IMG/VR virus record: IMGVR_UViG_3300030329_003470
Location: 132,582-196,581 of that record
Length of the DNA stretch: 64,000 bases
Strand: one strand, 5' to 3'
Source: a virus
The position numbers were made by a program, and so were the translations under genes. Shown in pieces: positions 1 to 64,000 of this stretch. How positions within the stretch are numbered: position 1 is the first letter of the stretch; each line of letters begins with the position of its first letter. The notes below the pieces were generated by a model. That model did no database searches and had not been told where the DNA came from. It saw nothing but the letters and a program-made list of their open reading frames with translations.

Positions 1-145
1 GTTTGGTTAATCTAAGTGATCTTGCTTGGTAAGATTCTCTCACATTTTGCCACCATGCAAAATATGAAGCCTTTATACTCTCTTCGTGCAAGGGTTGTTC
101 CTTGAGCATCATGAAGGTTCGAGTGTATGCCGTTTTAACGTCCAT
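1..145 (-). CDS. Hypothetical phage protein, runs off window edge (MDVKTAYTRTFMMLKEQ...WWQNVRESYQARSLRLTK)
   Basis: Manual translation of minus strand from ATG at 145, open to position 1; not in ORF track. Confidence 0.6.
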   Translation of the reverse strand, partial: MDVKTAYTRTFMMLKEQPLHEESIKASYFAWWQNVRESYQARSLRLTK

Positions 146-153
146 ACTATTAA

Positions 154-441
154 TTATCTAGTGTATTTGTCGCCGGTCTTTAAAAGGTACACTGCAAACT
201 TGTCTGTTTGGTGTTGAGTGTTTAATTTTTTAGCCAAGTTTTCTGCGTGACCTGGATTAGAAAATGAGACTTTTTTATATTTTGGTCCCGGATAGTTTGC
301 CACCAAACTTGATGATTTCAAGTTGATTGGTTTGCCATCATAAAAAACCGCCCAGATGCCTTCTGCCGCCAGGACTTCGTCCATCTTGTAGGTTGTTTTA
401 TTACTGTGTTGTAGTAACACTGTGGGTTTTGGTCTGCTCAT
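154..441 (-). CDS. Conserved-looking phage hypothetical protein (YKKVSFSNPGHA motif)
   Basis: ORF track; TAAATA motif at 454-459 upstream. Confidence 0.75.
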   Translation of the reverse strand: MSRPKPTVLLQHSNKTTYKMDEVLAAEGIWAVFYDGKPINLKSSSLVANYPGPKYKKVSFSNPGHAENLAKKLNTQHQTDKFAVYLLKTGDKYTR

Positions 442-475
442 AGTTTATAACTATATTTACCAAAAATTGTAATGC

Positions 476-1297
476 TTATGTATTGCTAGTGATTATTTTA
501 ATAATTTTTGCACCAGTTAAATCGTAGTCATGGTTGCCATAGGCGAGCAACGGCGCACTGAATTCGTTAACTTCGTTCCACTTTTCTATGTTGTTTTTTT
601 GAAGCCATTTTGTTTTGTATAAAGAAAACCAATCAATAAATTCTTGAGGGAAACTTTTTGGTTTATTGCTTTTTAACGCAATAAAAAATTGTGCTCTAAA
701 TGTAAAATGTGCTTTACACAATTCCATAACTCTTTCTTCGTTGTTAGGTTCTCCATCACTCCAATAATCAAATGGTTTCTTGCCTAGTTCGGTCCATGGC
801 AAATACATATTATTTTTTACGATTTCATTTTCGTAATAAGGGTTACAATCAAACTGTTCGGTTAACGGTCCTTCTTTAGTACCCCATCCAATTATTACTT
901 TGTTTTTTATATTTTTATTATTTTCTGCATTATGAATGGCATGATGAAACTCATATAAATCTTCTTTGTCTTTTCCGGTTAGTTTATCGTGCCATTCTTC
1001 GTAGATTTTATGAAGTATGTTTAAGTTTTTTTGTTCATTGATATCAACAAAGTTAGTAGGTGTAATTTTATACTTTTCACAGAAGTTATTATAAATTTTT
1101 GACAGATCAGAAACATCTGTAAAACGACTTTCTACAGGATCAACATTAATATTCTTTAAATGTTTAATTTTTTCGAACCACTTTTTAGCAATAATAGAAT
1201 CTGCCAGTGTGTATTCGCAATCTATTTCGTTTTCGTCTTGAGAAAAAATTATATGAAACTTATTTTTTGTCACCAAATTTACCGCCGTCCATTTCAA
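476..1297 (-). CDS. Hypothetical protein (273 aa), accessory-type
   Basis: Long ORF in gene-dense minus-strand run; no motif recognised. Confidence 0.7.
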   Translation of the reverse strand: MKWTAVNLVTKNKFHIIFSQDENEIDCEYTLADSIIAKKWFEKIKHLKNINVDPVESRFTDVSDLSKIYNNFCEKYKITPTNFVDINEQKNLNILHKIYEEWHDKLTGKDKEDLYEFHHAIHNAENNKNIKNKVIIGWGTKEGPLTEQFDCNPYYENEIVKNNMYLPWTELGKKPFDYWSDGEPNNEERVMELCKAHFTFRAQFFIALKSNKPKSFPQEFIDWFSLYKTKWLQKNNIEKWNEVNEFSAPLLAYGNHDYDLTGAKIIKIITSNT

Positions 1298-1517
1298 TAT
1301 TGATTGTTTGTGCCTCTTGGGCAGTTTTTAAAGCATCAATTATTTCGTCTTGTACGTGTACCAATCTAGCAAGTACCTGTGTTAAAGAATCTGCTAATTT
1401 ATCGGCTTCCGCGGCAGGTAAAATTATTTGTTTTTGTCCTTGTTGGCGTAGAGTTCTAATTCTACCTATAAGATCTTCAATTGGACGTGTTTGTATTTTG
1501 GAATTCTTTGACTGCAT
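1260..1517 (-). CDS. Hypothetical coiled-coil protein
   Basis: ORF track, overlaps neighbours. Confidence 0.65.
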   Translation of the reverse strand: MQSKNSKIQTRPIEDLIGRIRTLRQQGQKQIILPAAEADKLADSLTQVLARLVHVQDEIIDALKTAQEAQTINIEMDGGKFGDKK

Positions 1518-1992
1518 TGTTTAATACCTGTTGCATTTCTAGTTTAGTTTTCATTGGACCTTTATATTTGTATCTAGATAGTGTAATCATCTTTGGACAA
1601 TATGCTTTACGCCATCCTTTTTCAAAACAAATTATGTAATACCCTGCACAAAATTGACTTTTTGATTTTGGTGTTTTTGTGTAAACGGGTAATTGTTTTT
1701 GTACATCAAACATTGGGTTGTATGGGTGTTGTGAACAAGGAAAACCATGTACTTCAAAATTATCTGTTTGAATTTCTTCTTCAATTTTTGGTGTTTTTCC
1801 TTCTTCAAATATATTAAATCCAAATTTGGTGAACAGACTCTCCTGTGTGTGAAACACCTGTCCATTTTGGTCTTTTTTACTTAAAAAAATCCAACCGTTA
1901 TTATCTTTCTTTTGTAAGGTACCTAATTTTTCGCCGTTTTGTTCGATAATCCAAAACTTGTCTTTTACAAGTGTTTTTGCTCGTACTGTCAT
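1477..1992 (-). CDS. Hypothetical phage protein
   Basis: ORF track; ATGA overlap with upstream nuclease gene. Confidence 0.75.
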   Translation of the reverse strand: MTVRAKTLVKDKFWIIEQNGEKLGTLQKKDNNGWIFLSKKDQNGQVFHTQESLFTKFGFNIFEEGKTPKIEEEIQTDNFEVHGFPCSQHPYNPMFDVQKQLPVYTKTPKSKSQFCAGYYIICFEKGWRKAYCPKMITLSRYKYKGPMKTKLEMQQVLNNAVKEFQNTNTSN

Positions 1993-2975
1993 GATACTAA
2001 CCTCGCATTAAAAGGCTCAACATACAGTTGTGCCTGCTCACTAATTCTATTTAAATCGTATTTGGCACAGAACCTCATAAATCTGACTCCAACTTGATCT
2101 ATACTTTTGTTCTCTGCTTTTGCCTGTGCAATCGTTTGATCCAACTCCTCTATGATTGCTTCTGGTTGTGCATGAAGATCTACAAGAAGTTTATTACGTT
2201 CATAATCCTCAAGTACTCTGTGTTCTTTTCCATCATGATCTACCCATTTAGACAGCATCATATTATTCCAAGTGTATCCTTTTTCATTACGATCTGCAAA
2301 TGCTTCTTGTAATCCTATTTTGTTTTTAGTACCTTTTGTTCTAACACCAGGATATGCACTAAAAATATTATCACTAGGATCGCCTCTCATACTTTTTTCA
2401 AATATAATCCATTCTATATCCGGTGCACCTTTTGGTGCTTTAGTTTTTTTGTCTATTACAGGGTTACCTTTTGCATCAAACCAACCTTCATGTGTAATAG
2501 TTGTTTCTGTAATACCGTTATATTGTTTAACATTTTCGCTTACAAGTTGATTTAGATCTTTGTCAGTGCTTAAAATTACGTGTTTTTCGTTTGGATGTTT
2601 ATCAATCCAACGTGCAATTAAATCATCTGCTTCTGTTCTAGCATTTCTTAATACTGTTGCATTAGTTCTTTCAATTATAAATTTACAAAAGTCATCATAA
2701 CATTCCCAGAACACATCATTCTCTTCTTTTTCTTGTTGTGTCATTGCATCAACGGCATCTTTACGATTTCTTTTATATTGTGCATAATGATCTTTACGCC
2801 AACTTCTACCTTCTAAACAAAATACAAGATGAGTGCCATCAAAATCTTGCCATGCTTTTTTAATAGAATTCATCATGATATGAATAGCCATACCAATTTT
2901 CTCACTAGTGTCTCCACGTATTACGTGTCTAGCACGAAAAAATGTGTTTGCAGTATCAATTAATATATGGGTCAC
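1989..2975 (-). CDS. rnh: 5'-3' exonuclease / T4 RNase H-like flap endonuclease
   Basis: LIDTANTFFRARH, EGRSWRK, EADDLIA, STDKDLNQL, GDPSDNI motifs; start refined to GTG 2975 (GGGGG SD, follows TAA of upstream small ORF). Confidence 0.9.
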   Translation of the reverse strand: MTHILIDTANTFFRARHVIRGDTSEKIGMAIHIMMNSIKKAWQDFDGTHLVFCLEGRSWRKDHYAQYKRNRKDAVDAMTQQEKEENDVFWECYDDFCKFIIERTNATVLRNARTEADDLIARWIDKHPNEKHVILSTDKDLNQLVSENVKQYNGITETTITHEGWFDAKGNPVIDKKTKAPKGAPDIEWIIFEKSMRGDPSDNIFSAYPGVRTKGTKNKIGLQEAFADRNEKGYTWNNMMLSKWVDHDGKEHRVLEDYERNKLLVDLHAQPEAIIEELDQTIAQAKAENKSIDQVGVRFMRFCAKYDLNRISEQAQLYVEPFNARLVS

Positions 2976-2976
2976 G

Positions 2977-3114
2977 TTACCCCCAGAAGTCTTTATCAAA
3001 AGGTTTTGGCAGTTTAGATTTAATTGGTTTCCATATAGCAATTTCTATTTTGCCTATAAATTTTGGTCTTGGAATAAACCAACCAATTAGAATTCCTAAA
3101 AGAATATAACTCAT
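2977..3114 (-). CDS. Small membrane protein (45 aa, MSYILLGILIGWFIPRP...)
   Basis: Manual translation; fills gap exactly, hydrophobic N-terminus. Confidence 0.6.
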   Translation of the reverse strand: MSYILLGILIGWFIPRPKFIGKIEIAIWKPIKSKLPKPFDKDFWG

Positions 3115-3479
3115 TATGATATCTCCGTTTTGCCATCTGGTGTTCTATTAATTTGAACATATCCAGAACCAGTTACATCTATACCTTGTTCGTTTCCTAT
3201 AGTTCTACATAGAGTTTGAAACCATCTATCAACTATTTCTTCATCAGACTGACCTTGATAACCATGTTGTGTTAACATATTAACAAATTCATCATTCCAA
3301 TCTAATTCAAAAAAACCATTACGAGGATTGTCTGGATTAACATTCATGTTTAAAACTTTAACCCAAGGTTCTTCACTTTTTTTGGTTTTCTTTTTTGCTC
3401 TAGTTTTTGTAGTTTTCTTTACTTTCATTGTTTTATTATACTTGGTTTTCTTTGTTTTGCCAACCATTATGTCCCCCAT
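3114..3479 (-). CDS. Hypothetical phage protein with basic N-terminus (GFFELDWNDEFV motif)
   Basis: ORF track. Confidence 0.7.
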   Translation of the reverse strand: MGDIMVGKTKKTKYNKTMKVKKTTKTRAKKKTKKSEEPWVKVLNMNVNPDNPRNGFFELDWNDEFVNMLTQHGYQGQSDEEIVDRWFQTLCRTIGNEQGIDVTGSGYVQINRTPDGKTEIS

Positions 3480-4354
3480 TTATTACCAAATAAGTCCACG
3501 TGTAATCTTGGCGAATACTTATAACCATGTTGCATTGCCAAGTCAGCAACTTGTTTTGATGTTTTTGCTTGTCCTTCTACTGTTGCACCCACCGCCATTA
3601 GGTAAATGTCTGCTTCAACACCTGCTTTTTTATATTCTTCTCTTGCCATTTCTACTTCTTCAATATCTTGTTCGTCTTGCACAACAAATTTAAAATATAA
3701 ATGACTGTTTGGTATGTTTGAATATTGGTAAGCAACGTCTGGTTTAATTGCTTTTGCCCAATGTTCTCCTGATATTGATAATTTTGGTGATGAAGACCAA
3801 GTTACGTGTACTGGAGTTTTAGTATAATCACCTGCTACTAATCCTTGTAAAAATCTTTGAAAGTCTGCTTTGAATAATTGTGTTAAATTAGTTTCAATAG
3901 TTAAATTTTTTAAATCTGTAAATTCTGGTTGTCTTAATAATTGTTGTGTTTCTCTTTGCCACAACATTGGTTCACCACCTGTTATAATAAAATGTATGTC
4001 TGAACCGTTATCGTTAGTCCATTTATTGTTTGGTGTGTATGTTTTTACTTTTTCTGCAATTTCTTCTATGCTATCCCAAGAAACTAAATGTTTGTATCTG
4101 TTTGCCCAACTGGCACTTGCATCACAACCTATTTCTACTACTGGTAAATCTCTCACGTGTTTGATGCCTGATAAATCTTGTGTGTTATATGGCATCTCTT
4201 CTGGTTTGAGCCATTTACTTTTATCTCTGCCTTGTCCAAACCCGTGACAGTTAAAGTTACAACCAAACACTCTAAAGAATACACTAGGTACACCTACAAA
4301 ACGTCCTTCGCCTTGTACACTGTAAAATATTTCTGAGTATCTTAGTTTTTCCAT
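3467..4354 (-). CDS. queE: 7-carboxy-7-deazaguanine synthase (radical SAM)
   Basis: YSEIFYSVQGEG, FFRVFGCNFNC...GCD, ITGGEP, SSSPKL, SPRLHVDLFGN signature. Confidence 0.92.
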   Translation of the reverse strand: MEKLRYSEIFYSVQGEGRFVGVPSVFFRVFGCNFNCHGFGQGRDKSKWLKPEEMPYNTQDLSGIKHVRDLPVVEIGCDASASWANRYKHLVSWDSIEEIAEKVKTYTPNNKWTNDNGSDIHFIITGGEPMLWQRETQQLLRQPEFTDLKNLTIETNLTQLFKADFQRFLQGLVAGDYTKTPVHVTWSSSPKLSISGEHWAKAIKPDVAYQYSNIPNSHLYFKFVVQDEQDIEEVEMAREEYKKAGVEADIYLMAVGATVEGQAKTSKQVADLAMQHGYKYSPRLHVDLFGNKWGT

Positions 4355-4506
4355 ATTTCTGGTGCTATTGCTTTTGTTGCCTCTACTAGTTCTTTTATTG
4401 TATACTGACTTTTAGGTTCCGTCAACTGAACCCAACGTATTTGGTTATTTTCTATGATTACTTTCCAATTACCGTCTGGAGATATGTTATTTTCTTGCTT
4501 TGTCAT
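4342..4506 (-). CDS. Small hypothetical protein (54 aa, MTKQENNISPDGNW...)
   Basis: Manual translation; overlaps both neighbours. Confidence 0.5.
   Translation of the reverse strand: MTKQENNISPDGNWKVIIENNQIRWVQLTEPKSQYTIKELVEATKAIAPEIWKN
4397..4425 (-). promoter_or_regulatory. sigma70-type promoter upstream of queE
   Basis: TTGACG-N17-TACAAT on minus strand. Confidence 0.7.
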
Positions 4507-4885
4507 TTTTTTTGTCCAGTCTTACTACATTACTTGACTTTAAATGACCCACTGATTCTCTGATTATATCGTTGTGTCTGAATTCCGCCCAATATAACTC
4601 AAATGCAACACCTGACTCTATTCCTTCAAAGGAATGATATAGTCCTGGTTTAACTGCTGTGAAGTCACCGGCTTTAAGTATAGTTTCGTCTACTAGATCG
4701 TAGTCTTTTTGCCATACACGGATTTTCATCTCGCCTTCCATTACGTAGAAACCATTCCATTTCCATTCGTGTTTGTGTTTAGAACACACACCACCTTTTA
4801 CGAAATCTATTCTATGAAACTCACAAGAACTGTTTGCTAGAATAAGTTCTGTCTGTCCCCAAATTTTTCCTGCTTTGTTTCCCAT
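4487..4885 (-). CDS. Cupin-fold protein (sugar isomerase-like)
   Basis: CSKHKHEWK...GEM and GLYHSF cupin metal motifs. Confidence 0.8.
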   Translation of the reverse strand: MGNKAGKIWGQTELILANSSCEFHRIDFVKGGVCSKHKHEWKWNGFYVMEGEMKIRVWQKDYDLVDETILKAGDFTAVKPGLYHSFEGIESGVAFELYWAEFRHNDIIRESVGHLKSSNVVRLDKKNDKARK

Positions 4886-4897
4886 AATGTATTTTTA

Positions 4898-4926
4898 ATT
4901 ATACTTTTATTTAGATGATTTGTCAA
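4898..4926 (-). promoter_or_regulatory. Consensus sigma70 promoter upstream of cupin
   Basis: Perfect TTGACA-N17-TATAAT. Confidence 0.85.
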
Positions 4927-4949
4927 TGGGGGAGAAAAAATCTCCCCCA
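4927..4949 (-). terminator. GC-rich hairpin after yhhQ (terminator or stabilising stem)
   Basis: Perfect 9-bp inverted repeat TGGGGGAGA-N5-TCTCCCCCA just after stop; no clear U tract. Confidence 0.55.
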
Positions 4950-4955
4950 AATGCT

Positions 4956-5606
4956 CTATTTGATATTTTTGTATTTTGCTTGTAGTCTATTGAGTAAAAT
5001 ACCATATGCTGGTAAGAACACAATTAATCCAACTACAATTTTAGTCAGTGTATTATTCTGTGCAACAACGTGCCAGTTTGCACCAATCCATGATAGGTTG
5101 CCTTCAGCATCTAATGATCCTGCAAATGCAACGTAAAAGAATGAATAGGTATCAATTATGTTTGCCGCAATAGTTGAGATTGCCGGTGCCGCCCACCATG
5201 CCTTTGACTTCTCTCTGATTGCTTGGAAAACGTACACGTCAAGCATAGTACCAATTGCATAAGCAGTACCACTTGCAAATCCTACTCTGTATGCGTGTGG
5301 GTCACCTAATGCTAACAGTACAAGTACTGATGCTACGATTGCCGGAATGATTGCCATTGCAACAACGGCTCTTCCTGCTTCTTTTCCGACCATTCTAACT
5401 GTTAAGTCAGTTGCTACTACAACAATCGGAAATGTAAACGCCGCCGCCGCTAGTGGGAATGATCCAAATAATGGAAGTTCTGCACCGGGAAATAAATCGA
5501 ATCTGATTGTTACTAGATAATTTGATAAAGCAATTACTGCCGTATGTAAAATAACTAGATTTCTAACAAGTGTTCTATCGACACCTGCCATTATTGATTT
5601 TAACAT
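4956..5606 (-). CDS. yhhQ: Queuosine precursor (preQ0/preQ1) transporter, YhhQ/VUT family
   Basis: Multi-TM; ALSNYLV, FTFPIVVVATDLTVR..G, DVYVFQ, NIIDTYSFF motifs; AAGGAGG SD. Confidence 0.88.
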   Translation of the reverse strand: MLKSIMAGVDRTLVRNLVILHTAVIALSNYLVTIRFDLFPGAELPLFGSFPLAAAAFTFPIVVVATDLTVRMVGKEAGRAVVAMAIIPAIVASVLVLLALGDPHAYRVGFASGTAYAIGTMLDVYVFQAIREKSKAWWAAPAISTIAANIIDTYSFFYVAFAGSLDAEGNLSWIGANWHVVAQNNTLTKIVVGLIVFLPAYGILLNRLQAKYKNIK

Positions 5607-5640
5607 TAAGTCCTCCTTCGAAGTTTTATTAATGTTGCTT

Positions 5641-5670
5641 ATTTTAACAGTCTTTTAATGATTGTGTCAA
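5641..5670 (-). promoter_or_regulatory. sigma70-type promoter upstream of yhhQ
   Basis: TTGACA-N18-TAAAAT with TGn extension. Confidence 0.65.
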
Positions 5671-5683
5671 TACAAGTTTTACG

Positions 5684-6145
5684 TTACTTGTCCCATTCTT
5701 CCCATGGAAAAACAATCCAGTGTGGTCGTTCTTGCTTGTTTATTTCATAACCATGGTAATCTACTTTGACTTTGCTTGGTTTATTGTGGATAAGTGCCGC
5801 AAATTTTATTCTATCTTCTTCCTTACCAAAATTATCAATAATATATTGGAATGTATCTCCAGAATCGTTTATGTCATCGATGATTAATATTTTCTTTTGG
5901 AACGCAAATGCCTTTTCTAACACAGATAAATTTGGTTTTGCTGTGTGATCTCTCAATCTTATATCAAGTACTTCGTGTGGTGTTTTAATTCTGTGAGAAA
6001 GATATACACCAGGAATACAACCACCTCTATTAATACCAAGTACAATAGTTGGCATCCAATTAGAATGGACCATTTGGTCTTCTATTTGAATTAATGCGTT
6101 ACGCATCTGTCCTGTTGTAAAATAACTTTTTTTAATATCGTCCAT
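5684..6145 (-). CDS. Type I phosphoribosyltransferase (Gpt/purine PRT-like)
   Basis: GINRGG, ILIIDDINDSGDT PRPP loop, WIVFPWE C-terminus. Confidence 0.88.
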   Translation of the reverse strand: MDDIKKSYFTTGQMRNALIQIEDQMVHSNWMPTIVLGINRGGCIPGVYLSHRIKTPHEVLDIRLRDHTAKPNLSVLEKAFAFQKKILIIDDINDSGDTFQYIIDNFGKEEDRIKFAALIHNKPSKVKVDYHGYEINKQERPHWIVFPWEEWDK

Positions 6146-6150
6146 ATTAA

Positions 6151-6179
6151 ATTATACTAGATTTAAATGAAATAATCAA
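6151..6179 (-). promoter_or_regulatory. sigma70-type promoter, 5 nt from PRT start codon
   Basis: TTGATT-N17-TATAAT-N5-ATG. Confidence 0.7.
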
Positions 6180-7353
6180 CTGGTATTATTTTAGTAAAAT
6201 CGTTTTTTCTTACCTTATCAAATGCTTGTAATCTATAGACACATTGTTTTGCTAGGTTTTCTTTGTAATCAATGTTTGTTTGTATGAAATTTTTTAAAGA
6301 ATTAACAAACTCAGAATTAAATCCATTATAATTTTTTAATTTATCCAACATTTGATTTTTAAAAACTGTTTTTATAGATAATAGTTGAAAACATTCTGGA
6401 TGGCTTAAAAGCACAGGAAAAATTGTTATTTTTTTATTATCAAAGTAATTTACCAAATCTATTATTCCTGTAAAGGTAGAAGCCTGTACTACATGATTTA
6501 CTGATACAAATAAATTATCTGGCTTATCTTCTAAAAGAACATTTAAATTTTTTTCTAAGTCTTGCCATTTATGTCCAAATCTTGCATATTCTAAAACTGA
6601 TCCTATACCTTCAACACTAATTGCAATCCAAATTTCTTTAAATTTTTTTAAAATAGATAGTATATTATGATTTAATTTTGTAAGATTTGTAGTAAAATGC
6701 AAAATACATTTCTTTTTTTGTTCGTCTGGTATTGATTCTAATGTTTCTAAAAGGTAAGGATTCATAAAAGGTTCGCCACCTGTAAATTTAATATAAGCAG
6801 ACTTATATAAAAACTTTTCACACCAATTTTTAAATTGTTCTGTTTCTGCCCATTTGTAATCTAAATTTAGATCTTCATTGTGAAATTTTTGTAATTCTGT
6901 GTTTAGTTTTGCTTCTGCTAATATTTGACTGCTTGATTCAGGACTACACATAATACATTTAAGATTACATAGGTTGCCTAATTTTAAATCAAAACTATTA
7001 ACATTATTAATATCAATATTTTCAATAACATCTAATAATTTTTTATTTTTAATAAAATTTTTATCCCATGAATCTTCTAGTATTTTTCCAATATGTTTGT
7101 TGTAGACTTGTCTTTGTGATTGTTTTCCTGTTGCTTCTGTTTTCCAACAATTAACACAAATAGGATCTTTAACACCTTTTTCTAAGTTATTTCTTAAAGA
7201 TTGTAAAGTATCTGATTTGTACCAATCCTGAGCATTGTAATATTTTTTTGTTGATTTTTCTTGACTAACACAACAAACTCTCAAATATCCAATTGGATTA
7301 ATATCTAAGTGTTGATAGGGTGCAATACAAAATGTATTCTTATTAGGAATCAT
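6163..7353 (-). CDS. Radical SAM protein with N-terminal SPASM/twitch-like Cys cluster (paralog 1)
   Basis: FCIAPY...VCC, CVNC, CNLKCIMC, FTGGEP. Confidence 0.88.
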   Translation of the reverse strand: MIPNKNTFCIAPYQHLDINPIGYLRVCCVSQEKSTKKYYNAQDWYKSDTLQSLRNNLEKGVKDPICVNCWKTEATGKQSQRQVYNKHIGKILEDSWDKNFIKNKKLLDVIENIDINNVNSFDLKLGNLCNLKCIMCSPESSSQILAEAKLNTELQKFHNEDLNLDYKWAETEQFKNWCEKFLYKSAYIKFTGGEPFMNPYLLETLESIPDEQKKKCILHFTTNLTKLNHNILSILKKFKEIWIAISVEGIGSVLEYARFGHKWQDLEKNLNVLLEDKPDNLFVSVNHVVQASTFTGIIDLVNYFDNKKITIFPVLLSHPECFQLLSIKTVFKNQMLDKLKNYNGFNSEFVNSLKNFIQTNIDYKENLAKQCVYRLQAFDKVRKNDFTKIIPVDYFI

Positions 7354-7362
7354 ATTGTATAT

Positions 7363-7641
7363 TTAAAAGTATACAATAAGGTGTCTAAATAATGCTGTCG
7401 CCAGCATAGTTAATAATATAGTGTTTAAAACAATTAATGCTCTGTCGTGCCATTTGAATCCAACGTATAACCAACCTGCTGTTCCTAATGCTGAAAAATA
7501 AACATCATAAATTTTAGGTACTTCTTCAACAGATCTACATAATACAGCAAGACATATTAAAATTACAGATACCCATTTTACGTACCAAGTGCTGTCGTGT
7601 AATGGTGTAACTTTTTTTATACTATTTTGTGTATTGTTCAT
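7363..7641 (-). CDS. Small membrane protein (DUF6552-like)
   Basis: Three hydrophobic segments; WYVKW, GW.YVG..WHDRALIVLN pattern. Confidence 0.65.
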   Translation of the reverse strand: MNNTQNSIKKVTPLHDSTWYVKWVSVILICLAVLCRSVEEVPKIYDVYFSALGTAGWLYVGFKWHDRALIVLNTILLTMLATALFRHLIVYF

Positions 7642-8671
7642 AGACTTTGTTTAGGACGTTGTTTGTTGTTACAAAACTTGCACACTTAGGCATATCTTTT
7701 AATCTTCTAGCACCAATGTATGTACAAGCACTTCTAACTCCGCCTAGTATATCTTCAACTGTATTACTAACAGGTCCTCTATCAGGCAAGTGTACTAGTC
7801 TGCCTTCGTTGCCTCTGTATCCATCTTTTCTTTTGCCATGCACTTCTCTTGCTCTATCTGAACTCATGCCATAAAATTCTCTAAATCCATCTTTTACTTC
7901 TATTTCTGATTCATTGTGTCCTGCTAACATACCACCTATCATAACCATATGTGCACCGCCACCTAATGCTTTTGCTATATCACCTGGTTGTGTGCAACCA
8001 CCATCTGCCATTATGTGTCCATCAACACCATTGGCCGCATCTGCACAATCTAGTATTGCTGAAAATTGTGGAACACCTACACCAGCCATTGTTCTTGTTG
8101 TACAAACTGATCCTGGTCCTATTCCTATTTTAACTACGTCAGCACCGTTAATAATTAACTCTTCTGTCATCTCAGGTGTTACTACGTTACCTGCTACAAT
8201 TACTTTGTCTGGATATTCTTCTCTTACTTTTGCAACAAAACCGACCATGTTTTGATGATATGCATTAGCAACATCTATTGTAATCATTTTAACATCAGGA
8301 AAACTTTTTAATACTTCTTGCATATTACGATAGTCTTCTGCGTCGTCGTCGAATACTCTATTGGTTCCTGTACATACTGAAACACTTTGTAGTCTTACAC
8401 CACTACCAACTGCCGCTCTCCATTGATCTGGAGTAGTAGTTTTTGTTATTACAGTCATCATTTTGTATTCTTGTAATACTTTTGCCATACTAAATGTACC
8501 AACACCATCCATATTACTTGCAAATATAGGAGTAAAGTTCATTGTCTTGCCTGAATTTCTAAATGTAAATTTACGAGTCATGTCTACATCTTTACGAGAT
8601 GTAAGTGTAGAACGTTTTGGTTGTAATAAAACATCTTCAAAGTTTAGTTTTGCATCGTAATTAATTCTCAT
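7622..8671 (-). CDS. guaC: GMP reductase
   Basis: DVLLQPKRSTL.SR, ASNMDGVG, IDVANAY, GIGPGSVCTTR, ADGGC, FYGMSS; start refined to ATG 8671. Confidence 0.95.
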   Translation of the reverse strand: MRINYDAKLNFEDVLLQPKRSTLTSRKDVDMTRKFTFRNSGKTMNFTPIFASNMDGVGTFSMAKVLQEYKMMTVITKTTTPDQWRAAVGSGVRLQSVSVCTGTNRVFDDDAEDYRNMQEVLKSFPDVKMITIDVANAYHQNMVGFVAKVREEYPDKVIVAGNVVTPEMTEELIINGADVVKIGIGPGSVCTTRTMAGVGVPQFSAILDCADAANGVDGHIMADGGCTQPGDIAKALGGGAHMVMIGGMLAGHNESEIEVKDGFREFYGMSSDRAREVHGKRKDGYRGNEGRLVHLPDRGPVSNTVEDILGGVRSACTYIGARRLKDMPKCASFVTTNNVLNKVYEQYTK

Positions 8672-8966
8672 TTTCTTCCTTCTCTCTTGTTTCACACATT
8701 TGTTTTATATTTTGATAATGTTCGTAAGCATCTTGTAATGCTGGATATTTTTTTCTTAATTGTGATTCAAACATATCTTCTGTTTGTACATCTAAATCTC
8801 CTAAGTCACCATAAGAATAAGTTACACCACCCATATCTGGATCTAAACTGTCCACAGTACCAGCCATTTGTATTCCATCACTGCTAGGAATCCAATTATC
8901 AGGAGAAGGTTCGTATGTTACGTTAACACCGTCTGATGTAAGTTTTTCTTTTTTCTTTTTACTCAT
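8661..8966 (-). CDS. Hypothetical protein
   Basis: ORF track; overlaps folE stop and guaC start. Confidence 0.65.
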   Translation of the reverse strand: MSKKKKEKLTSDGVNVTYEPSPDNWIPSSDGIQMAGTVDSLDPDMGGVTYSYGDLGDLDVQTEDMFESQLRKKYPALQDAYEHYQNIKQMCETREKEENEN

Positions 8967-9669
8967 GGCCTTTCATACTCATACAAATTTTATAAAATTC
9001 ATCTCTAGTTGCTGGATCATCTTTAAATGCACCAAGCATAATTGCAGTTGTCATATCAGATTCGTGTTCTCTTACGCCTCTGTGTGTCATGCAATGGTGT
9101 TCTGCTTTAACTACTACTGCAATATGTTTTGTGTGTGCATATTCTTGTAATGCTTCTGCAATTTGTGTTGTCATTTCTTCTTGTATTTGTGGTCTTTCTA
9201 CAATGTGATGTATAATTCTGTTAAACTTACTCAAACCAATTACTTGTCCGTTTGGAATAATACCTACCCATGCGTTACCTACAATGTTTTGTAAATGGTG
9301 AGCACACGTAGATTTAATACTAATTGGACCACTAGTGTACATACTCTTGTAACCCATATTAGGAAAACTTGTAACTCTTGGCATTGGATTATATCTGCCA
9401 CCAAATGTTTCTTGTATATACATTTTAGCGACACGTTTTGCAGTTTCTTGTGTGTTGTGATCGTTTTCTGTATCAATTACAAGACTTTCTAGTACCCCTT
9501 GTAATTTTTCTTGCACTTCTACTTGTAATTTTTCTAATTCGCCTTCTTCTATGTATTCTGCAATATTATCGTTTGCATGGAATCGTTTACCTGCTTTTTG
9601 AATTCTTTCTTTTATTTGTTTACTAATTGGTCCTGTTGGTTGCCAACTATCTTTTAACATATCTTCCAT
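8959..9669 (-). CDS. folE: GTP cyclohydrolase I
   Basis: ETAKRVAKMY, STCAHH, GLSKFNR, QIQEEMT, HHCMTHRGV. Confidence 0.95.
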   Translation of the reverse strand: MEDMLKDSWQPTGPISKQIKERIQKAGKRFHANDNIAEYIEEGELEKLQVEVQEKLQGVLESLVIDTENDHNTQETAKRVAKMYIQETFGGRYNPMPRVTSFPNMGYKSMYTSGPISIKSTCAHHLQNIVGNAWVGIIPNGQVIGLSKFNRIIHHIVERPQIQEEMTTQIAEALQEYAHTKHIAVVVKAEHHCMTHRGVREHESDMTTAIMLGAFKDDPATRDEFYKICMSMKGHE

Positions 9670-9684
9670 AATTTATATCCTATC

Positions 9685-9713
9685 ATTATAATTGTTTTTG
9701 CTTGTTTCGTCAA
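9685..9713 (-). promoter_or_regulatory. sigma70 promoter upstream of folE
   Basis: TTGACG-N17-TATAAT. Confidence 0.8.
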
Positions 9714-9714
9714 T

Positions 9715-10323
9715 TTAAAAGACATCTCCATTGCATTTAATTTGGTCGCTACAAATTTTGTAAATTAGATCTATATAATTAGAAGAACCAAATTGAGGGT
9801 TAATACCAAAACATTGGTATTTTGTATTAAAGTTTTTCATTACCAAATAGTTTGTAAATTTATAACCACTGTAATCAGCATAATCATCAACACCTTTAAC
9901 ATTTTTATCAATGTAACTAGACAGCATCCAACCTATAGTAGCATTTTTATCTAACTTATTTCGTTCTTCAAGTGTTTTGATTATTGTAAAAGGAAATTGA
10001 CAACTTAACCAATAACTTTTACTCCAGTTTGCAGTCAAATTCCATAAATCAAAAGTTTTAATTGTATCAGTGAAATTTTCTTTTGATAGAGCAGATGAAT
10101 TTTGGTTGAAAAATATAAAGTCTATATTTTGATTTATTTGTTTACAAAGTTTATGCAGTTGTGGAATATGAAAAGTTTTCCAGTCTATTATAAAGTTTTC
10201 TACATTTTCTAATTTTGATTCACTAGAGCCAACATTAATTACTTTAAAGTTTGCTTGTTGGCAACCTTTTATTATGTTTTCTCCTCTTGTTCCACCACAC
10301 CCTATTAATAATGCTGTTTTCAT
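9715..10323 (-). CDS. Rossmann-fold, degenerate SDR-like protein
   Basis: ALLIGCGG N-terminal motif, Y..YK near C-terminus. Confidence 0.55.
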   Translation of the reverse strand: MKTALLIGCGGTRGENIIKGCQQANFKVINVGSSESKLENVENFIIDWKTFHIPQLHKLCKQINQNIDFIFFNQNSSALSKENFTDTIKTFDLWNLTANWSKSYWLSCQFPFTIIKTLEERNKLDKNATIGWMLSSYIDKNVKGVDDYADYSGYKFTNYLVMKNFNTKYQCFGINPQFGSSNYIDLIYKICSDQIKCNGDVF

Positions 10324-11459
10324 ATTAGATCCTTAAAAACTAGTTGCCAGTTTTTAGTATGACGTTTTGTGATTGAATCAAGACAATCGTTATATTCATA
10401 TTCGTTACTTAATCGAATACGATCAATACAATTTTTTAAATTGTTTATGAGGTTGTTGTGTTCTAAAGAAATAGTGTATATCAATTTTCTTAAATCATTA
10501 ACTATTTTTTCTTTTTTATCGCTAGGATAGTTTCTAGCATCAATTTCTTTTGGCGAATGCAAAGTGTTTATAGTAATATCTTGTATTTGTTCATCATGAT
10601 AAAAGAAATTTATTACATCACAAATATCTATTGCATTTATAACACTAAAAATCATATTCACTCTAATATCAAAGTTTGTGTTTTGTTTTATAAATCGTAG
10701 ATTATCTATGAACGTATTCCAATTAGATCCGTTCCTTATGTAATCAAATTTATCATACAATGCATCACAACTCATTGTTAATTGTACATTATTAAATGTT
10801 TTCAATATTTTAAATAATTTATTGTTTGGTTTCCAATGCATATTAGTATTAATTCTAATTGGAATATCTTTGTTTTTTAATTGTTCTAAAAGTACATGAT
10901 TGTATGGTATGTAGAAAGGTTCTCCACCACTCATATATATCTCTTTAATAAGATCTTGATTTTTTACAACCATTTGATTTATTCTATCAATGTTTTGTTT
11001 TTTTACTGGAGTTATGAATACGTTTTCTGCTTTTGCTATAAGACTGCTTTGAGTTGCATCGCACATAACACATTTTAAATTACACACATTTGACCAGTGT
11101 AAATCAATAAATCTTAAATCAAAATTTTCAATGTTTTCGTAATCAACTTCTTCTTTTACTAGTCTAGCATTGTAGTGGTCACGTAGATAACTAAAATTTT
11201 CTTCTTTGATTGATCTATTTTGACATTCGACACAATTTGCGTCTGGTTGGTTGTTTAACATATTAGTCTTAATCCTTTTTAGTGTTGGATTTTTCCTAAG
11301 TATTTCCATAATATCGGTGTCATTAACATTGCCAAATTTCTCTCGTCCTACACTACAAGTTTTTATGTCGCCGTTTGTGAATATCTCAAAGTTTGTCCAC
11401 GGAACAACGCAGAAGTGTTTGTTTGTTCTAAATAAATGAAATTTTTTTTTTGGGTCCAT
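10320..11459 (-). CDS. Radical SAM protein with N-terminal SPASM/twitch-like cluster (paralog 2)
   Basis: FCVVPW...TC, CVEC, CNLKCVMC, MSGGEP. Confidence 0.88.
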   Translation of the reverse strand: MDPKKKFHLFRTNKHFCVVPWTNFEIFTNGDIKTCSVGREKFGNVNDTDIMEILRKNPTLKRIKTNMLNNQPDANCVECQNRSIKEENFSYLRDHYNARLVKEEVDYENIENFDLRFIDLHWSNVCNLKCVMCDATQSSLIAKAENVFITPVKKQNIDRINQMVVKNQDLIKEIYMSGGEPFYIPYNHVLLEQLKNKDIPIRINTNMHWKPNNKLFKILKTFNNVQLTMSCDALYDKFDYIRNGSNWNTFIDNLRFIKQNTNFDIRVNMIFSVINAIDICDVINFFYHDEQIQDITINTLHSPKEIDARNYPSDKKEKIVNDLRKLIYTISLEHNNLINNLKNCIDRIRLSNEYEYNDCLDSITKRHTKNWQLVFKDLI

Positions 11460-11465
11460 AAATTA

Positions 11466-12497
11466 TCATTGAATATTTTTTTTATGAACTTTATTATACC
11501 ATTTTAGTGCAGTAGCAACAACATTATCAATTGAACTTTGTGTTGGCTCCCAACCTAAAATTTGTTTTACTTTGGTTATGTCTGCTACTAGGTATGCAGG
11601 GTCTCCTGCTCTGTTTGGTTCAAATTTTATATCCATTTTGCCTGTATGTCTTTGTATAGTATCTAATAATTCTCTATTAGAAACAGGCGATCCAGATCCT
11701 AAATTAAAAACTTCAGCAACTTTGTTTTCAAATGCATAATTTAAAGATTTGACGTGTGCATCTGCAAGATCCATTACATGAACATAATCTCTTACACACG
11801 TTCCATCTTCGGTTGGATATTTTGTGCCAAACAATTTAAATGTTCTATTTTGTCTTGATGCTTCAATGGCCAACGGAATAATATGTGATTCTTGTTCTCT
11901 TAATTCTCCAATTTCTGCTTCTGGATCTGCACCAGCGGCATTAAAATATCTCAATCCTACACTTGATAATCCATATGCAGTTTTATAATCTTTACAAACT
12001 TGTTCCATCATTAGTTTAGTTGCACCATATGAATTGATTGGTGTACATACATCTGACTCTCTACACATTTTCATTCCTTGATCACCATAGGTGGCCGCAC
12101 TTGAAGAATATACAAATGTTTTTATATCAAGTTCAACTAATTTGTCTAAAAGAGCAATAGTGTTAATAAGATTATTTTTATAATATAGTGTTGGATTTAT
12201 TACGGATTCTGCAACAGATGTACTACCTGCAAAATGTATGCAACTTGTTATGTTGTATCTTTTAACAATTTCGTCTAGTCTATCAATTTCTTGAGGTAAT
12301 TGTAAATTGTAATTTGGACCAAACGAGTTTGCATTTTTTCTAAAATGTCTATCGACAGTTACAGGTATGTAACCGTTTTTTGATAATAGTTTACAAGTGT
12401 GTGAACCAACATATCCGGCACCTCCAGTAACTAATACTGCTCTATTCAGTCCTTTAATACTTGGATTCGGAAACTGGTGTTCTGTAGTGTTTTCCAT
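11466..12497 (-). CDS. galE: UDP-glucose 4-epimerase
   Basis: TGGAGYVGSH, SSSAATYG, YGATK, LRYFNAAGA, GTCVRDYVHV. Confidence 0.93.
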   Translation of the reverse strand: MENTTEHQFPNPSIKGLNRAVLVTGGAGYVGSHTCKLLSKNGYIPVTVDRHFRKNANSFGPNYNLQLPQEIDRLDEIVKRYNITSCIHFAGSTSVAESVINPTLYYKNNLINTIALLDKLVELDIKTFVYSSSAATYGDQGMKMCRESDVCTPINSYGATKLMMEQVCKDYKTAYGLSSVGLRYFNAAGADPEAEIGELREQESHIIPLAIEASRQNRTFKLFGTKYPTEDGTCVRDYVHVMDLADAHVKSLNYAFENKVAEVFNLGSGSPVSNRELLDTIQRHTGKMDIKFEPNRAGDPAYLVADITKVKQILGWEPTQSSIDNVVATALKWYNKVHKKNIQ

Positions 12498-13629
12498 CTC
12501 TTCTCCATTGTTCTCCCGTGCCTGTCATGATGTCTATCATTCTATCTATTGTACCGTCAGTCCAATCAGATATTTGACCCATACTAGGGGATGGTCTCAT
12601 TAATAATACTTTTAATTTTTCCATTGCGTCTCTGCCAGACCATGGAATATACATTCTTGTTTCGTCGTTTGCAAAAGTTTCTGGAAAAGATCTATATGCT
12701 GGAAACAATACGTTAGTGCCTAACGCATCTGCTTCAGATACTGTGTTAGATGTCCAATCTTGTAATGCACAATTAAACAACACTCGTGAATCTGCAAGTA
12801 TTTCATAATATTCATTCTTTTTCAAATTTTCATATATTTTTAGGTTTCCATCTTGTTCCATTACTCTTGCTCTATTAACATAAGAGGTTTCGTTGCTTCT
12901 TAAAGGACCACCGCAACAAATTGCAAATTCTACTTCTGGTAGTTTTGGATTTGCTTTCCAATGATCAATCATGTCCATAAAAAAGCCTGGTTGTTTTTCT
13001 TGATCCCATCTTGCACCAAATACAACTCTCATTTTTCTATCATTAAATTCTTTTCTATTAGGAACTCTTTCTTGTACTTCTTCTTTGCCAAAACTTAAAC
13101 CTGATATGTTGTATATGGGTGCTTTCCAATTAGCAATACGCATATGTGCAACCATTTCTTCATTTGTTGCAAGTATATTAACATTTGGAATTTCATTACA
13201 CATTTCTTCGTATAAACTCATCCATTTGCTCATACCCCAAACGTGTACAAAATCATCAGGGTCGATTGCCTGTGCTAAACATCTCAAATATATTGTTGGT
13301 CTATAATCTTCACTCACTTGTTGTAGTATGTAAGGAAGTGATTCCATACCTGGCTGAAACATATCTTCAAAGAATACAATATCTTCTTTTGTAACTTCAC
13401 CAGATTTCATCATTTGCACAAGATTCATCATTTGGCTCATACCAAAATAACTTCTGCCATGTGCATCTAATACTTGTCCTGTTACAATCGCTTCAGAGTC
13501 ATCAATTGTTGTGCCTGGTACAATTACATAGTCTATACCACGTTTTTTATATACTCTTTCTGTCCAGTCTGTTAATTGATAAGTGTATCTTGCTTGATAC
13601 GACTCTAGGCCCATGTAAAAAATTTTCAA
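12454..13629 (-). CDS. GT-B (GT4-like) glycosyltransferase
   Basis: ARWDQEKQP, FNCALQDWTSNTVSEADALG (E-x7-E-like region), two-domain length. Confidence 0.75.
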   Translation of the reverse strand: MKIFYMGLESYQARYTYQLTDWTERVYKKRGIDYVIVPGTTIDDSEAIVTGQVLDAHGRSYFGMSQMMNLVQMMKSGEVTKEDIVFFEDMFQPGMESLPYILQQVSEDYRPTIYLRCLAQAIDPDDFVHVWGMSKWMSLYEEMCNEIPNVNILATNEEMVAHMRIANWKAPIYNISGLSFGKEEVQERVPNRKEFNDRKMRVVFGARWDQEKQPGFFMDMIDHWKANPKLPEVEFAICCGGPLRSNETSYVNRARVMEQDGNLKIYENLKKNEYYEILADSRVLFNCALQDWTSNTVSEADALGTNVLFPAYRSFPETFANDETRMYIPWSGRDAMEKLKVLLMRPSPSMGQISDWTDGTIDRMIDIMTGTGEQWRRDGKHYRTPVSESKY

Positions 13630-14783
13630 TTTAATACCTCTTTGTAAAGATTTGGAAATACTTTCTTACTATCTAAATTTCTTCTATTATCCATAATTTT
13701 TATTTGTTTTTTAACTTCTTCTATATTAGCATAAAAACCAGAGTCAGTCAAATACTTTAGTAAGTTTTCCAAACCATTTTGTAATAGAAAACCTGGTTTT
13801 TCATCAATTAAATCTTCTAGTTTTCTTTTTACCTGTTTTTTTGCTTGATGTGGTAAGTTTTTAATATTAAGATAAACTGGATTATAAACAGGTCCTAATA
13901 CAAAACTGTTATTGTGAAATCCTAATCCTTGTAAGAATTTAATACAATCAAATATACTCATGTAATTTAAAATTAAATGAAGCATATTAAAACTAATTTT
14001 ATGATTTTTTAACTTAGAAATTGTTTTAATATTGTCTACAAAATCTTTCCAACGTCCACCAAATCTAATATATTCGTATTCTTCTTCAATTGATTCTATA
14101 CTTACAGTCCAATGAACGTTTTTAAATTTTTGTATTAATTGGAATACACCTGTTTTTGTATTACTTAAATTTGTGTTAACTCTTAAATGAACATCTTTAT
14201 TTTTCTTATATAATAAATCTAAAAATTCTTTATTTTCGTTCATCATTAAAGGCTCACCTCCTGCAAGATAAACATTTTTTAAATTTTCAACATTATCAAA
14301 TACGTATTCTTTTACTTTTGCAATATTGTCTTTGTCTGTTTTTTGTTTTAGGCCTAACTCTTTTGCCCATTTGGTACTATTATGAGCACCACAGTACACA
14401 CAGGCTTGATTGCATTTATTACTCCATCTTAAATCTACGTGTGTTAAATCAAAATTATTTGGGTTATTAAATAAATCTTTTTTAATGTGTGGACCTAATT
14501 CTTTAGCATAATACATTCTACTACTAATATTATCAAAACTTTTTTTTCTGCCTTGCTCTTGATAAAAACAACCATCACAACTCTTAGGATATAATCCTTG
14601 AAGCATTTGTTGTTTTATTTCAATATTTTTTGTAGAATTTAAAATGTCTTTAATATTATTTTTGTGTACATTTCCTATTATGTCTTTGGCTATTACACAG
14701 TTTTTTACACTACCGTCAGTGTTCATAATAAAGCCAGACCACGGAATAGCACAAAAGTTTTTATCTAATAGTTTCCTTGACAT
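13626..14783 (-). CDS. Radical SAM protein with N-terminal SPASM/twitch-like cluster (paralog 3)
   Basis: FCAIPW...NC, CDGC, CNQACVYC, LAGGEP. Confidence 0.88.
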   Translation of the reverse strand: MSRKLLDKNFCAIPWSGFIMNTDGSVKNCVIAKDIIGNVHKNNIKDILNSTKNIEIKQQMLQGLYPKSCDGCFYQEQGRKKSFDNISSRMYYAKELGPHIKKDLFNNPNNFDLTHVDLRWSNKCNQACVYCGAHNSTKWAKELGLKQKTDKDNIAKVKEYVFDNVENLKNVYLAGGEPLMMNENKEFLDLLYKKNKDVHLRVNTNLSNTKTGVFQLIQKFKNVHWTVSIESIEEEYEYIRFGGRWKDFVDNIKTISKLKNHKISFNMLHLILNYMSIFDCIKFLQGLGFHNNSFVLGPVYNPVYLNIKNLPHQAKKQVKRKLEDLIDEKPGFLLQNGLENLLKYLTDSGFYANIEEVKKQIKIMDNRRNLDSKKVFPNLYKEVLN

Positions 14784-14822
14784 ATAGATATTTAGATTAA
14801 AATAAATTTACGGAAAAATTTC

Positions 14823-15143
14823 TTATAGCGATTTGTCATCAAAATCGTGATAAAGAGTGTATTTTGCAGTTAGTTCTTCACCTGCTTTGATTGGTCTTGT
14901 AGTCATAAGGTATTTTACTGGAAGTTGATGCCAAAATCCTGCAACATTTTTACAATTTGGATCATCTGAATGATTGTAAAATGCACCTAAGGCAGTTCTA
15001 ATATATCCATGTGGAAAATTTTTATTATTAATATGAACAATTCCTAAGACCGTATCTTCAGCAAAATCTTTTGTAGCGAATAAACCTAAACCTTGAACTT
15101 TTGATTCTTTAATCGTCAGTCCGGCAGGTAAAGGTTTATACAT
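14823..15143 (-). CDS. Stand-alone SET-domain protein
   Basis: SKVQGLGLFATKD, FYNHSDDPNC, IKAGEELTAKY. Confidence 0.85.
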   Translation of the reverse strand: MYKPLPAGLTIKESKVQGLGLFATKDFAEDTVLGIVHINNKNFPHGYIRTALGAFYNHSDDPNCKNVAGFWHQLPVKYLMTTRPIKAGEELTAKYTLYHDFDDKSL

Positions 15144-15156
15144 AATATGATATTTA

Positions 15157-15690
15157 TTATGAGTCGCTTTTTAAAAAGTTTAACATTGTATCAGCATCTG
15201 ATACTTTGAACGGATCGTCATCATCACTAGCATCGTTCTTGCCTTCTTCAACAAATTGTTTAACAACTTCGCCGTTGTCAACAAGCATTGAATATCTCCA
15301 AGATCTTGTACCAAAACCTTGCTTAGGTTTATTCACAAGCATACCCATACCTTGTGTGAATGCACCTTCGCCATCACCTATAGGTTTGACCTTTTTAATG
15401 TTCTCATCTCTGAACCAAGCATTCATTACAAATGAATCATTCACTGACAAACAATATACTTCGTCAACACCTTGTGCTTTGATTTCGTCATATTTTGCTT
15501 CGTAACCCGGTACTTGTTGTGAAGAACAAGTTGGTGTAAATGCACCTGGAAGTGCAAACACAACAACTTTCTTACCTGAGAAAATTTCTTCTGTATCAAC
15601 ATCTTTCCATTCGCCACCAATAAATGTACATCCACCTACTGCATCAGTATCGCCAACTCTTGTTCTAAAAGTTGTATATGGTACTTTCAT
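15157..15690 (-). CDS. Peroxiredoxin (Prx5-like)
   Basis: [31 protein letters not shown]. Confidence 0.92.
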
Positions 15691-15691
15691 G

Positions 15692-16012
15692 TTACACTGC
15701 CTCCTTTGTTAATTTAACAGCACCTTTATTGGTGTGTTTAATTCTGTGTTTGTTTTGTAATGCTAAATGTAAAAAAGTTTCATATTTTTCTTCTTTAACC
15801 ATTAACGTAACACAGTCGTCGTCTTCATTGTCATATCCGTGATATGCCCAAATGAAATCTTTGCCGTATGTCATACCTAAGTTTCCAGCAGTAGTACATA
15901 TGTTTGCTACTGCATCAACAAAAGTATATGAAGCATTTAAGGCACCACCACCAACTGGTAGATAACCCATTCTTGTTGTTGCTCTTGATTCTTTAATCGT
16001 TATTTCTTTCAT
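15692..16012 (-). CDS. Hypothetical protein
   Basis: ORF track; start refined to ATG 16012 (MKEITIKE), uncertain. Confidence 0.65.
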
Positions 16013-16442
16013 AAACTGCGTGACTTCCATTTTCACCATCTTCAGAAACATCTATTTCAATTTTTCTGCCTGGGTATCTTTTTGTTATTGCTACATATAA
16101 ATCATCTGACATCATTTCACAAGATTTATAATCTAATTTTAATGTACCTTCACTGTACATATCTTCAATCCATCTTTTAAATTGTATAAACTCAATATCT
16201 CTATCATCATGAAATACTTCAATTGCAACTTTAAAATGAAATATATGTCTGTGTGGATGTCCTAAAAACGATACATCATATCTGTCTCCAGTTGCTAGTT
16301 TAGGATCATCTAGTGCCGCAGGATATTTGTGAATTCCTTCTTTTCTAAATGTTACCCATATCATTTTAGTTGCCATGTTGGCTTGTTCTACTAATGCTTG
16401 ATGTCTTAACTGTTCTGTACTAACTTCTTTGGCATCGGCCAT
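15993..16442 (-). CDS. QueD/PTPS-like T-fold protein
   Basis: EGIH, HPHRHIFH and KSCEM putative Zn/catalytic residues; location in Que cluster; lacks canonical CxxxHGH. Confidence 0.7.
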   Translation of the reverse strand: MADAKEVSTEQLRHQALVEQANMATKMIWVTFRKEGIHKYPAALDDPKLATGDRYDVSFLGHPHRHIFHFKVAIEVFHDDRDIEFIQFKRWIEDMYSEGTLKLDYKSCEMMSDDLYVAITKRYPGRKIEIDVSEDGENGSHAVYERNND

Positions 16443-16963
16443 ATTTGTTTCTCCTCTATTGGTTCATCTTTTTTATAATCTTCCCATTTAGTATATCCTG
16501 CTTTTGACTTAAAATCTTCCATACTCATTGTCCAAACACCAGAATTTGTTTTATTAAAATCTATGTCATCAATTTTAAAACAAAGTTGTTTATCGTTGTC
16601 TACATTTTCAAATATTATAGAACAAAACGGTATAAATTTTTCATGATTCCAAACAAGATTAAATTGTTTTTGTACTTCGTTGTGCATAGAGTAAGGATAA
16701 TCTAAAGTTACAAAATATCCACGTTCTAATAGTTGTGTCATTTGTCCTACTTGGTTTGCAACATTTGATATAAATGATCTATTTGCTCCATAATAAACTG
16801 CTTCTGCTTTAACACTTTCACATAGTTCTTGAATTTGATCATATGTAAGATCGTTACGTGCAAGAAACAATGTTTGCAATCCATATGCAAGTGTGTGTTC
16901 TATTTCTTTACCAGAAAATACACCTACACCTTCTTTTATTCCAGTTTTATAATCTCGAAGCAT
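16406..16963 (-). CDS. Hypothetical protein in deazaguanine cluster
   Basis: ORF track; own consensus promoter. Confidence 0.75.
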   Translation of the reverse strand: MLRDYKTGIKEGVGVFSGKEIEHTLAYGLQTLFLARNDLTYDQIQELCESVKAEAVYYGANRSFISNVANQVGQMTQLLERGYFVTLDYPYSMHNEVQKQFNLVWNHEKFIPFCSIIFENVDNDKQLCFKIDDIDFNKTNSGVWTMSMEDFKSKAGYTKWEDYKKDEPIEEKQIWPMPKKLVQNS

Positions 16964-16968
16964 ACTGT

Positions 16969-16997
16969 ATTATACTATTAAACTATTTTTTTGTCAA
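16969..16997 (-). promoter_or_regulatory. Consensus sigma70 promoter, 5 nt from start codon
   Basis: TTGACA-N17-TATAAT-N5-ATG. Confidence 0.85.
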
Positions 16998-17180
16998 TGT
17001 CCGTTTGGCTTTAGCGATTGCATCTTTTATTGCAAGTTTGGTTTTTTTCAAACGCATTAAAAGTTGTTTGCTTTCGTCACTTCTATCTTGTTTTCTATCT
17101 TTGGTGAGTTCTGATACCTTTCTATTTAGGTAATCGTGATGATCTTCTAATTTTTTTAATTTTTTATCTTTACCAGCCAT
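16983..17180 (-). CDS. DUF465/YdcH-like small coiled-coil protein
   Basis: L..HH..L...V..L...L.RLKK.KL.IKD.I pattern. Confidence 0.65.
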   Translation of the reverse strand: MAGKDKKLKKLEDHHDYLNRKVSELTKDRKQDRSDESKQLLMRLKKTKLAIKDAIAKAKRTLTKK

Positions 17181-17189
17181 TTTTCTCTC

Positions 17190-18635
17190 CTATTCAAATA
17201 ATGAACTAAAGTTATTTTTACCTTTACCACCACCAGTTGCTCTTTGCCATCTAGTTCCTCTTATATCTGCAAGATAACTTGAAGCATTAGATATTACTTC
17301 CATTGGTTTTTCTGAGGTGAATACTTCTTCTGCAAGTGTATTAAAGTATAAAATATTTCTAGGAACATATTCACTAAATTCATCAGTGTTATCAGAACCT
17401 TTTGTTTTTCTCCAATGTCCAACTTGTGGTTGATATTTCAAACGTTCTATATCGTTTAAATCGTTTGCTGTTTGTACTGCTCTAATTTGATTGTATACGT
17501 TGTGTGCCATCATTAAACAATAACTAAAACTATCCCAACTTGTTTTGCCTTCTTTGTTATTCTTATTTAGGTCGCCTTCACCATACCAACACACGTCTCC
17601 CATTTTTAATCTATTACCAATTTGACTTGGAAACGGAAATTGTATATTAGAACCTTTTAATTTCTTATCATCTGGTGCTTTGTCCATAATAAATGAAAAT
17701 CTTTGTGGTGTGAATACGTTTTGTGTATAAACTAAACCATTTGCAGTTGATAAAAATGCTGATGCACTATCAAAACTTACTGTAAAGTTTGGATTAATAT
17801 GTTTTCTTACTTGTCTTTGTACCTGTGTTAAGTAGCAGGCCCAATCTAATTGTGATGTTCCTAGTATGTGCATCCAATCTTTGCCATCTAATTTCTTTTC
17901 ATCTCTCATTATGATTAGTCTTTTAAGTAGTACTTCCATATCACACATATTAATACCACCCATTCCCCAACCTTCAAATTCAAAGTCTTTTACTTGATCA
18001 TACCATATTTGTGCAGTTTCCCAATCATCACCTTGTAATACATTTAAAAACTTTGTTTGCCCTAATCTATTTTTTTGAAAGAAATTATTATTGTATATTG
18101 TTCCATCTAAACAATCTTGAAAACTATTCAATCCTGTTTTAGGACTATTCAAATCATCTGCCGCCCAACTTGGAACGTCTAATGTCATTGCCCAGTCACT
18201 TGTTAATTCTAACCAATTTAAAATATTGCTTCTTACTGCGTTTGCTTTATTACCCTCAAAATCTTTCCAATCAAATTTAATAACACCTTTGCCTAATTGA
18301 TATCCTCCAGAATCTCCTACTATTGTGCTAAACTTTCTATCTCTATCAACACACATAGAATCTCTGTCTGCAACTTTATCCATATCTAAACAGGCGTGTC
18401 CTGCTGAATATAATGCAGTTGGATATGTAAAGTAACCTTCGTCTGGATTAATAAAGTTTAAACCTTCAACTCCTCTATCTAAACCTTTTGGAATTCTTTC
18501 TGCTGGAATATGAGTACCTTTAGTAACTCTTTGTTTGGAAATAAATGTATTAAAGAAATTAGAAATAGCAGGCAAGAACACTGCAAAATCTCTGCTTAAT
18601 TCTCCTAAATGTTCTCGCCCTTTAATTTCTGTCAT
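17190..18635 (-). CDS. TGT-fold guanine transglycosylase (DpdA-like)
   Basis: GDSGGYQ, MTLDVP, HILG, SFDSAS, AHNVY motifs; no CxCxxC zinc cluster. Confidence 0.8.
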   Translation of the reverse strand: MTEIKGREHLGELSRDFAVFLPAISNFFNTFISKQRVTKGTHIPAERIPKGLDRGVEGLNFINPDEGYFTYPTALYSAGHACLDMDKVADRDSMCVDRDRKFSTIVGDSGGYQLGKGVIKFDWKDFEGNKANAVRSNILNWLELTSDWAMTLDVPSWAADDLNSPKTGLNSFQDCLDGTIYNNNFFQKNRLGQTKFLNVLQGDDWETAQIWYDQVKDFEFEGWGMGGINMCDMEVLLKRLIIMRDEKKLDGKDWMHILGTSQLDWACYLTQVQRQVRKHINPNFTVSFDSASAFLSTANGLVYTQNVFTPQRFSFIMDKAPDDKKLKGSNIQFPFPSQIGNRLKMGDVCWYGEGDLNKNNKEGKTSWDSFSYCLMMAHNVYNQIRAVQTANDLNDIERLKYQPQVGHWRKTKGSDNTDEFSEYVPRNILYFNTLAEEVFTSEKPMEVISNASSYLADIRGTRWQRATGGGKGKNNFSSLFE

Positions 18636-19372
18636 TACTGCGCCTGAGCCGGGATAATATATTGATACTTGCCTAATCCTGAATCAACTGAAACCATCAT
18701 TGCACCTTCATTTGAAAAATGCAACATTACTTTAGCAGAATCAGATAGTTTTAATATTTGCAATACCTGTGCAACAGGCCAACTCCATCCTTTGTTTAGA
18801 GTTCCTTTCACATCATTTGCAAAAACAAATTCACCACCGTGTGATGCTTGATCACCAAAAGTGAATATCAGGTTACCATTCTCTGTTCTAACAACAAAAG
18901 AATTGTGTTCTGTATTTGCTACTGATTGAAAATTAAATCTTTGTACACTTGCCACGGTTGGTTCAATTTCAACGTCCCACTTAACTCCCTTAAACTTAAC
19001 TGTTTTAAGTTTTTCGTTGATAATTTCAGCATTCATAAATCTGTAATCGTTCTTAAAGTCACCTTTTTCGTTTTCAAAGTGTATGCCTGTTGGAACTTCA
19101 GCACCATTTCTAGTACCTTTCAACACAGTTATTTTTGCTTTTTCTTTATACTCTGGACATTTCAAATGGATATCTAGTTTGCCTAACTGTGGCATACCAA
19201 AAGTACCGTCCATTTCTGATTGTGGTTTGTGAAAAGATCCTTGCAAGATAACTGATCTGTCTTCTGCCATGGAATCAATTGTGGTTTCATTACTGGCACC
19301 AGTAATTTTAACAAGATCTAAAAACCCCAATCCATGCGTGTGTTTAACAATGTCTCTTAAGATATCTATCAT
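18635..19372 (-). CDS. Putative sliding clamp (gp45/PCNA-like)
   Basis: 245 aa beta-rich, ends G...Y.IPA; lies next to PolB; inferred from size and synteny. Confidence 0.55.
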   Translation of the reverse strand: MIDILRDIVKHTHGLGFLDLVKITGASNETTIDSMAEDRSVILQGSFHKPQSEMDGTFGMPQLGKLDIHLKCPEYKEKAKITVLKGTRNGAEVPTGIHFENEKGDFKNDYRFMNAEIINEKLKTVKFKGVKWDVEIEPTVASVQRFNFQSVANTEHNSFVVRTENGNLIFTFGDQASHGGEFVFANDVKGTLNKGWSWPVAQVLQILKLSDSAKVMLHFSNEGAMMVSVDSGLGKYQYIIPAQAQ

Positions 19373-19399
19373 ACGTTTATTTTACTGTATATTTAGATT

Positions 19400-20200
19400 T
19401 TAATCAAGTGTTATTTCATCTATTCTATACAGCACAGGATTTTGTTTACCAGGCTTACGGAATATAGCATAATTGGCTCCTGGTCGGAACTGACCCATCT
19501 CTATCACATCGTATCCTTCTTCTTTAATCATTCTTTCCATTGCAGTTTTGGTATTATAATTCCAATAACCACGTTTTGCTTGAGTCAAATCATACTCATA
19601 GTGGCAATCTGCATACTGTATAAACACATAACCACCTGGTATTAGTGTTCTTTTTATGTCGTGTAGGTAATGTTGTATATGGTTTTGTGTAAAGAATACA
19701 AAAGTGTCCCAACTAAACACAAAGTTGCATGAATTTTGTGGAATATTATGACACTCGTGTTTTCTTGTTAGAAAGAATGTACAATATTTTCTATGTCTAG
19801 GATTTCTAAATCGTCTAAATATTTTTTCTTCAAGTTCGGGTAGTATATCTATAAAATAGTTTCTACCCCATGCTCTAAATTCTTTAGAAAATGTGCCATA
19901 CCCCGGACCTATTTCTAAACTATTGTAAACATTAGATCTAGCAAATTGAAATATCTTTGTTTGTACCATTTTAAATAGCCAATTATCTACAACAGGCTTT
20001 TCTTGTTTCTTTTCTAAATCCACTTTAAACCATTCAACGGTTTTATCTAACCTATCAATCTCTTCTTCGTTATTTGCATCAACAGTATTTTCTATATCTT
20101 TTAATATTTTTAAATTTGAATCTATTAATTCTTGTAAATCTTCTTTTTTAACTTTTTCTAGTTTTTCAATTAATAGTTTTATTTCTTCGATGCTTAACAT
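19400..20200 (-). CDS. Class I SAM-dependent methyltransferase
   Basis: LEIGPGYG motif I, FVFSWDTF, LIPGGYVFI. Confidence 0.8.
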   Translation of the reverse strand: MLSIEEIKLLIEKLEKVKKEDLQELIDSNLKILKDIENTVDANNEEEIDRLDKTVEWFKVDLEKKQEKPVVDNWLFKMVQTKIFQFARSNVYNSLEIGPGYGTFSKEFRAWGRNYFIDILPELEEKIFRRFRNPRHRKYCTFFLTRKHECHNIPQNSCNFVFSWDTFVFFTQNHIQHYLHDIKRTLIPGGYVFIQYADCHYEYDLTQAKRGYWNYNTKTAMERMIKEEGYDVIEMGQFRPGANYAIFRKPGKQNPVLYRIDEITLD

Positions 20201-20208
20201 AACAGTAT

Positions 20209-22872
20209 TTAAAATTCAAACAGTTTATTAAATGTATTGCTGGTCTCAGTTGATTGAATATCCCATTCTAATACACCAATTAAATTTTCTATTTTTTGAT
20301 CCAATATAGTTTGTTCCATAGCATCTGAATCAAATGGAAGATCTTTAAACCAATCTGGAATACGCAATTCATCTGTAGGATATGCAATACTTGTATAGTT
20401 TAATGGATTGTTTTTAAGTTTACACACAATTACTTTTGCACCATCTGTAATTGGCAATGAATATTTGTCACCATACATAGTTTTACAGTTATTCCAATTA
20501 ATACTTGCTCTAACGTGTCCAGGCATATTTGCTTTGCCTTGTTTCTTTTCTTTCTCCCAATATTCCGTAACATTGTTTGCTCTTTTTGGAGATCCTTTTT
20601 CCCAACCCGGTCTTGCTTTAAATTCTGCTCTAAAATCTGTAATTGCTTGTAACACTTCTTTTTCTGTTTTACCTGTTAGCACCATATACAATATATCACT
20701 TAAAAAGTCTTGTACAAAAACTGGAGTATCAGATCTTTTTAAATCTAACCCCATGGCTTTCATTTTACCTTCTTTGCCTGCAATATCTGTACGAGTTCCT
20801 TCGACATCATAATACAATACTGCATATCTTTTCTTTGTAATAAACAAACCTTTTGATGCAACAAGTTCTCTACCTGCTTTAATAACAGAACCTCTTGTAC
20901 TTGGACAATGAAATGCTTTAGTCATGAATCCAGTAAAAGATGTATTAACTTCTTCTGCAATTTTATCATATAATGCAATAACACTTTCTTTATTCCACGG
21001 AATTTGCCCACTTTCTATTTCTTTTGCAAGTGTTTTATGTGCTGTAAAATAAACGGAATCTGTATCTCCATAAACAACTGATTCTCCTCGGTGATCATAT
21101 TTGCCTGCAATAACTTCATTTATTTTGGCTCCCATATGTTTTGTAATACATCTACCTGTTAATGTAACAGATTGTCCTATTCTAATATCAAAAAATCTAC
21201 AACCTGGATTTAAAATTGCACCATATAAACTGTTCAAGTTAATTTTTTTAACAAGTTGTCTTTTATCCCAATATTCTTTTTCAATTTCATTATCGCCAGC
21301 ATCATGCATTTTACGTTGCATTTCTTTTCTTTCTGCATACCAACGTTTTAATAAGCCTGGAATAATTGCTTCAAACTCATATGTGAATATAGTACCATTT
21401 GCACTTAACATCCATTTATTTTTACCATCAAATATTACATCATAAAGTTGTGCCGCTGACATTCTAACACTTGTTCCGTCTGCCCAATCAACAACAACTT
21501 CTGTTGCTTTATCTTCTTTCATAACTGCTTGATATTCCCAACTACCAAATTGATTATCCCAAGCCGCCGCAAATGATTTTTTCTGCGACCTTGCTCTGTT
21601 TACTTCTGCAGATGTTATAATTGGCCTTATTTGTCCTACAATAGTTTCTGGCCCCATATTCAATGCTCTAATTACACTTGGATACAGTGAGTTGATATCA
21701 ACAGATCCTATCCAGTCATGTATACCTTTTTGCGGAGTTGCCACATAAGCACCTGCCGCCGTGACTGGTTCAGCATCTTTTTCTCTGTATTTCCTACCAG
21801 GCACAATCATACCTCTTCTATGTGCTTCGTTAACGATTGCTTGTTCTGTTACTGCAACTGCACCCATTGTCGTTTGTAGCAACACAGTGTTTTGGTGTGC
21901 AATCTCATTGGCAAGTTCTATAAATTTTAATTTCTTTTCTAGTTTAGCGAGTAGATTTGTATCTTGTCTGTTGTATTCTACAAACAAACCAAAGTCATTT
22001 TTATAAAGTGCATCAAGTGAGCCTTCGTATACAGTTTTCTTTTCTCCTAGTTCATGTTCACCAATTGCATCTAGTCTAAAACTATGACGTTCTTCATATG
22101 TGTACTTTCTATATAATTCTAATAAGTCTAAGTGTACTCTACCAATTAAATCATAACTTAAATGTTCTTTTCCATATTTTTCAAATACTCTCTTTTTAGG
22201 TTTTTCTCCCCAAAAACACAAACGTCTTGTATCATCTGAACTCATTGTTTTTTGTATTCTTCCTACTGTGTATGGAATATCATATCCTTCTGAGTTCCAA
22301 CCTGAGATAATATCTGCATCTTCAACTACTTGTAAAAATGCATCAAGCATATCTTTTTCTTTTTCAAATAACAATGTGTTTGGAAAACGTTCTGTTAAAA
22401 CTTTTGCATCTTGCATACTTAAAGTTTTTGGAGGAACTGCAAATGTAATTAATTGATCCGTCCAACCCATATAACAACTTATGGCAGTTATGGGCATGAA
22501 CGGATCATCTGTTGTGGCATAACCCTTTTCAGGATCAAAATCCACTTCAATATCAAAAAACAGTACGTTTAACTTGGGAGTTTCTTTACCTAAATAATTC
22601 TCCTCAAGGCATCTAAACACTGGATTGATATCTTGTTCATAAAGAGTTTTGTTGGACCTTATCCTCTGCTCTTTTATGAATTCTTTTGATGTAGCACACG
22701 TAACTTTTTGTAGTGTTTCACCTGTAATGCTTCTGTGTTTGCCTCTTGAATCTGGATAATAGAATACATACCTTGCATCATATTCTACAAACACACGACC
22801 TTTTTTAGGATCACGTTCTACTACATAAATTTTGTCTTCGTCTTTTTTATATAAGGCGTCTATATAACTCAT
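20209..22872 (-). CDS. Family B DNA polymerase with 3'-5' exonuclease
   Basis: FDIEVD, NSEGYDIPY, YNRQD; DINSLYPS, KINLNSLYG, YGDTDS. Confidence 0.97.
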   Translation of the reverse strand: MSYIDALYKKDEDKIYVVERDPKKGRVFVEYDARYVFYYPDSRGKHRSITGETLQKVTCATSKEFIKEQRIRSNKTLYEQDINPVFRCLEENYLGKETPKLNVLFFDIEVDFDPEKGYATTDDPFMPITAISCYMGWTDQLITFAVPPKTLSMQDAKVLTERFPNTLLFEKEKDMLDAFLQVVEDADIISGWNSEGYDIPYTVGRIQKTMSSDDTRRLCFWGEKPKKRVFEKYGKEHLSYDLIGRVHLDLLELYRKYTYEERHSFRLDAIGEHELGEKKTVYEGSLDALYKNDFGLFVEYNRQDTNLLAKLEKKLKFIELANEIAHQNTVLLQTTMGAVAVTEQAIVNEAHRRGMIVPGRKYREKDAEPVTAAGAYVATPQKGIHDWIGSVDINSLYPSVIRALNMGPETIVGQIRPIITSAEVNRARSQKKSFAAAWDNQFGSWEYQAVMKEDKATEVVVDWADGTSVRMSAAQLYDVIFDGKNKWMLSANGTIFTYEFEAIIPGLLKRWYAERKEMQRKMHDAGDNEIEKEYWDKRQLVKKINLNSLYGAILNPGCRFFDIRIGQSVTLTGRCITKHMGAKINEVIAGKYDHRGESVVYGDTDSVYFTAHKTLAKEIESGQIPWNKESVIALYDKIAEEVNTSFTGFMTKAFHCPSTRGSVIKAGRELVASKGLFITKKRYAVLYYDVEGTRTDIAGKEGKMKAMGLDLKRSDTPVFVQDFLSDILYMVLTGKTEKEVLQAITDFRAEFKARPGWEKGSPKRANNVTEYWEKEKKQGKANMPGHVRASINWNNCKTMYGDKYSLPITDGAKVIVCKLKNNPLNYTSIAYPTDELRIPDWFKDLPFDSDAMEQTILDQKIENLIGVLEWDIQSTETSNTFNKLFEF

Positions 22873-23147
22873 AAAAATACTCTAAAATTTCCTATTATAT
22901 TCATTATAGTAAACCATGATGCCAAAACGCAAGTCCAAATTATCCTTCTACGCCATGATGCATATGCAAGTGTACTTGAACCTAAAAGATACAATGGAAA
23001 AATCCAACGCATATCTGGTCCCGGGGAAGTAAAAGTTAATAGATAAGATCCTGCTACTGTTACTACTACTGAAAATACTTCAAGATAAAAAGCAAGTCTG
23101 TCTGTTTTGTAACTTGTTACCCAAAATTCTTTGAGTATTCGATACAT
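22869..23147 (-). CDS. Small membrane protein
   Basis: Three hydrophobic segments; ATGA overlap with polB. Confidence 0.65.
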   Translation of the reverse strand: MYRILKEFWVTSYKTDRLAFYLEVFSVVVTVAGSYLLTFTSPGPDMRWIFPLYLLGSSTLAYASWRRRIIWTCVLASWFTIMNIIGNFRVFL

Positions 23148-23404
23148 TAAAGTTTACCAGCGGAGTTTAGTATACTTTCTAATGTGTCCATTTCATCGGC
23201 AATGTTTTGGTAGTTGCCTCTGTGTGCTACGGATATTGCTTTGTTGATTAGTGCAGGTTTTAATTCTAATTCTTCTGCGATTGCTTTCACAGTATCTTTT
23301 AGTCCTGCTCTTAAATCCTCAACTTCACTTAATACTTGTGAACCTTGTGAAATTATTTGGATTAATTTTTGTTTTTCTGCTTCGTTAAAGTTTCTTACTG
23401 CCAT
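23147..23404 (-). CDS. Small dsDNA-binding protein (T4 DsbA/GapR-like)
   Basis: Helical LKDTVKAIAEELELKPALINKAI pattern; AGGAG SD. Confidence 0.5.
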   Translation of the reverse strand: MAVRNFNEAEKQKLIQIISQGSQVLSEVEDLRAGLKDTVKAIAEELELKPALINKAISVAHRGNYQNIADEMDTLESILNSAGKL

Positions 23405-23427
23405 TTGTTTCTCCTGTTGTTACATAC

Positions 23428-23456
23428 AGTATATAACATCTTTAGTGATAGAGCAA
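23428..23456 (-). promoter_or_regulatory. sigma70-type promoter heading the DsbA-like/polB run
   Basis: TTGCTC-N17-TATACT. Confidence 0.6.
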
Positions 23457-23465
23457 ATGGTTTTT

Positions 23466-23702
23466 TTAGATCAACCCTGCTAATTTTTGGATACGTTTTA
23501 TTTCAACGTCGTCTGACTCTTCAACTTGATTTGCCTTCATTATTTGGTTAGGACCATCGGCAAATGCTTCTATTTTTGCAAGTCCTCTACTACCAGCACT
23601 GCTAGGCGATTTAATTTGTTCACCTGCGGTAATATGTCCTCTTTGACGCATTTTGGTAACGTCATCTAAGTATTGGTGGTAGTTGTAAGGAATACTGCTC
23701 AT
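23466..23702 (-). CDS. Small putative head-associated protein ending in KRIQKLAGLI
   Basis: ORF track; TAAATA-N6-ATG. Confidence 0.65.
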   Translation of the reverse strand: MSSIPYNYHQYLDDVTKMRQRGHITAGEQIKSPSSAGSRGLAKIEAFADGPNQIMKANQVEESDDVEIKRIQKLAGLI

Positions 23703-23711
23703 ATGCAGTAT

Positions 23712-24563
23712 TTATTTTTTTTCTGCTGGGTCTAAATCGTTTGTAAACTTATCTTCTGCAGGTTCTACTGGTAGTTCTATTTCTTCGCCGCCTTCGTCAA
23801 ACTCTTTGTCTAACATAGGCACTTCGCCTGTTTTATCATCTTCTTCGTCTTCTTCGTCGTCTTTTGATTCTGCATCTTGTTTTACTAGATCATTCAATGA
23901 CGGTTCAGGCCTGTCTTTTTCTTGTACTACTTCTTCAGGTGCTTCTGCCTTTTCTGCGTCTGCAATTATTTCTGTAGTTTCTGGAGTTTTAACAAGAATG
24001 CTTTTTTGTTCTTCATTGTAAACTGCTTCATTGTCTGAGAAAGTGTTGTATAATTCAACAAGTTGAGACTCTTCTGCGTTTTTAATATATTCTGCGATAT
24101 CTTTTGCAATAACTTCTCTAAATGATTTTGAGTCATAAGTTTGTTCTTCTTTTTGTTCTGCTTTTAATTCTGCTAATTGTGTTTCTAGTTCAGCAATTTT
24201 ATCTAATCTTTTGCTTTCTTCGTTTACTGCTTTTTTAATATTAGTTGCTATTGAATCATCTGCATCTGATTCTTTAATTGCTTTTGTAATGTCTGATTCT
24301 TTTTTAGGTTCTTCTTCTTTTGTGATAGACTCAACTAATTTTTCTGCTTTTTCTGAAACTTTTGGTGCTTCTGTGTATTCTTTAATACCTGCTAATCTGG
24401 CAATGTCTGCTAATGAAATATCTTTGTCATCAAGGATTTTTGGCTCTTGTTTAGCGGCTTCCATTAGTGATGCTCTTTCTTCTTCAGGAGTTATATTACT
24501 CATTGCGTTCAAACGAGCAACTAGATCCGCGAAACTATTGTCTGTTGATTTATTACGTGCCAT
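23712..24563 (-). CDS. Acidic scaffold/core-like protein
   Basis: Very E/D/K-rich, helical, repeated (L/I/V)xE sites; perfect TATAAATA upstream. Confidence 0.55.
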   Translation of the reverse strand: MARNKSTDNSFADLVARLNAMSNITPEEERASLMEAAKQEPKILDDKDISLADIARLAGIKEYTEAPKVSEKAEKLVESITKEEEPKKESDITKAIKESDADDSIATNIKKAVNEESKRLDKIAELETQLAELKAEQKEEQTYDSKSFREVIAKDIAEYIKNAEESQLVELYNTFSDNEAVYNEEQKSILVKTPETTEIIADAEKAEAPEEVVQEKDRPEPSLNDLVKQDAESKDDEEDEEDDKTGEVPMLDKEFDEGGEEIELPVEPAEDKFTNDLDPAEKK

Positions 24564-24568
24564 ATGAG

Positions 24569-24576
24569 TATTTATA
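24569..24576 (-). promoter_or_regulatory. T4-type late promoter TATAAATA, 5 nt from ATG
   Basis: Exact match to T4 gp55 consensus. Confidence 0.75.
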
Positions 24577-24588
24577 ATTGTTACAAAT

Positions 24589-26253
24589 TTATTTAAGGCG
24601 TTGATTTAGTAGTATAGCAAGTTTTGACTCGTATGCCAAGCCTTCAGTTGGCATAAACTTACTATATTTGTCCTGTAGATACTTGACTTGGTTTAGATCC
24701 TTACCAATATCTAGTCGTAGTTTAGCATCTTTTAAATCTTTTTCAATCATTTTAGCAAGTTCATCGTTACCTGCATCTTGTGCCATTTCTAATGCAGTAT
24801 TCATTGCCTGGATTGCTGGAACCTGATTATTAATTGCATCTTGTATTGATCCAACACCTGCCAATCCTGCCACAAATACTCCTGCCATGGCCAAACTTTT
24901 TGCCCAGTCTTTCAAACCTTCTTCTAGTTCTGCTTCATTTTTGGGTTTACCATGCTTGTTGTGTTGTGCCCAAGCAATGGCATATGGTGCTGATTTATCT
25001 TTGAACTTTTTTTTTAATGCTTTTACTTGATCTTCTCTGCCTGGAGGTGCTTTTTCGTCTACTTCTTTTCTATTTTCTTTTGCCAGTTCTTTTTCAACTT
25101 CATTTACTCTTTTAGATAATATTCTCATCATGCCAGGTTTTGTATCAATGTCATCTAATTTTGTTTCTTTGGCTAGTATTTCGTCAATGTGTTTTTGCAC
25201 TATGCCTGCGTGTTTCTGTATGACGCCTGAGTCCAGTTCTTCCCTGTAGGGATTCAATTTTTGGTATTCTTCGTAGTTGTATGCACCTTGTAAATAATCT
25301 GCCGCTTTGTTTAATTTGCTTTGCACCCAACCTTCTAGGTCATCACCTGGTTTAATCATAGATGCTAATTCAATTGCATACTTGGCAGTGTGATACAATG
25401 TGCTTTTGCTCATGTGTCCCTCGCCTGCGTCTTCCGAAACTGATTCATCCATATTTTGTAGGTATTCAGAAGCCATTTCTAACTTACCATCGTCATTAAA
25501 ATCTGAACCCATAACTTTATCCAAGTCGCTCTTCATAGCAGTTGTTATTGGAAGATGTTCTTTGTTGTTAATTTTGTCATAAAAGTCATCGTCTGCCTGT
25601 TCGGCATCGTACATAGTGTCATATCCGTATTTTTTAAGTGCCGCTTCTAATTCTTTTTCTTCGATACCGTCTGTTCCAACACCAGTGCTTAATCTGTACT
25701 TCATATATCCTAGCACTAATGGGTCCATGTTGTTTCCAAAGTAACCATCATATTTTTTGTGTATCATTTGCAAGCCTTTTTTCTGTTCATCTGTCAGAGA
25801 GCCTGCGTCTTCGTCAAACTTGCCAATCTCTTCTTGGTCTCTGCCTGTCTGGTCTAGGAATTTCAAATCCTTTGCCGTTACATCGTTTTCACCTTTATCT
25901 TCACCGTATGAGATTGTGTAGATGCCTTCGTCGTCATCTGTGTAGTCCACAATCCTCACGATCCTACCTGATTTTATTTCTCTTGCATAGTCACCAATCT
26001 GTTCTCTTGATTCTGTCAAGCCACCGTCATCATATAGGCCTGAATCTTGACCTTGCATATAGCCGTGTACTTTTTTAACATAGTCACCTGCTAGATCAAT
26101 TTTCTTTTGAACCCATGCTTCCATTTCTGCACGGTCATCAATTAGTTTGTGCAGTTTGATTGCGTGTTTGCCAATTTTCATTATTTGGTTCAACGCCATA
26201 CTTGCTTCGTATGTGTCGGGTTTTACTGGCTCATGAAACTCTTTAATTTTCAT
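24589..26253 (-). CDS. Modular putative internal head protein (MKIKEFHE...)
   Basis: Start refined to ATG 26253; internally duplicated ~55-aa module; xxE junctions. Confidence 0.6.
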   Translation of the reverse strand: MKIKEFHEPVKPDTYEASMALNQIMKIGKHAIKLHKLIDDRAEMEAWVQKKIDLAGDYVKKVHGYMQGQDSGLYDDGGLTESREQIGDYAREIKSGRIVRIVDYTDDDEGIYTISYGEDKGENDVTAKDLKFLDQTGRDQEEIGKFDEDAGSLTDEQKKGLQMIHKKYDGYFGNNMDPLVLGYMKYRLSTGVGTDGIEEKELEAALKKYGYDTMYDAEQADDDFYDKINNKEHLPITTAMKSDLDKVMGSDFNDDGKLEMASEYLQNMDESVSEDAGEGHMSKSTLYHTAKYAIELASMIKPGDDLEGWVQSKLNKAADYLQGAYNYEEYQKLNPYREELDSGVIQKHAGIVQKHIDEILAKETKLDDIDTKPGMMRILSKRVNEVEKELAKENRKEVDEKAPPGREDQVKALKKKFKDKSAPYAIAWAQHNKHGKPKNEAELEEGLKDWAKSLAMAGVFVAGLAGVGSIQDAINNQVPAIQAMNTALEMAQDAGNDELAKMIEKDLKDAKLRLDIGKDLNQVKYLQDKYSKFMPTEGLAYESKLAILLNQRLK

Positions 26254-26254
26254 A

Positions 26255-28039
26255 TTAATTAAAACCAAAATGTGTTACTTCTGGATACTTTGCTATAATT
26301 TTTCTTGCTAGTTCGTTATGATGTTTTACTTGTCTATTATCCCAACCCTCAGGTTTACCGCCACCTATCATAGTTGCTCCTCCTCCAGATCTATCAACTG
26401 TTGTTGGAATTTCTTGTGATGGTTTATCAATATTTTTTTGCAACCATTGTGTAGTTCTTGCTATGAATTCTTTTGCTGGTACAGGTGGTTGATTGTCCTC
26501 AAAGTCTGGATTATAACCCAGTGTGTCAAGGAACTGTCTCATACTTGCGTTGCTCATGTATGGTGTGTCTAGTGGTTCATCGTTTTGCCATCCGTCTGGG
26601 AAAGTCCAAGTCATTTGTTTTTCGTCTTTTGGATCTTTGTAATAAGGTAACATTGATGCACCTTCTCCAAGTCCTGCTAATTTTGTAATTCTGTTTAGTT
26701 CTTGGTTTTCGTTTGCTCTTTTTAATGTATCAGCAACTTCTGGATGTTTTGATAATCCTATTGCAATCGCTTCAATATTTTTTACAGCACTTGTCATATC
26801 GTTTGCATATGTTTTTGCATATGCTTTTGCTTTTGCTATTTGACCAAAAGTAAATTTTTCGCCTGCGTCTTCTCTAAATTTGTCATCTAACCATTCATCA
26901 AAATCTTCTGAATTCATGAAGTCTTGCCAAGTTTTAAATCTTGATTGTATTTCTTTACTTGATGCCCACATACCTCGAGCCGCATCTGCTCTTTCGGCAT
27001 CTGCACTTGGTTCTGATTCTTGTGCAACAGGTTGGCCTTTCATTCTTGCATTTTTAATACCTGCTTTTTCTATTTCTTCTGGTTGTTTTATAACAACAAA
27101 TCTACCACTTGTATCTTGGTCATCAAATTCATATCCAACAGCAGTCATTAAATCTCTAATTGCAAAGTTGTGATCTGATGATCCAAAACCTTCGTCTTCT
27201 GGCCAGTCACTATATTTTTCTTCAACTTCAGCGGCCGCTTCTTTCCATTTGTGTTTTAATAAATCCCATTCTTGAACAGTAATAAACTTTCTCATAATTG
27301 CCATTCTTAAAAGTTCCATGCCTGAGCCAAATGGTGCGTCTTCTTTAATAAATGCTTCTTTAAGTAAACCTAAGTCTATAAGTCTATCTGCAATCCATTC
27401 ATCTGGCATTCCTGTTCTTGCTTTTTGAACACCATATGGCATTTCATCAGGATCACTTGAAAAATAAGCAAATAAATCACTAAAAGCCTCTCCACCATAT
27501 TCAATATCGTATGTACTTTTAACACCGTGTCTGTCTAATATTGCTTTAACGTCCATTGTTGTTTGGTCTTCATTAGTTACTGATTCATCTTTAATTAAAT
27601 CCTGTTGGTGTTTTGCTAATTCACCTGGAGAATCAAAACTTCCTGTATGTTTGCCGTGTCTATAAGAATGGAACTTGCCATCTTTGTGTCTTGCGGCAAG
27701 TCCGTATTTGTTCATGCCTCTGTCTGTGTTATCTTCGCCATCTGTTAAATCTTTTTGTGGTTTCATTAATGATAGATAACCTTCTTGGTCACCGTACATT
27801 TTTTTGAATATCTCTGGATTATGATCTGCTATTTTTTTCATTACATACTCTCTTGGAGCAGTATCTGACTTTTCTATGTGCAGTGCCAAAGATTTAAGCA
27901 TATCTTTATCTAATAGGTCTGCTGATTTAATAAACATACCATAGTCCATTGAATCTGCACCAAGTTCTCTAGCATAGTTTCTAATTACTCTTGATGCTAG
28001 ATTTGAACCTTTATCTTCTTTAAATTCACTAAATCTCAT
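26255..28039 (-). CDS. Modular putative internal head protein (MRFSEFKE...)
   Basis: CTS-like N-terminus; junctions LIKDES, VTNED, FIKED, KFRED; ITKLAGL motif. Confidence 0.6.
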   Translation of the reverse strand: MRFSEFKEDKGSNLASRVIRNYARELGADSMDYGMFIKSADLLDKDMLKSLALHIEKSDTAPREYVMKKIADHNPEIFKKMYGDQEGYLSLMKPQKDLTDGEDNTDRGMNKYGLAARHKDGKFHSYRHGKHTGSFDSPGELAKHQQDLIKDESVTNEDQTTMDVKAILDRHGVKSTYDIEYGGEAFSDLFAYFSSDPDEMPYGVQKARTGMPDEWIADRLIDLGLLKEAFIKEDAPFGSGMELLRMAIMRKFITVQEWDLLKHKWKEAAAEVEEKYSDWPEDEGFGSSDHNFAIRDLMTAVGYEFDDQDTSGRFVVIKQPEEIEKAGIKNARMKGQPVAQESEPSADAERADAARGMWASSKEIQSRFKTWQDFMNSEDFDEWLDDKFREDAGEKFTFGQIAKAKAYAKTYANDMTSAVKNIEAIAIGLSKHPEVADTLKRANENQELNRITKLAGLGEGASMLPYYKDPKDEKQMTWTFPDGWQNDEPLDTPYMSNASMRQFLDTLGYNPDFEDNQPPVPAKEFIARTTQWLQKNIDKPSQEIPTTVDRSGGGATMIGGGKPEGWDNRQVKHHNELARKIIAKYPEVTHFGFN

Positions 28040-28194
28040 TTTACAACCTCATATCTACTGTGTCTACAAACTTCTATTTCGTATTCTCTACCATCGTAAT
28101 CTTGTTCTGTTCTAAACAAAGGACCATCATGTGCGTCATTTCCGCAGTTCAAACATTTTACTATCCATTCTTTTTTAAGAACAAGTGTTTCCAT
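28036..28194 (-). CDS. Small Cys/His protein (52 aa, METLVLKK...CLNCG...H...CRH)
   Basis: Manual translation; ATGA/TAATG overlaps at both ends. Confidence 0.65.
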   Translation of the reverse strand: METLVLKKEWIVKCLNCGNDAHDGPLFRTEQDYDGREYEIEVCRHSRYEVVK

Positions 28195-28478
28195 TATGGG
28201 TAGTTCCTTTTCATTAACGGTCCACCAAACAAACTTACTCCTGATAATTTATGAGCACCTTTGGCTGTACCATCTGGATTTTTTGGTTGTACAATTTTAG
28301 GTAGTTTAGGTGCTTTTGTACCAGAACGTCCTGGTGTGCCTGTGTATGACTTTTTAAATCTATCATCACCTGCCGCAACGTGTGGATTATTAAGTGCCGC
28401 TATGTTACCAGCCGCCGTAGCACCCGCAGTTGCTTGTTCGTTGTTAATTCTACGTATAATTATTTCGTTTATCTTCAT
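28194..28478 (-). CDS. Small protein MKINEI... with ATAGATAAGNIA motif
   Basis: ORF track; TAAATA-N9-ATG. Confidence 0.7.
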   Translation of the reverse strand: MKINEIIIRRINNEQATAGATAAGNIAALNNPHVAAGDDRFKKSYTGTPGRSGTKAPKLPKIVQPKNPDGTAKGAHKLSGVSLFGGPLMKRNYP

Positions 28479-29208
28479 GCTTATTTGTATTTATTAATGC
28501 TGGCTGGCGTTTTAACCAAAAGAAATAAGGGTCTACAAGTATCTGTCCAAACGTTGGGTGTGGTTCGTATGAACTGTGATTATTACATCTTAACATCAAT
28601 ACACGATGCTTTTTTACAATTGGTATATCTATACACGTTGAACCACCAATCCAGTCATTCTCGTATTGTGTTACAAAAGGATAATCTGGTCTATCACCAG
28701 GATCTGCTTCTGGTTTACTTTCAAAATTATCTCCGTATTTTTTTCTAGTTTTTTCTCTTAATTCTTTACAAAGTCTTTTTAACAACGTATCGTTTTCAAA
28801 AAGTTCCGCCGGAATGATACCCACTTTATGAAGTTTTGCCTCTGATAATTTTGTCATAAATCCATTTGAATAATTGTTATCGTGTATTTCAAAGTTTAAC
28901 GATATTTTTTTATTACTGTCATCTAAATTTAGATGATATAACCATATTTTATTTGGTAATTGTATCTCTGGATCAAGTGGTGCAGTTGTTATCTTATTAA
29001 GTCTACGTAGAACCCAGTTTGAATTCTTATGCACATCTGTTGCTACACCGTTTATTATGTTGGCAAATCGTTGTTCAACATTTGGTATATGACTTATATT
29101 TTTATCGAGAACAATCTCGTCAATGAACCTGTTATCTAAAAATAATTTTAATGTGCTTGATTTTTTATAATGTTTGTAAAATAAAGACAATATAAGAACA
29201 TACTTCAT
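28450..29208 (-). CDS. Hypothetical protein, accessory-type
   Basis: ORF track; no motif recognised. Confidence 0.65.
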   Translation of the reverse strand: MKYVLILSLFYKHYKKSSTLKLFLDNRFIDEIVLDKNISHIPNVEQRFANIINGVATDVHKNSNWVLRRLNKITTAPLDPEIQLPNKIWLYHLNLDDSNKKISLNFEIHDNNYSNGFMTKLSEAKLHKVGIIPAELFENDTLLKRLCKELREKTRKKYGDNFESKPEADPGDRPDYPFVTQYENDWIGGSTCIDIPIVKKHRVLMLRCNNHSSYEPHPTFGQILVDPYFFWLKRQPALINTNKHEDKRNNYT

Positions 29209-29225
29209 ATATGTAATTATTTGTA

Positions 29226-29447
29226 TTATCTAAGGTGTAATTTTTTTACGTTCTTGTATTCGTCGCCAGGTTTGACGTCTTTAGTGGTGTTTTGTTTAGT
29301 AATGATTCCAACACCTGCGGCATCTTCATTACCTCTATTGTTGCCAACGTTGATAGGCATCCAATGACTGTTTGCTTTTCGTAATCCTAATGCCTTTGCA
29401 GTATGTGGCATCGCTATCCAGTCTGTTATAATTTCATTTATTTTCAC
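29226..29447 (-). CDS. Small protein (GTG start, MKINEIIT...)
   Basis: Start refined to GTG 29447 overlapping upstream TGA; same N-terminal tag as neighbours. Confidence 0.65.
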   Translation of the reverse strand: MKINEIITDWIAMPHTAKALGLRKANSHWMPINVGNNRGNEDAAGVGIITKQNTTKDVKPGDEYKNVKKLHLR

Positions 29448-30061
29448 CTTACAAATGCTCCAATTCTTCCATGTACATCTGGATACTCTCGATATTTGAA
29501 TCCAGTTGGTGCAGTGGTATCTTCGCCTTCCCATACAGGTATAAATTCAGTTACACCTCCTTCAAAGTCTGGATTGTGTCTTAAATGCACTTCAATTAGT
29601 TTACCACCAATGTATTCGCAATTAACAACGTCATGTTCTCCTACTACTTCTTTTATTACGTCTGGCATATCTACTGTGTCTACAGTTCGTACCCATCGGT
29701 CCCATTTAGTAAATGTATCTTCTTTTTTAAATCCTTCAACGCATAAAGTTTGTTCGCCTTTTTTATAATCTACAGATAAATGTCTGCCATCAAACCATTC
29801 ACACCAAAAAAATCCTGGAGGTATATGTGTTGTAGTTTGTTCAATAAACATTTTTTTTGCACCAATACCTAATCCGTATGCATTAACAACAGGACGTACA
29901 CAGTAGTTTCCGGACTCAGGTACATCTATACCTGCAGGTCCACACTTGTAACCCATTTTACTTGCTAGAATTAATTTGTCTGTAACCCACATAGTATCTG
30001 GGTTTGGATTTTGCCAGTATTGTTCTTCTGGATCTAATTTTGCTACTTCGTATACTCTCAT
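29444..30061 (-). CDS. ATP-grasp-like protein (MRVYEV...)
   Basis: VRP..N..G.G.G, WCEWFDG.HLSVD, EYIGGKLIEVHLR pattern. Confidence 0.6.
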   Translation of the reverse strand: MRVYEVAKLDPEEQYWQNPNPDTMWVTDKLILASKMGYKCGPAGIDVPESGNYCVRPVVNAYGLGIGAKKMFIEQTTTHIPPGFFWCEWFDGRHLSVDYKKGEQTLCVEGFKKEDTFTKWDRWVRTVDTVDMPDVIKEVVGEHDVVNCEYIGGKLIEVHLRHNPDFEGGVTEFIPVWEGEDTTAPTGFKYREYPDVHGRIGAFVR

Positions 30062-30453
30062 TTTTTTGTTTTAACATTTTTGGCTTTGCCACGTCTATTT
30101 GGATTTGGATCTTTTCTACGTTTCCTTGCCGCGGCAGATTTTCTGCCTTTTTTACCTAGTGCGTGTGCTTTGCTTCTTGGTAAACATTTAGGTTTACCTT
30201 CTTTACTTGAACCTCTTGCACAGTCACCTCTAATTTTTCCGTCTGGACCAAAACGAACCCATTTGTCTTTGAACCATTTTTTAAGATTTTCATTTAATGA
30301 TTCATTAAAAACTAAATTGCCACAGTTTACACAAATATCTATATCTTCTCGTTTAACACAGTTAGGTACTCTTTTGCCGAACATGGTTTTCATGCCCTTC
30401 TTTTCGTAACCTTTCCAACAACGTGTGCCTTCTGTTATTTCGTATATCTTCAT
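30058..30453 (-). CDS. Basic Cys-rich two-module protein (MKIYEITE-CWKGY...; LNE-LKKWFKDKW...)
   Basis: Start refined to ATG 30453 (ATGA overlap). Confidence 0.7.
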   Translation of the reverse strand: MKIYEITEGTRCWKGYEKKGMKTMFGKRVPNCVKREDIDICVNCGNLVFNESLNENLKKWFKDKWVRFGPDGKIRGDCARGSSKEGKPKCLPRSKAHALGKKGRKSAAARKRRKDPNPNRRGKAKNVKTKK

Positions 30454-31208
30454 TTCTTTTTCTTTCCTGATTTCATGTTTGCACACCAGTGATACATTTT
30501 TCCTTTTTCGCCACCGGCTTTTTTTGCTTTTGCTCTTAATGATGACACAGATCCTTTACAACTTGCACCTGATCGTTTTACTCTGCCTGGACGACTTTTA
30601 CCTTTAACTTTTCCATCTGCAAAGTTTTCATTTAAATGATGTCTTGCTTGTTTGCCTACGTTTTGTAATGCTTCTGCCCATACACTCATATTAGTAACGA
30701 ATGTTTTAACCATTCCAATAGTTTCTGCATCTTTTAATATTTCGTTTCTACCCTGTGCGGCTGATTCAATATTACAACTTGGTGGCACAGTAAATCCTAA
30801 CATAGTTGCAAAGTTATAACAGTTTCCGTGTATGTGTTGAAATCCATCTCCAGAACCTGATACTATATCTCCAAACACTTTGCCATACATTGGTTTGTAT
30901 TTGTTTACAATACTCCACTCATCAATAAAATCCATTCTTTCAATTATTGCTTGTATGTGACATGAATGTCCGCCCCACCAAATAGGTGTAGCAAATATAA
31001 CACCATCCATATCAAACATTTTACCAATTACAGGACGTAGTCCATCGTCAATATCTTTTATTGAACCTTCATAATCTAAATCTCTGATTGTAACAACTTC
31101 ACACTCGTGGCCTAATTTTTGAAATGCCACTTGAACCATTTGGCATAGTGTAAATGTATTTGATTCTGTGTCCGGTGTTAAACTACCGTTGCAAATTAAA
31201 AATTTCAT
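30450..31208 (-). CDS. Flavodoxin-like / NAD(P)H-dependent FMN reductase fused to basic C-terminal module
   Basis: ICNGSL, VIFATPIWWG, IERMD, SGSGDG; C-terminal K-rich module after HLNE. Confidence 0.8.
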   Translation of the reverse strand: MKFLICNGSLTPDTESNTFTLCQMVQVAFQKLGHECEVVTIRDLDYEGSIKDIDDGLRPVIGKMFDMDGVIFATPIWWGGHSCHIQAIIERMDFIDEWSIVNKYKPMYGKVFGDIVSGSGDGFQHIHGNCYNFATMLGFTVPPSCNIESAAQGRNEILKDAETIGMVKTFVTNMSVWAEALQNVGKQARHHLNENFADGKVKGKSRPGRVKRSGASCKGSVSSLRAKAKKAGGEKGKMYHWCANMKSGKKKK

Positions 31209-31390
31209 TTCTTCGACTTATTACCCCAGTTCTTGGCACCTTTTTTACGACACTGCACCAAGGCTCCTGAAGCATATGCCGAAGGCCAAACTTTATATCT
31301 TGATTTTACTTTGTGATAGCAGGCATCTTTCTTTTCTGCTAGTTTCTCGAATTCTTCTTCTGTAATTCCTGTTACTTCGTTTATCTTCAT
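31205..31390 (-). CDS. Small basic protein (MKINEV...KDACYHKVKSRYKVWPSAYASGALVQCRK)
   Basis: ORF track. Confidence 0.75.
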   Translation of the reverse strand: MKINEVTGITEEEFEKLAEKKDACYHKVKSRYKVWPSAYASGALVQCRKKGAKNWGNKSKK

Positions 31391-31393
31391 GTG

Positions 31394-31774
31394 TTACCAC
31401 TTTCTGCATGACCAATATCTTGCTTTTGTTTTTGGTCCTGGGTTTGCACAGTTGTGACGTGCTCTAAAACTTTTTCTTGCTTTTGGATTAGACTTTCTAA
31501 TTCTCATAGTTTTTCTTTTTGCTGATGTACCGCCATGTCCAAAATTAACTTTTTTAACGTTGCCTGTTTTAGGATCTTTCACATAAACTTTAAATTTTTT
31601 AACATCACCTCTCATAGGTTTGTTAAGTGGAACTTTTCTTCCTTGATATTCTGCTTCAAATAAATCTTTTTCGTCAATACTATAAGCAAGGAATCCATAT
31701 TCTTCGTGAAAATCTTGATTATCTTTTAATGTTATTTCATTGGATATTTTATTAACTATTTCGTTTATTTTCAT
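31394..31774 (-). CDS. Small basic protein (MKINEI...AEYQGRKV...SFRARHNC...ARYWSC)
   Basis: ORF track; TAAATA plus AAGGA SD upstream. Confidence 0.75.
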   Translation of the reverse strand: MKINEIVNKISNEITLKDNQDFHEEYGFLAYSIDEKDLFEAEYQGRKVPLNKPMRGDVKKFKVYVKDPKTGNVKKVNFGHGGTSAKRKTMRIRKSNPKARKSFRARHNCANPGPKTKARYWSCRKW

Positions 31775-31794
31775 AATGTATTCCTTTTACGTAT

Positions 31795-32367
31795 TTATTT
31801 TGTATCCTCGCTTCTTAAAGTAATTACTCCACAGGCTAATCTATCGCCTGCATTACCGGTTTTTAAACTTTCTGCGTCAGTACCCTGCCCTAAATCGTCT
31901 TGTTTTGCGTGTACAACAATACCTCTGCCTACAACTGATCTGTCGCCAATTAAATCAACTCTGTGTGCTTTAATTGTAAATTCAGCAACACCATCATCAC
32001 CTGCATTTATATTGCCTAAATCTCCCACGTGTCCATCGTCTATTCCTCCGTGGTCAACATTGTCCGGATTATAATGAGCACCCATAGATTCACAACCTTT
32101 GCTCATGTCACCAAATTCGTGTATGTGAAATCCGTGATCGCCTTTGGTTAATCCTGTTACACGTCCTTTGATTAGAGTTTTTGTGCCAGGTTTTTGCATG
32201 AATAATATAGTGCCTTTTACTGTATCAGAATGCATTAAGTCGCACTGTGCTATAACAGTTTCTTCTGCTTCTGTTAGTTTATTAACAGATTCACAGGCAC
32301 ACTCAGATGCTTTTGTCCTAGGACAACTTGATTCAATATAGTTAATTTTATCGATGAGATCTCGCAT
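31795..32367 (-). CDS. sodC: Cu/Zn superoxide dismutase with short non-signal N-terminal extension
   Basis: [38 protein letters not shown]; start refined to ATG 32367. Confidence 0.95.
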
Positions 32368-32377
32368 ATGCGAGTAT

Positions 32378-32587
32378 TTATTTAGATTTTGGCATTGGGT
32401 TTTCACCTGTTAGTTTAGGTTTTGCGAACCACAGTTTAAACCATTCATCTGTGCCAGGACGGATATTATGTTTTCTTTGATATTCTGCTTTTTTTGTTCC
32501 ATGAATAGAAAGGTTTTCTCCCATAGAATCTTCTTTTGGTAAATTATCTATGCCTGCTAATTTTTTTAAACGTTCTAAATCTTCCAT
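32378..32587 (-). CDS. Small protein ([10 protein letters not shown]...[11 protein letters not shown])
   Basis: ORF track. Confidence 0.7.
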
Positions 32588-32754
32588 GATCGTAATTGTT
32601 CTTTGGTAGGCTTATGATCTTTTAATTTTTCTACTTTGCCGCCTTTGGCTAAAAACTCTTGCATTTTTTTATCTAACTCTCTTTGTTTTTCTTGTGGTGT
32701 TTTTTCTATGTCACCTGATGCGTAGGCTCTATTGATCCCGCTGAATTTAGGCAT
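32575..32754 (-). CDS. Small protein with EFLAKGGKV motif (SutA RNAP-binding-domain-like), 59 aa
   Basis: Manual translation; fills gap with overlaps at both ends. Confidence 0.6.
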   Translation of the reverse strand: MPKFSGINRAYASGDIEKTPQEKQRELDKKMQEFLAKGGKVEKLKDHKPTKEQLRSWKI

Positions 32755-33940
32755 TTAAATATTCCTTTATTTCTGGCATAATACTACTTATCGTATTTTT
32801 CCTATGTTTATCTCTTCTATTAATTTCACTTACAAATTCTTTCCAATTTGTCGTGTCTTTTTTATTTTTACACATAACAATCAATTTGTCAATTGTTTTG
32901 TTAGTGTTAGCATTTGCAAAAGGTAAATTTTTAACTTTTTCTAATCTTTGTGTTGCTTCATCTAATAAATCTTGTGGTAAGTTTGTGGGTTGAAAATAAT
33001 CAGGACTTCTCAGAATATAAAGATAATTTAAATAATTGTTTTGTGATATCCAATTCAATAATTTGTCTATTACCATTACGTTGATATTGCTTACAACTGT
33101 ATTAATAGTAAATTTTATTTTTTCTTTTTTTAATACTTCAAATGTATCTAATATTTTGCTCCATTGGCTAGGAAATCTAACATATTCATTGTCTGTGTTG
33201 TATGCATCTATACTGATAGTTAATTTTGTGTTTTTAAACTTTCTAAATATATCTAACCAATCTTGGTCTGGTAAAATTGTTCCATTTGTTTGAATTTTTA
33301 AAGTTATTTTTTTTGTTAACTTCTCATCAGTTTGTTTTAATATTTTTTTAATTTCAGGAACCAACAATGTTTCCCCACCTCTTATATCTAAAAATAAAAG
33401 ATTTTTTGACAAAATAGATTCAACTGCTTTTGCACTGTGTACTACAAACTTTGTATAATCAATTTGAGGATTTTCACTTATACCTAACATTTTGTTCTCA
33501 GAATGATATTGACTGCTATCACGTTCATTACAAGTCAGGCATTTTAAGTTACACAAATTGCTAATATGAACTTCAACATATAATGGATCTGATGGTTTAT
33601 CAAGTTTTAGACTTTTAAGTATTTGTGGATAATATTCAATATCTTGATCGTTTTTTATATAATAATATTGGTTATATTGTTTTCTATGACTTTCACCTGT
33701 TTTTGCTTCTTGATAATAACACACACGACAGTCGTCTATTTTTTCACCATTTAACATTTTATTTCTTAAATTTTTTACGTATGCTGATTGAAAAAACTCT
33801 TTTTGTGATTCTGATTTTATGTTACTGTTTCTTTTTAGGATATTACAACAAACATTATTTTGTCCATCAACACGTGTCGTAACGTTTACAAATGGTTGTA
33901 TACAGAAATGTTTATTTGGTTTGTTTTCCATAGTTGTCAA
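32747..33940 (-). CDS. Radical SAM protein with N-terminal SPASM/twitch-like cluster (paralog 4)
   Basis: FCIQPF...VCC, CRVC, CNLKCLTC, IRGGET. Confidence 0.88.
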   Translation of the reverse strand: MTTMENKPNKHFCIQPFVNVTTRVDGQNNVCCNILKRNSNIKSESQKEFFQSAYVKNLRNKMLNGEKIDDCRVCYYQEAKTGESHRKQYNQYYYIKNDQDIEYYPQILKSLKLDKPSDPLYVEVHISNLCNLKCLTCNERDSSQYHSENKMLGISENPQIDYTKFVVHSAKAVESILSKNLLFLDIRGGETLLVPEIKKILKQTDEKLTKKITLKIQTNGTILPDQDWLDIFRKFKNTKLTISIDAYNTDNEYVRFPSQWSKILDTFEVLKKEKIKFTINTVVSNINVMVIDKLLNWISQNNYLNYLYILRSPDYFQPTNLPQDLLDEATQRLEKVKNLPFANANTNKTIDKLIVMCKNKKDTTNWKEFVSEINRRDKHRKNTISSIMPEIKEYLNA

Positions 33941-35078
33941 GGCCTTGCTTTACTTTACTTAATGGATCTCGGTTAGCCTGGTATAAAATTCCATAGCCTC
34001 CTGCGCCTTGCCAACGTTGTATATTAACTGGTCTGTCGTCAATTAGTATGTTTGGTGTGCCAGATGCTTTGTCTTTTGCATAACTTTCTTTACGTCCAGT
34101 TACAATTATTTCATCTGGTTGTTCAATGTTGTTTTGTATCCACAGTTTTTTGTATTTTGCTGAGTTTTCGTGATCACCTCTCAACGGTGAAGTGTTAATT
34201 GAAAATTTTCCACCTGTGAATTCTTTAACCATTGATATTAATTCGCCTGCACTACCAAATATAGGTAGTGTTGCAAAAAAATCTGTGCCTGTTATTCTAT
34301 CAATAACTTCTTTTTTTAAATCTTTTGTTTTGTCTGACGTTAATTGTTTCCAGTGTTCTACACCATACATTTTTTCTACACCGCCAAAGAAGTCAGCCAA
34401 GACACCATCCATATCTAAATAGACGGTTGGTTTACCATCTGTCATATCTTCATTATACAACTTTTTGTTGTTTTCTGCAACCTCTACTCCAAGAGCGTCT
34501 TGTATCTTATTGTAAATTAATTCACTTTGGTCACCGCCCATAGCAATTTTGGAAAATTCATGCCATTGTCCTTTAAGTGCTAAATCTCTTGCCTTTGATG
34601 CTGATGCTCCTGCAACACCTTCTTCGTCTGGATCTCTTTGTCCAGCATTTACTACTTTAATATCATCAAAGTTATAAAGATCGTTTCCTTGCTTGTCAGG
34701 TTTACCATTGTATTGATTTAGTAATTTTTCAAACTCGCCAACTCTATCTGAACCAGCAACCATAATAAGTCTTGTTCTACCTTGTGCTTGAATTACTTGT
34801 AGTGCTTTTATAATTGTGTTTGCAGTTGGATCACCTACTGCTAGTTTTGGATAAAATTGCTGAACATATGCTTGTTTCTCTTGAAACGTTAATGGATCAG
34901 TTTTGTTATTCTGTTTGTGTGATAAAAAAAGATATGCTTTACCGTTGGCTTTTTCTGCCGTAGATAAAACAGTTTCTATTAACTTTTGGTGTCCTATTGT
35001 GGGAGGATTAAATCGGCCAAATGCAAAAACGGCTGTTGCTCGATCGTCCTCTCTAAGAAACAATTCCTTGAGTAACAT
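33912..35078 (-). CDS. Fusion: HIGH-family nucleotidyltransferase + HAD 5'(3')-deoxyribonucleotidase-like domain
   Basis: FGRFNPPTIGH, MVAGSDR, SAS.AR; then YLDMDGVLADF and LIDD...W...GG.GI. Confidence 0.85.
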   Translation of the reverse strand: MLLKELFLREDDRATAVFAFGRFNPPTIGHQKLIETVLSTAEKANGKAYLFLSHKQNNKTDPLTFQEKQAYVQQFYPKLAVGDPTANTIIKALQVIQAQGRTRLIMVAGSDRVGEFEKLLNQYNGKPDKQGNDLYNFDDIKVVNAGQRDPDEEGVAGASASKARDLALKGQWHEFSKIAMGGDQSELIYNKIQDALGVEVAENNKKLYNEDMTDGKPTVYLDMDGVLADFFGGVEKMYGVEHWKQLTSDKTKDLKKEVIDRITGTDFFATLPIFGSAGELISMVKEFTGGKFSINTSPLRGDHENSAKYKKLWIQNNIEQPDEIIVTGRKESYAKDKASGTPNILIDDRPVNIQRWQGAGGYGILYQANRDPLSKVKQGLDNYGKQTK

Positions 35079-35409
35079 CGTATTCGCCTTGTTCTATATT
35101 TTCTTTTTCTCTGTCTGCTATAACTTGAGCAACTTTTAATCTTGTTTCTTTTGGAAACATATCACTAACATCTTGTCCTTGTGTGCCAAACTCTTGTACG
35201 TATTTTCTTGCGGCATCATCAACCAAGTACATCCATAATTTAATTACTTTTTCATGGTCGTACACATTACGTTTCATTTTTCTTTTAATATTTGTTATAA
35301 TGGGCATAAAACGTCTACGATATAAATCTTCGTCGTTCATTATAAACGAGTCTAGTTCGTTTACTGCGTCACTGTCCATTGCTTCATTTAAAAATTCAGA
35401 TGCTCTCAT
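35053..35409 (-). CDS. Putative head-associated protein (MRASEFLNE...)
   Basis: ORF track; TAAATA-N7-ATG. Confidence 0.7.
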   Translation of the reverse strand: MRASEFLNEAMDSDAVNELDSFIMNDEDLYRRRFMPIITNIKRKMKRNVYDHEKVIKLWMYLVDDAARKYVQEFGTQGQDVSDMFPKETRLKVAQVIADREKENIEQGEYDVTQGIVS

Positions 35410-35422
35410 ATAAGCATATTTA

Positions 35423-35905
35423 TTAGTATAGATTCTCTAAAAGCCACATATAAAATGGTGATGTAAATGTAAATGTCCATGTGCCGTTATGGCCCATTTG
35501 AGTAACATTTTTAAGTGTTTTTGGTAGTTCAGTACCTGCTTCTTTTTGTTGTGTTGCCCATGGTTCTGGATATGATGGTTCATAAACACCTTCAAACACC
35601 AAACCACCAATATCAATTTCATCAATTTCTATTGATTTGATATGTAGTAATTGGTCTTTTAAAATGTCACCTTTTTCGTTAACAATAGTTTGGTTATTTG
35701 TTTTTCCACCACGTTTCAAAACTAAATTGTAACTTTTTTCTTCTTCAAATTCGTGTTCAAACTCAATTAATTTTGGTTTATCTTCTGTTTCTGATATTTC
35801 TGCTGAAAATTTAGAATCGTTATTAATTAAAATTTCAACTGTTGGTATCTTATTCCAATGTGTTGCAAATAATTCTATTTTAAATTTTAGTTTTTCTGTT
35901 GCCAT
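35423..35905 (-). CDS. Hypothetical beta-rich protein
   Basis: ORF track. Confidence 0.7.
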   Translation of the reverse strand: MATEKLKFKIELFATHWNKIPTVEILINNDSKFSAEISETEDKPKLIEFEHEFEEEKSYNLVLKRGGKTNNQTIVNEKGDILKDQLLHIKSIEIDEIDIGGLVFEGVYEPSYPEPWATQQKEAGTELPKTLKNVTQMGHNGTWTFTFTSPFYMWLLENLY

Positions 35906-36081
35906 GTAAATTCTAATCCTGCAGTATGTCCTATATACGGTTTATTTACGTCCTGTCGGAACATCTCAATAGCAATTTGAGTACCTTCTACAACCACTTT
36001 CATATATTTGTCGTGTTGTTGAAGCACTTCTGCAGTTTTAGTTTTACCGTTGTTTGTGCAAGTGATTTCTATTTGTTCCAT
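35887..36081 (-). CDS. Small hypothetical protein
   Basis: ORF track; TAATG overlap. Confidence 0.65.
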   Translation of the reverse strand: MEQIEITCTNNGKTKTAEVLQQHDKYMKVVVEGTQIAIEMFRQDVNKPYIGHTAGLEFTWQQKN

Positions 36082-39000
36082 TATTTTTGGTCCTTTAAAG
36101 GTATAAACATATCTGTTTTCATATCATAAACTAAACCGTGTTTAGTTACTTGATCTACGTTAATGTTGTACAAGTTCTTTTTCATTTTGCCATTATCATC
36201 TAAACAATTTTTATTTTTAGCAAAACTTAATTTCTTATCTAAAAATTTTATTCCTGTATCTGGAATACCACAAGATAAAGCAAGTTTTTTAACATAATTA
36301 AATCCAACTGCTATACCGTCATTGCCATCAACACCAGCAATATCTTGTCTGTGTTCTATACTAAAATTAAACGATGCATCCATATCGTCTTTTGATGTGT
36401 GTGTATAAAAGAAGCCAATATTTTTTTCTTTGTATGTTTGAGATAAATCTGAATTAATATTTGTATAATTTATTGTTCCATCTAAATTAACACTTTCGGC
36501 TACTTCCAAATCCATCGAACCCGATGATATATGATTTGGAAGTGAGAACGACCAACCGAAAGTATTGTGCGTATCTTTGTGTATTTCATACGCCAATTTG
36601 TAAGATTCTGTTTCAACGTTATTAAATCCTTTTATCAAACTATTATTAGTAGTATTAATATTTGAAAATCCTTTTGAATAATCAAAACTTAAAACATTAT
36701 TTCCTATTTGATAACTTACACCAAGTTGTCCATAATTTGTTGTGTTGTTATCACCTACTGCTAATATTCCATTTGAATAATTACCTAACCAACTATCTTG
36801 TTCGTTTAATTGTCCTACAGTAGTTCTTAATCCAAAATTATTACCTATCCAAAATGTTTTACCTATGTTTGCTGAATAGTCACCATTTCCGCCCTGACCA
36901 GTAAATATTCCAAAGTTCATATATCCTAAATCATATTCTCCACCTTGTGCAAATGATCCATAAGAATTATTAAATGGTAGATAAGAATACCCATGCATCA
37001 TTGCGTTTATATCTGAATTTTTTCTTTTATCTTGAATAACAACATTCGAACCTAAGTTAATGTAATAGTCTCTATCAAAGTCATCTAGAACCATAATTTT
37101 TACATTAGATAAATTTGCTATTGAAGAACTACTACCAGAAGCATAAGAGTTACTGATACTACTTGTATTACCATCTGCTCTTCCATCTACAGGAATTACT
37201 AACACACCTTGTGGTTCTGTTGCCTTATCAAAATCAACAACACCTTGTCCGTGTACATTGACATCATATCCGCTTATAACTTCTTTGTTTGCAGTAGACG
37301 TTACAAGTTTAACTAGATTCTCTCCTGTCATGTGTGGCCACATTTGATGTAGTATTGCAATTTGACCTGTAACAATAGGTGCCGCCATTGACGTACCGTA
37401 CAACACTTGATATCCTCCGTCACCGTTAGTTGAATATGTAGCACCTGGAGCCAATACATAAAAGTCTGAAACTTTGTATTTGTCATTGCATTTATTATCC
37501 ACAATATTCATGCATAAGTGGCCTGCTTGGTTGGACCAACTATAAAGGTTATTGTTTTGATCAACACCACCAACAATTAACATCTTACCACCTAATATTA
37601 GATTGCCATTTTCATCAACAACTGTTGCAAAGAAACCTGGGTTTGCCGCTACTGAAAATCCTTGGTTACCTGCAGAGTTTACTATAATCATGCCTTTGTC
37701 TGTAACTGCTTTCCATATATCTGTTGTTTGTTCGTTATAAAATTTATTTTTAGTGTAATCTATATCTCTATCACCGTCATAATAGTATGTTCCATCACCT
37801 AATGCTTTAGTATCTTTTCTAAAGGCAATATCGTAATTACTGTTTGCAGAAAGATTACCTACAACTGCACCATTATTTGCCGCTTCTACAAAACCGTCTG
37901 CCGCTAAAGCAGTATCAACTGATCTTCCATTTCCAATCTTAATTACGATTGCTTTAGAATCAAAAGCAATACCGTGCATACCATCTCCGTCTTTTTTAGC
38001 AATTATTGTTCCTAAAACGTGACTACCGTGATAGAATGTGTTAGATCCTGATTGGAATCCAGTATCATCTATACCTGTATTTGTTTTATCTATTGTAGAA
38101 TGAATTTGCCCATCAAATTCTTTATGGTCTTTATCATAACCTGTATCTGCAACTGCAACTATAGAACCTTTACCTGTCCAGCCTTTTGCGTATGCAGAAC
38201 TAACATTAATTTGTTTGAATTCTTTAAATCCTTCGTTGTGTCCATGATATTCATTTGTTTCGTATGTGGTTTTATCTGAATTAAAATTAGGAGTTGTATT
38301 TCCAACATATTTCTTTTTATCTTCAACACCTTTCCATGGATCTTCTTTTTCTTCTTTAGATTCTTCTTTTTTCTCTTCTTCTTTAGATTCTTCTTTTTTC
38401 TCTTCTTCTTTAGACTCCTCTTTCTTTTCTTCCTGTTTTTCCTCTTCTTTACTTTCCTCTTCTTTACTTTCCTCTTCTTTACTTTCCTCTTCTTTACTCT
38501 CTTCTTGTTTTTTCTTCTCTTCTGCTTCTTTCTTCTCTTTTGCTTCTTTTTTCTCTTTTTCTATTTTAGTTTTTTTATCGTTTACAAAAGGATCTACTGT
38601 GTTGCTTTTTTCTTCTTTAATAAGATCTTGTGCTTTTTTATCACTTGCAACTTTGTTAAATTCTGTTAATGTTAGTTTTTGTCCTTGTGATACTTTTTGT
38701 ATAACCGGTTTAACATGATTCTTCAAATACAATAATGCCGCATGAGCATTTTTATAATCATCACTATTGTATATGGATAACTTTGTATCTGCATCTTGAG
38801 ACTCTATAAGTGTTTGTGTTTGTAACCAAAGTGCTTCTGCTTGGTCTAACATTGTAAGTAGTGTATTTGCTTTTGATATATCTGCTTCATCTGGATCTGT
38901 CATTACTGAAGATAAACTTGCAAAATTACCACTTGATATTGTAGAATTAAATCCACTTAATAAATTTGAATACGAACTGATAATAGATTCACTACCTACT

Positions 39001-39125
39001 AAATTTGATAAATCGTCTTCAACAAACTCTTGTATGGCTCCACCTGCACCACTACCACCGCCACCACAAGCAGTAAGAGTAGTTGCCATTGCACCAGAAA
39101 GTAATAAGTTCCTTAATTTACTCAT
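36081..39125 (-). CDS. Lipoprotein S8 subtilisin-like protease with C-terminal beta-barrel-like region
   Basis: Lipobox LTAC; triad VAVADTG / HGSHVLG / GTSMAAP; alternating aromatic beta-strands at C-terminus; start refined to ATG 39125. Confidence 0.88.
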   Translation of the reverse strand: MSKLRNLLLSGAMATTLTACGGGGSGAGGAIQEFVEDDLSNLVGSESIISSYSNLLSGFNSTISSGNFASLSSVMTDPDEADISKANTLLTMLDQAEALWLQTQTLIESQDADTKLSIYNSDDYKNAHAALLYLKNHVKPVIQKVSQGQKLTLTEFNKVASDKKAQDLIKEEKSNTVDPFVNDKKTKIEKEKKEAKEKKEAEEKKKQEESKEEESKEEESKEEESKEEEKQEEKKEESKEEEKKEESKEEEKKEESKEEKEDPWKGVEDKKKYVGNTTPNFNSDKTTYETNEYHGHNEGFKEFKQINVSSAYAKGWTGKGSIVAVADTGYDKDHKEFDGQIHSTIDKTNTGIDDTGFQSGSNTFYHGSHVLGTIIAKKDGDGMHGIAFDSKAIVIKIGNGRSVDTALAADGFVEAANNGAVVGNLSANSNYDIAFRKDTKALGDGTYYYDGDRDIDYTKNKFYNEQTTDIWKAVTDKGMIIVNSAGNQGFSVAANPGFFATVVDENGNLILGGKMLIVGGVDQNNNLYSWSNQAGHLCMNIVDNKCNDKYKVSDFYVLAPGATYSTNGDGGYQVLYGTSMAAPIVTGQIAILHQMWPHMTGENLVKLVTSTANKEVISGYDVNVHGQGVVDFDKATEPQGVLVIPVDGRADGNTSSISNSYASGSSSSIANLSNVKIMVLDDFDRDYYINLGSNVVIQDKRKNSDINAMMHGYSYLPFNNSYGSFAQGGEYDLGYMNFGIFTGQGGNGDYSANIGKTFWIGNNFGLRTTVGQLNEQDSWLGNYSNGILAVGDNNTTNYGQLGVSYQIGNNVLSFDYSKGFSNINTTNNSLIKGFNNVETESYKLAYEIHKDTHNTFGWSFSLPNHISSGSMDLEVAESVNLDGTINYTNINSDLSQTYKEKNIGFFYTHTSKDDMDASFNFSIEHRQDIAGVDGNDGIAVGFNYVKKLALSCGIPDTGIKFLDKKLSFAKNKNCLDDNGKMKKNLYNINVDQVTKHGLVYDMKTDMFIPLKDQK
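38341..38570 (-). repeat. In-frame tandem repeats encoding KE-rich linker
   Basis: 4 x 15 bp (KEEES) at 38440-38499 and 2-3 x 27 bp (KEESKEEEK) at about 38352-38430. Confidence 0.9.
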
Positions 39126-39307
39126 TGCAACATACTTCCTACAATTAATCCACCTAATAAAAAGTACATTAGATAATGTGTGTATGCTGATGATTTTTTG
39201 AGAACTTTGTATCCGTTTGCTCTCAGGCAAATTACGTGGGCATCTACTGATTCCGCTGTAATGTTAACATCTACAGTTTGTATCTGTTCTAGATCTTTGT
39301 CGTTCAT
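39122..39307 (-). CDS. Small protein with C-terminal TM helix
   Basis: ORF track; ATGA overlap with protease. Confidence 0.65.
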   Translation of the reverse strand: MNDKDLEQIQTVDVNITAESVDAHVICLRANGYKVLKKSSAYTHYLMYFLLGGLIVGSMLQ

Positions 39308-39313
39308 ATGTAC

Positions 39314-39341
39314 AGTATAACATAGAACTGGTAAATGTCAA
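39314..39341 (-). promoter_or_regulatory. sigma70-type promoter for the S8 protease unit
   Basis: TTGACA-N16-TATACT-N6-ATG. Confidence 0.7.
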
Positions 39342-39398
39342 CCTAAGTTGGTCTTGCTAAGACCTAGCAAAACTGCGATTTTTTTTAAAAACTTGATG

Positions 39399-39974
39399 TT
39401 AATTATTCAGTTGGATATTGGTAATAGTACCGGCAGTAACAGATGTTGCTTTTGCTCTAACCCAAACAAAATTACCAGTAAAGTTTGCACTAGATATTGT
39501 TGTGCTTTGATCTGTTGTAAATGTAGTTCCTGATATATCAAACCAATCATCTTCTGTGGGTGTTGTTGCAAGTGTTCCTTGCATTTTTATTGATCCTGTC
39601 AATGTAGTATTAACTTTATAAGCCACTGTGTGTACACCATCTGGATGTGAGTAGTATCCATCACCTTTTTCTTGTTCGCTTACAAACCCTGTATGATCTA
39701 ATGTATATGTTGTAGAACCATCGGCTGTTTCTGCCGTAACAATTTCTTCAACAATTAGTTCATTTGCATCTGTTACAGTTTTTACCGTAAATGTAGAATT
39801 GTTATTTGTAGTTCCTGTAACTGTAATTAAATCTTTAACTGCAAAATTGTTTAATGCAGTGCTTGTAGATGTAATTTTATATATACCGCTTGTAGCAGTA
39901 AAACTGATATCTGTACCAGTTACATCTGCTTTGTGCGATTTTGATGCTATTATTGTTGTACTTGTCTGTGCCAT
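39399..39974 (-). CDS. Putative virion structural protein (Thr-rich, beta)
   Basis: Composition; TAAATA-N7-ATG. Confidence 0.6.
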   Translation of the reverse strand: MAQTSTTIIASKSHKADVTGTDISFTATSGIYKITSTSTALNNFAVKDLITVTGTTNNNSTFTVKTVTDANELIVEEIVTAETADGSTTYTLDHTGFVSEQEKGDGYYSHPDGVHTVAYKVNTTLTGSIKMQGTLATTPTEDDWFDISGTTFTTDQSTTISSANFTGNFVWVRAKATSVTAGTITNIQLNN

Positions 39975-39984
39975 TTGCAGTTAT

Positions 39985-40281
39985 TTATTCAGTCTTACGT
40001 CTCTTGAATCTTGCAGTTTTTGGTCCTAAACCATATACAGCGGCCAATTCGTTTGGTTCTTGTCCATCTATTGTTAGTATATTGACGTATTTTATCTTGT
40101 GTGCTTTGCCATCTGCTTCACCTACTTCTTCACAGATACAGTATTCTTTATCAATTTTTTTAACCCTAAAAAAACATTTTTTTGGAACTGGAGACCCCCA
40201 TAGACTTTTTTGTACAACACTTTCAACTATTGTGTCTTCGCCAAATATTTTATGTTCTTTTAACTTTTTTATTGCCTGCAT
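39985..40281 (-). CDS. Hypothetical protein
   Basis: ORF track. Confidence 0.6.
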   Translation of the reverse strand: MQAIKKLKEHKIFGEDTIVESVVQKSLWGSPVPKKCFFRVKKIDKEYCICEEVGEADGKAHKIKYVNILTIDGQEPNELAAVYGLGPKTARFKRRKTE

Positions 40282-40930
40282 TTTTTACCTTTACAAATTT
40301 TATAACTTTGTCTATTCCTTTTTGTGCCAACATATAGATAGGAGTTAGCATTTTTTGTTCACTGACATAAAAGTATCCGTGATAGCAGTGTGGATACTTT
40401 CCTATTAGATAATCTAATACATATTTGTTTGATACTAAACAATCATTCTCGTTTCTTTCCAAATATGCCCAAAGACTTTCTCTTTCTTGTTGTGATATCT
40501 GCTGATGCACATCTTTTTTAAAATGCACTTGATATTGGAATCTACCGTGTGGCAATCTATGACAACCTACTGTATTTTTTCCTAATTTGTTAAATTTAGG
40601 ATCTACAGTTTCAGAATTGTACCAATCATCCCAAAATGTTTCTATTAATAATTCTGATAAATTTTTATCAGAGTAAAAAATTGCATATTTTTGTTGTAAT
40701 CTAAATTTCATTTTTGTTCTATGCTCTAGGATAAACTTTGCCAGTTTAATTACAGAAGGTGATGATTTATACCATGTTGTATTAAGGTACCTTACACTTT
40801 TATCTTTGCCTTGTATCATTTCTAAGAGTTTTTGATCTGTGGTTGGATATAAAATACCTGCCCATGGCATTTTAAAGACGTTTTTAAAACGGTACTTGCC
40901 GTAGTAAAGTTTATTATGATGTTTTCGCAT
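40250..40930 (-). CDS. Hypothetical protein
   Basis: ORF track. Confidence 0.7.
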   Translation of the reverse strand: MRKHHNKLYYGKYRFKNVFKMPWAGILYPTTDQKLLEMIQGKDKSVRYLNTTWYKSSPSVIKLAKFILEHRTKMKFRLQQKYAIFYSDKNLSELLIETFWDDWYNSETVDPKFNKLGKNTVGCHRLPHGRFQYQVHFKKDVHQQISQQERESLWAYLERNENDCLVSNKYVLDYLIGKYPHCYHGYFYVSEQKMLTPIYMLAQKGIDKVIKFVKVKNAGNKKVKRT

Positions 40931-43250
40931 CTTTTTCTTTTACAGGTTCAATAATTTTTTTCGCTTTAAATTCTACAGTAAGTTTTGGTACAGTATCATC
41001 TGATAACCCTACTTCAACCATACCACCTTCTGTTAGTTCTCCAAACAGTATCATTTTAGATAATGGCTTTTTAATTTCGTCGTCAATTACTCTTTGTAAC
41101 GGTCTTGCTCCTAATTTAGCATCAAATCCTTTTTTAATTAACCATTCAATTGCTTCGTCAGTAGCATTAACTTCAACATTTTTCTCTACTGTCATTGTGT
41201 TTAATTCTAATAAGAATTTCTTAACAATAGATTTCATTGTGTCTTTGCCTAGTTTGTCAAATTTAATTGTTGCATCTAGTCTATTTCTAAATTCTGGTGG
41301 GAAAAACTTTTTCATTGCGGCATCGTCTTCGCCTATTCTTTCGTGTGATCCAAAACCAATATTATTTCTTTCCATTGCTTCTGCACCTAAATTAGAAGTC
41401 ATAATAAGTGTAATGTTTCTACAGTCTGCTTTTTTACCGTTAGATCCTGTTACTGTACCATAGTCCATAACTTGTAGCAACATATTAGATACATCACGAT
41501 GTGCTTTTTCTACTTCATCAAATAGTACAACTGCGTGTGGATTTTTTTCTACTTCGTTTATAAACATACCACCACCCATTGTAGTATCTTCAAATCCTAC
41601 ATAACCCGGAGGTGATCCTATTAATTTTGCAATAGAATGTTTTTCTTGATACTCTGACATATCAAATCTTAACAGTTCAACACCTAAAGTTTTTGCTAAT
41701 TGTCTTGCAGTTTCAGTTTTACCACAACCAGTAGGTCCTAAAAATAAAAATGATCCAACAGGTTTGTTTAATGATTTCAATCCTGCTCTTGCAACTAATA
41801 TTTTATCTACAATAGTGTTAATTGCTTTGTCTTGCCCAAACACTTGTAATTTCATTTTCTCTTCTAATGTTTTTAAATTACTTGCTTGTTTTTGAGATAA
41901 TTGTTCAATTGATATTCCAGTCATTTTAGAAATTTCATGTATAATTTCTTCATGATCTATTTTACCATCTTTAACTGCATTTAATCTTAATCTTGCACAG
42001 GCAACGTCCATAACATCAATTGCTTTGTCAGGTAATTTTTTATCTGCTATAAACTTCGCTGAATATTCTACTGCATCTTCACAAGCCTCATCTGTAATTG
42101 TACACTTATGAAACTTCTCATAGTATTGTTTTACACCTTTTAGTATTTTTGTTGCAGTTTCTTTAGTAGGTTCTCCAATCTGGAGCCTTTGAAATCTTCT
42201 CATTAATGCTCTGTCTTTTTCAAAGAATTTTCTGTATTCTTCCCAAGTAGTTGAAGCAATAACTTTAATTGTACCTTTTAGTAGTGCAGGTTTAATCATG
42301 TTTGCCATATCCATACTGTTACCACCACCAGTAGCACCAGCACCAACCATCATGTGTGCTTCGTCAATAAACAATATTGATTTGCCTTTTTGGTCTAATG
42401 CATTTACAATTAGTTTTAATCTTTCTTCAAAATCACCTCTAAATTTAGATCCAGCAATTAAGGCATTTACATCTAAACTCCAAACAATATGATCTCTAAT
42501 GTATTCTGGTACATCTTCTTTGTTTTTTGCAATTCTTCTAGCAAGTCCTTCCACAACTGCTGTCTTACCAACACCTGGATCGCCTACTATTAATACATTG
42601 TTCTTGTTTCTTCTTGCAAGTATCTGTTTTAATTCGTTTGTTTCTTCATCTCTGCCTATAACAGGATCAATTTTTTTATCAAAATATTTTTGATTTAAAT
42701 TTTCACAATAACTTCTTAATATTCTATCTGCTTGGTTAGGTCTTAGTTTTTGTTCTGATTGTGGTTGGCCACCTATAGGTGCTAATCCTGCCATGCCTTC
42801 ATCAAGTATAGTTTCAGTAGAAACAAGATCTATTAAATCTTGTTTGTTTACATTGTATTTTTTTAAGAAAAATGCCGCATAACTTTTCTTTTCAGAAAAT
42901 ATACTGATTAATATATCAATAGCACTTACGTCTTGTCTACCTTGAAATAGTGCTTGAGTAAATGCTCTATTCATTAATCTTTCTAAAGATGCAGTTTTTC
43001 TAGGAACAACTTTATCTTTACCACTTGCAACTATATCATTACATTTTGTATCTAAATAATCTTCAACATCTTTAATTAACATACCAACATTAATTTTAAA
43101 ATCAACTAGTGTAGCACCAATCATCTTGTCTTTAATTAATGAAAGTAAAACGTGTTCTATTGTAACGTACTCGTGTTTTCTTTTTTCTGCTTCGCTAACT
43201 GCGTTTTCGAATATGTTTTCTAGGCTTTCGTTTGCTTCTAACATCTCCAC
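40914..43250 (-). CDS. clpA: ATP-dependent Clp protease ATP-binding subunit
   Basis: Clp-N (HEYVTIEH), GDPGVGKT and GPTGCGKT Walker A, IGF loop (NNIGFG), GARPL; no ClpB middle domain. Confidence 0.93.
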   Translation of the reverse strand: MEMLEANESLENIFENAVSEAEKRKHEYVTIEHVLLSLIKDKMIGATLVDFKINVGMLIKDVEDYLDTKCNDIVASGKDKVVPRKTASLERLMNRAFTQALFQGRQDVSAIDILISIFSEKKSYAAFFLKKYNVNKQDLIDLVSTETILDEGMAGLAPIGGQPQSEQKLRPNQADRILRSYCENLNQKYFDKKIDPVIGRDEETNELKQILARRNKNNVLIVGDPGVGKTAVVEGLARRIAKNKEDVPEYIRDHIVWSLDVNALIAGSKFRGDFEERLKLIVNALDQKGKSILFIDEAHMMVGAGATGGGNSMDMANMIKPALLKGTIKVIASTTWEEYRKFFEKDRALMRRFQRLQIGEPTKETATKILKGVKQYYEKFHKCTITDEACEDAVEYSAKFIADKKLPDKAIDVMDVACARLRLNAVKDGKIDHEEIIHEISKMTGISIEQLSQKQASNLKTLEEKMKLQVFGQDKAINTIVDKILVARAGLKSLNKPVGSFLFLGPTGCGKTETARQLAKTLGVELLRFDMSEYQEKHSIAKLIGSPPGYVGFEDTTMGGGMFINEVEKNPHAVVLFDEVEKAHRDVSNMLLQVMDYGTVTGSNGKKADCRNITLIMTSNLGAEAMERNNIGFGSHERIGEDDAAMKKFFPPEFRNRLDATIKFDKLGKDTMKSIVKKFLLELNTMTVEKNVEVNATDEAIEWLIKKGFDAKLGARPLQRVIDDEIKKPLSKMILFGELTEGGMVEVGLSDDTVPKLTVEFKAKKIIEPVKEKDAKTS

Positions 43251-43446
43251 TCCAATCTATTTTGCCCGAATTTATTGCATCGAACGTTTCTGAATCTCTG
43301 TCGTCCCAATAGCATTCTTGTTGTATCGCCGCTACTAGCAACTCCACATCTTCCTTGCCAATTGGCTTCTTTCTTGCTTTGTATGTTCCGTTTAATATCT
43401 TCCATACTTTTACTTTTTTATTGCTTTCTTTTTTGCCATGTCCCAT
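43195..43446 (-). CDS. Small basic hypothetical protein
   Basis: ORF track; overlaps def and clpA. Confidence 0.5.
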   Translation of the reverse strand: MGHGKKESNKKVKVWKILNGTYKARKKPIGKEDVELLVAAIQQECYWDDRDSETFDAINSGKIDWSGDVRSKRKPRKHIRKRS

Positions 43447-43919
43447 CGTAATTTACTAACTCTAGTATTAAAAGTAATACCTTCCAAGTGATCAAGTTCA
43501 TGCTGGAAACACTTGGATTCCATTTGATCAAGTCTTGCTGTTTCTTTGGTTCCTTTTGTTGTGTCATATTCTACTTCTATAATTTTTGGTCTTTCTACTT
43601 TAACAAAGATGCCTGGAAAACTTAAACACCCTTCCAGGTCTAAAACTTTTTCTTCGCTTTGTGTTTTAATCACTGGATTCCATATTATAACAGGATTTTT
43701 AAATCTGTCAAATGACTCGTGACCTATTGCAAAAAATCTTTTGGTTATACCGATCTGATTTGCCGCCAGTCCCAAACCGTTAGCACTCTTCATTGCACTA
43801 GCCATTTCCCTTTCAAATTTTTCTAAATCGTCGTAGTGAGGAATTTTATCCTTTTCAAAATCAAAAGGAGTGCTGACTGTTTCTAATGTTTTATATGGAT
43901 ATGTGTATATTTCAATCAT
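43410..43919 (-). CDS. def: Peptide deformylase
   Basis: GLGLAANQIG, EGCLS, QHELDHLEG. Confidence 0.95.
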   Translation of the reverse strand: MIEIYTYPYKTLETVSTPFDFEKDKIPHYDDLEKFEREMASAMKSANGLGLAANQIGITKRFFAIGHESFDRFKNPVIIWNPVIKTQSEEKVLDLEGCLSFPGIFVKVERPKIIEVEYDTTKGTKETARLDQMESKCFQHELDHLEGITFNTRVSKLRWDMAKKKAIKK

Positions 43920-44761
43920 AGATCTTTTATTTTTTTTAAATCATTATTTGAAAGTTGCGGAATTAATACCATAACTTTTACATAAAGATTCCCTCTAATA
44001 TTTAATGTCTTATGAACAGGCATACCTTGTCCCTTGCAACTTACTAATGTACCTGGTTGTGTACCTGCAGGAACTTTTACTTTTATAATAGTGTCTGTTA
44101 ATGTTCTTATTTTTAATTCACAGCCACGTATTGCTTTAAAACAATCAATAGTTCTTTCAGTATATAAATCGTTTCCTTGTCTTGTATAACCATCAGAATC
44201 TAATACACTCATCTGTACTAATAAATCACCACGTGGTACATTTCTTATAGAATCGTCGCCCATACCTTTAAATTTAAAAGTAACACCGTGTTGCACACCT
44301 GCAGGTATTTTTACAGTAGCAAATTCTTCTTTACCAGAAGGCAATTTATAATTAATTGTTTTTTCATTATGATTCATGGCTTCTTTGATTGATATAGCCA
44401 TTCTTACATTAACACTTTTATTTCCTTGTCTTCTAGATCGAAATGTTGTTCGTACACCAGGACCAAAGTCAAATCCTGAAAAGAAGTTCTCAAATATATC
44501 TTCGCCAAATCCATCACCAGAACGAAAATGAAAATTCCTTCCTTGTCCACCCATACCTTCGCCGTATTTTCTTACAGTATCGTATTCGTGTCTTTTCTTT
44601 GTGTCTTTTAATGTATCGTATGCTTCGTTGGCTTCTTTGAATATCTTTTCATTACCACCACGATCTGGATGTTCTTTTTTAGCAATACTTTTAAATGCTT
44701 TTTTAATTTGATCATTTGATGCATTTTCAGATACACCTAGGACATCGTAATAATTCTTCAT
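43916..44761 (-). CDS. dnaJ: DnaJ/CbpA-type co-chaperone (no Zn finger)
   Basis: YYDVLGV, HPDRGG, G/F region, C-terminal GDL..., PAGTQPG. Confidence 0.9.
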   Translation of the reverse strand: MKNYYDVLGVSENASNDQIKKAFKSIAKKEHPDRGGNEKIFKEANEAYDTLKDTKKRHEYDTVRKYGEGMGGQGRNFHFRSGDGFGEDIFENFFSGFDFGPGVRTTFRSRRQGNKSVNVRMAISIKEAMNHNEKTINYKLPSGKEEFATVKIPAGVQHGVTFKFKGMGDDSIRNVPRGDLLVQMSVLDSDGYTRQGNDLYTERTIDCFKAIRGCELKIRTLTDTIIKVKVPAGTQPGTLVSCKGQGMPVHKTLNIRGNLYVKVMVLIPQLSNNDLKKIKDL

Positions 44762-44768
44762 TTATTAT

Positions 44769-44796
44769 ATTATATAATAGATTGACAGAATGTCAA
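44769..44796 (-). promoter_or_regulatory. sigma70-type promoter for dnaJ-def-clpA, overlapped by inverted repeat
   Basis: TTGACA-N16-TATAAT-N7-ATG; ATTGACA-N3-TGTCAAT at 44781-44797. Confidence 0.7.
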
Positions 44797-44806
44797 TGTT
44801 TGGTAA

Positions 44807-45157
44807 CTATTTTTTACCTTTTGGTATATTAGCACCTGGCTTACCAACGTATAAACCAAAGAAGGCCGCACCAGCACCAACTATTGTTGATATAAACATA
44901 GCCTGAGCATTCGTTGGATCTTCTAGACCCATGAACCATTTTACTGAAGTATAAAAAGCAAAGATGTAGGCCAACATTACCAGTCTAGGAATTATTCTAA
45001 ACTTGTCCATTATCCCTGCTGTTTTGTTATACCAAGTAGGTGCTTCATCTCCGGTATCAGGAACAAGATCACTTTTCTTTAATTCGTATTCTTCAGTTGT
45101 TCTTTTAACTTTAATTTTATCTTTTGATACTAGCATATCTTCATTTAAATCAGCCAT
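44807..45157 (-). CDS. Two-TM membrane protein (holin candidate)
   Basis: Two TM helices, basic C-terminus, end of lysis-associated run; start refined to 45157. Confidence 0.5.
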   Translation of the reverse strand: MADLNEDMLVSKDKIKVKRTTEEYELKKSDLVPDTGDEAPTWYNKTAGIMDKFRIIPRLVMLAYIFAFYTSVKWFMGLEDPTNAQAMFISTIVGAGAAFFGLYVGKPGANIPKGKK

Positions 45158-45750
45158 TATTTTAACTCCGGAATTTTGTTGTTTCTTTTTCTGTGTCCGT
45201 TCCATGCAACAAAGCCACCTAATCTTAATGACCAGTATGCAAGATAGTTCATAGAATAAAAACCATTTACGTTGATATTAATATCTCTGAATATCTCGTC
45301 TGCTCTTTTTTGTGTTAACTCACCCATTGTTTTCTTTTTGTTTTTTTCTAAAAGAGTTTTGTATTTGTATGCATAGTCATGAATAAGTCCGCCAATTAAT
45401 AATACCCCAACTGGAGAGAAAAAAGTTCTTAAAAATTTTGGAATACTTGCACCATCAAATTGGAATCCTGCTGGTATTACATAATCAGTTCCATCTATTG
45501 CGTAATGAAAATCTTTTGTTACTTTCCAATTTCTTGTTGCTAAAAGCCAACAGATTATACCACCCCAAAACCCTTTTCCTTTAGTGGGTATTTTAAGTGC
45601 CTGCATTGATGGCAGTTCAGTATATGAAAATTTTAATTTATTTTCTCTTCTTTTGTCTAATATATTGATTAGCCAACCAATTAATACAACTGCAATTAAT
45701 ATAGTCCATTGCCAAAATTTCATTGCAAGTGTTATTATTAAATCTATCAT
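45157..45750 (-). CDS. DUF1353-like protein with N-terminal TM
   Basis: IPAGFQFDGASIP, IHDYAY, ADEIF. Confidence 0.8.
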   Translation of the reverse strand: MIDLIITLAMKFWQWTILIAVVLIGWLINILDKRRENKLKFSYTELPSMQALKIPTKGKGFWGGIICWLLATRNWKVTKDFHYAIDGTDYVIPAGFQFDGASIPKFLRTFFSPVGVLLIGGLIHDYAYKYKTLLEKNKKKTMGELTQKRADEIFRDININVNGFYSMNYLAYWSLRLGGFVAWNGHRKRNNKIPELK

Positions 45751-45780
45751 ACTTTTGTTCCTTTATTAATATGTACGTAT

Positions 45781-46215
45781 TTATTGAATTGCACCTTTGA
45801 CAACACCTTGTTTAACAAGTTTTTGTCTATTTTTCATGTGTTGTTTTTGTACATCCGCTTTTGCACCACCAAAGTAGGCTACTGCGTGTCCTGTTTCACA
45901 CATTATTTTTGCTACAGATTTATCATTTTGTAAGAAGTCACCAAGTACTCTTCCAAACTTACCTTTCATATCAATACCTTTTTTATTGATAGTAGTTTTT
46001 AGTACAGTAGTTTTTCCTAGCAATGATTTTAATTTTGCTTTTGCGGCCAGTCCAAATTTCTTTTCTATCTTATCTCTTGTTCTAGATTCTGGAGTGTCAA
46101 TGCCCATAATTCTTACACGTTCATTTTTTTGCCATATACCAAAACCTAAGTCAATGTCAACATCAACTGTATCGCCGTCTATTACTCTTACTACTTTTGC
46201 CCTATAAGTCCACAT
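45781..46215 (-). CDS. Thermonuclease (SNase-like)
   Basis: VIDGDTVD, RIMGIDTPES, KFGRVL. Confidence 0.88.
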   Translation of the reverse strand: MWTYRAKVVRVIDGDTVDVDIDLGFGIWQKNERVRIMGIDTPESRTRDKIEKKFGLAAKAKLKSLLGKTTVLKTTINKKGIDMKGKFGRVLGDFLQNDKSVAKIMCETGHAVAYFGGAKADVQKQHMKNRQKLVKQGVVKGAIQ

Positions 46216-46595
46216 TATTCTTGCTCGTTTTTCTTATCAGTGTCAGTGCCTTCGTAATATTTTTTGTATTCTTCCAAAAGGTTGTTTGTCTCTTGTAACT
46301 TCTGTCTTATCTGAGCAAAATTTCTAGCAAGTACTTGATAGTCCTTGTCTGTTATTCCAAACAGCACAGGATCTATACCTGCCGCTTCTAGTTTTGCAAA
46401 CACTTCGTCTGCGTTCTTACTTGTAATAATGATCCATTTAAGTTCTTCTAACTCTAATGCTGTTGGCATTGGATAATCAAGTTTTTCTCGAGGTTTTTCA
46501 ATTGAGAATATTTTAATTTTCTTTTCTCCACCTATAGAACAACCAGTAAGAAATACAATTAATGCTATTGCAAATATTTTATTGATATGGTACAT
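46215..46595 (-). CDS. Outer-membrane spanin (Rz1-like lipoprotein)
   Basis: Lipobox FLTGC, Pro-rich segment, overlaps i-spanin end. Confidence 0.75.
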   Translation of the reverse strand: MYHINKIFAIALIVFLTGCSIGGEKKIKIFSIEKPREKLDYPMPTALELEELKWIIITSKNADEVFAKLEAAGIDPVLFGITDKDYQVLARNFAQIRQKLQETNNLLEEYKKYYEGTDTDKKNEQE

Positions 46596-47052
46596 AGTTT
46601 GGGTTTGCTAAACTCGGGCATTCCGGGTTTATCTCCGATTTTAAAGTTGCTTTTAGTTCTTTCTCTGTGTGTTCGGCACCTGATGCCAATTCAACACATC
46701 TTGCCGCATTGGCTGAACCTTTGTTAATAATTCTTTCAATGGCTTTTGTTCTTTCGATTGCTAGTTTGCCAATGTCTCTATTTTTCTTTGTAAACCTTTT
46801 ATCTAACTCCTGTAGATCTTTTTTGAATGTGTTTATTAAAACGTTTAATTTTTTGTTGCTTTCTAAGATTGCATTAAAGTCTTTTTTCTGTTGTTCAAGC
46901 ACTTTGTTTTGTTCAGTAATAGCAGTTTCTAATTGTATTTGGTTTGCTTTTAAAGTGGCGTTGTCTGCCCTCAGTTTCATCACATACATACCTCCTCCAG
47001 CAATACCGGAGATGATAAGGACAGTGAATATAAGTCTAATACTCGAAAACAT
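46579..47052 (-). CDS. Inner-membrane spanin (Rz-like)
   Basis: N-terminal TM, long coiled coil, C-terminal Cys; follows endolysin. Confidence 0.75.
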   Translation of the reverse strand: MFSSIRLIFTVLIISGIAGGGMYVMKLRADNATLKANQIQLETAITEQNKVLEQQKKDFNAILESNKKLNVLINTFKKDLQELDKRFTKKNRDIGKLAIERTKAIERIINKGSANAARCVELASGAEHTEKELKATLKSEINPECPSLANPNYVPYQ

Positions 47053-47063
47053 AATGTACGTAT

Positions 47064-47528
47064 TTATTGAATAAGGCCAGGCTTATAAACAGTTTTTCCG
47101 TTCTCTTTCATTGCTGTAAGAACAGATTTTCTATTACCTTCTGCATTATAACTGACATGAACCCAACCAGAATCTGGTATACCGGGTGTATAAAATTCTA
47201 ATATAAGTTGATCGAAATCTAAATTTTCTTCAATCCAATCTGCAACATCAAAGTTTGGTGTTCCTGGACATTCAATATCAACTGCTTGTCCTTTACAATG
47301 TTGTGATTTAGAAGAGCCGCCAACTGCTTCGTTTAGTGCAGGACCTCTATATCCTGAATTAATAACTGTTACACCAAATTTATCTCTAACAGGTTGTACA
47401 ACATTAGAAAATAATTCTTTTGCGTTTGCTAAATGTTCTTCGCCGGGTGTGTTATCAATGCCTTGTCTTATGGCAGTTTGACTTTTAGTAAATTCTTGTA
47501 AACTGAAATTTTCGCTTAATCTTACCAT
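47064..47528 (-). CDS. Endolysin, peptidase M15A family
   Basis: INSGYR, N.AVGGS..SQH..G.AVDI, GWVHVS. Confidence 0.88.
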   Translation of the reverse strand: MVRLSENFSLQEFTKSQTAIRQGIDNTPGEEHLANAKELFSNVVQPVRDKFGVTVINSGYRGPALNEAVGGSSKSQHCKGQAVDIECPGTPNFDVADWIEENLDFDQLILEFYTPGIPDSGWVHVSYNAEGNRKSVLTAMKENGKTVYKPGLIQ

Positions 47529-48265
47529 CCGCTTTTACTTAATAGAGCAGACTGGTCGCCTTTGCTGAAAATGAATTTGTTTTCTGTAGTTTTGGTAATA
47601 TTATATGGTCCAAAATATTTGGTAAGATGTGTGCATTCTGCAACAGATGCCATATCAATGGCAAATGCTTTTGCTTCTTTCATTATTTCGTTTGTTTTAC
47701 CAACTTTGTGTATTTCAAATTGTAGTTCTTGTTGTGTTCCTGATTTTTTAACACTTAAAATATTGTCTTGCATTTTGCATTCTAACATATCATATTTGTC
47801 AAAAAAGTTTTTTGCTTCACCAATTTTAATTTCACTCACTCTTTGTTCATATGCTTCTGGAGTAGTTGGAACCGTTTCTGCTAATGTTGAATCAGATACT
47901 GTTGTTGGATTTTGTCCTTTATGATATGTGTATTCAAAACATTCGTGATTAGTTAATTTTTTTAAATCTTCTAAAAAAGAAACTATATGTGATATAACAT
48001 CTGGCTTTCTAGCAAACTCTATGAATACTCTGTGTTTGCCATCTTCCATTGTACCTGGAGTAGCATCTGCGTCCATGATTGCTTTATATCCTGTTTCTGC
48101 AAAACGTTCTAAATCTCTTGCTGGTGCTTGTCCATCAACTGTAAAAGCAAGAACCATTATGTTCCTGTCTTCGCCCATTTTAGATTTGTATTGATCAATT
48201 GAAAAACGATTTGAAACAACACCTTCTAAATCTCCGGCTTTTAATCCTTCTTTAACTATCTGCAT
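47522..48265 (-). CDS. Conserved-looking phage protein, possibly structural (MQIVKE...YKSKMGED)
   Basis: ORF track. Confidence 0.7.
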   Translation of the reverse strand: MQIVKEGLKAGDLEGVVSNRFSIDQYKSKMGEDRNIMVLAFTVDGQAPARDLERFAETGYKAIMDADATPGTMEDGKHRVFIEFARKPDVISHIVSFLEDLKKLTNHECFEYTYHKGQNPTTVSDSTLAETVPTTPEAYEQRVSEIKIGEAKNFFDKYDMLECKMQDNILSVKKSGTQQELQFEIHKVGKTNEIMKEAKAFAIDMASVAECTHLTKYFGPYNITKTTENKFIFSKGDQSALLSKSGW

Positions 48266-48728
48266 TGAAAGTATTTCCTGTGTTCATGTCTGCTTCGTCT
48301 TGACTTTCTATTTCGTCTTTACCGTGTTTAAAATTACCAATTAATTCTTTTGGCATTTTAATCTCTACTACCCAAATATCGTGTGCGTCAATTTTACCTT
48401 TAGTTGTACCAGGTCTGTAATCTTCTGGAGACTTGATTTGTCTTGGTTTTAATAGTTCGTCTTTTTGGTATGTAACTTTACAACCTCTATCTAGTAATCT
48501 TTTGCCACCAGATGGATCAGGCATTTTATCAGCAGGCCACATAAATGAACAAGTAACAAAATGTCTTGAATCATTAGGACCGCTTAATAGTTCACCTTCT
48601 TGCCAATTAGCGAAAACATACACATCTAACTCGTCTAATACCCTTTCAAAATCCTTTAAAATCGTTAAAGTAGGGCCTACGGCGTATAAAGACTGTACAT
48701 TTCTGATTATATCTAATACATCATGCAT
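48252..48728 (-). CDS. Conserved-looking phage protein (MPDPSGG.RLL motif)
   Basis: ORF track; TAAATA-N8-ATG. Confidence 0.75.
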   Translation of the reverse strand: MHDVLDIIRNVQSLYAVGPTLTILKDFERVLDELDVYVFANWQEGELLSGPNDSRHFVTCSFMWPADKMPDPSGGKRLLDRGCKVTYQKDELLKPRQIKSPEDYRPGTTKGKIDAHDIWVVEIKMPKELIGNFKHGKDEIESQDEADMNTGNTFNADS

Positions 48729-48748
48729 AATGCTATTATTTAGCGAAG

Positions 48749-49018
48749 TTATTTGATGAACGGATCAATGGATTGTTTGTAATAATTGTAGAAATAGTTG
48801 TATATCTTTTCATACGATAATATTTGATCTTGCTTAACTCCTGGTATTTCACATTTAATAACAGTTTTGTTTACCAAGTCTAATACTATTCCTGCTCCTG
48901 CTCTTTTACCTGGACCAACTTTCTTTCTAGTTAATTCAACTAGTTCGTCATATTTTCCTTGACTGTTAATACTGTATTTTACAAGTAGAAATCTTTTTTT
49001 GTTGTGCTTACTGCCCAT
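48749..49018 (-). CDS. Hypothetical protein
   Basis: ORF track. Confidence 0.6.
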   Translation of the reverse strand: MGSKHNKKRFLLVKYSINSQGKYDELVELTRKKVGPGKRAGAGIVLDLVNKTVIKCEIPGVKQDQILSYEKIYNYFYNYYKQSIDPFIK

Positions 49019-49937
49019 TTGATAATCTTGCCAGTTTAATCATCGTTGCCGCCAAGTTTATTTCTGGATCAGCCATAGCAGGATGATCAACTAGTCCTTG
49101 TTTTATAATTAAAACTGCTTTGTCTTGTTGATCCTCGTCTTTAGATATTAAATCTAGATTGTTGTATAACCATCTGTATATGCCTTCACACTCTTGAGGA
49201 TTTGCTTTTGATACTACAAGTTTTCTTGCTTCATTAACTTTACCTTGTTTGAAAAGTTCAACCATTTTTGACATCCAATCTAATTGCATACTTTCCTCAG
49301 CCGCTGGTGGAAGTAATTTACTGTCTTTTACGTTTTGTTGTACTGCATTAATACATTTTCTTAAATCAGGATAACATGATCTAACATACGTATCTACAGT
49401 ATCAATATCAATTTCAACTTTTTCAGCAACTAGTATTTCAGCAACTCTTGCCGTGTATTCTGTTTTGTCAAGAGTATCCATTTTAAATCCTTGACATCTG
49501 CTTTTTATTGCTTCAATAATTTTATGCACATAGTTACAAGTTAAAATAAATCTTGCACTACTGGCATATTCTTCCATAACTCCACGTAATGCCGCTTGAG
49601 CATTTACACTCATATAATCTGCTTCATCAAGTAAAACATATTTGAATTCACCAAATGGCATTATTTGTATAAATCTTGTAATTTTATCTCTAACTTCATC
49701 AACACCTGTTTCTCTGGCCGCATTTATATGAAGTATATCATAACTGCTTACTTCTAATTCATTCAGCAAAACTTTAGCAAGTGTAGTTTTTCCTGTACCT
49801 GGAGATCCATGAAATAATAAATGTGGAATTGATTTTTCTTTTACCCAAGTTTCAATTTGTTTTTTTTGCGTTTCGTCACGAACCACATATTCTTTTACTG
49901 TGTTTGGTCTATATTTTTCTACCCAAAGTTCTTTCAT
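49008..49937 (-). CDS. Clamp loader AAA+ subunit (gp44/RFC small subunit-like)
   Basis: WVEKYRP, GSPGTGKT, LLDEAD, AQAALR, IKSRC. Confidence 0.93.
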   Translation of the reverse strand: MKELWVEKYRPNTVKEYVVRDETQKKQIETWVKEKSIPHLLFHGSPGTGKTTLAKVLLNELEVSSYDILHINAARETGVDEVRDKITRFIQIMPFGEFKYVLLDEADYMSVNAQAALRGVMEEYASSARFILTCNYVHKIIEAIKSRCQGFKMDTLDKTEYTARVAEILVAEKVEIDIDTVDTYVRSCYPDLRKCINAVQQNVKDSKLLPPAAEESMQLDWMSKMVELFKQGKVNEARKLVVSKANPQECEGIYRWLYNNLDLISKDEDQQDKAVLIIKQGLVDHPAMADPEINLAATMIKLARLSNGQ

Positions 49938-50071
49938 TAGTAATGACCCTTCATTTTAGCATATGCAATCCCGATTAATACAAACACAACAATTAATAAT
50001 GCTGGTAATATAACAACCGGGTGCATTCTTTCAGATAATGGAACTTCTTTTTTTTTATCTTTTTGTTCCAT
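49937..50071 (-). CDS. Small single-TM protein (44 aa)
   Basis: Start refined to ATG 50071 after fdh stop. Confidence 0.55.
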   Translation of the reverse strand: MEQKDKKKEVPLSERMHPVVILPALLIVVFVLIGIAYAKMKGHY

Positions 50072-50072
50072 A

Positions 50073-51269
50073 TTATTTCTTATACTTCGCCGCCTCTTCA
50101 GATCCTCCAGTAGCAGTACCTTTACTGTAACTGTGAGCACCCATACCTGCAAGTTCGCCGTTCTGCACAATTAGATATTGATTTCTAATTGGTGCGTTGT
50201 CAAAGAAACATTCTAATATTTCTCTAACACCGTCAGCATACCTTGCCTGTGCTGATAAAGATGTTCCTGATGTGTGAGGAGTCATACCATGATTCGGCAT
50301 TGTTCTCCAAACGTGATCATTTGGTGCTGGTTGTGGGAACCAAACGTCTCCTGCATAGCCAGATAGTTGTCCACTTTTTAATGCATCAGCAATGGCTTCT
50401 CTATTACAGATTTTGCCTCTTGCAGTATTAACAATGTAAGCACCTTTTTTCATCTTGCTTATCATTTCTGCATCAAATAAGTTTTCTGTCTCTGGGTGTA
50501 GTGGACAGTTGATTGTTACAACATCACACACTTTAACCATAGATTCTACTGACTCATGAAAAGTAAGATTTAACTCTTGCTCTACTGCTTCGGGTAGTCT
50601 GTGTCTGTCAAAGTAATGTAAATGTACATCAAATGGTTTCATTTTTCTCAAAGCATCTAAGCCAATACGTCCAGCCGCAACTGTACCTATGTGCATACCT
50701 TCAACGTCATATGATCTTTGTACTGCGTCAGCAATATTCCAACCACCTTCGTTAACTATTCTATGTTGATTGTGATAATCTCTCACCATAGAAACAATCA
50801 TCATAACAATGTGTTCTGCAACTGATCTTGAATTACAATAAGTTACTTCAACAACATCAATTTTGTTGTCCATAGCCGCTTGTAAGTCCACGTGATCAGA
50901 TCCAATACCTGCCGTGATTGCCATTTTTAGGTTTTTTGCTTTTTCAATTCTTTCTCTTGTCAAATAATAAGGGAAAAAAGGTTGAGAAATAACAACGTCT
51001 GCGTCAACAATATGTTTGTCTGCTTCACATTCGTCACCATCTTTACTAGAAGTCACAACGAGTTCATGTCCTGCGTCTTCTAAGAACTTTCTAAGTCCAA
51101 GTTCTCCAGATACACAACCTAACAATTCACCTGCATTAAAATCTCTGCCTTTAGGTGAAGGTAATGTCATACCATCTGGATACTTTTCTAACTTAGGTAA
51201 ATCCGTAAGTGGATAAGACTCAGGCATTCCGCCTTTTGGGTCATCGTATAAAATACAAAGTATTTTCAT
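50073..51269 (-). CDS. fdh: NAD-dependent formate dehydrogenase
   Basis: GCVSGELGLR, ISQPF, AGIGSDHVD, SVAEH, AAGRIG, YFDRH, NTARG, WFPQP, PHTSG; full length; AGGAG SD. Confidence 0.95.
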   Translation of the reverse strand: MKILCILYDDPKGGMPESYPLTDLPKLEKYPDGMTLPSPKGRDFNAGELLGCVSGELGLRKFLEDAGHELVVTSSKDGDECEADKHIVDADVVISQPFFPYYLTRERIEKAKNLKMAITAGIGSDHVDLQAAMDNKIDVVEVTYCNSRSVAEHIVMMIVSMVRDYHNQHRIVNEGGWNIADAVQRSYDVEGMHIGTVAAGRIGLDALRKMKPFDVHLHYFDRHRLPEAVEQELNLTFHESVESMVKVCDVVTINCPLHPETENLFDAEMISKMKKGAYIVNTARGKICNREAIADALKSGQLSGYAGDVWFPQPAPNDHVWRTMPNHGMTPHTSGTSLSAQARYADGVREILECFFDNAPIRNQYLIVQNGELAGMGAHSYSKGTATGGSEEAAKYKK

Positions 51270-51293
51270 TTGTGTCTCCTGTTAGTGTAGCAA

Positions 51294-52334
51294 TTATATG
51301 ATATTTGATTCTCTTTGTCTATATAATTGTTCTGCGGCAAGATTTTTAGATTTGGCTTCTACTTGTATGTCAAATTGTTCATTGAACGACAATGCCCAAT
51401 CATTTACCTTTGCGTTTGGTAATAAGTCTGAATGTGCTCTAAGTTTTTGTTTTTTACAACCTCTGTCTAGTAAATCTTTGATGTTGTGCATTTCTGTATG
51501 TGTTTTGTTACCCAACTGTGCAGGTGCAAGTGCTTCATCTCGAGAATAAGAATAATGCATGGTAGGTCTAACACCACGCCACGAGTCTACAACTCTTTTA
51601 ACTCTGTCATCATTAGGCTCAATGTATTCCTCATCACGTATCCAATGATGGTGTATGTCCATAACAAGTGCAAGATGTTTTTCTAGTTCTAAACTTGCAT
51701 CTAATCCATGTCCCATTTCGTCGTTCTCGATTGTAATAAGATTTCTTGCTTCAGGTGATAGTCTAGGTAATACTTTTATAATACCTTCTGGTCCTTGTCT
51801 GCCTGAGATGTGTACATTAATCTTGCAACCGTCTTGGAATGATTTACCAAAACCCATCCAACGTGCCATGTTAACATGATATTCAAATTCATCTATGCTA
51901 CGATCTACAATGTCTGGAGTCTCAGATGCAAGTACAGTAAATTGTCCTGGGTGGAAAGATATTTTTACATCTAGTTTACGAGCAAGATCGCCCACTTCTG
52001 CAAAATGTTTTTCACAATAACGTACAATGTCTGGAGAGTCTATATAATAACGCCAAGTTTTTTCTGTTGCCATAGGTAGTACGGGAGATCCTAGTCTGCA
52101 CATTCTACGGTCTAGTGGTAGTGTACCTACTTTTGCAACAAGTTTTTTAAGTGATTCAATATTGTGTTTAACAACCATATCAAGTTTTGCTTCTGCTTGA
52201 TCTTTGTGTTCGTTTAACCAACGAACTGTGGTTGCTTTTGTGTTAAAAGGTCTTTGTATTTCTTCTAATTGTTTTGTTTTTAGTGTCTGATCATGATGAT
52301 ACCACTGACAGCAAAATCCTATACGTTTGTGCAT
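51294..52334 (-). CDS. uvsE: UV damage endonuclease (UvsE/UvdE)
   Basis: RIGFCC, SFHPGQF, INVH, IENDE, DIHHH, AHSD, VEAKSK. Confidence 0.9.
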   Translation of the reverse strand: MHKRIGFCCQWYHHDQTLKTKQLEEIQRPFNTKATTVRWLNEHKDQAEAKLDMVVKHNIESLKKLVAKVGTLPLDRRMCRLGSPVLPMATEKTWRYYIDSPDIVRYCEKHFAEVGDLARKLDVKISFHPGQFTVLASETPDIVDRSIDEFEYHVNMARWMGFGKSFQDGCKINVHISGRQGPEGIIKVLPRLSPEARNLITIENDEMGHGLDASLELEKHLALVMDIHHHWIRDEEYIEPNDDRVKRVVDSWRGVRPTMHYSYSRDEALAPAQLGNKTHTEMHNIKDLLDRGCKKQKLRAHSDLLPNAKVNDWALSFNEQFDIQVEAKSKNLAAEQLYRQRESNII

Positions 52335-52340
52335 ATTATA

Positions 52341-52368
52341 ATTGTAACAGATATATGTTATTTGTCAA
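52341..52368 (-). promoter_or_regulatory. sigma70-type promoter for uvsE-fdh
   Basis: TTGACA-N16-TACAAT-N6-ATG. Confidence 0.7.
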
Positions 52369-52745
52369 TCTTTATAAAAGGCCCATTGGCCAATTATATC
52401 ACTGCATTTCAGTTTAAAACCATATTCGCGGTCTATGTCTCGAAGTATTTTGTTTGCTTTTGCCATGCTTAAACCAATATCTGCTGGTACTGGCAATGCT
52501 TCAATTTCTTTTTGTTTTAATTTTTTTGCCGCCTGTACTCTGTGCCAACCATCTGTTAGCAAATAATATCCTGAATCTTTAATTGGTGTAACTAATATTG
52601 GATCCCATATTCCGTCTTTAACTAATTTTGCTATCCAACTTCTTTTTTCTTTGTTTAAAGGACGCACTGCACCTAGACCCATTTCAGCCATAGTTACAAG
52701 TTTGTCTATTGGTACAAAAGTTCTTTTTGTTTTAATCCGTTTCAT
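52365..52745 (-). CDS. ParB/Sulfiredoxin N-terminal-domain protein
   Basis: PILV...YLLTDGWHRVQA. Confidence 0.75.
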   Translation of the reverse strand: MKRIKTKRTFVPIDKLVTMAEMGLGAVRPLNKEKRSWIAKLVKDGIWDPILVTPIKDSGYYLLTDGWHRVQAAKKLKQKEIEALPVPADIGLSMAKANKILRDIDREYGFKLKCSDIIGQWAFYKD

Positions 52746-52983
52746 AATCTATATAATCTATATCTTGTATTAATTTCCATTCATCTCCTTTTGGAAAAGG
52801 TTTTTCTCTGTCTGGCCAATCATTTACATCTGTGGTATCTCTATAACGATTAGAACATATTGGTCCACAAAACGGTCTTATAATTCTTTTATCAAAATTG
52901 TTGTAGTATAAAGAATCAAACCAATACACGCCATTAAAAAAAGTTTTATGACAGACGTAACAAGTATGTAATTTTTTAACCAT
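52732..52983 (-). CDS. Small Cys-rich (CxxC...CxxxC) protein
   Basis: CYVC and FCGPIC. Confidence 0.6.
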   Translation of the reverse strand: MVKKLHTCYVCHKTFFNGVYWFDSLYYNNFDKRIIRPFCGPICSNRYRDTTDVNDWPDREKPFPKGDEWKLIQDIDYIDYETD

Positions 52984-53839
52984 TTTCTTTTAATAATAAA
53001 TTTGCTAAACCGTAAATGCTTTTATAATCCTGTGAATGTGCCGCTAAAATTATATTGCCTGGTCTAAGATTTAAACTTGTACATATTTCATGATGTTTTA
53101 TTTTATATTTTGTAATTAGATAGTCCATAGGTAATCTATCTAAATAATATTGTCCTATCATTAAATTAGGAAATGATATCATTCTATTTTCGTTCTGATG
53201 TGCAATTGAATCTTTAGTTTTATTTTTTAACCATCTTACACCGATTCTGCTCCAATGTAAACCAAAACATTTACTTAAACTCATAGCCATTCCTTTTATA
53301 CATGGTTGGTCTAAATCTAAAGTTAATCCATAAGACGCAGGTAACCATGCACAATCTAAATATACATCTATGTCTAGTTCGTTACATTTTTTTATTATAT
53401 CTTTATAAAGAGGGTGTTCTCCAAGATATTTTGGAAATGGATATTCTAATATAAGTGGTTTTTTAGATTGTAATGTATCTAAAGTTACATATTTGATATT
53501 TGGATTTATTTTTTTGTAATAATTATATCCTTTGTCAAACAGTTGTATATTGTCTATACCGTGTGTCATTATAAGTTCGTCTATAAAATGTTGGCATCCT
53601 ATAATAACGTCTTTTTGATTAAAAAGATCTAAACCTGATATATTCATAGACTTGTTTTCTTTTATTGATTTTTCAAATGTTGCAATAAAGTCTTGATAAT
53701 TTGCTGTAATGTATTTTAAAGTTTCGTTATTGAAGTTTTTAAAAAAATCTAATCTAATTTCTAATAATTTTTTGTCATTAGATAGTGGTGGTATCCAGTC
53801 GTGGCTTAAATCTTTTATGTTAAAAATTTGTTTAGTCAT
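52976..53839 (-). CDS. PLP-dependent transferase-like protein (divergent)
   Basis: YLDCAW, SLSKCFG, RIG pattern of fold-type I PLP enzymes. Confidence 0.5.
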   Translation of the reverse strand: MTKQIFNIKDLSHDWIPPLSNDKKLLEIRLDFFKNFNNETLKYITANYQDFIATFEKSIKENKSMNISGLDLFNQKDVIIGCQHFIDELIMTHGIDNIQLFDKGYNYYKKINPNIKYVTLDTLQSKKPLILEYPFPKYLGEHPLYKDIIKKCNELDIDVYLDCAWLPASYGLTLDLDQPCIKGMAMSLSKCFGLHWSRIGVRWLKNKTKDSIAHQNENRMISFPNLMIGQYYLDRLPMDYLITKYKIKHHEICTSLNLRPGNIILAAHSQDYKSIYGLANLLLKENG

Positions 53840-54275
53840 TGCCGGGTAGTTTAGTCATCTGCTCCATACCACCAGTGTTGACATACCCAGCCTGTTTTCT
53901 ATTTTGCTCTGGTTCGGTTTCTGATACAAGTAAGATATCATTCTCATCTATCATTCTTACTTCTAATTCAACACCGTCTTTTTTAACTTTGAATGCTCTA
54001 GACCATCTACCATGTGAAACTAATATCCATTCTCCAACTTTAACATCATCTTGTTTATTTCCAATAGCATATACTTTTGCCCATCTAGGATGGATACCTG
54101 ATTGTGATCCATCGTCATCTACAAGTATAATACCGCCTTTAGATCTTGTTTCACCAAAGTGCATATCAGATACAAGCACTCTTTTTTTAAGTGGAGTAAT
54201 ATCGTTATCAACAGTGTATTGTTTACCACCGTGTGATCCAAAACCTTTATTCTGTAGATCTTCTATTTGTCCCAT
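53832..54275 (-). CDS. groES: GroES/Cpn10-like co-chaperonin
   Basis: PLKKRVLV, SKGGIIL, VYAIG, VKVGEWIL. Confidence 0.8.
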   Translation of the reverse strand: MGQIEDLQNKGFGSHGGKQYTVDNDITPLKKRVLVSDMHFGETRSKGGIILVDDDGSQSGIHPRWAKVYAIGNKQDDVKVGEWILVSHGRWSRAFKVKKDGVELEVRMIDENDILLVSETEPEQNRKQAGYVNTGGMEQMTKLPGND

Positions 54276-54295
54276 ATAGAAGTATTATATTAGAT

Positions 54296-54676
54296 TTATT
54301 CTATTCCGTCAAGTGCCGCGTCAATACCTTTTTTAGGTGCTGGTGCAGTTTTTGGTTTTGTTTGTCTTGTTCTTGGAGCAGGTTTTGATTCTACTGCTTT
54401 TGGTTGTGGTGCTGGTGGAACCTTTCTTGGTGGAGTAGGTTTTGCTCTTGCTGGAGTTTCGTCTACTTTACCTCTTGGTTGCTCGTAGTATTTTGCAATA
54501 ACTTTTTCTTTAGTTGCCGCTATTGATCCACCCGGTCCTAATATATCGCCTCTAGCATTGACATTCATATTACCAACTGCTCTAACATCTTCGTTGGAAC
54601 CTCTTAATTTTTCTATGTCGATCATACGACCTTGCATTGTTCTATACATTCTTTTTCTGGGTGCTCTTGCTACCAT
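54296..54676 (-). CDS. Hypothetical protein (AVGNMNVNARGD motif, Pro-rich tail)
   Basis: ORF track; AGGAG SD. Confidence 0.75.
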   Translation of the reverse strand: MVARAPRKRMYRTMQGRMIDIEKLRGSNEDVRAVGNMNVNARGDILGPGGSIAATKEKVIAKYYEQPRGKVDETPARAKPTPPRKVPPAPQPKAVESKPAPRTRQTKPKTAPAPKKGIDAALDGIE

Positions 54677-54702
54677 TTTATGCTCCTATTATGTTTTACT
54701 TA

Positions 54703-55224
54703 TCATCTTAAAAATTCAGTGTAATCTAAATTGTATAGTAGTGGATTTATTTTATGTACACCTATTAAAAATAAACAAAAACTTGCTACACTACTACCTC
54801 TGCCCACACCCCATACTACATTATTCTCTCTTAAAGTATCTACAAAATATATTAAAAACTGTAAAACCCTAATAAAGTTTTTCTTTTCAAATAGATCATA
54901 TTCATTTTGCACACGTATTTTTTCCTCATCTGTTTGACACTTTTCTAATAACCATTGTAACACATTAATTTTATAATATTTTCCAGGCATATGCCATTGT
55001 TCACAATTTCTTTTGTCAAACTCTGCTGGTGTAGGTCTTCGTGGTATAGTCTTTAACATTGGAAAATCTAAACCAGTTGCATTTAGACTATCGTTATATT
55101 TTTGAATATCATCAAAAAATATTTTAGAAATGTCAAAATCTGGATTGTTATAAAGAATATCTATTGCATCTTGTTCTGTAAAAATGCAATCACCTGTCTC
55201 ATTTATTTTTGTCTTTGCCACCAT
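54703..55224 (-). CDS. DnaE (Pol III alpha)-like fragment
   Basis: WGVGRGSSVASFCLFLIGVHKINPL..NL...EFL; stops before PDID motif. Confidence 0.75.
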   Translation of the reverse strand: MVAKTKINETGDCIFTEQDAIDILYNNPDFDISKIFFDDIQKYNDSLNATGLDFPMLKTIPRRPTPAEFDKRNCEQWHMPGKYYKINVLQWLLEKCQTDEEKIRVQNEYDLFEKKNFIRVLQFLIYFVDTLRENNVVWGVGRGSSVASFCLFLIGVHKINPLLYNLDYTEFLR

Positions 55225-55840
55225 CTAAAACCTTTGGGTTAAACTCAAATATTTTAGCATGGTACTCGTGCTTCTTGTCAACTGGTATTTTTTCTGCTTT
55301 CCAACTAAAGTGTCCTGTGTATATGCCTTTATCAAGTTCTTTGTCATATGTTGCCGTGTCTGCCCTTAACCACCATGGATCAAAATTGTTGTATTTTTCT
55401 GAAAACCAATTGGGTGTATCTAATAATAACAGTTCTTTACTGTCTTTGTCAACTGTATATGTAATACCATCGCCTTGCCAACTGCTTAATTCTAATTTGC
55501 TAACAGTGATTACCGAATCTAATACTGAATTTGCTTTACAAAAACACACTGCTGACATTATTTGATCGTATGGCGGCTTTGGTAATTCAATAAATCTATT
55601 GTTTGAAGTTTTAGATAATGTATGATAAAGTTTTTCTTCTCTCCAAGTGGTAATTGTATTTGCAAATACCATTTCAAAAAGATTTTTTAATCTTTCAAAA
55701 TATTCTGTTTGTTCTTTTAAATTTGCTGTGTGTGGAGTTATATGAAGTTTAACATTATACTCGTTAGAAAATAATTCTCCATCTACTATAATGATTGATT
55801 TGAATTTTGTTTTCCAACTAAAACTGTTTGACATCAACAA
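55199..55840 (-). CDS. Hypothetical protein
   Basis: ORF track. Confidence 0.7.
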   Translation of the reverse strand: MLMSNSFSWKTKFKSIIIVDGELFSNEYNVKLHITPHTANLKEQTEYFERLKNLFEMVFANTITTWREEKLYHTLSKTSNNRFIELPKPPYDQIMSAVCFCKANSVLDSVITVSKLELSSWQGDGITYTVDKDSKELLLLDTPNWFSEKYNNFDPWWLRADTATYDKELDKGIYTGHFSWKAEKIPVDKKHEYHAKIFEFNPKVLDGGKDKNK

Positions 55841-55846
55841 TACTTA

Positions 55847-56098
55847 CTATTCCATGTTGATTAAATCACCGAGATCTGGTTCACCTCTTGCTTTTTTATA
55901 ATTCTTGTGCCATTGTTCGAGTCTTCTTTGTCTAATAGCATCTTGATATGTGAGTAATGCTTTTTGTAAGTTTGCTAACATCTCAGGATTTCTTCCTCTT
56001 CTAGCAATAGCCGTTTTTCGAGAAAGTTCTTTAATTCTTTTTGATATATCCTCGTCAGACAAATTATTAATTTCTTCTTGTAATGGATGAAAGTACAT
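55847..56098 (-). CDS. Small coiled-coil hypothetical protein
   Basis: ORF track; GGGGG SD. Confidence 0.65.
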   Translation of the reverse strand: MYFHPLQEEINNLSDEDISKRIKELSRKTAIARRGRNPEMLANLQKALLTYQDAIRQRRLEQWHKNYKKARGEPDLGDLINME

Positions 56099-56113
56099 AG
56101 TACCCCCTAATTA

Positions 56114-56677
56114 TTAGATATAAACTTTACCAATTTGGTGCATTAGTATTGTTGTGCCACCATCTGGAGTTAAAAATTCATATAAAAATCTTTTGTTATC
56201 AGGAAAAGTAATTGTATCAGACGATCCATCACCTCCTGTTACGTTATCGGCAACAATTACAGCACTTGGAATAGTTAATGTGTGTGCTACATCGGCGCAA
56301 GTGATATCTAACACTATTCTACCTAGTGATCCTGTTGCTGGTAAATTTGTAAAAGACAATGTTACAGATGCATTTGTTGTGATTGTTTGGTAATGTCCGT
56401 TTCCATGATTTAGAGTTATTGATCCACCTGTTGTACCATGTGCGTATACTTTTTCAGCAGTATCTTTAAATGTTGCTCTCGTAACTTCGTTGTCTGCAAA
56501 ATTACTTGATCCATCTAAACTAGCCTTATTTGTTTGTAATGCTTCAATTTCTGTTTTTGCTTCAGTAAAATTATTTTGAATTGAATTAAAATTATCTCTA
56601 AAACCTTGAGAACTATTATCCTGCCCTGCTTTTGGGAAGGTTGCATCTACGTTTCCTGGTACTATATTACTTGCCAT
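56114..56677 (-). CDS. Putative tail/baseplate fibre protein
   Basis: FP.AGQDNSSQGFRDNF N-terminus, beta-rich C-terminus. Confidence 0.65.
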   Translation of the reverse strand: MASNIVPGNVDATFPKAGQDNSSQGFRDNFNSIQNNFTEAKTEIEALQTNKASLDGSSNFADNEVTRATFKDTAEKVYAHGTTGGSITLNHGNGHYQTITTNASVTLSFTNLPATGSLGRIVLDITCADVAHTLTIPSAVIVADNVTGGDGSSDTITFPDNKRFLYEFLTPDGGTTILMHQIGKVYI

Positions 56678-59187
56678 TAAAATATTCCTTTGCTCCTAAA
56701 TTTAAGATATTTATCGTTGGCTCTTTCAACTGTAATAATAGTGCCGTCTGACGGTACTTCTTTGGTAAATGTAATTGTAGTTTTACCAGTTGATGTATTA
56801 TGAGAAAGTTCAATACCAAATTCATGATCTGCTGATCTCAATGTGCCGTCTGCTGTTAGCCACGTTGGAACAATATTATTATCTGCTGATACACCATTTC
56901 CTACGTAAACAGTACTAGTTCCTTCTTTAACTAAAATATCTTCTTCATGTACAATCTCATCTAATTCAAATGTAGTAGTTGAGCCATCACCTGTAAATTT
57001 AGCAGGTGTAATTTTACTTTTAGTAATTTGATATCTGTCAACAATAAATTGAATATTACTAAAAGTTAACGATTTATCATTAATTCTTTTCTTTAATAGA
57101 GCAGATGTGCCTGGTTTACAATAACATATAGGCACTGCTAATACAAATCCTAATGGTGCTTTGCTGTCTGCTTGTATTGTTTTCATCCATAAAGGTAGAT
57201 GTTCCCATTCTTTGTGCCCTAAACTTTTCATTCTGCTTCTCATATTTGCAACTGCATTTGGATAAAGTGTTCCCATAAAGTCTAAGTCTGCCGATAATTG
57301 ATTTGCATATCTTACTTTGGAACCAGAAGTTGAAAATGCCAATCCACCACTTGTAGTAATTTCGTATTCGTTCATGTCAGTGGTTGCTTCAGTAGTAGAT
57401 GCTCTTGGACCTATCATAGGTTTTGCAACTGCACTTCTTAGTGTAACTGATTCGCCAATTGCTGTACCACTATTATTAACAAATTCATCTTTCATTTCAA
57501 TATAAACAACTTCGTATTTTGTAGTACCGCTTTCTTTTGCTATGGCAGTTTTTAATTCTCCAAAATATAAAGTTTTTGGTGCGTGACTTTGTTCCATTTG
57601 TCTTTGGAATGTTTGTAGTGTTTGTGCTTCTAGTCCTGCCATCATTAACATTTCAGGATTTAATTTCATTCCAAAATTTGTATCTTCTGGTCGATATATG
57701 TACTCAGGTGAGTTTATGTTTGGATCTTGTGCAATATTATAAAATACATTTTGATCAATAAATGATGTTGAATGTCCAACCATACTTCCATATTCAATTG
57801 ATGTATATGGTATATCAATGTTTAAAGTAAATTCTTTTGATGTTGCCGCTTCTTGGTATTGGTCACTTACTGAAACTGTAAACGTGTATGCTCTTGTTGA
57901 ATCTGAGAAATCACTCGGATCAATAGTTCCAATTAGATTACCTTGTTCAGAAAGTGTTATTCCAGTTGGCAAAGAACCTGAAGTTACTTCATAAGTTAAT
58001 ACTCTATTTGTATTTTCTGCAACTGCAACAATTGATAATGTGCTTGGTACGTCAGCACTCAAAGTTCCAATAACTGTAGGAGTTGAGAATGCTATTCCAA
58101 TATCAATTTCTCCAATAACTTTCATTGTGAAAGTTTGATCAGTGAAAACATGAATACCTGTACTAACAACTCTATTTGCTCTTACAGTGAAAGTGTAAGT
58201 GGTTTCAATTGCGGCTTGTTTAGCCAGAGTACCAAATATTTCTCCTGTTTTAAGATCAATGTTTAATCCAGAAGGTAATGCACCTGATTGAATTGAATAT
58301 TCTAAATCTGCTTGTAAAGGATCAAAATCATCTACATCAATTTTAATAACACAGGCGTTGTCGTGTCTAAACGTTCCAAGGTCTGATGCTGTTTTAAATA
58401 CTGGTCTTCTATTAGCACTTAGGTCCATAGTTAAAGGTGAACCATCAAGGATAGTCATATCAATAGTAATTTGTGTATTAGATACTCTCCAATAATCTGC
58501 TGAATAAACAAATATTGAATTATTTTGATCTACATAACTTGTACCATCTGAAACTCTAACTATAAAATCAAAATTTCTTGAAATACTTCTTGTAGTAACT
58601 GTTTTATCATAAACTGCATCATCGTATGCTTCTTGATTATTATCATAACCACCACGCGAATCAGCAAATATGTCTTCTGTTAATTGAACTATTCCTGTTA
58701 CTAATCCTGTGCTTGACATAGTAATACCCGGTGGCAATTCACCTTGTACTATTTCATATACTAATTGTTGTCCTGCCGCAGTATCAGAATCAGTTGCTTG
58801 TATTTGAACTGACATTTGTCCACCATCTAATATCCAATAAAGTCCAACTCTTGTGGAATCTTCCATTTTAAGTTGTCCTGAAGCGGTTGTAAATGTTGGA
58901 GCATCTGCACCTGATACATCAAGATAAAATGTTCTGTCTGTAATTTTTGTTCCAGCCGTGGCACGTACGACGAAGGTATATCTAGTTCTTTTCGAAACCT
59001 CGGCTGGAATTCCTGTCAGTAAGCCTGTTGAAGTAAGTTCCATTCCTGAAGGTAGGCTTCCTGCGATTACGGAGTAAGTGACAGCCGTAGAATCGGCTGT
59101 ATTCGCTTCTAATTGTAGCGAATATGCCACTTGTTCGTCAATTGACGCAATTTTACCTGCTGTGGTTGTCCACACTGGTGTCGACAT
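56677..59187 (-). CDS. Virion structural protein with tandem Ig-like (He_PIG-type) repeats
   Basis: Four Y....G.LP.G..L...G.I.G repeats; TAAATA plus GAAGGAG SD. Confidence 0.75.
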   Translation of the reverse strand: MSTPVWTTTAGKIASIDEQVAYSLQLEANTADSTAVTYSVIAGSLPSGMELTSTGLLTGIPAEVSKRTRYTFVVRATAGTKITDRTFYLDVSGADAPTFTTASGQLKMEDSTRVGLYWILDGGQMSVQIQATDSDTAAGQQLVYEIVQGELPPGITMSSTGLVTGIVQLTEDIFADSRGGYDNNQEAYDDAVYDKTVTTRSISRNFDFIVRVSDGTSYVDQNNSIFVYSADYWRVSNTQITIDMTILDGSPLTMDLSANRRPVFKTASDLGTFRHDNACVIKIDVDDFDPLQADLEYSIQSGALPSGLNIDLKTGEIFGTLAKQAAIETTYTFTVRANRVVSTGIHVFTDQTFTMKVIGEIDIGIAFSTPTVIGTLSADVPSTLSIVAVAENTNRVLTYEVTSGSLPTGITLSEQGNLIGTIDPSDFSDSTRAYTFTVSVSDQYQEAATSKEFTLNIDIPYTSIEYGSMVGHSTSFIDQNVFYNIAQDPNINSPEYIYRPEDTNFGMKLNPEMLMMAGLEAQTLQTFQRQMEQSHAPKTLYFGELKTAIAKESGTTKYEVVYIEMKDEFVNNSGTAIGESVTLRSAVAKPMIGPRASTTEATTDMNEYEITTSGGLAFSTSGSKVRYANQLSADLDFMGTLYPNAVANMRSRMKSLGHKEWEHLPLWMKTIQADSKAPLGFVLAVPICYCKPGTSALLKKRINDKSLTFSNIQFIVDRYQITKSKITPAKFTGDGSTTTFELDEIVHEEDILVKEGTSTVYVGNGVSADNNIVPTWLTADGTLRSADHEFGIELSHNTSTGKTTITFTKEVPSDGTIITVERANDKYLKFRSKGIF

Positions 59188-59221
59188 TAAAACTTACTCC
59201 TTCGTCAGTATTTATTGAGTT

Positions 59222-59377
59222 TTAGTATCTATTATTCTGTGTGCGATGCCAATGTTCTAGGTGTTGCTTTATATTTTCACGTGCAACAGGGTCTCTTTCA
59301 CGTTTAAGTGCTTCTTGTAATCTAGTAATTTCTGATCGTGGAGATCGATGTCTTTTGTTGTTATAATGTTTTCTCAT
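59222..59377 (-). CDS. Small basic protein (51 aa, MRKHYNNKRHRSPR...)
   Basis: Manual translation in 230-nt gap. Confidence 0.55.
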   Translation of the reverse strand: MRKHYNNKRHRSPRSEITRLQEALKRERDPVARENIKQHLEHWHRTQNNRY

Positions 59378-59416
59378 ATTGTCTTATGTTAAGACTTTTT
59401 GTTATGATACGTATTA

Positions 59417-61366
59417 TTACGATACAGTAGCACTAAATGGAGTTGCTGGGTTAGAACTAGTTGGAACCCTCATACAACCTCTTACGTGCCATTGGTCAGT
59501 TGCTATATCAATTAATTCTAGATGATCACCAAGTAGTCCACCTGTTGTAGTACCATTCAAAGTTATTGTATCTGAAGTCGCCGCTGTTCCATATCCTGTA
59601 ACTGCTGTACCATCTAAATCTAAGTAAGTGATTATACCGTCAATAGTGTTATTAGCATCTGGCACTTTAATAATGTAGTTAGATGTGTTTGTTACACTTA
59701 CTACAAACTTATATGTTGTACCAGAACCTGTAGCATCTGGAAGTGTTAATGTAACCTGTGCGTTACCGCCTACTTCACCAAGTAATAATGTTCTACCTGC
59801 GTGTTCTGCCTCAGTAATTGCGTCATCTCCTGTGAAAGTATGTATTGCTTGTTTAAAAGATCCTGTTAAAGTTAATTGGTTTGCTGTTGTTACTGCACCT
59901 GTACCTTGTGGAGTGATTGTTATGTCACCATTTGTAACTAAACCTGTTATTGTTGATGCAGTTGTTGAAATTTCAGTTTGTCCAATTTTAACTGGACCAG
60001 TTCCTTGTGTTCCAAGTTCTAAAGCATGGTTTGAAGTATCGTTTTCAATTTTGTCTGCTCTTAATGTTGTGAATTCACCTAGTGTTGCTTGGAATTCAGT
60101 AGCAGTAGCAATTCCACCTAATGCAACTGTTGAACCAGCCTGTGGTGTTAAAGTAATACCACCTGATGATGGAGCAGAAATTGTGTTTCCATCAATTCTT
60201 AAATTATCAACATTTAATTGTCCTGTTGTATTTTGTGTACCTGTGTGAGTTACTGTTCCTGTTAATACTATTGCACCTGTACCTGCTGGATCAATAACTA
60301 TATCACCATTTGAATCTGAAGTGATTGAACCATCTGCAGTGATGTTTAAGTCACCAATTGATAATGTTGCTGGTGCGATGTTGCCTGAAACTACTATGTT
60401 ACCTGTTGTTGTAATATCTGTTGTGGTTAATGTTCCAGTTACATCTACGTTTTCTGCAAGATTAATTGCTGTTGAATCTGATGAGTCTAGTGTTGTACCA
60501 TTTACTCTTAATGCACTCAATACTACATCACCTGTTCCACTTGGTTGAATGCTTATATCTGCATTTGAACCATTTGATGAGATAGCATTTGTAGTCACTG
60601 AACCTGCTGTCATAGTGCCTAGCACAGTCGCTCCGCCACTTAAAGTAGTTAAACCAGTTACTCCTAATGTTGTACTGAAACTACCTGACGTTCCTGTTAA
60701 TGCACCTGTGATATCAACTGCTTCTGCTATTGTAACAGAAGTTGAATCTGATGAATCTAATGTTGTGCCATTTACTCTTAAAGCACTGATTACAACGTCA
60801 CCTGTACCGCTTGGTTGTATTGAAATATCTGCGTTAGAACCATTTGATGAAATGGCATTTGTTGTAACTGAGTTTGCTGTCAAAGTATTATTGACAGTTG
60901 TTGCACCTGTTAAAGTTGTTGTACCTGTTACTGCTAAAGTAGTACTTAAAGATGCTGATGTTCCTGTTAAAGCACCTGTTACATCAACACCTTCTGCAAA
61001 AGTTATTAGTGTTGAGTCATCTGAACTAAAAGTTGTACCGTTTAGTTTGATTGCACCTACAAATATATTTCCTGTACCATTTGCAGTTATTCTTATATCT
61101 TCGTTACTTCTAGTTCCTTCAATGTGATTATCTCTTATTTGAAATCCTTCAAATTCAATGGCACCTGTGCCACTTGCTTCTAGAACTAAATTTGCATTAG
61201 TAACATTAGAAGAAACCTTGTTTCCTGAAAGTGTTATTTGTTGTCCAAATGCTGAAGTTCCATATAATTCTGTAAAGTTATCATTTATCTTATTAAATGC
61301 TGTTCTTAATGGATCGCCTGTGCCGTCATTAGCCGCTGATCCTATACCAATAGTTTGTTGTGCCAT
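59417..61366 (-). CDS. Tail fibre / baseplate-wedge-like protein with internal repeats
   Basis: NDGTGDPLR.AF.KIN.NF.ELY N-terminus; repeated DI.I.P.GTG.V units. Confidence 0.75.
   Translation of the reverse strand: MAQQTIGIGSAANDGTGDPLRTAFNKINDNFTELYGTSAFGQQITLSGNKVSSNVTNANLVLEASGTGAIEFEGFQIRDNHIEGTRSNEDIRITANGTGNIFVGAIKLNGTTFSSDDSTLITFAEGVDVTGALTGTSASLSTTLAVTGTTTLTGATTVNNTLTANSVTTNAISSNGSNADISIQPSGTGDVVISALRVNGTTLDSSDSTSVTIAEAVDITGALTGTSGSFSTTLGVTGLTTLSGGATVLGTMTAGSVTTNAISSNGSNADISIQPSGTGDVVLSALRVNGTTLDSSDSTAINLAENVDVTGTLTTTDITTTGNIVVSGNIAPATLSIGDLNITADGSITSDSNGDIVIDPAGTGAIVLTGTVTHTGTQNTTGQLNVDNLRIDGNTISAPSSGGITLTPQAGSTVALGGIATATEFQATLGEFTTLRADKIENDTSNHALELGTQGTGPVKIGQTEISTTASTITGLVTNGDITITPQGTGAVTTANQLTLTGSFKQAIHTFTGDDAITEAEHAGRTLLLGEVGGNAQVTLTLPDATGSGTTYKFVVSVTNTSNYIIKVPDANNTIDGIITYLDLDGTAVTGYGTAATSDTITLNGTTTGGLLGDHLELIDIATDQWHVRGCMRVPTSSNPATPFSATVS
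60250..61140 (-). repeat. About 270-bp (90-aa) period fibre repeat, synonymously diverged
   Basis: 60481-60600 vs 60751-60870 near-duplicate (NADISIQPSGTGDVV.SALRVNGTTLDSSDST). Confidence 0.8.
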
Positions 61367-61424
61367 ATATTAATTCCTCTTTATAAAGATTATTTATTTA
61401 GAATTCTATAAACCGAATGTAATT

Positions 61425-63152
61425 TTATGCGTCTATATAGGTTACTTGGAACTTGAATACTGTACTAGCATCTGATATATTTGTTACCAAAACTCTTACG
61501 TTACTACCACTAATATCTGCTGAAAATGTACACAAACCTCCAGTGTAATTTGTTGTTGAACCAAAAGTTGCGATATAGGCATCTGAGCCGTCGTGTGTAA
61601 CATTCGCCTCTACAATTTCATATCTACTGTTTGTAGCATCTACTATTGATATAAAGTATTTGGCACTTCTATAAGTTGAATGGGCAAAAGTATTCATAAC
61701 AGAAGTTGTTGAAGTAGCCACAGTGGTTGTAGCATCTGCAATATCTGAATAACTTAAAGTTGCTCCTGCACTACCCCAAGATAATGTACCAAGTCCATCT
61801 GTTTTTAAAAACTGTCCTGCACTTCCATCTGATGTTGGAAAAGTAAAACCACTAATTGTTACTGAACCTGTACCGTTTCCTGTTAACTCTAAAGGAGAAT
61901 TTGAAGCATTAGTTGAAACTGTATTGTCTGTAATTGTAACTCCGTCAATAGTTACAGATGTCGTTGCTGTTACAGTAGTAAATGTACCAGCCGCCGCCGA
62001 TGCCGCACCAATTACTGTGCCGTCAATGGCACCTCCACCTATATCAACATCATCAATTATAACATTACCTGATCCATTTGCAGAAATTTCTAAATTGGCA
62101 TCTGAAGCATTTGTTGTAATTGTATTGTCTTTAATTCTTACATAGTCAACATCTAGTTGTCCTGTTATTGTTTCTGTTCCTGTTATACCAACGTTTCCAA
62201 CAGTTGTAATTGCCGCTGTTGTTAATCCTGACGTTACTTCAACTGTTCCAGAACCACTTCCTGTTAATTGTAAATTAGAGTTTGATACTGTTGTTTTAAT
62301 AATGTTATCTGTTATATTAATATTGTCATCAATAGTTAAGTTTGAAATAACAACTGTTCCTGTTCCACCAGGCACTAAACGTAAATCAGCATTTGATGAT
62401 GTACCAATAATGTTATCATTGAATGTTAAATTATCTACTGTTGATGTACCAGTTAGTGTTGAAGCACCTGTAACAGTTAAATTTGCTAAAGTAGTATTTC
62501 CTGTAACTTCAAGAGTTGATTCCGCCGTTACAGCACCAGTCAAAGTTACATTGCCTGATACGTTTGCTGTTCCGTCAACAATAAGTCCTTCGTTAATGTT
62601 AATAGCAGTTGAATCATCTGAACTTAATGAAGTTCCTGAAATTTTAATTGCACCAAATACAACTGATCCTGTTCCTGATGGTATTAAGTTTATGTTATCA
62701 TTGGATCTTACACCCTCAATATTGTTGCCATTGAATCTTAATGCTGGTGTTGTAACTGCACCAGTTCCTGACGGTATTAAATTAATATTATCATTTGACC
62801 TAACACCTTCAATATTATTATCATTAATTCTAATGCCGGCTAATAATACACTACCAGTTCCTGATGGCACCAAATTAATGTCGTCATTGGACCTAACACC
62901 TTCAATATTGTTACCACTAAATCTTAATGCATTCGTTCTTACGGAACCTGTGCCTGACGGAGTAAAAACCAAATCATCATTACTTCTTACAGCAGATATA
63001 TCATTGCCTGATATTGAAATAGTATCTGCCGCAATACCTGGTGAATTATAAACCTCAGTGAACATATCGTTCACTTTAATCATTGCGGCTCTTAGTGTAT
63101 CACCTGTACCGTCATTTGCATTTGATCCTACTGCTAGTGTCTGTTTTGCCAT
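61425..63152 (-). CDS. Tail fibre-like protein, paralog of 59417-61366
   Basis: NDGTGDTLR N-terminus; same GTG repeat family; C-terminal HDGS module. Confidence 0.75.
   Translation of the reverse strand: MAKQTLAVGSNANDGTGDTLRAAMIKVNDMFTEVYNSPGIAADTISISGNDISAVRSNDDLVFTPSGTGSVRTNALRFSGNNIEGVRSNDDINLVPSGTGSVLLAGIRINDNNIEGVRSNDNINLIPSGTGAVTTPALRFNGNNIEGVRSNDNINLIPSGTGSVVFGAIKISGTSLSSDDSTAININEGLIVDGTANVSGNVTLTGAVTAESTLEVTGNTTLANLTVTGASTLTGTSTVDNLTFNDNIIGTSSNADLRLVPGGTGTVVISNLTIDDNINITDNIIKTTVSNSNLQLTGSGSGTVEVTSGLTTAAITTVGNVGITGTETITGQLDVDYVRIKDNTITTNASDANLEISANGSGNVIIDDVDIGGGAIDGTVIGAASAAAGTFTTVTATTSVTIDGVTITDNTVSTNASNSPLELTGNGTGSVTISGFTFPTSDGSAGQFLKTDGLGTLSWGSAGATLSYSDIADATTTVATSTTSVMNTFAHSTYRSAKYFISIVDATNSRYEIVEANVTHDGSDAYIATFGSTTNYTGGLCTFSADISGSNVRVLVTNISDASTVFKFQVTYIDA
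62640..63010 (-). repeat. 81-bp (27-aa) tandem repeats NNIEGVRSND.INL.PSGTG.V
   Basis: Three near-complete copies plus degenerate flanks in protein and DNA. Confidence 0.85.
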
Positions 63153-63153
63153 A

Positions 63154-64000
63154 TTAGTTTTTCATAACCTTTCTTACTACGGTTACCGTATGTGTATTAG
63201 TATTACTTATCGTTCCTCTTAAACGAACATTTCCGCTGTCTATATCTGCTGAAAAGTCTACCATATCGCCTGTATGGTTTGTAATTCTTCCAAATACTGA
63301 TATGTATGCTGAACTGCCATCATGAGTAACAGAGACATCACAAGTTTCGTATAAACCTAAAGACCCGCTGGCAGAATCACTTATAGAAACTGTGTATTTT
63401 GCACTTCTATATGTAGTTGCTGACCAACTGTCTAGTGTTGCAATTGAACTTGGGTTACCTGCCGCTCTTCCTAATTGTAGTTTGTATATATTAACAGTGG
63501 TGTCTGTATTTTCTTGATTATTTTGTGCTCTTAATTCTACATTACTGCCGTTTACTGCTGTTGAAAAATTCATTACCATTGATGAAGTTGAATGTGTGCT
63601 TATGTTTGCACCTTCCTGTAAAAGAAAAGCATTTGTACCATCAGAAACTACACTTACTTCTGCAATTTGAGATTCAGAAGCGGCATTTTTTCCAACAATA
63701 ACATAGTTAGCGGCCTGGTGAGTTGCGTGTGCAAAAGTATCTACTACGTCATAAGAATATGCATCACCACGTAGCATATGTATTCTGAATGCATTAACAG
63801 TTGTTGAGCCACCTGAACTAGCAGACGCACTTAAAGTTACAGTTGATGATCCATCATGAGCCGCTGTTAGTGTAAGATGACTTGAATCTTTAGTTGATAC
63901 TTCAGGACCTTGTGCCACATAAGCATTTACCCCATCAGTTAAAACAGTTGCTTCTGATATAGATGCTGATCCCTCACCTGAATTATATCCTACAATGACA
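63154..64000 (-). CDS. Fibre/structural protein with repeated (H/S/T)DG..A(Y/F) modules, start lies beyond window
   Basis: Frame stays open from 63918 to 64000 (VIVGYNSGEGSASISEATVLTDGVNAYV). Confidence 0.75.
   Translation of the reverse strand, partial: VIVGYNSGEGSASISEATVLTDGVNAYVAQGPEVSTKDSSHLTLTAAHDGSSTVTLSASASSGGSTTVNAFRIHMLRGDAYSYDVVDTFAHATHQAANYVIVGKNAASESQIAEVSVVSDGTNAFLLQEGANISTHSTSSMVMNFSTAVNGSNVELRAQNNQENTDTTVNIYKLQLGRAAGNPSSIATLDSWSATTYRSAKYTVSISDSASGSLGLYETCDVSVTHDGSSAYISVFGRITNHTGDMVDFSADIDSGNVRLRGTISNTNTHTVTVVRKVMKN

Follow-up and report, generated by a model that had tools for sequence, protein, structure and literature searches.

The 64,000-nt stretch analyzed here (the window), the terminal part of a 196.6-kb contig from an uncultured oceanic T4-like jumbo phage (contig completeness, 55%), has, judged from its sequence, an even chance of encoding a QueC-less DpdA/DpdL-type 7-deazaguanine DNA-modification module equipped with a dedicated glycosyltransferase (GT). 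The core of this pathway has been published; the new element is the linkage of the GT to TGT-like and DpdL genes. That the phage DNA contains a glycosylated deazaguanine is plausible, if somewhat less probable than the module itself, because Pseudomonas phage PA5oct shares the module and its DNA has a G modification, being experimentally resistant to restriction enzymes at G-containing sites. If true, this would be a sugar-bearing purine in DNA, so far undescribed.

As the initial annotation had described, all ten genes that it named (queE, cupin, yhhQ, PRT, guaC, folE, galE, GT, a "QueD-like" gene, and the TGT-fold gene) were found in the same orientation on the minus strand, and the run continues straight into the genes for a clamp-like protein and PolB (Table 1). 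The clamp-like gene, whose product has a homologue annotated as a sliding clamp in Phosso, always precedes the TGT-like gene and was present in 80/81 loci. Because the core gene order was repeated in 80 + 80 IMG/VR loci, the arrangement is not due to chance. The initial annotation passed over other genes interspersed with the named ones: three for radical SAM proteins of the N-twitch type, one each for a SET-domain protein and a redoxin, and several of unknown function.

Table 1. Features of the gene run, from upstream to downstream on the minus strand (window coordinates).
Feature	Position	Strand	Evidence
PolB	20209-22872	-	
Clamp-like protein	18635..19372	-	phrog_12062, E 2e-38
Base-exchange enzyme with TGT fold, 481 aa, DpdA-like (subtype "J")	17190..18635	-	AF2 model, pLDDT 92.9
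185-aa conserved protein, fold unassigned, partner of the TGT-like gene	16406..16963	-	
T-fold protein, DpdL-like (family of the proposed CDG decarboxylase)	15993..16442	-	Motif L-x3-H-R-H-x-F
Redoxin/peroxiredoxin-like protein	15157-15690	-	Pfam Redoxin, E 2.9e-29
SET-domain protein	14823-15143	-	Pfam SET, E 1.2e-12
N-terminal-twitch radical SAM	13626..14783	-	NF033640, 276 bits; stop/start overlap with GT
GT-B, GT4-like glycosyltransferase, subtype A	12454..13629	-	AF2 model, pLDDT 76
UDP-glucose 4-epimerase GalE	11466..12497	-	TIGR01179, 331 bits (cut-off 262); PDB 8wxk, E 2e-77
N-terminal-twitch radical SAM, downstream of GalE	10320..11459	-	NF033640, 235 bits
202-aa protein, no assigned family	9715..10323	-	Glycine-rich (Rossmann-like) N-terminus
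GTP cyclohydrolase I (FolE)	8959..9669	-	Pfam PF01227, E 3.4e-48
GMP reductase (GuaC)	7622..8695	-	NF003470, 451 bits (cut-off 397); human GMPR2, E 8e-109
N-terminal-twitch radical SAM, between GuaC and PRT	6163..7353	-	NF033640, 265 bits
6-oxopurine phosphoribosyltransferase, XGPRT-like (PRT)	5684..6145	-	PDB 1vdm, E 3e-16
YhhQ/Vut_1 queuosine-precursor transporter	4956..5606	-	TIGR00697, 92 bits (cut-off 51)
Small cupin, weakly WbuC-like	4487..4885	-	Cupin_2, E 8.7e-9
QueE-like radical SAM enzyme, CDG synthase family	3467..4354	-	phrog_2076, E 7.5e-53

The TGT-fold protein had no match of its own in Pfam, NCBIfam, PHROG, or PADLOC, and no Pfam-level TGT was found on the 196.6-kb contig. When its structural model was searched with Foldseek, the best matches were all TGT (E 1e-7), and VIA gave a Z score of 19.5 against TGT. 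A wide structure search returned ArcTGT (Z 18.9), QTRT2 (17.3), TGT (17.0), DpdA (7ui4; Z 15.6 across 298 residues), and Cap10 (13.8), with the next fold at 11.8 or below. Among 70 sequences, D108, S109, and G111 (GDSGGYQ) together with D289 were invariant, and D153 was conserved in at least 90%. The confident model confirmed the TGT fold (Z 15.6-19.5 to TGT, ArcTGT, and DpdA), and the catalytic Asp residues are conserved. The initial reading of a 7-deazaguanine pathway that includes a TGT-fold enzyme of the DpdA type was supported. Among loci extending 9 kb or more downstream, the gene for the neighboring 185-aa protein was present in 32/32; it accompanies the TGT-like gene in marine jumbo phages, has ACP17 gp122 as its counterpart, and was missing from PA5oct, Phosso, BUDD, phiST, and BCSR5. 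Family and structure searches gave no match for its product. A sigma-70-like promoter (12/12) ends 6 nt upstream of its ATG.

The product of the "QueD-like" gene carries the LxxxHRHxF motif that defines DpdL, the proposed CDG decarboxylase of phages with 7-deazaguanine (dDG) in their DNA (PMC10516641); H64, R65, H66, and F68 were invariant. Its sequence identity is 59% with ACP17 gp125 and 30% with phiST CGPG_00067, which was also matched by the family HMM (E 7.7e-23). By motif and homology it is a QueD-derived T-fold protein homologous to DpdL, and its identity as QueD was rejected. No canonical QueD was found on the contig, which is 55% complete, and QueC was found neither there nor in complete relatives; PA5oct and a relative of 99% completeness both have canonical QueD but no QueC. 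With QueC absent and a DpdL homologue present, the core corresponds to the published QueC-less DpdA/DpdL pathway. The absence of QueC also makes dPreQ0, dPreQ1, dG+, and dADG, all raised in the initial annotation, unlikely as phage-made products, and the presence of DpdL rather than QueD points to the dDG branch. With regard to the supply genes, FolE was present in 24/32 loci, and the N-terminus of the QueE-like protein resembles QueE equivalogs, with scores under their cut-offs.

The GT was matched by Pfam GT1 below threshold (19 bits). Its model matched BshA, MshA, PimA, and glycogen synthase in Foldseek (E 1e-10) and GT4-type enzymes in VIA (Z about 19-23), and R207, K212, and (D/E)291-x7-E299 were invariant in 38 sequences. 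Given the modeled GT-B fold, the EX7E motif, and an R/K pair that does not vary, the enzyme is likely active. Its invariant acceptor-side residues are acidic, so a small-molecule acceptor fits better than DNA. Where the GT was of subtype A, GalE came next in 70/75 loci (62/66 + 8/9; median gap, -3 nt), and where it was of subtype B, in 0/26; on gene order, GalE is specifically coupled to subtype A.

A GT unlinked to dpdA across related phages would have spoken against the initial proposal; the outcome was the opposite, with the GT linked to the TGT-like/DpdL genes in every lineage examined with enough sequence. When only loci with enough flanking sequence were counted, the GT was present in 51/52 TGT-drawn IMG/VR loci, and DpdL in 60/60 GT-drawn loci (median gap, 417 nt). 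A GT match occurred in 17 phage records, and every one of them also had DpdL, no more than about 3.5 kb away. Six isolate-phage lineages, PA5oct among them, keep the linkage, and gene order varies among ACP17, BUDD, PA5oct, Phosso, BCSR5, BUCT-ZZ01, and the window's clade. GT subtypes A/B, DpdL 1/2, and TGT J/T2 occurred in many combinations with the trio still together; judging from these combinations, the subtypes recombine freely yet remain linked. Part of the GT co-occurrence is inherited, since most phage loci come from related T4-like phages. In eight alphaproteobacterial islands, a Vut_1-like gene adjoins the TGT-like and GT genes (lying between them in one), and five of the eight have no DpdL, FolE, or QueE. 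All GT homologues found with the window's GT as query and with enough flank, whether phage, IMG/VR, or cellular, adjoin a TGT-like and/or DpdL gene.

Other genes of the run were distributed more unevenly. PRT, which also matches Sulfolobus GpT and E. coli XGPRT, was found in 25/32 loci, in PA5oct (gp163), and between QueE and QueD in BUCT-ZZ01; the bacterial islands lack it, as do ACP17, BUDD, and Phosso. GuaC shares about 55% identity with ordinary GMP reductases and was limited to a marine subclade comprising close relatives (L002-L010) and 14/80 GT-drawn loci. The radical SAM gene adjoining the GT gene is one of nine paralogues on the contig and was found in just some close relatives. The 202-aa protein, whose gene overlaps the upstream radical SAM gene by 4 nt, had no family match and no homologue in 81 loci; the cupin scored 26 bits against TIGR04366, under the cut-off. 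The genes for the radical SAM proteins, GuaC, the cupin, the SET-domain protein, and the redoxin, among others, are insertions confined to particular clades and do not belong to one conserved system, contrary to the earlier picture of a single interwoven pathway.

From these gene identities, folds, motifs, and linkage, we infer the chemical steps, the DNA target, and the acceptor and identity of the sugar as follows. GTP would be converted to CDG (7-carboxy-7-deazaguanine) by FolE, a phage- or host-encoded QueD that was not found on this fragment, and QueE. The DpdL-like protein would act on CDG, in the published proposal by decarboxylation to 7-deazaguanine, which the TGT-fold enzyme would exchange for guanine in phage DNA. 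The GT4-like enzyme would add a sugar to the deazapurine, either before insertion (as the free base) or in DNA, with the phage's own GalE supplying a 4-epimerized UDP-hexose. Salvage of the released guanine would be the simplest role for PRT; YhhQ may import deazapurine precursors, and GuaC may shift GMP to IMP, which would suit an AT-rich genome. A counter-point is that position 7 of 7-deazaguanine offers the sugar no obvious O- or N-acceptor.

It may be instead, although we regard this as unlikely, that only plain dDG or dCDG is made, as in phiST, and that the GT serves another acceptor (a pterin or intermediate, a protein, or a glycan of the cell or virion) and accompanies the module as a regulatory or historical hitchhiker. 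In phiST, dDG occupies about all G positions (PMC10516641) and the cluster contains no GT, so a GT is not required for the base itself. The acidic acceptor side of the GT and the nine twitch radical SAM paralogues also favor this explanation, as does the GT model, which is about equally near a pterin glucosyltransferase (5zer, Z 19.4) and T4 alpha-glucosyltransferase (1y6f, Z 19.2). However, it does not sit well with the adjacency of all GT homologues found to TGT-like and/or DpdL genes, with a trio that withstands subtype swaps and reordering, or with bacterial islands reduced to the TGT-like, transporter, and GT genes.

Streptomyces tubercidin/toyocamycin clusters bring together GCH-I, QueE, PRT, and a GMP-reductase homologue in a pathway ending at CDG, and CDG is reportedly the branch point to tubercidin. 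The window likewise carries these four genes, and its pathway ends at CDG. A pre-replicative route of this style, improbable in our judgment, would have PRT ribosylate the base with PRPP (TubE/ToyH-like), followed by host kinases and ribonucleotide reductase, so that a deazapurine dNTP, possibly of deaza-adenine, is fed to PolB; deamination of the product (TubD/ToyE-like) would fall to the GMP-reductase homologue of the marine subclade. A 6-oxopurine PRT within the cluster here, in PA5oct, and in BUCT-ZZ01, and a true GMP-reductase-family enzyme two genes from FolE, are consistent with such a route. Unlike the Streptomyces clusters, however, the window has a TGT-fold enzyme, conserved everywhere with intact catalytic residues; no PurA- or PurB-like genes were found on the contig; PRT is dispensed with in several lineages, and guanine salvage suffices to explain it; and GuaC, close to ordinary GMP reductases, is confined to one subclade.

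Manipulation of host tRNA or queuosine, in which tRNA instead of phage DNA would be the substrate of the TGT-like enzyme and a tRNA deazaguanine would receive the sugar (cf. vertebrate galQ and manQ), is highly improbable: although the structure is nearer tRNA TGTs (Z 17-19) than bacterial DpdA, and glycosylated queuosine is known in tRNA (PMC11755703; 10.64898/2026.06.28.735034), PA5oct DNA is itself restriction-resistant, the TGT-like gene constantly adjoins PolB and the clamp, phages with homologous DpdL/DpdA have dDG in DNA, and no QueA, QueG, QueH, or other queuosine-building gene was seen among the window's ORFs.

A DpdA/DpdL module with its own GT would resemble several known systems in part. 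Vertebrate galactosyl- and mannosyl-queuosine enzymes (QTGAL, QTMAN/GTDC1) also place a sugar onto a TGT-installed 7-deazaguanine derivative, but their acceptor is a hydroxyl on the cyclopentenediol side chain that queuosine carries in tRNA, whereas the window has no side-chain genes and the nucleic acid is probably DNA. The T4 alpha- and beta-glucosyltransferases, which act on 5-hydroxymethylcytosine, are likewise GT-B enzymes encoded next to replication genes of a T4-like phage and share the logic of a sugar on an already non-canonical base; there is no sequence-level kinship, however, and the window's acceptor would be a purine analogue without a hydroxymethyl handle that enters by exchange, not from the dNTP pool. 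Bacterial Dpd systems (DpdA/DpdB/DpdC; dPreQ0 and dADG in DNA; PMC10164549) are also found on mobile islands and use a TGT-fold DNA base-exchange enzyme; the window, with QueC absent, has no preQ0 supply, no DpdB- or DpdC-like gene was noticed, and the partners are DpdL and a GT.

The closest counterparts are phage systems. In PA5oct (a Wroclawvirus jumbo phage), gp162-gp168 form a related module with the order PolB, clamp-like, TGT-like, GT, DpdL, PRT, QueE, and 5'-3' exonuclease. The TGT-like and DpdL proteins are 39% and 57% identical to those of the window, whereas the PA5oct GT is of subtype B (22% identity), and GalE, YhhQ, GuaC, the radical SAM genes, and the 185-aa protein are absent. 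The DpdA3/DpdL dDG system of phiST (Cui, Hutinet et al. 2023, PMC10516641) likewise combines FolE and QueE without QueC near the polymerase region, a DpdL with the LxxxHRHxF motif, and a divergent TGT-family enzyme overlooked by Pfam; for the window, canonical QueD was seen only in its relatives. The TGT-like enzyme of the window is nearly twice as long as DpdA3 and only marginally related to it (hhalign probability, 60%). Where phiST has a MazG-like gene, the window adds a GT4-like GT and a purine PRT, and in its clade also GalE, YhhQ, and GuaC.

The window is a piece of the genome of an uncultured marine T4-like jumbo phage. It forms the final 64 kb of a linear contig of 196.6 kb (CheckV completeness, 55%), has a G+C content of about 33%, and carries nearly all of its genes on the minus strand. 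Its PolB shared 50% identity with PolB of the Sinorhizobium jumbo phage Phosso and 42-46% with the corresponding proteins of Atu_ph07 and Rak2-like jumbo phages. Near-identical sequence turned up in about 10 studies, in metagenome runs of marine and subsurface origin. PolB is a single 887-aa frame here; in the Pseudomonas jumbo phage PA5oct it is interrupted by a homing-endonuclease gene (locus L001:1608-6834).

All ten genes that the initial annotation had named as parts of a sugar-linked 7-deazaguanine pathway were located where it had placed them. Three N-terminal-twitch radical SAM genes, a SET-domain gene, a redoxin gene, DUF465 and DUF6552 genes, and four unknowns also lie among them. 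GuaC, DUF6552, YhhQ, the cupin, the SET-domain protein, the redoxin, DUF465 and a methyltransferase were confined to a marine subclade. The methyltransferase (class I, SAM-dependent), an insertion that separates the clamp-like gene from PolB, was present only in that subclade, in 8 of 81 loci; the SET-domain gene, between the redoxin and a radical SAM gene, is common to a few close relatives only. The QueE-like gene stayed below the cut-offs of the NCBIfam QueE equivalogs: its best score was 40 bits where 206 are required, and the match covered no more than the first ~40 residues.

Genes of the cluster and selected neighbours, with their positions in the window
Feature	Coordinates	Strand	Remark
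QueE-like	3467-4354	minus	phrog_2076 'QueE-like' over the whole length, E 7.5e-53
Cupin	4487-4885	minus	
YhhQ	4956-5606	minus	above queuosine-precursor transporter equivalog cut-off
Purine PRT	5684-6145	minus	153 aa; among solved structures, closest to archaeal purine PRTs and E. coli XGPRT
Radical SAM, NF033640	6163-7353		
GMP reductase (GuaC)	7622-8695	minus	true family member
FolE	8959-9669	minus	
Radical SAM, NF033640	10320-11459		
GalE	11466-12497	minus	
Glycosyltransferase (GT)	12454-13629	minus	weak GT1-like score
Radical SAM, NF033640	13626-14783		
SET-domain protein	14823-15143		106 aa; Pfam E 1.2e-12
DpdL-like	15993-16442	minus	149 aa
TGT-like	17190-18635	minus	481 aa; without family match
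Methyltransferase	19400-20200		
PolB	20209-22872		
Radical SAM, NF033640	32747-33940		

The 149-aa protein had initially been called QueD-like. Cui, Hutinet et al. (PMC10516641) describe DpdL as a QueD-derived T-fold protein in which CxxxHGH has turned into LxxxHRHxF, and which is found in phages with DpdA, FolE, QueD and QueE but without QueC; decarboxylation of 7-carboxy-7-deazaguanine (CDG) to 7-deazaguanine by DpdL is put forward there as a proposal. The window protein carries exactly the DpdL motif (L-G-H-P-H-R-H-I-F), and H64, R65, H66 and F68 were invariant in 23 sequences. By tblastn it was 59% identical to gp125 of phage ACP17 and 30% identical (E 3e-7) to CGPG_00067 of the Cellulophaga phage phiST, which the family HMM matched at E 7.7e-23. 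When it was aligned with canonical phage PTPS by hhalign, only a short C-terminal match was obtained (probability 0.6%); a PDB profile search returned nothing relevant, and the ESM Atlas pointed weakly to a cluster of viral PTPS (0.92). On the strength of the literature motif and of direct homology, we identify this protein as a DpdL homologue with a proposed decarboxylase function, a QueD-derived T-fold protein and not QueD itself. In the Vibrio phage Bakedbeans, the DpdL domain forms the C-terminal third of a 383-393-aa protein, gp176 (L097:9182-10363), fused to another N-terminal part.

Searches for QueC came up empty for this contig (55% complete), for a 353-kb relative that is 99% complete and for the complete PA5oct genome. 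The 353-kb relative and PA5oct both encode canonical PTPS/QueD elsewhere in their genomes; it was seen neither on this contig nor on fragmentary close relatives. With DpdL present and QueC not found, the core of the cluster probably corresponds to the published QueC-less DpdA/DpdL branch; a 7-deazaguanine pathway is present, as first suggested, but probably not one leading to preQ0, preQ1 or G+.

Sequence searches with the 481-aa TGT-like protein gave no match in Pfam, NCBIfam, PHROGs, PADLOC or PDB sequences. A profile of 70 of its homologues reached TGT at E about 1.2 only, and Pfam PF01702 was touched by 3 of the 70, at E 0.0045 or weaker; the family itself is large, with more than 6,300 homologues scored, forming 946 clusters at 50% identity, and the module is a common one. 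A structural model built from the 70-sequence alignment had a mean pLDDT of 92.9. In Foldseek, the matches listed, among 186 with E ≤0.001, were all tRNA-guanine transglycosylases, and the VIA comparison with TGT gave Z 19.5 (rmsd 4.7, 308 residues aligned). A wide structure search of 48,161 representative chains, independent of Foldseek, placed only TGT-superfamily members on top: archaeosine TGT (ArcTGT) at Z 18.9, QTRT2 at 17.3, bacterial TGT at 17.0, the DNA preQ0 insertase DpdA (7ui4) at 15.6 and Cap10 at 13.8, the next fold being a generic TIM barrel at Z 11.8. The confident model and these searches bear out the fold first assigned, and the protein is predicted to be a TGT-fold enzyme with a TGT-type (beta/alpha)8 barrel.

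Among the 70 diverse homologues, D108, S109 and G111 (GDSGGYQ) and D289 were invariant, and D153 was at least 90% conserved; the superfamily is marked by an Asp in the DSGG motif, a base-binding Asp and a nucleophile Asp. In a profile alignment, GDSGGYQ and LDvP fell on their TGT counterparts, and with them the first two aspartates; D289 is a candidate nucleophile by motif resemblance only. The relationship to phiST DpdA3 was marginal (hhalign probability, 60%). The family HMM matched ACP17 gp123 at E 2e-10, and gp123 is probably the dpdA expressed by Cui et al.; a search of BFVD matched a protein of Vibrio phage nt-1 (E 7e-9). PA5oct DNA withstands G-site restriction enzymes (PMC12191111), and by analogy with that phage the substrate of the TGT-like enzyme would be DNA.

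The GT was modelled from an alignment of 38 sequences from related loci, with a mean pLDDT of only 76. The model has the two-Rossmann GT-B fold, with Z 22.8 to sucrose-phosphate synthase 6kih (rmsd 3.8, 339 aligned) and Z 19-21 to PimA, PglA, BshA and LmbT (Foldseek E 1e-10); pterin glucosyltransferase (Z 19.4) and T4 alpha-glucosyltransferase (Z 19.2) were tied with many other matches. In all 38 sequences, which span both GT subtypes, R207, K212 and E299 were invariant, and position 291, eight before E299, was D or E. These residues match the Arg/Lys pair and EX7E motif of GT4 enzymes, as mapped by pattern and not by structure-based alignment. Because the protein scored 19.0 bits against a gathering score of 26.4 for Pfam Glycos_transf_1, we term it GT4-like and not a family member, and consider it probably active. 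A complex prediction for the TGT-like protein and the GT scored 0.00, which is evidence neither way.

Lack of linkage between the GT and dpdA across related phages had initially been named as an observation that would count against a glycosylated base; linkage was found in phage, IMG/VR and cellular loci. PA5oct has the module too, where PolB is followed by the clamp-like gene, the TGT-like gene (39% identity), the GT, DpdL (57% identity), PRT, QueE and the 5'-3' exonuclease. Among 80 IMG/VR loci drawn with the TGT-like protein, the GT was present in 51 of the 52 with enough sequence, and in 41 of those 51 it lay within 400 nt of DpdL. Of the 32 TGT-drawn loci that extend 9 kb or more downstream, all 32 had the GT, DpdL and a 185-aa protein encoded between DpdL and the TGT-like gene in the window, 25 had PRT, 24 had FolE and 22 had QueE. 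An independent set drawn with the GT gave DpdL in 60/60 loci having 3 kb on both sides (median gap, 417 nt) and the TGT-like gene in 74/80. Moreover, all 17 isolate-phage records with a GT match also have DpdL, no more than about 3.5 kb away. Profile searches located the GT in the clusters of ACP17, BUDD/X1, BCSR5, Phosso, PA5oct and the cyanophage BUCT-ZZ01, with a different gene order in each. DpdL occurs without this GT in phiST, RHph_I1_18, Ahp1_CNU, Bakedbeans and D479.

Two GT subtypes were distinguished. Subtype A sequences (the window, L075, L050 and BUCT-ZZ01) are 64-66% identical, and subtype B is 22-27% identical to A; both pair freely with two DpdL and two TGT-like subtypes. When the window was compared with BUCT-ZZ01, GT identity was 66%, DpdL identity was only 37%, and the TGT-like proteins were related by profile only. 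Because the phages sampled are largely related, the reordering, the subtype swaps and the occurrence in bacterial islands outweigh the raw counts. This pattern fits a GT that acts as an accessory enzyme dependent on the TGT-like enzyme or its product. A contig of 58 kb, NZHE01000019.1, from the marine MAG 'Rickettsiales bacterium MED657' holds the entire module, with a GT of 80% identity; either a phage contig was wrongly binned here, or the contig hints at the host.

In eight loci of alphaproteobacterial isolates (L189, L191, L192, L194, L196, L198, L199 and L200), the GT and the TGT-like gene stand together with a Vut_1/YhhQ-like gene; those from Methylobacterium have DpdL as well, and neither FolE nor QueE was found within 8 kb in any of the eight. 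In Ochrobactrum sp. MYb379 (L199:641-13823) the unit is flanked by two integrase genes and lies beside a GmrSD type IV restriction gene. A conserved unknown protein of ~850 aa is encoded near the unit in 5 of the 8 loci. Such islands may serve DNA modification in cells and be related to the phage module; they hint that the Dpd system has a cellular counterpart of this kind.

GalE was found after the subtype A GT in 62 of 66 GT-drawn and 8 of 9 TGT-drawn loci (median gap, -3 nt), and after subtype B in 0 of 26. This supports a 4-epimerised UDP-hexose as the donor for subtype A. BUCT-ZZ01 has, beside its subtype A GT, a second and different GT1-like gene directly upstream of the TGT-like gene (L090:6385-7728), and lacks GalE. 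In the window, a radical SAM gene, the GT, GalE, another radical SAM gene and a 202-aa ORF overlap or abut. The radical SAM genes belong to the N-terminal-twitch family NF033640, whose cut-off was reached in 0 of 14 control genomes; the contig has nine paralogues, five of which form a row in another glycan-type island (contig positions 113987-121089). Given this paralogue number and a presence that varies among close relatives, the three radical SAM genes of the cluster were dropped as members of the deazaguanine pathway and are optional tailoring genes at most.

The 185-aa protein gave no match in a PDB profile search, the Atlas, Pfam (with 38 members) or PHROGs, and proved on comparison to be unrelated to a Phosso protein annotated as 'glycosylase'. 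In ACP17 its homologue gp122 lies just upstream of gp123 (TGT-like), and the GT-like gp124 lies between gp123 and the dpdL gene, gp125. Expression of ACP17 dpdA and dpdL in E. coli yielded no dDG, the 7-deazaguanine nucleoside in DNA, and only these two genes are named as expressed from ACP17 in the accessible text (PMC10516641). The neighbours gp124 and gp122 may thus have been left out, which may account for the negative result.

Strong sigma-70-like promoters (11-12 of 12 matches) were found in the intergenic gaps ahead of the 185-aa gene, FolE, YhhQ and the cupin. Early expression would fit this placement, but over the entire scan the count did not exceed chance (83 found, 89.7 expected). 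Ahead of the 185-aa gene, a perfect TTGACA-17-TATAAT promoter (16961-16997) stops 6 nt 5' of the ATG; the transcript would be leaderless or nearly so. Short metatranscriptome contigs from three marine runs, compared with window positions 3000-19500, were 99-100% identical over YhhQ, GuaC, GalE, GT, redoxin and clamp-like genes. Because DNA carry-over is possible in such libraries, they only weakly hint at expression in situ, and the uncovered parts carry no meaning.

According to PMC6884629, PMC10516641 and PMC10164549, FolE, QueD and QueE yield CDG, phages with DpdL have dDG, and DpdA enzymes swap bases in DNA. In the pathway we propose, a CDG-derived base would be put into phage DNA by the TGT-like enzyme, and the GT would attach a sugar to this base before or after insertion; PRT would recycle the released guanine, YhhQ would bring in precursors, and GuaC would turn GMP towards IMP. 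We regard it as probable that the phage DNA contains a deazaguanine, and as somewhat less likely than not that a sugar sits on it. Chemistry is the weakest point of this proposal: no obvious acceptor is available on 7-deazaguanine, and in phiST, which lacks the GT, 7-deazaguanine takes the place of essentially all G (PMC10516641). Chemically, DpdL might free C7 by decarboxylation, after which the electron-rich pyrrole ring would be C- or N-glycosylated by the GT. Of the enzymes of a deazapurine nucleotide pathway of the tubercidin/toyocamycin type, the cluster has a purine PRT family member and a true GMP reductase, and neither PurA nor PurB was found when the contig was searched; a 7-deaza-adenine route is ranked low for lack of these two.

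The initial observation is confirmed and its interpretation partly supported: the preferred reading, a deazaguanine put into DNA and acted on by a dedicated GT, keeps the genes, the TGT fold and the GT linkage of the initial proposal, and preQ0, preQ1 and G+ products are unlikely. Stated in combination, that the cluster is a QueC-less DpdA/DpdL 7-deazaguanine DNA-modification module with a dedicated GT, we consider the case evenly balanced. A wider statement, which we think somewhat improbable, is that the TGT-like enzyme and the GT form a two-enzyme system of jumbo/T4-like phages and alphaproteobacterial mobile islands that places a glycosylated 7-deazapurine in DNA. On this view the adduct from subtype A and GalE would be of the Gal/GalNAc type, which the flanking twitch radical SAM enzymes would tailor further in this phage, and the sugar added by subtype B, the one in PA5oct, would be another; if true, this would be the first known sugar-bearing purine analogue in any genome.

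To our knowledge, the described 7-deazaguanine DNA marks all bear small substituents at position 7, and the sugar-bearing DNA bases we know of are all pyrimidines. Full-text literature searches returned no report of a glycosylated deazaguanine in DNA and no comment on a GT or PRT in these clusters. A glycosylated deazapurine, if real, would represent a new class of DNA hypermodification. PA5oct-type Pseudomonas phages, which are therapy candidates and whose G modification is sensed by END nucleases, have the module; given that they are cultured, the question is directly testable on them. Compared with known systems, the core of the cluster is the DpdA/DpdL system, and what is new is the GT coupled to it, which makes the cluster a candidate variant of that system.

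Follow-up and report, generated by a model that had tools for sequence, protein, structure and literature searches.

Positions 23466-35409 on the minus strand of the window (the whole 64,000-nt stretch of DNA analysed, positions 132,582 to 196,581 of IMG/VR record IMGVR_UViG_3300030329_003470) probably form, with a probability of about 0.7, a late-transcribed and highly plastic island, most likely encoding prohead-loaded proteins of a jumbo phage with a T4-type head. The proposal of the initial annotation, a T4-like capsid-targeting leader on diverse proteins, fits the T4-type head, the late boxes, the resemblance to T4 leaders, the virion data for phages PA5oct and S-SM1 and the portability of the leaders.

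Genomic setting and gene content

The source contig (196.6 kb, 216 called genes) is a jumbo-phage fragment with a T4-type head, encoding gp20, gp21 protease and gp23. The source phage is an uncultured oceanic giant. In the prohead protease, the His of GE(V/L)(D/N)HP and the Ser motif GVSSRG aligned with T4 gp21, and this His and Ser are presumably the catalytic residues of the gp21-family protease. The protease gene (contig positions 63591-64220) was assigned with Pfam to Peptidase_S77 (gp21, PF03420, 91.7 bits) and the capsid protein to the Gp23 family (PF07068, 273.8 bits). The N-terminal arm of the capsid protein aligned with T4 gp23 downstream of the T4 cleavage site, and a maturation site was predicted at YLSE/QATAGATSAGN (slashes mark cut or joint positions here and below). 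A scaffold-like coiled protein of 354 aa is encoded between gp21 and gp23, and a portal gene is also present. The contig has just 39 copies of the T4-style late box ATAAATA, which lies at most 60 nt upstream of 27 of the 216 genes, including sheath, tube and fibre genes; six boxes precede sub-operons of the cluster, and by this motif the tagged genes are predicted to be late genes. The features of the cluster were as follows.

35417-35423, minus strand: late box ATAAATA, 14 nt upstream of the 35409 start
35053-35409, minus strand: 118-aa protein of unknown fold, leader MRASEFLNE/A
33912-35078, minus strand: 388-aa cytidylyltransferase-like and NT5C nucleotidase fusion (Pfam), leader MLLKELFLRE/D
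32747-33931, minus strand: 394-aa radical SAM enzyme (Pfam), inside the operon, without leader
32378-32587, minus strand: 69-aa protein beginning with the second (LAG) motif described below (sequence comparison)
32375-32381, minus strand: late box preceding the superoxide dismutase (SOD) gene
31795-32367, minus strand: 190-aa Cu/Zn SOD (Pfam domain from residue 50), 12-residue leader followed by S
31792-31798, minus strand: late box by the 126-aa gene
31394-31774, minus strand: 126-aa protein with leader MKINEIVNKISNE, an extension of about 40 residues and a basic C-terminal domain
31205-31390, minus strand: 61-aa basic Cys module, leader MKINEVTGITE/E
30450-31208, minus strand: 252-aa FMN reductase (Pfam), without N-terminal leader
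30058-30453, minus strand: 131-aa protein of two Cys/Lys-rich modules, leader MKIYEITE/G
29444-30061, minus strand: 205-aa minimal ATP-grasp-fold protein (AlphaFold, Foldseek), leader MRVYEVAKL
29226-29447, minus strand: 73-aa protein with GTG start, leader (M)KINEIITDW
28488-28494, minus strand: late box by the 94-aa gene
28194-28478, minus strand: 94-aa protein with leader MKINEIIIRRINNE followed by QATAGATAAGNIA
26255-28039, minus strand: 594-aa mosaic protein, leader MRFSEFKE/D
24589-26253, minus strand: 554-aa mosaic protein, leader MKIKEFHE/P, translationally coupled to the 594-aa gene
24569-24575, minus strand: late box, own box of the 283-aa gene
23712-24563, minus strand: 283-aa acidic protein with LAG motif, without leader
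23709-23715, minus strand: late box preceding the 78-aa gene
23466-23702, minus strand: 78-aa protein with the LAG motif at its end, like the scaffold protein

Pfam agreed with the enzyme labels given earlier to the Cu/Zn SOD and to the cytidylyltransferase-like and NT5C fusion; the ATP-grasp label was borne out at the level of fold only, by an AlphaFold model (pLDDT 89.5) for which the top Foldseek PDB matches were all ATP-grasp enzymes (E about 1e-4, TM about 0.4-0.5). Residues 1-7 of this model lie outside the fold with pLDDT below 50. By tblastn the 388-aa fusion is an orthologue of the cyanophage 'cytitidyltransferase' T4-GC190. The SOD has a charged N-terminal extension of 49 residues where a signal peptide would be; bacterial Cu/Zn SODs typically have a signal peptide. 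The basic C-terminal domain of the 126-aa protein is widespread in marine phages and is called 'HVA1 family' in some records. The GTG start at 29447 overlaps the upstream stop as GTGA, and the orthologues in related loci L004 and L014 have ATG there. Pfam and PHROGs returned nothing or 'unknown function' for the 554-, 594-, 94-, 73- and 118-aa proteins (for the last, no match in either), and an ESM Atlas search with the 131-aa protein returned viral hypothetical clusters only. Against 50,697 phage records, no match was obtained by megablast with the whole cluster or by tblastn with the 594-aa protein and the SOD.

A leader shared by unrelated proteins

All eleven N-termini for which a common tag had been claimed were found on the minus strand, with starts at 26253, 28039, 28478, 29447, 30061, 30453, 31390, 31774, 35078 and 35409 and a variant at 32367. 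The leader consensus is M-[KR]-hydrophobic-x-E-hydrophobic-hydrophobic-x-E, usually of 8-10 residues, with one Glu at position 5 and a second at 8-10. When the suggested motif-enrichment check was run, the regular expression ^M[KRL]..E[FILVM], derived from the interval 24589-35409 itself, matched 10 of the 17 genes of that interval and 2 of the 199 elsewhere (12 of 216 called genes contig-wide; Fisher P = 2.4e-11). Given the residue composition of N-termini outside the cluster, about 0.06 cluster matches were expected; with residues 2-31 shuffled, the genome-wide expectation was 0.9 and the maximum 6 in 1000 shuffles. Both outside matches lie in structural gene blocks: one is an 80-aa gene in the gp67 position by the portal, and the other, which is acidic, belongs to the tail/structural block. 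The radical SAM, FMN reductase, 252-aa, 59-aa and 52-aa genes of the cluster have no N-terminal leader, and the SOD carries a different, conserved leader class. A second motif, hydrophobic-x-x-hydrophobic-x-x-LAG-[ILV], is common to cluster proteins and the scaffold C-terminus.

The initial annotation had also held that the tag is usually followed by an xxE site. This was so in part: a strict hydrophobic-x-E, the motif at which gp21 cuts, was present at residues 8-11 in six of the ten matches and absent near the N-terminus in the other four. Among N-termini drawn from the contig and 24 related loci, hydrophobic-x-E at residues 7-16 was found in 74% of 72 distinct leaders versus 25% of 505 other N-termini. 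A shared 5' DNA cassette, likewise claimed, is real at 28478, 29447, 31390 and 31774 and, with one mismatch, at 30453, whereas the other leaders differ in codons, so that the peptide and not the DNA is what is common. Simple paralogy was rejected, the protein bodies being unrelated by BLAST, Pfam and PHROGs and the leader being kept across orthologues of 40-60% identity. A secretion signal (Sec, Tat or lipoprotein) was likewise rejected, because the composition is wrong and no hydrophobic stretch of about 7 residues or more follows the basic N-region.

Portability of leaders and internal joints

Leader gain and loss across orthologues, another check suggested at the outset, was found for the ATP-grasp protein, of whose 120 homologues 13 are tagged and the rest begin 8-9 residues later; T4-like cyanophages with gp21 encode untagged homologues. 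Homologues of the 126-aa protein in sipho- and podoviruses, such as that of siphovirus Aegir (79 aa), are without the N-terminal extension; that of the T4-like phage HTVC008M has one. The Cu/Zn SOD here has the same promoter box and leader as the Fe/Mn SOD encoded at the syntenic position of locus L013, and this swap behind one leader may be viewed as a natural analogue of packaging a foreign protein. Leaders were present in 16 of the 24 related loci. As to co-occurrence with gp21, the head module was found in one of five related leader-bearing contigs, all of them 22-34% fragments.

Stand-alone leaders also aligned with internal joints of fused proteins, and those joints end in Glu. The internal joint LVFNESLNE/N of the 131-aa protein aligned with the leader MRINEVINE/D of the stand-alone version in L011, and the FMN reductase is joined at HLNE/N to a C-terminal Lys/Cys-rich module that is also found in tagged proteins of relatives. 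The body of the 61-aa protein serves in relatives as the C-terminal module of longer proteins, and a C-terminal module of about 30 residues in the 73-aa protein recurs inside relatives' nucleotidyltransferase and NT5C proteins. Modules of the 594-aa protein occur in relatives in different orders and in different proteins, its last module (from GASMLPYY, after KLAGLGE/) being a stand-alone tagged gene in L005-L010. In the 94-aa protein, QATAGATAAGNIA reproduces the maturation site predicted for this phage's major capsid protein together with that protein's N-arm, and relatives retain Glu directly before the capsid-site-like motif.

Comparison with T4 and phiKZ-like phages

The leaders in the T4 record are MKTYQEFIAE (IPII and IPIII), MKTFKEF (IPI), MAKINELLRE (gp24) and MLKEQLIAE (gp22). 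The leader at 35409, the most similar in the cluster to the T4 capsid-targeting sequence, corresponds to the IPIII sequence minus one residue, and its orthologue in L014 starts MRAYQFITE/A. In T4, targeting needs residues 4 and 7 and processing needs residues 8 and 10 (PMC9026906), and the leader alone suffices for packaging of foreign proteins (PMC3012670, PMC9026906). The same arrangement, a hydrophobic i/i+3 pair and then hydrophobic-x-E, was found in the leaders here.

With T4 IPI, IPII and IPIII (and Alt), which gp21 processes, the proteins of the island share a short leader in which residue 2 is basic, two hydrophobic residues stand three positions apart and hydrophobic-x-Glu forms the end. 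Like them they are otherwise unrelated, partly basic and encoded outside the main head module, in a genome that also holds a gp21-family protease, a scaffold core and a gp23-type capsid protein. Unlike those of T4, the leaders here are diverse and mostly of 8-9 residues, one residue shorter than T4's; a single island holds at least 10 tagged genes, where T4 has three or four; SOD, nucleotidyltransferase-nucleotidase and ATP-grasp enzymes are among the cargo; and leader-like motifs double as joints inside multi-module proteins. The T4 internal proteins have no sequence homology to the proteins here, and the system described here is known from genes alone. The propeptides of T4 gp24 and gp22 closely resemble the KINEI and LLKELFLRE leaders, and the gene in the gp67 position carries a leader in both this phage and PA5oct. 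T4 gp24, gp22, gp67 and gp68 are, however, shell or scaffold components, whereas the tagged proteins here are for the most part enzymes or small basic modules whose genes lie at a distance from the head module.

To our knowledge, a short N-terminal address common to several proteins has not been described for phiKZ-like phages. These giants form a separate phage lineage with a separate capsid-protein family, but resemble the system proposed here in a short cut motif, a diverged gp21 homologue and enzymes that are packaged and ejected; many of their head-internal proteins are cut after Glu (by the proteases phiKZ gp175 and SPN3US gp245; PMC5694885, PMC10052503).

Leader proteins in virions of cultured relatives

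PA5oct, whose capsid protein is 68% identical to that of this phage, has the same leader type, scaffold C-terminal LAG motif and predicted type of capsid maturation site, whereas its leader proteins are, as far as tested, not orthologues of the window cargo. Its protein in the gp67 position (gp150) starts MKINDIITE and is a virion protein. For PA5oct the regular expression was first relaxed a little to admit Asp; 7 of 12 matches were virion-flagged (base rate 93 of 457, P = 0.004), the flag denoting presence in particles and not location in the head. Of the matches with hydrophobic-x-E at residues 8-11, 6 of 7 were flagged (P = 4e-4), the flag being silent on leader removal. One full-leader protein (64 aa) is absent from the published virion proteome (Lood et al. 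2020, PMC7318152), and that paper makes no mention of leaders, propeptides or N-terminal processing.

In the virion proteome of cyanophage S-SM1 (Sullivan et al. 2010, PMC3037559), T4-GC190, which starts MKKFSAFLNE/A, gave 25 peptide counts from purified virions, more than the portal; its leader is not noted in that paper. Its nucleotidyltransferase domain is orthologous to that of the 388-aa fusion (41% identity) and follows a T4-like 10-residue leader; unlike the fusion, T4-GC190 has a linker of about 90 residues after the leader and no NT5C domain. Its gene belongs to a group of virion-protein genes that is set among replication genes, and the neighbours GC1453, 1454, 1455, 425 and 426 are virion proteins too. 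The leader-like S-SM1 protein SSM1_196 was undetected in virions.

Proposed mechanism and alternative explanations

Each cargo protein would open with a short leader that carries it into the scaffolding core before shell closure, as the T4 capsid-targeting sequence does. The gp21-family prohead protease would then cut after the Glu of hydrophobic-x-Glu, removing the leader and separating fused modules at leader-like internal joints. Retained in the head would be the small basic Cys/Lys-rich modules, the nucleotidyltransferase-nucleotidase, the SOD and the ATP-grasp-fold protein, and perhaps, through its basic tail, the flavin reductase; the cargo would probably leave along with the DNA upon infection. 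For this phage we infer targeting, cleavage, retention and injection, and any role after entry; that injected cargo acts as the 'ready-made enzyme kit' of the initial annotation is speculative. It is possible, and is put forward here tentatively, that jumbo phages with T4-type heads in general use the leader and the hydrophobic-x-Glu joint as a plug-in address code, by which whatever protein stands behind a leader or between joints is loaded, freed and injected and its activity is selected; selection on delivered activities is suggested by the two unrelated SODs kept behind one leader.

The tagged proteins might instead be parts of the prohead core that serve in assembly only, like gp22, gp67 and gp68, the leader being a propeptide and the products being degraded and expelled, so that there is no cargo. 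The gene in the gp67 position has the same leader, the 554-, 594- and 283-aa proteins are acidic low-complexity mosaics of scaffold-like character, and the LAG motif is common to the scaffold C-terminus, all of which this explanation accommodates. It is nonetheless unlikely, since folded enzymes such as SOD, nucleotidyltransferase and ATP-grasp proteins would make poor scaffolds, PA5oct leader proteins and the S-SM1 orthologue were seen in mature purified virions, and two unrelated SOD families at one place argue for selection on activity.

A nucleic-acid or translational feature, namely an AT-rich 5' cassette that aids initiation on late mRNAs, or a recombination cassette, with the peptide irrelevant, was considered highly improbable and was rejected. 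Nearly identical stretches of 15 nt do stand in four or five genes, Lys is the second commonest second residue genome-wide (30 of 216 genes) and the island is highly recombinogenic. The other leaders, however, preserve the physicochemical pattern while varying in codons and residues. The remaining late genes with an ATAAATA box lack it, and it recurs at module joints inside proteins and predicts virion proteins in PA5oct.

That the leader is a RiPP-like recognition sequence for the radical SAM enzyme of the island (32747-33931) and not a capsid address was judged very unlikely indeed: the gene does lie within the operon, but tagged genes do not regularly have such a gene beside them, a homologue having turned up in just 4 of the 24 related loci (up to 22 kb long) and leaders in 16, the contig has many radical SAM paralogues in glycan operons, the tagged proteins are large folded enzymes and not small precursor peptides, and the leader is similar to propeptides of T4 head proteins and goes with virion proteins in PA5oct.

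Implications

If prohead loading by these leaders is correct, the T4 capsid-targeting principle is not peculiar to T-even coliphages, and abundant ocean jumbo phages would ship at least a dozen proteins per particle, redox and nucleotide enzymes included. It would explain the 'virion-unrelated' enzymes in the published virion proteomes of PA5oct and S-SM1, supply a sequence rule for predicting the virion cargo of uncultured phages, and provide naturally diverse new leader and joint sequences for applications in capsid protein packaging. Were the general address code also true, first-minute takeover or anti-defence functions of uncultured ocean phages could be read from sequence. That a Cu/Zn SOD and an Fe/Mn SOD have replaced one another behind a single leader suggests that clearing superoxide on entry or shortly afterwards is important to these phages.

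Gene calling and head module

The viral contig is 196,581 bp long (G+C 34%), and the window is its final 64 kb; a CheckV completeness of 55% suggests a full genome of ~350 kb. Genes were called heuristically from codon usage, RBS and start codon, giving 216 genes in the contig; those of the region lie almost all on the minus strand. The head genes stand in T4 order (gp21-type protease, Gp23-family capsid protein, portal, scaffold-like protein). The prohead protease was assigned to Peptidase_S77 (gp21; 91.7 bits) and retains the His and the GVSSRG serine motif, both aligning with T4 gp21; the major capsid protein belongs to the Gp23 family (273.8 bits) and is 68-73% identical to those of the jumbo phages Phosso, Vibrio phage 2.275.O and Pseudomonas phage PA5oct; the scaffold-like protein is encoded between protease and capsid genes (contig 62525-63589). 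The gene immediately upstream of the island (window 36081-39125; same strand) encodes a subtilase (Peptidase_S8) of 1014 aa, whose N-terminus resembles that of a lipoprotein (LTAC lipobox) and which contains a long repeat rich in Lys and Glu.

N-terminal leaders

The initial annotation had named eleven N-termini with a shared capsid-targeting-like tag, and 11/11 were located where it placed them; the gene at 29447 has a GTG start, which overlaps the stop codon of the gene before it and is backed by orthologues with ATG at the same residue. The regular expression ^M[KRL]..E[FILVM], applied to the 216 called genes, matched 12, comprising 10/17 genes in window 24589-35409 (0.06 expected) vs 2/199 elsewhere, so that the proposed enrichment over all other N-termini held (Fisher 2.4e-11). 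After shuffling of residues 2-31 of every protein, a mean of 0.9 and a maximum of 6 matches were obtained genome-wide (1000 trials). The two outside matches are an acidic 80-aa protein encoded just downstream of the portal gene, where T4 has gene 67, and an acidic 148-aa protein within the tail/structural block. A shared 5′ DNA cassette had also been proposed and stands in part: a near-identical 15 nt is found in four or five genes, whereas the other leaders differ in codons and residues and still follow the order basic / hydrophobic / x / Glu / hydrophobic. The common element is therefore the peptide. Among 577 distinct N-termini of the contig and 24 related loci, 72 distinct leaders were collected, with the consensus M-[KR]-[IALFV]-[NK]-E-[IFLV]-[ILT]-x-E; hydrophobic-x-E ends at residue 8 or 9 in 37/72 and is mostly followed by G, D, E or A.

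For comparison, the T4 leaders were taken from the T4 record (IPII and IPIII MKTYQEFIAE, IPI MKTFKEF, gp24 MAKINELLRE, gp22 MLKEQLIAE). Incorporation of T4 IPIII requires only its first ten residues, of which residues 4 and 7 are the main targeting determinants and residues 8 and 10 serve processing (PMC9026906, a review of Black's work). The leader at 35409, MRASEFLNE and then A, corresponds to that of IPIII less one residue, and its orthologue in related locus L014 reads MRAYQFITE, then A; the gp24 propeptide is matched by the KINEI leaders, and gp22 and gp24 by MLLKELFLRE. The leaders here follow the T4 layout, in which hydrophobic-x-Glu comes after two hydrophobic residues spaced three apart, and the island is, as judged from these sequences, predicted to use the known T4 address-and-cut principle. 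Compared with T4, leaders here are shorter and diverse, the predicted cargo genes are far more numerous and include ones for enzymes, and leader-like joints also lie within proteins. In the searchable open literature no paper was found that connects the capsid-targeting sequence with cyanophages or with the present group of jumbo phages.

Predicted maturation site and LAG motif

The capsid protein reads ...YLSE then QATAGATSAGNVA..., a stretch aligning with the N-arm of mature T4 gp23. A 94-aa cluster protein (window 28194-28478, minus strand) carries a leader and then ...NNE followed by QATAGATAAGNIA; in all its orthologues Glu directly precedes the A(T/S)AGATSAGN motif. By this shared Glu and motif, the cargo protein would thus copy the predicted maturation site and the N-arm motif (QATAGATSAGN) of the capsid protein. 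At least 11 related loci keep this family.

A second motif, [LIVM]xx[LIVM]xxLAG[ILV], was found in 7 contig proteins vs 0.19 expected (maximum 2 in 300 shuffles) and may be a putative capsid- or core-binding helix.

Position of the LAG motif in contig proteins
Scaffold protein: very C-terminus
78-aa protein: C-terminus
69-aa protein: N-terminus
283-aa and 594-aa proteins: internal
707-aa and 363-aa proteins, elsewhere in the contig: internal

It is spread over window 23466-32587 and the scaffold gene (contig 62525-63589), and recurs at the end of the PA5oct scaffold and the start of the Fe/Mn SODs of related loci L011 and L015.

Leader gain, loss and exchange

The leader was gained or lost on orthologous enzymes across relatives, a comparison that the initial annotation had proposed. 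Only 13/120 database homologues of the 205-aa protein are tagged, and the other 107 begin 8-9 residues later, at a conserved acidic-W motif; in the AlphaFold model (pLDDT 89.5) residues 1-7 are unstructured, and the body falls among ATP-grasp enzymes (Foldseek, predicted structure). Untagged nucleotidyltransferase homologues occur in Salmonella phage Munch and in four related loci (L016, L019, L020, L023). The basic domain of the 126-aa protein lacks the N-terminal extension in gp13 (79 aa) of the pelagiphage siphovirus Aegir, and podovirus tblastn matches start only past it; the homologue in the T4-like pelagiphage HTVC008M has an extension ending in EAE, as in the window protein.

In the Cu/Zn SOD (window 31795-32367) the Pfam domain begins at residue 50. 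The Fe/Mn SOD of locus L013 (7011-7556) is exactly syntenic with it and shares its late box; the leaders of the two are homologous (xLIxxIxxIE). The Fe/Mn SODs of L011 (11875-12525) and L015 (3984-4628) start with the LAG motif instead. One place in the island thus holds non-homologous replacements, each with an N-terminal extension; we know of no such extensions in cellular SODs. That two unrelated enzyme families of identical activity both stand behind address-like extensions argues that selection would act on the packaged activity.

Module joints

The 554-aa and 594-aa proteins are mosaics whose segments are reordered or placed in other proteins among relatives.

Joints and modules (↓, predicted cut after Glu)
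131-aa window protein: internal LVFNESLNE↓N aligns with leader MRINEVINE↓D (locus L011)
594-aa window protein: ...KLAGLGE↓GASMLPY aligns with leader MRFQELIE↓GASMMPY (locus L006)
61-aa protein: in relatives, longer proteins carry its body as their C-terminal module
FMN reductase: no N-terminal tag; joined at HLNE↓N to a basic module common to tagged proteins

Because stand-alone versions carry a leader where fused ones have an internal joint, the same short motif stands at N-termini and at module boundaries, which a predicted protease/address signal fits better than a start-codon effect.

A 719-aa nucleotidyltransferase-NT5C protein (L011:4663-6822) has an internal MKINEV leader ahead of its last basic module and looks like a gene fusion with a retained leader, or an internal start. 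In another relative the island encodes a further enzyme chain, an 805-aa protein (L020:6180-8597) with the leader-like start MNIGEV, in which NT5C is linked to a head domain of the poly(A) polymerase / CCA-adding type. The last ~30 residues of the 73-aa protein (window 29226-29447; GVGIITKQNTT...KL) form a small mobile module that recurs within nucleotidyltransferase and NT5C proteins of six related loci.

Late promoter boxes

The T4-style late box ATAAATA has only 39 copies in the contig, both strands counted, and lies within 60 nt upstream (usually 13-14 nt) of 27/216 genes, sheath, tube and fibre genes included. Six boxes head cluster sub-operons.

ATAAATA boxes heading sub-operons (window)
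35417, 32375, 31792, 28488, 24569, 23709

By these boxes the island is predicted to be late-transcribed, though sited among replication genes; the T4 ip genes likewise lie outside the head module. The initial annotation's cargo proposal would sit badly with tags on early genes, and 0 tagged genes stand behind an early-type TATAAT box, judged from sequence. Very rare in the contig and almost confined to 12-60 nt upstream of genes, ATAAATA is therefore usable as a late-gene marker for annotating the lineage.

Virion proteomes of relatives

For PA5oct, the record was assembled, genes were called and the window-derived expression was used with Asp also allowed at position 5; proteins marked as ESI-MS/MS virion proteins in the GenBank record were counted as virion-flagged. 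The published set comprises 93 virion-associated products; the 461 coding regions from which it is drawn include four ncRNAs (PMC7318152). Against this base rate, 7/12 matches were virion-flagged (P = 0.004), as were 6/7 of those with hydrophobic-x-E ending at residues 8-11 (P = 4e-4), the one full-leader protein without a flag being 64 aa long. The gp67-position protein gp150 starts MKINDIITE, the scaffold ends ...EELRRLAGIK, and the capsid protein reads ...FLVE then NASAGATQAGNIA. The PA5oct paper (PMC7318152) makes no mention of leaders or N-terminal processing.

Cyanophages carry an orthologue of the tagged nucleotidyltransferase as the core gene 'cytitidyltransferase' (T4-GC190), which in S-SM1, S-RIM8, S-SM2 and ACG-2014f starts MKKFSAFL(N/T)E↓A, MKSFFQFLSE↓A and similar. 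Purified S-SM1 virions gave 25 peptide counts for T4-GC190 vs 18 for the portal and also contain its neighbours GC1453, 1454, 1455, 425 and 426 (Sullivan et al. 2010, PMC3037559). This block sits between mazG and the primase gene; two of the virion-protein neighbours start MNLNEL and MLSFKELQE, and the leader-like neighbour SSM1_196 was not detected among S-SM1 virion proteins.

What goes beyond sequence, promoter motifs and relatives' proteomes we infer. The acidic mosaics are possibly assembly-only, as scaffold-like proteins that are degraded and expelled; such a role fits tagged enzymes poorly and is at odds with finding proteins of relatives in mature particles. Several observations contradict a translation or DNA-cassette effect, such as the pattern kept with other codons and the motif at internal joints. 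A radical-SAM recognition tag likewise has several observations against it, and so does simple paralogy.

A comparable block among replication genes was seen in HTVC008M (L031, 105-113 kb) and S-SM1 (L039, 145-154 kb), with the nucleotidyltransferase, small neighbouring proteins and an S-layer-domain protein; six genes of the S-SM1 block encode proven virion proteins.

What the first reader, a model, noticed from the sequence alone, without database searches (positions are those of the whole stretch)
50073..51269. Full-length NAD-dependent formate dehydrogenase in a phage replication region
Seen: a 398-aa FDH with intact substrate and NAD-specific (YFDRH) motifs and an AGGAG SD, lying between uvsE and the clamp loader with phage genes on both sides, so contamination is unlikely. 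Established: this metal-independent FDH oxidises formate to CO2 and yields NADH in methylotrophs and some marine bacteria. I do not know it as a commonly reported phage AMG. Inference: a C1-energy auxiliary gene that also points to a C1-oxidising host.
Basis: partly seen in the sequence, partly recalled or inferred. Interest (0 to 1): 0.75.

Follow-up and report, generated by a model that had tools for sequence, protein, structure and literature searches.

The report
SAR11-derived formate dehydrogenase in ocean phages
A large uncultured ocean phage carries an intact, selectively maintained copy of the one-gene, metal-free enzyme that burns formate to CO2 and makes NADH; the gene came from SAR11 bacteria and recurs in many marine phages, so it is a real but only moderately novel host-derived metabolic gene.

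Summary
Window 50073-51269 (minus strand) encodes a 398-aa NAD+-dependent, metal-independent formate dehydrogenase (FDH). It scores 664 bits on the NCBIfam equivalog (cut-off 329), aligns end to end with solved FDH structures, and keeps every catalytic and NAD-specificity residue. It lies between UvdE and a clamp loader in a 196.6-kb T4-type phage record whose polymerase is nearest jumbo phages. It is not a chimera: nine independent IMG/VR contigs share the synteny and exact DNA contigs bridge both junctions.

The closest cellular relatives are Pelagibacteraceae (SAR11) at 91-93%. At least 102 IMG/VR contigs carry relatives, in eight or more phage gene contexts, including HTVC008M-type pelagimyophages. 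The tree shows three or more phage clades among SAR11 sequences, and an AU test rejects a single clade (p 0.006). dN/dS is 0.03-0.04. The gene is accessory in this lineage (5 of 74 relatives) and has a conserved sigma70-type promoter. Exact-match metatranscriptome contigs cover it.

Most likely it supplies NADH from formate during infection. No cultured phage has it, and one 2020 paper mentions an FDH in one pelagimyophage. Verdict: new member of a known kind.

The parts
50073..51269 (-). NAD+-dependent, metal-independent formate dehydrogenase CDS (398 aa, protein P0001)
   Evidence: ORF. NCBIfam NF005750 664 bits against cut-off 329. Pfam 2-Hacid_dh and 2-Hacid_dh_C. PDB 2gsd and 2nac E about 1e-190 to 1e-197 over the full length. 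Catalytic residues intact.
51276..51280 (-). Shine-Dalgarno AGGAG, 6 nt before the ATG; part of an invariant CTAACAGGAGA block in context-A relatives
   Evidence: Sequence; alignment A1.
51293..51321 (-). Sigma70-type promoter-like site TAGACA-17-TATAAT (11 of 12). The -10 box overlaps the UvdE stop codon. The -35 is invariant and the -10 is conserved in 7 relatives.
   Evidence: Consensus scan; alignment. RNA-library contigs are deeper over the FDH than over UvdE (suggestive only).
51294..52334 (-). Upstream neighbour: UV damage endonuclease UvdE (346 aa)
   Evidence: Pfam PF03851, E 6.6e-35.
49937..50071 (-). 44-aa predicted single-pass membrane peptide between the FDH and the clamp loader. 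Its stop overlaps the clamp-loader ATG (TAATG). A related peptide sits at the same place in the FDH-less closest relative, L230.
   Evidence: Translation and comparison.
49008..49937 (-). Downstream neighbour: AAA+ clamp-loader subunit (309 aa). The slot upstream of it is a hyperplastic insertion site in this phage lineage.
   Evidence: Pfam AAA and DNA_pol3_delta2; 80 relatives compared.

Best explanation
The gene is a working, host-derived auxiliary metabolic gene. It encodes the single-subunit, cofactor-free NAD+-dependent formate dehydrogenase (EC 1.17.1.9), captured from SAR11 (Pelagibacterales) as a bare coding sequence. It was inserted into a hyperplastic slot between UvdE and the clamp loader of a large T4-type marine myovirus.

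It is probably transcribed from its own sigma70-type promoter by host RNA polymerase. In the infected cell it would catalyse formate + NAD+ -> CO2 + NADH. That is the last step of SAR11's tetrahydrofolate-linked C1 oxidation. The step keeps or raises the supply of NADH, and through respiration ATP, and through transhydrogenase reducing power for nucleotide synthesis, while host gene expression declines.

Shown here: identity, integrity, phage location, SAR11 origin, recurrence, purifying selection and accessory status. Inferred: promoter use, timing, NADH as the benefit, and SAR11 as this phage's host.
For: - Identity: the equivalog HMM scores 664 bits against a cut-off of 329. The protein aligns gaplessly over its full length to solved FDHs 2gsd, 3fn4 and 2nac.
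- Active site: P97, F98, I122, N146, R284, D308, Q313, H332, AxGxxG 198-203 and D221 are invariant in 74 phage and 130 SAR11 sequences. The roles of N146, R284 and H332 are given in PMC13440586.
- Phage location: T4-type polymerase, baseplate, UvdE and clamp loader surround it. Nine syntenic contigs exist in other metagenomes. Exact DNA contigs bridge both junctions.
- Origin: 80 of the 80 best genome hits are Pelagibacteraceae at 91-93%. The FDH was found in 169 of 301 sampled Pelagibacterales genomes but in only 9 of 400 other genomes of the class, at 77% or less. In the tree the window clade nests inside SAR11.
- Selection: against syntenic phages, aa identity is 96-97.5%, nt identity 89%, dS 0.55-0.69 and dN/dS 0.03-0.04. 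GC3 has shifted toward each phage's own composition.
- Recurrence: at least 102 IMG/VR contigs carry it, in 8 or more phage contexts, for example between the small and large terminase genes and between NrdA-NifU and NrdB. None shares SAR11 flanking genes. The AU test rejects a single phage clade, p 0.0065.
- Expression: a conserved promoter and SD. Zero-mismatch contigs from two metatranscriptome libraries tile the FDH, while the clamp loader is almost uncovered at flat DNA depth.
- Pathway context: SAR11 oxidises C1 units to CO2 through formate for energy (PMC3160333). THF-oxidation genes are upregulated in pelagiphage-infected SAR11 (PMC12753301).
Against: - No enzyme assay exists, and no cultured phage carries the gene.
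- The RNA evidence comes from assembled contigs of RNA libraries. These cannot rank genes, show transcript ends or fully exclude DNA carry-over (caveats).
- The promoter is a consensus match. The region scan found 8 sites against 6.5 expected by chance; only its conservation sets this one apart.
- The host is not independently confirmed. The GMP reductase is no closer to SAR11 than to other Alphaproteobacteria. The phage polymerase was not found in 401 Pelagibacterales genomes. The polymerase's nearest cultured relatives infect Rhizobiales.
- The gene is accessory, present in 5 of 74 relatives, so it is dispensable.
- SAR11's described formate oxidation uses the Mo-dependent enzyme, so the in-vivo role of this second FDH is itself unstudied.
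Confidence: 0.78

Rival explanations
1. The enzyme is active, but the benefit is removal of formate and pull on folate-C1 flux rather than energy. Infection raises formate production through peptide deformylase on new proteins, GTP cyclohydrolase I in the phage's deazaguanine pathway, and hydrolysis or ligase reversal of 10-formyl-THF. The FDH would keep formate low and free THF for dTMP and purine synthesis.
For: The FDH repeatedly sits among nucleotide and redox genes: NrdA-NifU-FDH-NrdB, gp41 helicase-dCMP deaminase-FDH, and peroxiredoxin-FDH-GMP reductase-DNA polymerase in L014.
Against: No FDH locus has FolE, QueD or a deformylase as an immediate neighbour. The suspected neighbours turned out to be a peroxiredoxin and proteins of unknown function. 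The reaction yields NADH either way, so this rival overlaps the main explanation and differs only in which product matters.
Confidence: 0.15
2. A neutral passenger: a recently captured host gene with no role for the phage.
For: It is accessory, present in 5 of 74 relatives at this site. Its synonymous divergence is lower than that of its flanks, so it is younger than the backbone.
Against: dS of 0.55-0.69 within the phage group and 1.6-2.2 against SAR11 means it is not recent. dN/dS is 0.03-0.04, all catalytic residues are kept in 74 phage copies, and no pseudogenes were seen among them. Acquisitions were repeated. The promoter and SD are conserved.
Confidence: 0.03
3. An assembly chimera or SAR11 contamination of a viral bin.
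For: The FDH GC (0.37-0.39) is slightly above its flanks (0.31-0.34).
Against: Nine independent contigs share the synteny. Zero-mismatch contigs from an independent DNA run cross both junctions. At least 14 DNA runs from 5 studies hold the stretch. No SAR11 flanking gene occurs in any of the 80 viral loci. The SAR11 terminator hairpin is absent.
Confidence: 0.01
4. The enzyme has been repurposed: CO2 reduction, another 2-hydroxyacid substrate, NADP+ specificity, or a non-catalytic role.
For: It belongs to the broad D-2-hydroxyacid dehydrogenase superfamily.
Against: It scores far above every other equivalog; the next best, PGDH, gets 161 bits against a cut-off of 454. The formate-specific residues and D221 are invariant. 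Only two residues (T22, A267) are fixed in the window's phage group and unseen in 130 SAR11 enzymes.
Confidence: 0.03

Closest known systems
Metal-independent NAD+-dependent formate dehydrogenases of bacteria (Pseudomonas sp. 101 FDH, PDB 2NAC/2NAD; Moraxella sp. C2 FDH, PDB 2GSD)
   Same: Same length and two-domain fold family. The alignment is gapless from residue 2 to the C-terminus, with E about 1e-190 to 1e-197. The same substrate and cofactor residues sit at the same numbers.
   Different: It is encoded by a phage. Its nearest branch is the SAR11 enzyme (91-93%), not these model enzymes. It has not been assayed.
SAR11 (Pelagibacteraceae) chromosomal single-gene FDH
   Same: 91-93% aa identity and near-identical length (398 against 399 aa). 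The window clade nests inside the SAR11 radiation.
   Different: Only the coding sequence was taken. The flanking genes differ, the host hairpin terminator is missing, and the phage copy has its own promoter and SD. nt identity is about 80-81% with dS saturated, and GC3 has drifted toward the phage's value.
'A formate dehydrogenase' reported as unique to the deep-ecotype pelagimyophage PMP-MAVG-4 (Zaragoza-Solas et al. 2020, mSystems, PMC7029224)
   Same: A myovirus assigned to SAR11 that carries an FDH together with a GMP reductase. This record also has a GMP reductase.
   Different: That paper gives one sentence, cites the Mo/selenocysteine FDH-H structure and proposes proton-gradient generation. 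Here the enzyme is the cofactor-free NAD-linked type. It is found in many lineages and contexts, and in a phage whose polymerase is nearest jumbo phages. The haem genes named there were not found in this 196.6-kb fragment. I could not obtain the PMP-MAVG-4 sequence to compare.
Classical marine phage AMGs for energy and reducing power (cyanophage psbA, talC, zwf/gnd-type genes)
   Same: A host-derived single gene placed among phage genes, under purifying selection, acting on the host's main energy or redox supply.
   Different: It acts on C1/formate oxidation in a heterotroph rather than on photosynthesis or the pentose-phosphate pathway. This comparison rests on general knowledge and was not tested here.
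SAR11 Mo-dependent formate dehydrogenase (fdhF/fdsB/fdhD with mobA/moeA; Sun et al. 2011, PMC3160333)
   Same: The same overall reaction at the end of the THF-linked C1 oxidation pathway.
   Different: An unrelated protein family: multi-subunit, needing molybdopterin and Fe-S clusters. The phage gene has no such domains. A phage can deploy the one-gene form without maturation genes (inference).

Membership tests
NAD+-dependent formate dehydrogenase, metal-independent (EC 1.17.1.9; NCBIfam NF005750) | Scores above the curated equivalog cut-off over the full length | tested here: met
   663.9 bits against cut-off 329, residues 2-384 of 398. The next family, PGDH, scores 161 bits against its cut-off of 454.
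NAD+-dependent formate dehydrogenase, metal-independent (EC 1.17.1.9; NCBIfam NF005750) | Two-domain D-2-hydroxyacid dehydrogenase architecture (catalytic domain plus Rossmann NAD-binding domain) | tested here: met
   PF00389 (60-363) and PF02826 (155-333).
NAD+-dependent formate dehydrogenase, metal-independent (EC 1.17.1.9; NCBIfam NF005750) | Formate-binding and catalytic residues Asn146, Arg284, His332 (with Gln313, Pro97, Phe98, Ile122), PseFDH numbering | tested here: met
   All are present at the same numbers and invariant in 74 phage copies. Numbering follows the 2nac alignment. Residue roles: PMC13440586.
NAD+-dependent formate dehydrogenase, metal-independent (EC 1.17.1.9; NCBIfam NF005750) | Dinucleotide fingerprint (A/G)xGxxG and acidic residue 221, which selects NAD+ over NADP+ | tested here: met
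   AAGRIG at 198-203 and D221 within YFDRH. The role of D221 is from my own knowledge of PseFDH engineering and was not found in the papers read.
NAD+-dependent formate dehydrogenase, metal-independent (EC 1.17.1.9; NCBIfam NF005750) | Formate:NAD+ oxidoreductase activity | not testable with these tools
   Needs expression and assay.
Phage auxiliary metabolic gene (host-derived metabolic gene maintained in a virus) | Lies inside a viral genome with viral genes on both sides, and is not an assembly artefact | tested here: met
Phage auxiliary metabolic gene (host-derived metabolic gene maintained in a virus) | Cellular origin traceable by phylogeny | tested here: met
   It nests within SAR11 FDHs, and the genome hits are all Pelagibacteraceae.
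Phage auxiliary metabolic gene (host-derived metabolic gene maintained in a virus) | Maintained by purifying selection in viral genomes | tested here: met
   dN/dS 0.03-0.12 in all phage comparisons. No disrupted copy was found among 74 full-length phage copies.
Phage auxiliary metabolic gene (host-derived metabolic gene maintained in a virus) | Expressed during infection and changes host metabolism | tested here: inconclusive
   Exact-match contigs from two RNA libraries cover the gene. Contigs cannot prove transcription or timing, and the metabolic effect is untested.
Molybdenum/tungsten formate dehydrogenase (FdhF/FDH-H type, the type cited for the pelagimyophage FDH in PMC7029224) | Molybdopterin oxidoreductase and Fe-S domains | tested here: not met
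   Only 2-Hacid_dh domains were found.
HTVC008M-type pelagimyophage (for the window's phage itself) | Core replication and structural genes closest to Pelagibacter phage HTVC008M, Mosig or Melnitz | tested here: not met
   The window's DNA polymerase is closest to Sinorhizobium phage Phosso (49.6%) and Agrobacterium phage Atu_ph07 (45.6%), both jumbo phages. In contrast, the FDH-bearing context-E contigs have a TerL 69% identical to HTVC008M. Only one gene was tested for the window phage.

The most novel reading that the evidence does not exclude
Formate oxidation is a general, repeatedly selected lever of phage takeover in SAR11. At least three separate captures of the one-gene FDH spread through several myovirus lineages, including a roughly 350-kb jumbo-type phage that would then be a giant virus of one of the smallest free-living cells. 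Virus-encoded FDH would carry out a measurable share of formate-to-CO2 oxidation in the surface ocean. The younger-than-backbone FDH allele in the window's group would mark an ongoing sweep by recombination between co-infecting phages.
Probability: 0.25. Interest if true: 0.7.

Novelty: new member of a known kind. Interest (0 to 1): 0.5.

Why it matters
SAR11 is the most abundant heterotroph in the sea, and C1 oxidation is one of its energy sources. A phage gene for the last step means infection may redirect, rather than just stop, that carbon-to-CO2 flux.

The finding gives three practical things:
- A host marker for many uncultured myovirus contigs, including a jumbo-type lineage with no known host.
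- A correction to the only published mention: the enzyme is the NAD-linked, cofactor-free type, not a Mo enzyme that builds a proton gradient.
- A warning that part of the 'SAR11 FDH' signal in metagenomes and metatranscriptomes is viral. Viral and cellular alleles are 75-93% identical in protein.

It also offers a clean natural experiment for testing the value of an AMG: the same backbone occurs with and without the FDH, and there were several independent captures. Lastly, these are naturally diverse variants of an enzyme widely used for NADH regeneration.

Tried and rejected
- **GenBank/INPHARED phages, protein search.** No true orthologue. The 49% hits are in unannotated 'Staphylococcus phage SA 1306/1298 Kay' records of up to 209 kb that look like host DNA, so they were rejected as precedent.
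- **Megablast of 13 kb around the gene against phages.** No match.
- **Are the roughly 40 IMG/VR loci without window homologues misbinned SAR11 fragments?** No. None shares a SAR11 flanking gene, and their neighbours are terminase, tail sheath, NrdAB and gp41.
- **Does the FDH move as a cassette with flanking repeats or regulatory DNA?** No. No cross-context similarity was found in 250 nt on either side.
- **Is the FDH adjacent to a formate-releasing enzyme (FolE, QueD)?** No. The candidates are a peroxiredoxin and proteins of unknown function.
- **Is the record the same type as PMP-MAVG-4, through its haem genes?** hemF and hemC were not found in this fragment. A GMP reductase is present.
- **Independent host evidence.** The GMP reductase is 49-50% identical to some SAR11 genomes against 52-54% to other Alphaproteobacteria, so it is uninformative. 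The phage DNA polymerase was not found in 401 Pelagibacterales genomes, which is also uninformative.
- **Most divergent Pelagibacterales FDH hits.** They are truncated at contig ends or are pseudogenes, so they were not used in the tree.
- **Parts without RNA-contig cover** are not taken as evidence of silence.
- **Not run.** Structure prediction and fold search, because solved structures at about 70% identity exist.

Full report
**1. Observation**

The ORF is real. Window 50073-51269 on the minus strand reads as 398 codons from ATG to TAA. AGGAG lies 6 nt before the start.

Pfam finds the two domains of D-2-hydroxyacid dehydrogenases. The NCBIfam equivalog for NAD-dependent formate dehydrogenase (NF005750) scores 664 bits against a cut-off of 329. 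Every other equivalog of the superfamily stays far below its own cut-off. The protein aligns without gaps from residue 2 to the C-terminus with the solved FDHs of Moraxella (2gsd) and Pseudomonas sp. 101 (2nac), at E about 1e-190 to 1e-197.

Because the 2nac alignment runs 2-393 to 2-393, query numbering equals PseFDH numbering. P97, F98, I122, N146, R284, D308, Q313, H332, the AAGRIG loop (198-203) and D221 inside YFDRH are all present. The substrate-binding roles of N146, R284 and H332 are described in PMC13440586.

The neighbours are UvdE (51294-52334) and an AAA+ clamp loader (49008-49937). A 44-aa membrane peptide sits between the FDH and the clamp loader.

**2. The phage**

The window is the last 64 kb of a 196,581-bp linear IMG/VR record that CheckV rates 55% complete. 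It encodes a T4-type DNA polymerase, baseplate wedge proteins and a ClpA-like protease.

The polymerase's nearest cultured relatives are jumbo phages: Sinorhizobium phage Phosso (469 kb, 49.6%), Agrobacterium phage Atu_ph07 (490 kb, 45.6%), and then 350-380-kb enterobacterial jumbo phages. Earlier notes of this scan on the same record also call it a giant phage with a T4-type head.

**3. Not an artefact**

- Nine other IMG/VR contigs from other metagenomes have the same UvdE-FDH-clamp loader order.
- The junction-spanning 2 kb is held nearly intact by at least 14 marine DNA runs from five studies.
- In run X9, zero-mismatch contigs cross both junctions: 49896-50229 and 50900-51900.

**4. Origin**

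The 80 best hits among 185,579 species genomes are all Pelagibacteraceae, at 91-93% identity. The FDH was found in 169 of 301 sampled Pelagibacterales genomes, at 84-92%. It was found in only 9 of 400 other genomes of the same class, at 77% or less.

I built a maximum-likelihood tree of 116 sequences. All phage FDHs group with SAR11 FDHs, apart from the other alphaproteobacterial enzymes. The window and its syntenic relatives, plus L008, form a clade sister to a 19-member SAR11 clade and nested within further SAR11 branches. This favours transfer from host to phage.

**5. Recurrence**

IMG/VR holds at least 102 contigs with relatives at 75-98% identity, and the 80 fetched come from about 75 different metagenome identifiers. 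None shares a single flanking gene with the SAR11 chromosomal locus.

Clustering the flanking proteins gives at least eight recurring contexts. All of them are phage modules:

- A: UvdE-FDH-clamp loader.
- E: head completion/tail sheath stabiliser-denV-small terminase-FDH-x-large terminase-tail sheath (18 loci).
- F: NrdA-NifU-FDH-NrdB.
- D: gp41 helicase-dCMP deaminase-x-FDH.
- Others: L014 has peroxiredoxin-FDH-GMP reductase-polymerase.

The context-E terminase is 69% identical to Pelagibacter phage HTVC008M, followed by Mosig and Melnitz. True pelagimyophage relatives therefore carry the gene too. The cultured isolates do not.

In the tree the phage sequences fall into at least three clades:

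- The window clade.
- A context-F clade, sister (96) to SAR11 L207/L209.
- A 56-member phage-only clade (99) that spans contexts B to H.

Forcing all phage sequences into one clade costs 69.9 log-likelihood units and is rejected (p-AU 0.0065).

No non-coding flank is shared between contexts. The SAR11 copy's hairpin terminator is absent from the phage copies. Only the coding sequence moved, and each copy has a local RBS.

**6. Selection and age**

Against its syntenic relatives, the window FDH is 96-97.5% identical in protein but only 88.6-89.8% in DNA. dS is 0.55-0.69 and dN/dS 0.03-0.04. Against SAR11, dS is 1.6-2.2. Against other phage clades, dN/dS is 0.07-0.12.

GC3 is 0.25 in the window, 0.35 in the GC-richer relatives and 0.17-0.20 in SAR11. 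The gene has drifted toward each phage's own composition.

Only two residues (T22, A267) are fixed in the window's group and unseen in 130 SAR11 enzymes. There is no sign of a changed function.

Within the conserved synteny, every flanking gene is far more diverged than the FDH: 64-90% aa identity and pS 0.51-0.91 (all but one gene at 0.57 or higher), against pS 0.39-0.45 for the FDH. The FDH allele is therefore younger than the backbone. This fits spread by recombination among related phages, or unusually strong codon-level constraint. I cannot separate the two.

**7. Accessory status**

I fetched 80 relatives through the clamp loader. Of these, 74 have at least 2.6 kb upstream:

- 60 have neither UvdE nor FDH there.
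- 9 have UvdE only.
- 5 have both.

The closest relative, L230 (clamp loader 96% identical), lacks the FDH. The slot carries other small cargo in different relatives, with no FDH remnants.

**8. Expression signals**

A near-consensus sigma70-type site (TAGACA-17-TATAAT, 11 of 12) lies at 51321-51293 on the coding strand. Its -10 box overlaps the UvdE stop codon. The -35 hexamer, the -10 box and a CTAACAGGAGA block are conserved in seven relatives whose flanking genes are saturated at synonymous sites.

In two metatranscriptome libraries, from samples whose DNA runs also hold the phage, zero-mismatch contigs tile 50049-51298 and more thinly part of UvdE. The clamp loader is almost bare, although DNA depth is flat at about 45. 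This is consistent with transcription from that promoter. Contigs cannot prove it or rank genes.

**9. Mechanism**

- **Established:** the enzyme oxidises formate to CO2 and reduces NAD+.
- **Established for SAR11:** methyl groups and other C1 units are oxidised through THF intermediates to formate and CO2 for energy (Sun et al. 2011). That paper attributes the last step to the multi-subunit Mo enzyme. The single-gene enzyme studied here is a second, widespread SAR11 FDH.
- **Inference:** a phage can deploy only the one-gene, cofactor-free form without maturation genes. Expressed early, it would keep NADH flowing from formate while host expression fades, and so feed respiration and reductant-hungry nucleotide synthesis. 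The recurring placement next to RNR, NifU, peroxiredoxin and GMP reductase genes fits a reductant-supply role but does not prove it.
- **Overlapping rival:** formate clearance and THF recycling may be the benefit that matters.

**10. Prior knowledge and novelty**

Full-text searches found one relevant precedent. Zaragoza-Solas et al. 2020 list 'a formate dehydrogenase' among genes unique to one deep-ecotype pelagimyophage MAG. They cite the Mo/Sec FDH-H structure and suggest proton-gradient generation. The Citromicrobium phage 'FDH' is an Fdn-N beta-subunit-like protein and is unrelated.

The kind of thing, a host-derived AMG and even an FDH in a pelagimyophage, is therefore known. What appears to be new:

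- The enzyme type.
- Its breadth across myovirus lineages and insertion sites.
- Several independent captures.
- Strong purifying selection.
- A dedicated promoter.
- Its presence in a jumbo-type lineage.

**11. Weak points**

- There is no biochemical or culture evidence.
- SAR11 as this phage's host rests on the FDH alone, since two independent tests were uninformative.
- The tree used the quick search and a subsample of SAR11 diversity.
- The position of the 56-member clade relative to the SAR11 subclades is unresolved.

Noticed in passing
window 49938-51293 and loci L230-L260 (about 4000-5000 in each locus): The slot just upstream of the clamp loader is a hyperplastic insertion site. Relatives carry nothing, UvdE alone, UvdE plus FDH, or other small cargo. 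That cargo includes a recurring 72-aa ORF (MKEYKL...VGRFRNV...), a 218-aa ORF in L235 and a 54-aa coiled-coil ORF after the FDH in L001, L002 and L004.
   Followed up: partly
window 49937-50071 (-): A 44-aa predicted single-pass membrane peptide (MEQKDKKKEVPLSERMHPVV...) is translationally coupled to the clamp loader (TAATG). A related 46-aa peptide sits at the same place in L230.
   Followed up: partly
L230 against window 49008-52334: Mosaicism: the clamp loader of L230 is 96% identical to the window's, but its UvdE next door is only 68%. L009 has a UvdE at 87%.
   Followed up: no
window 20209-22872 (-): The T4-type DNA polymerase is closest to jumbo phages of Rhizobiales (Phosso 49.6%, Atu_ph07 45.6%) rather than to cultured pelagimyophages or cyanophages. 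This suggests an uncultured marine branch of that jumbo group.
   Followed up: partly
window 40914-43250, 53832-54275, 15157-15690, 54703-55224 (all -): Other host-like functions in the window: a 778-aa ClpA-like ATP-dependent protease (phrog_4871, 829 bits), a GroES/Cpn10-like protein, a peroxiredoxin (Redoxin/AhpC-TSA), and a 173-aa fragment matching the DNA pol III alpha NTPase domain.
   Followed up: no
L225 (G270:C2:43527-44729) and L223 (G170:C6:69773-70675): Two Pelagibacterales genomes carry decayed FDH genes: one at 67% identity with 7 in-frame stops, one with 2 TAA. The host gene is being lost in some SAR11 lineages.
   Followed up: no
GenBank records OR845000.1, OR849882.1, OR844991-OR844994 (hits H1, H2, H6, H14, H16): Unannotated 'Staphylococcus phage SA 1306/1298 Kay' records (up to 209 kb), and similar Listeria, Salmonella and Enterococcus 'phage' records, carry FDH, serA or pdxB-like host genes. 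They look like host contigs filed as phage.
   Followed up: no
L051-L072 (context F), e.g. L072:7008-7412: A NifU-like Fe-S assembly gene sits between nrdA and the FDH, ahead of nrdB, in several marine myovirus contigs. L051 and L054 have two NifU-like copies flanking the FDH.
   Followed up: no
L039-L065 (context E), e.g. L040:3540-4112: In HTVC008M-type contigs the FDH is wedged between the small and large terminase genes. A denV-type endonuclease V lies just upstream, so a UV-repair gene is again the neighbour, as UvdE is in the window.
   Followed up: no
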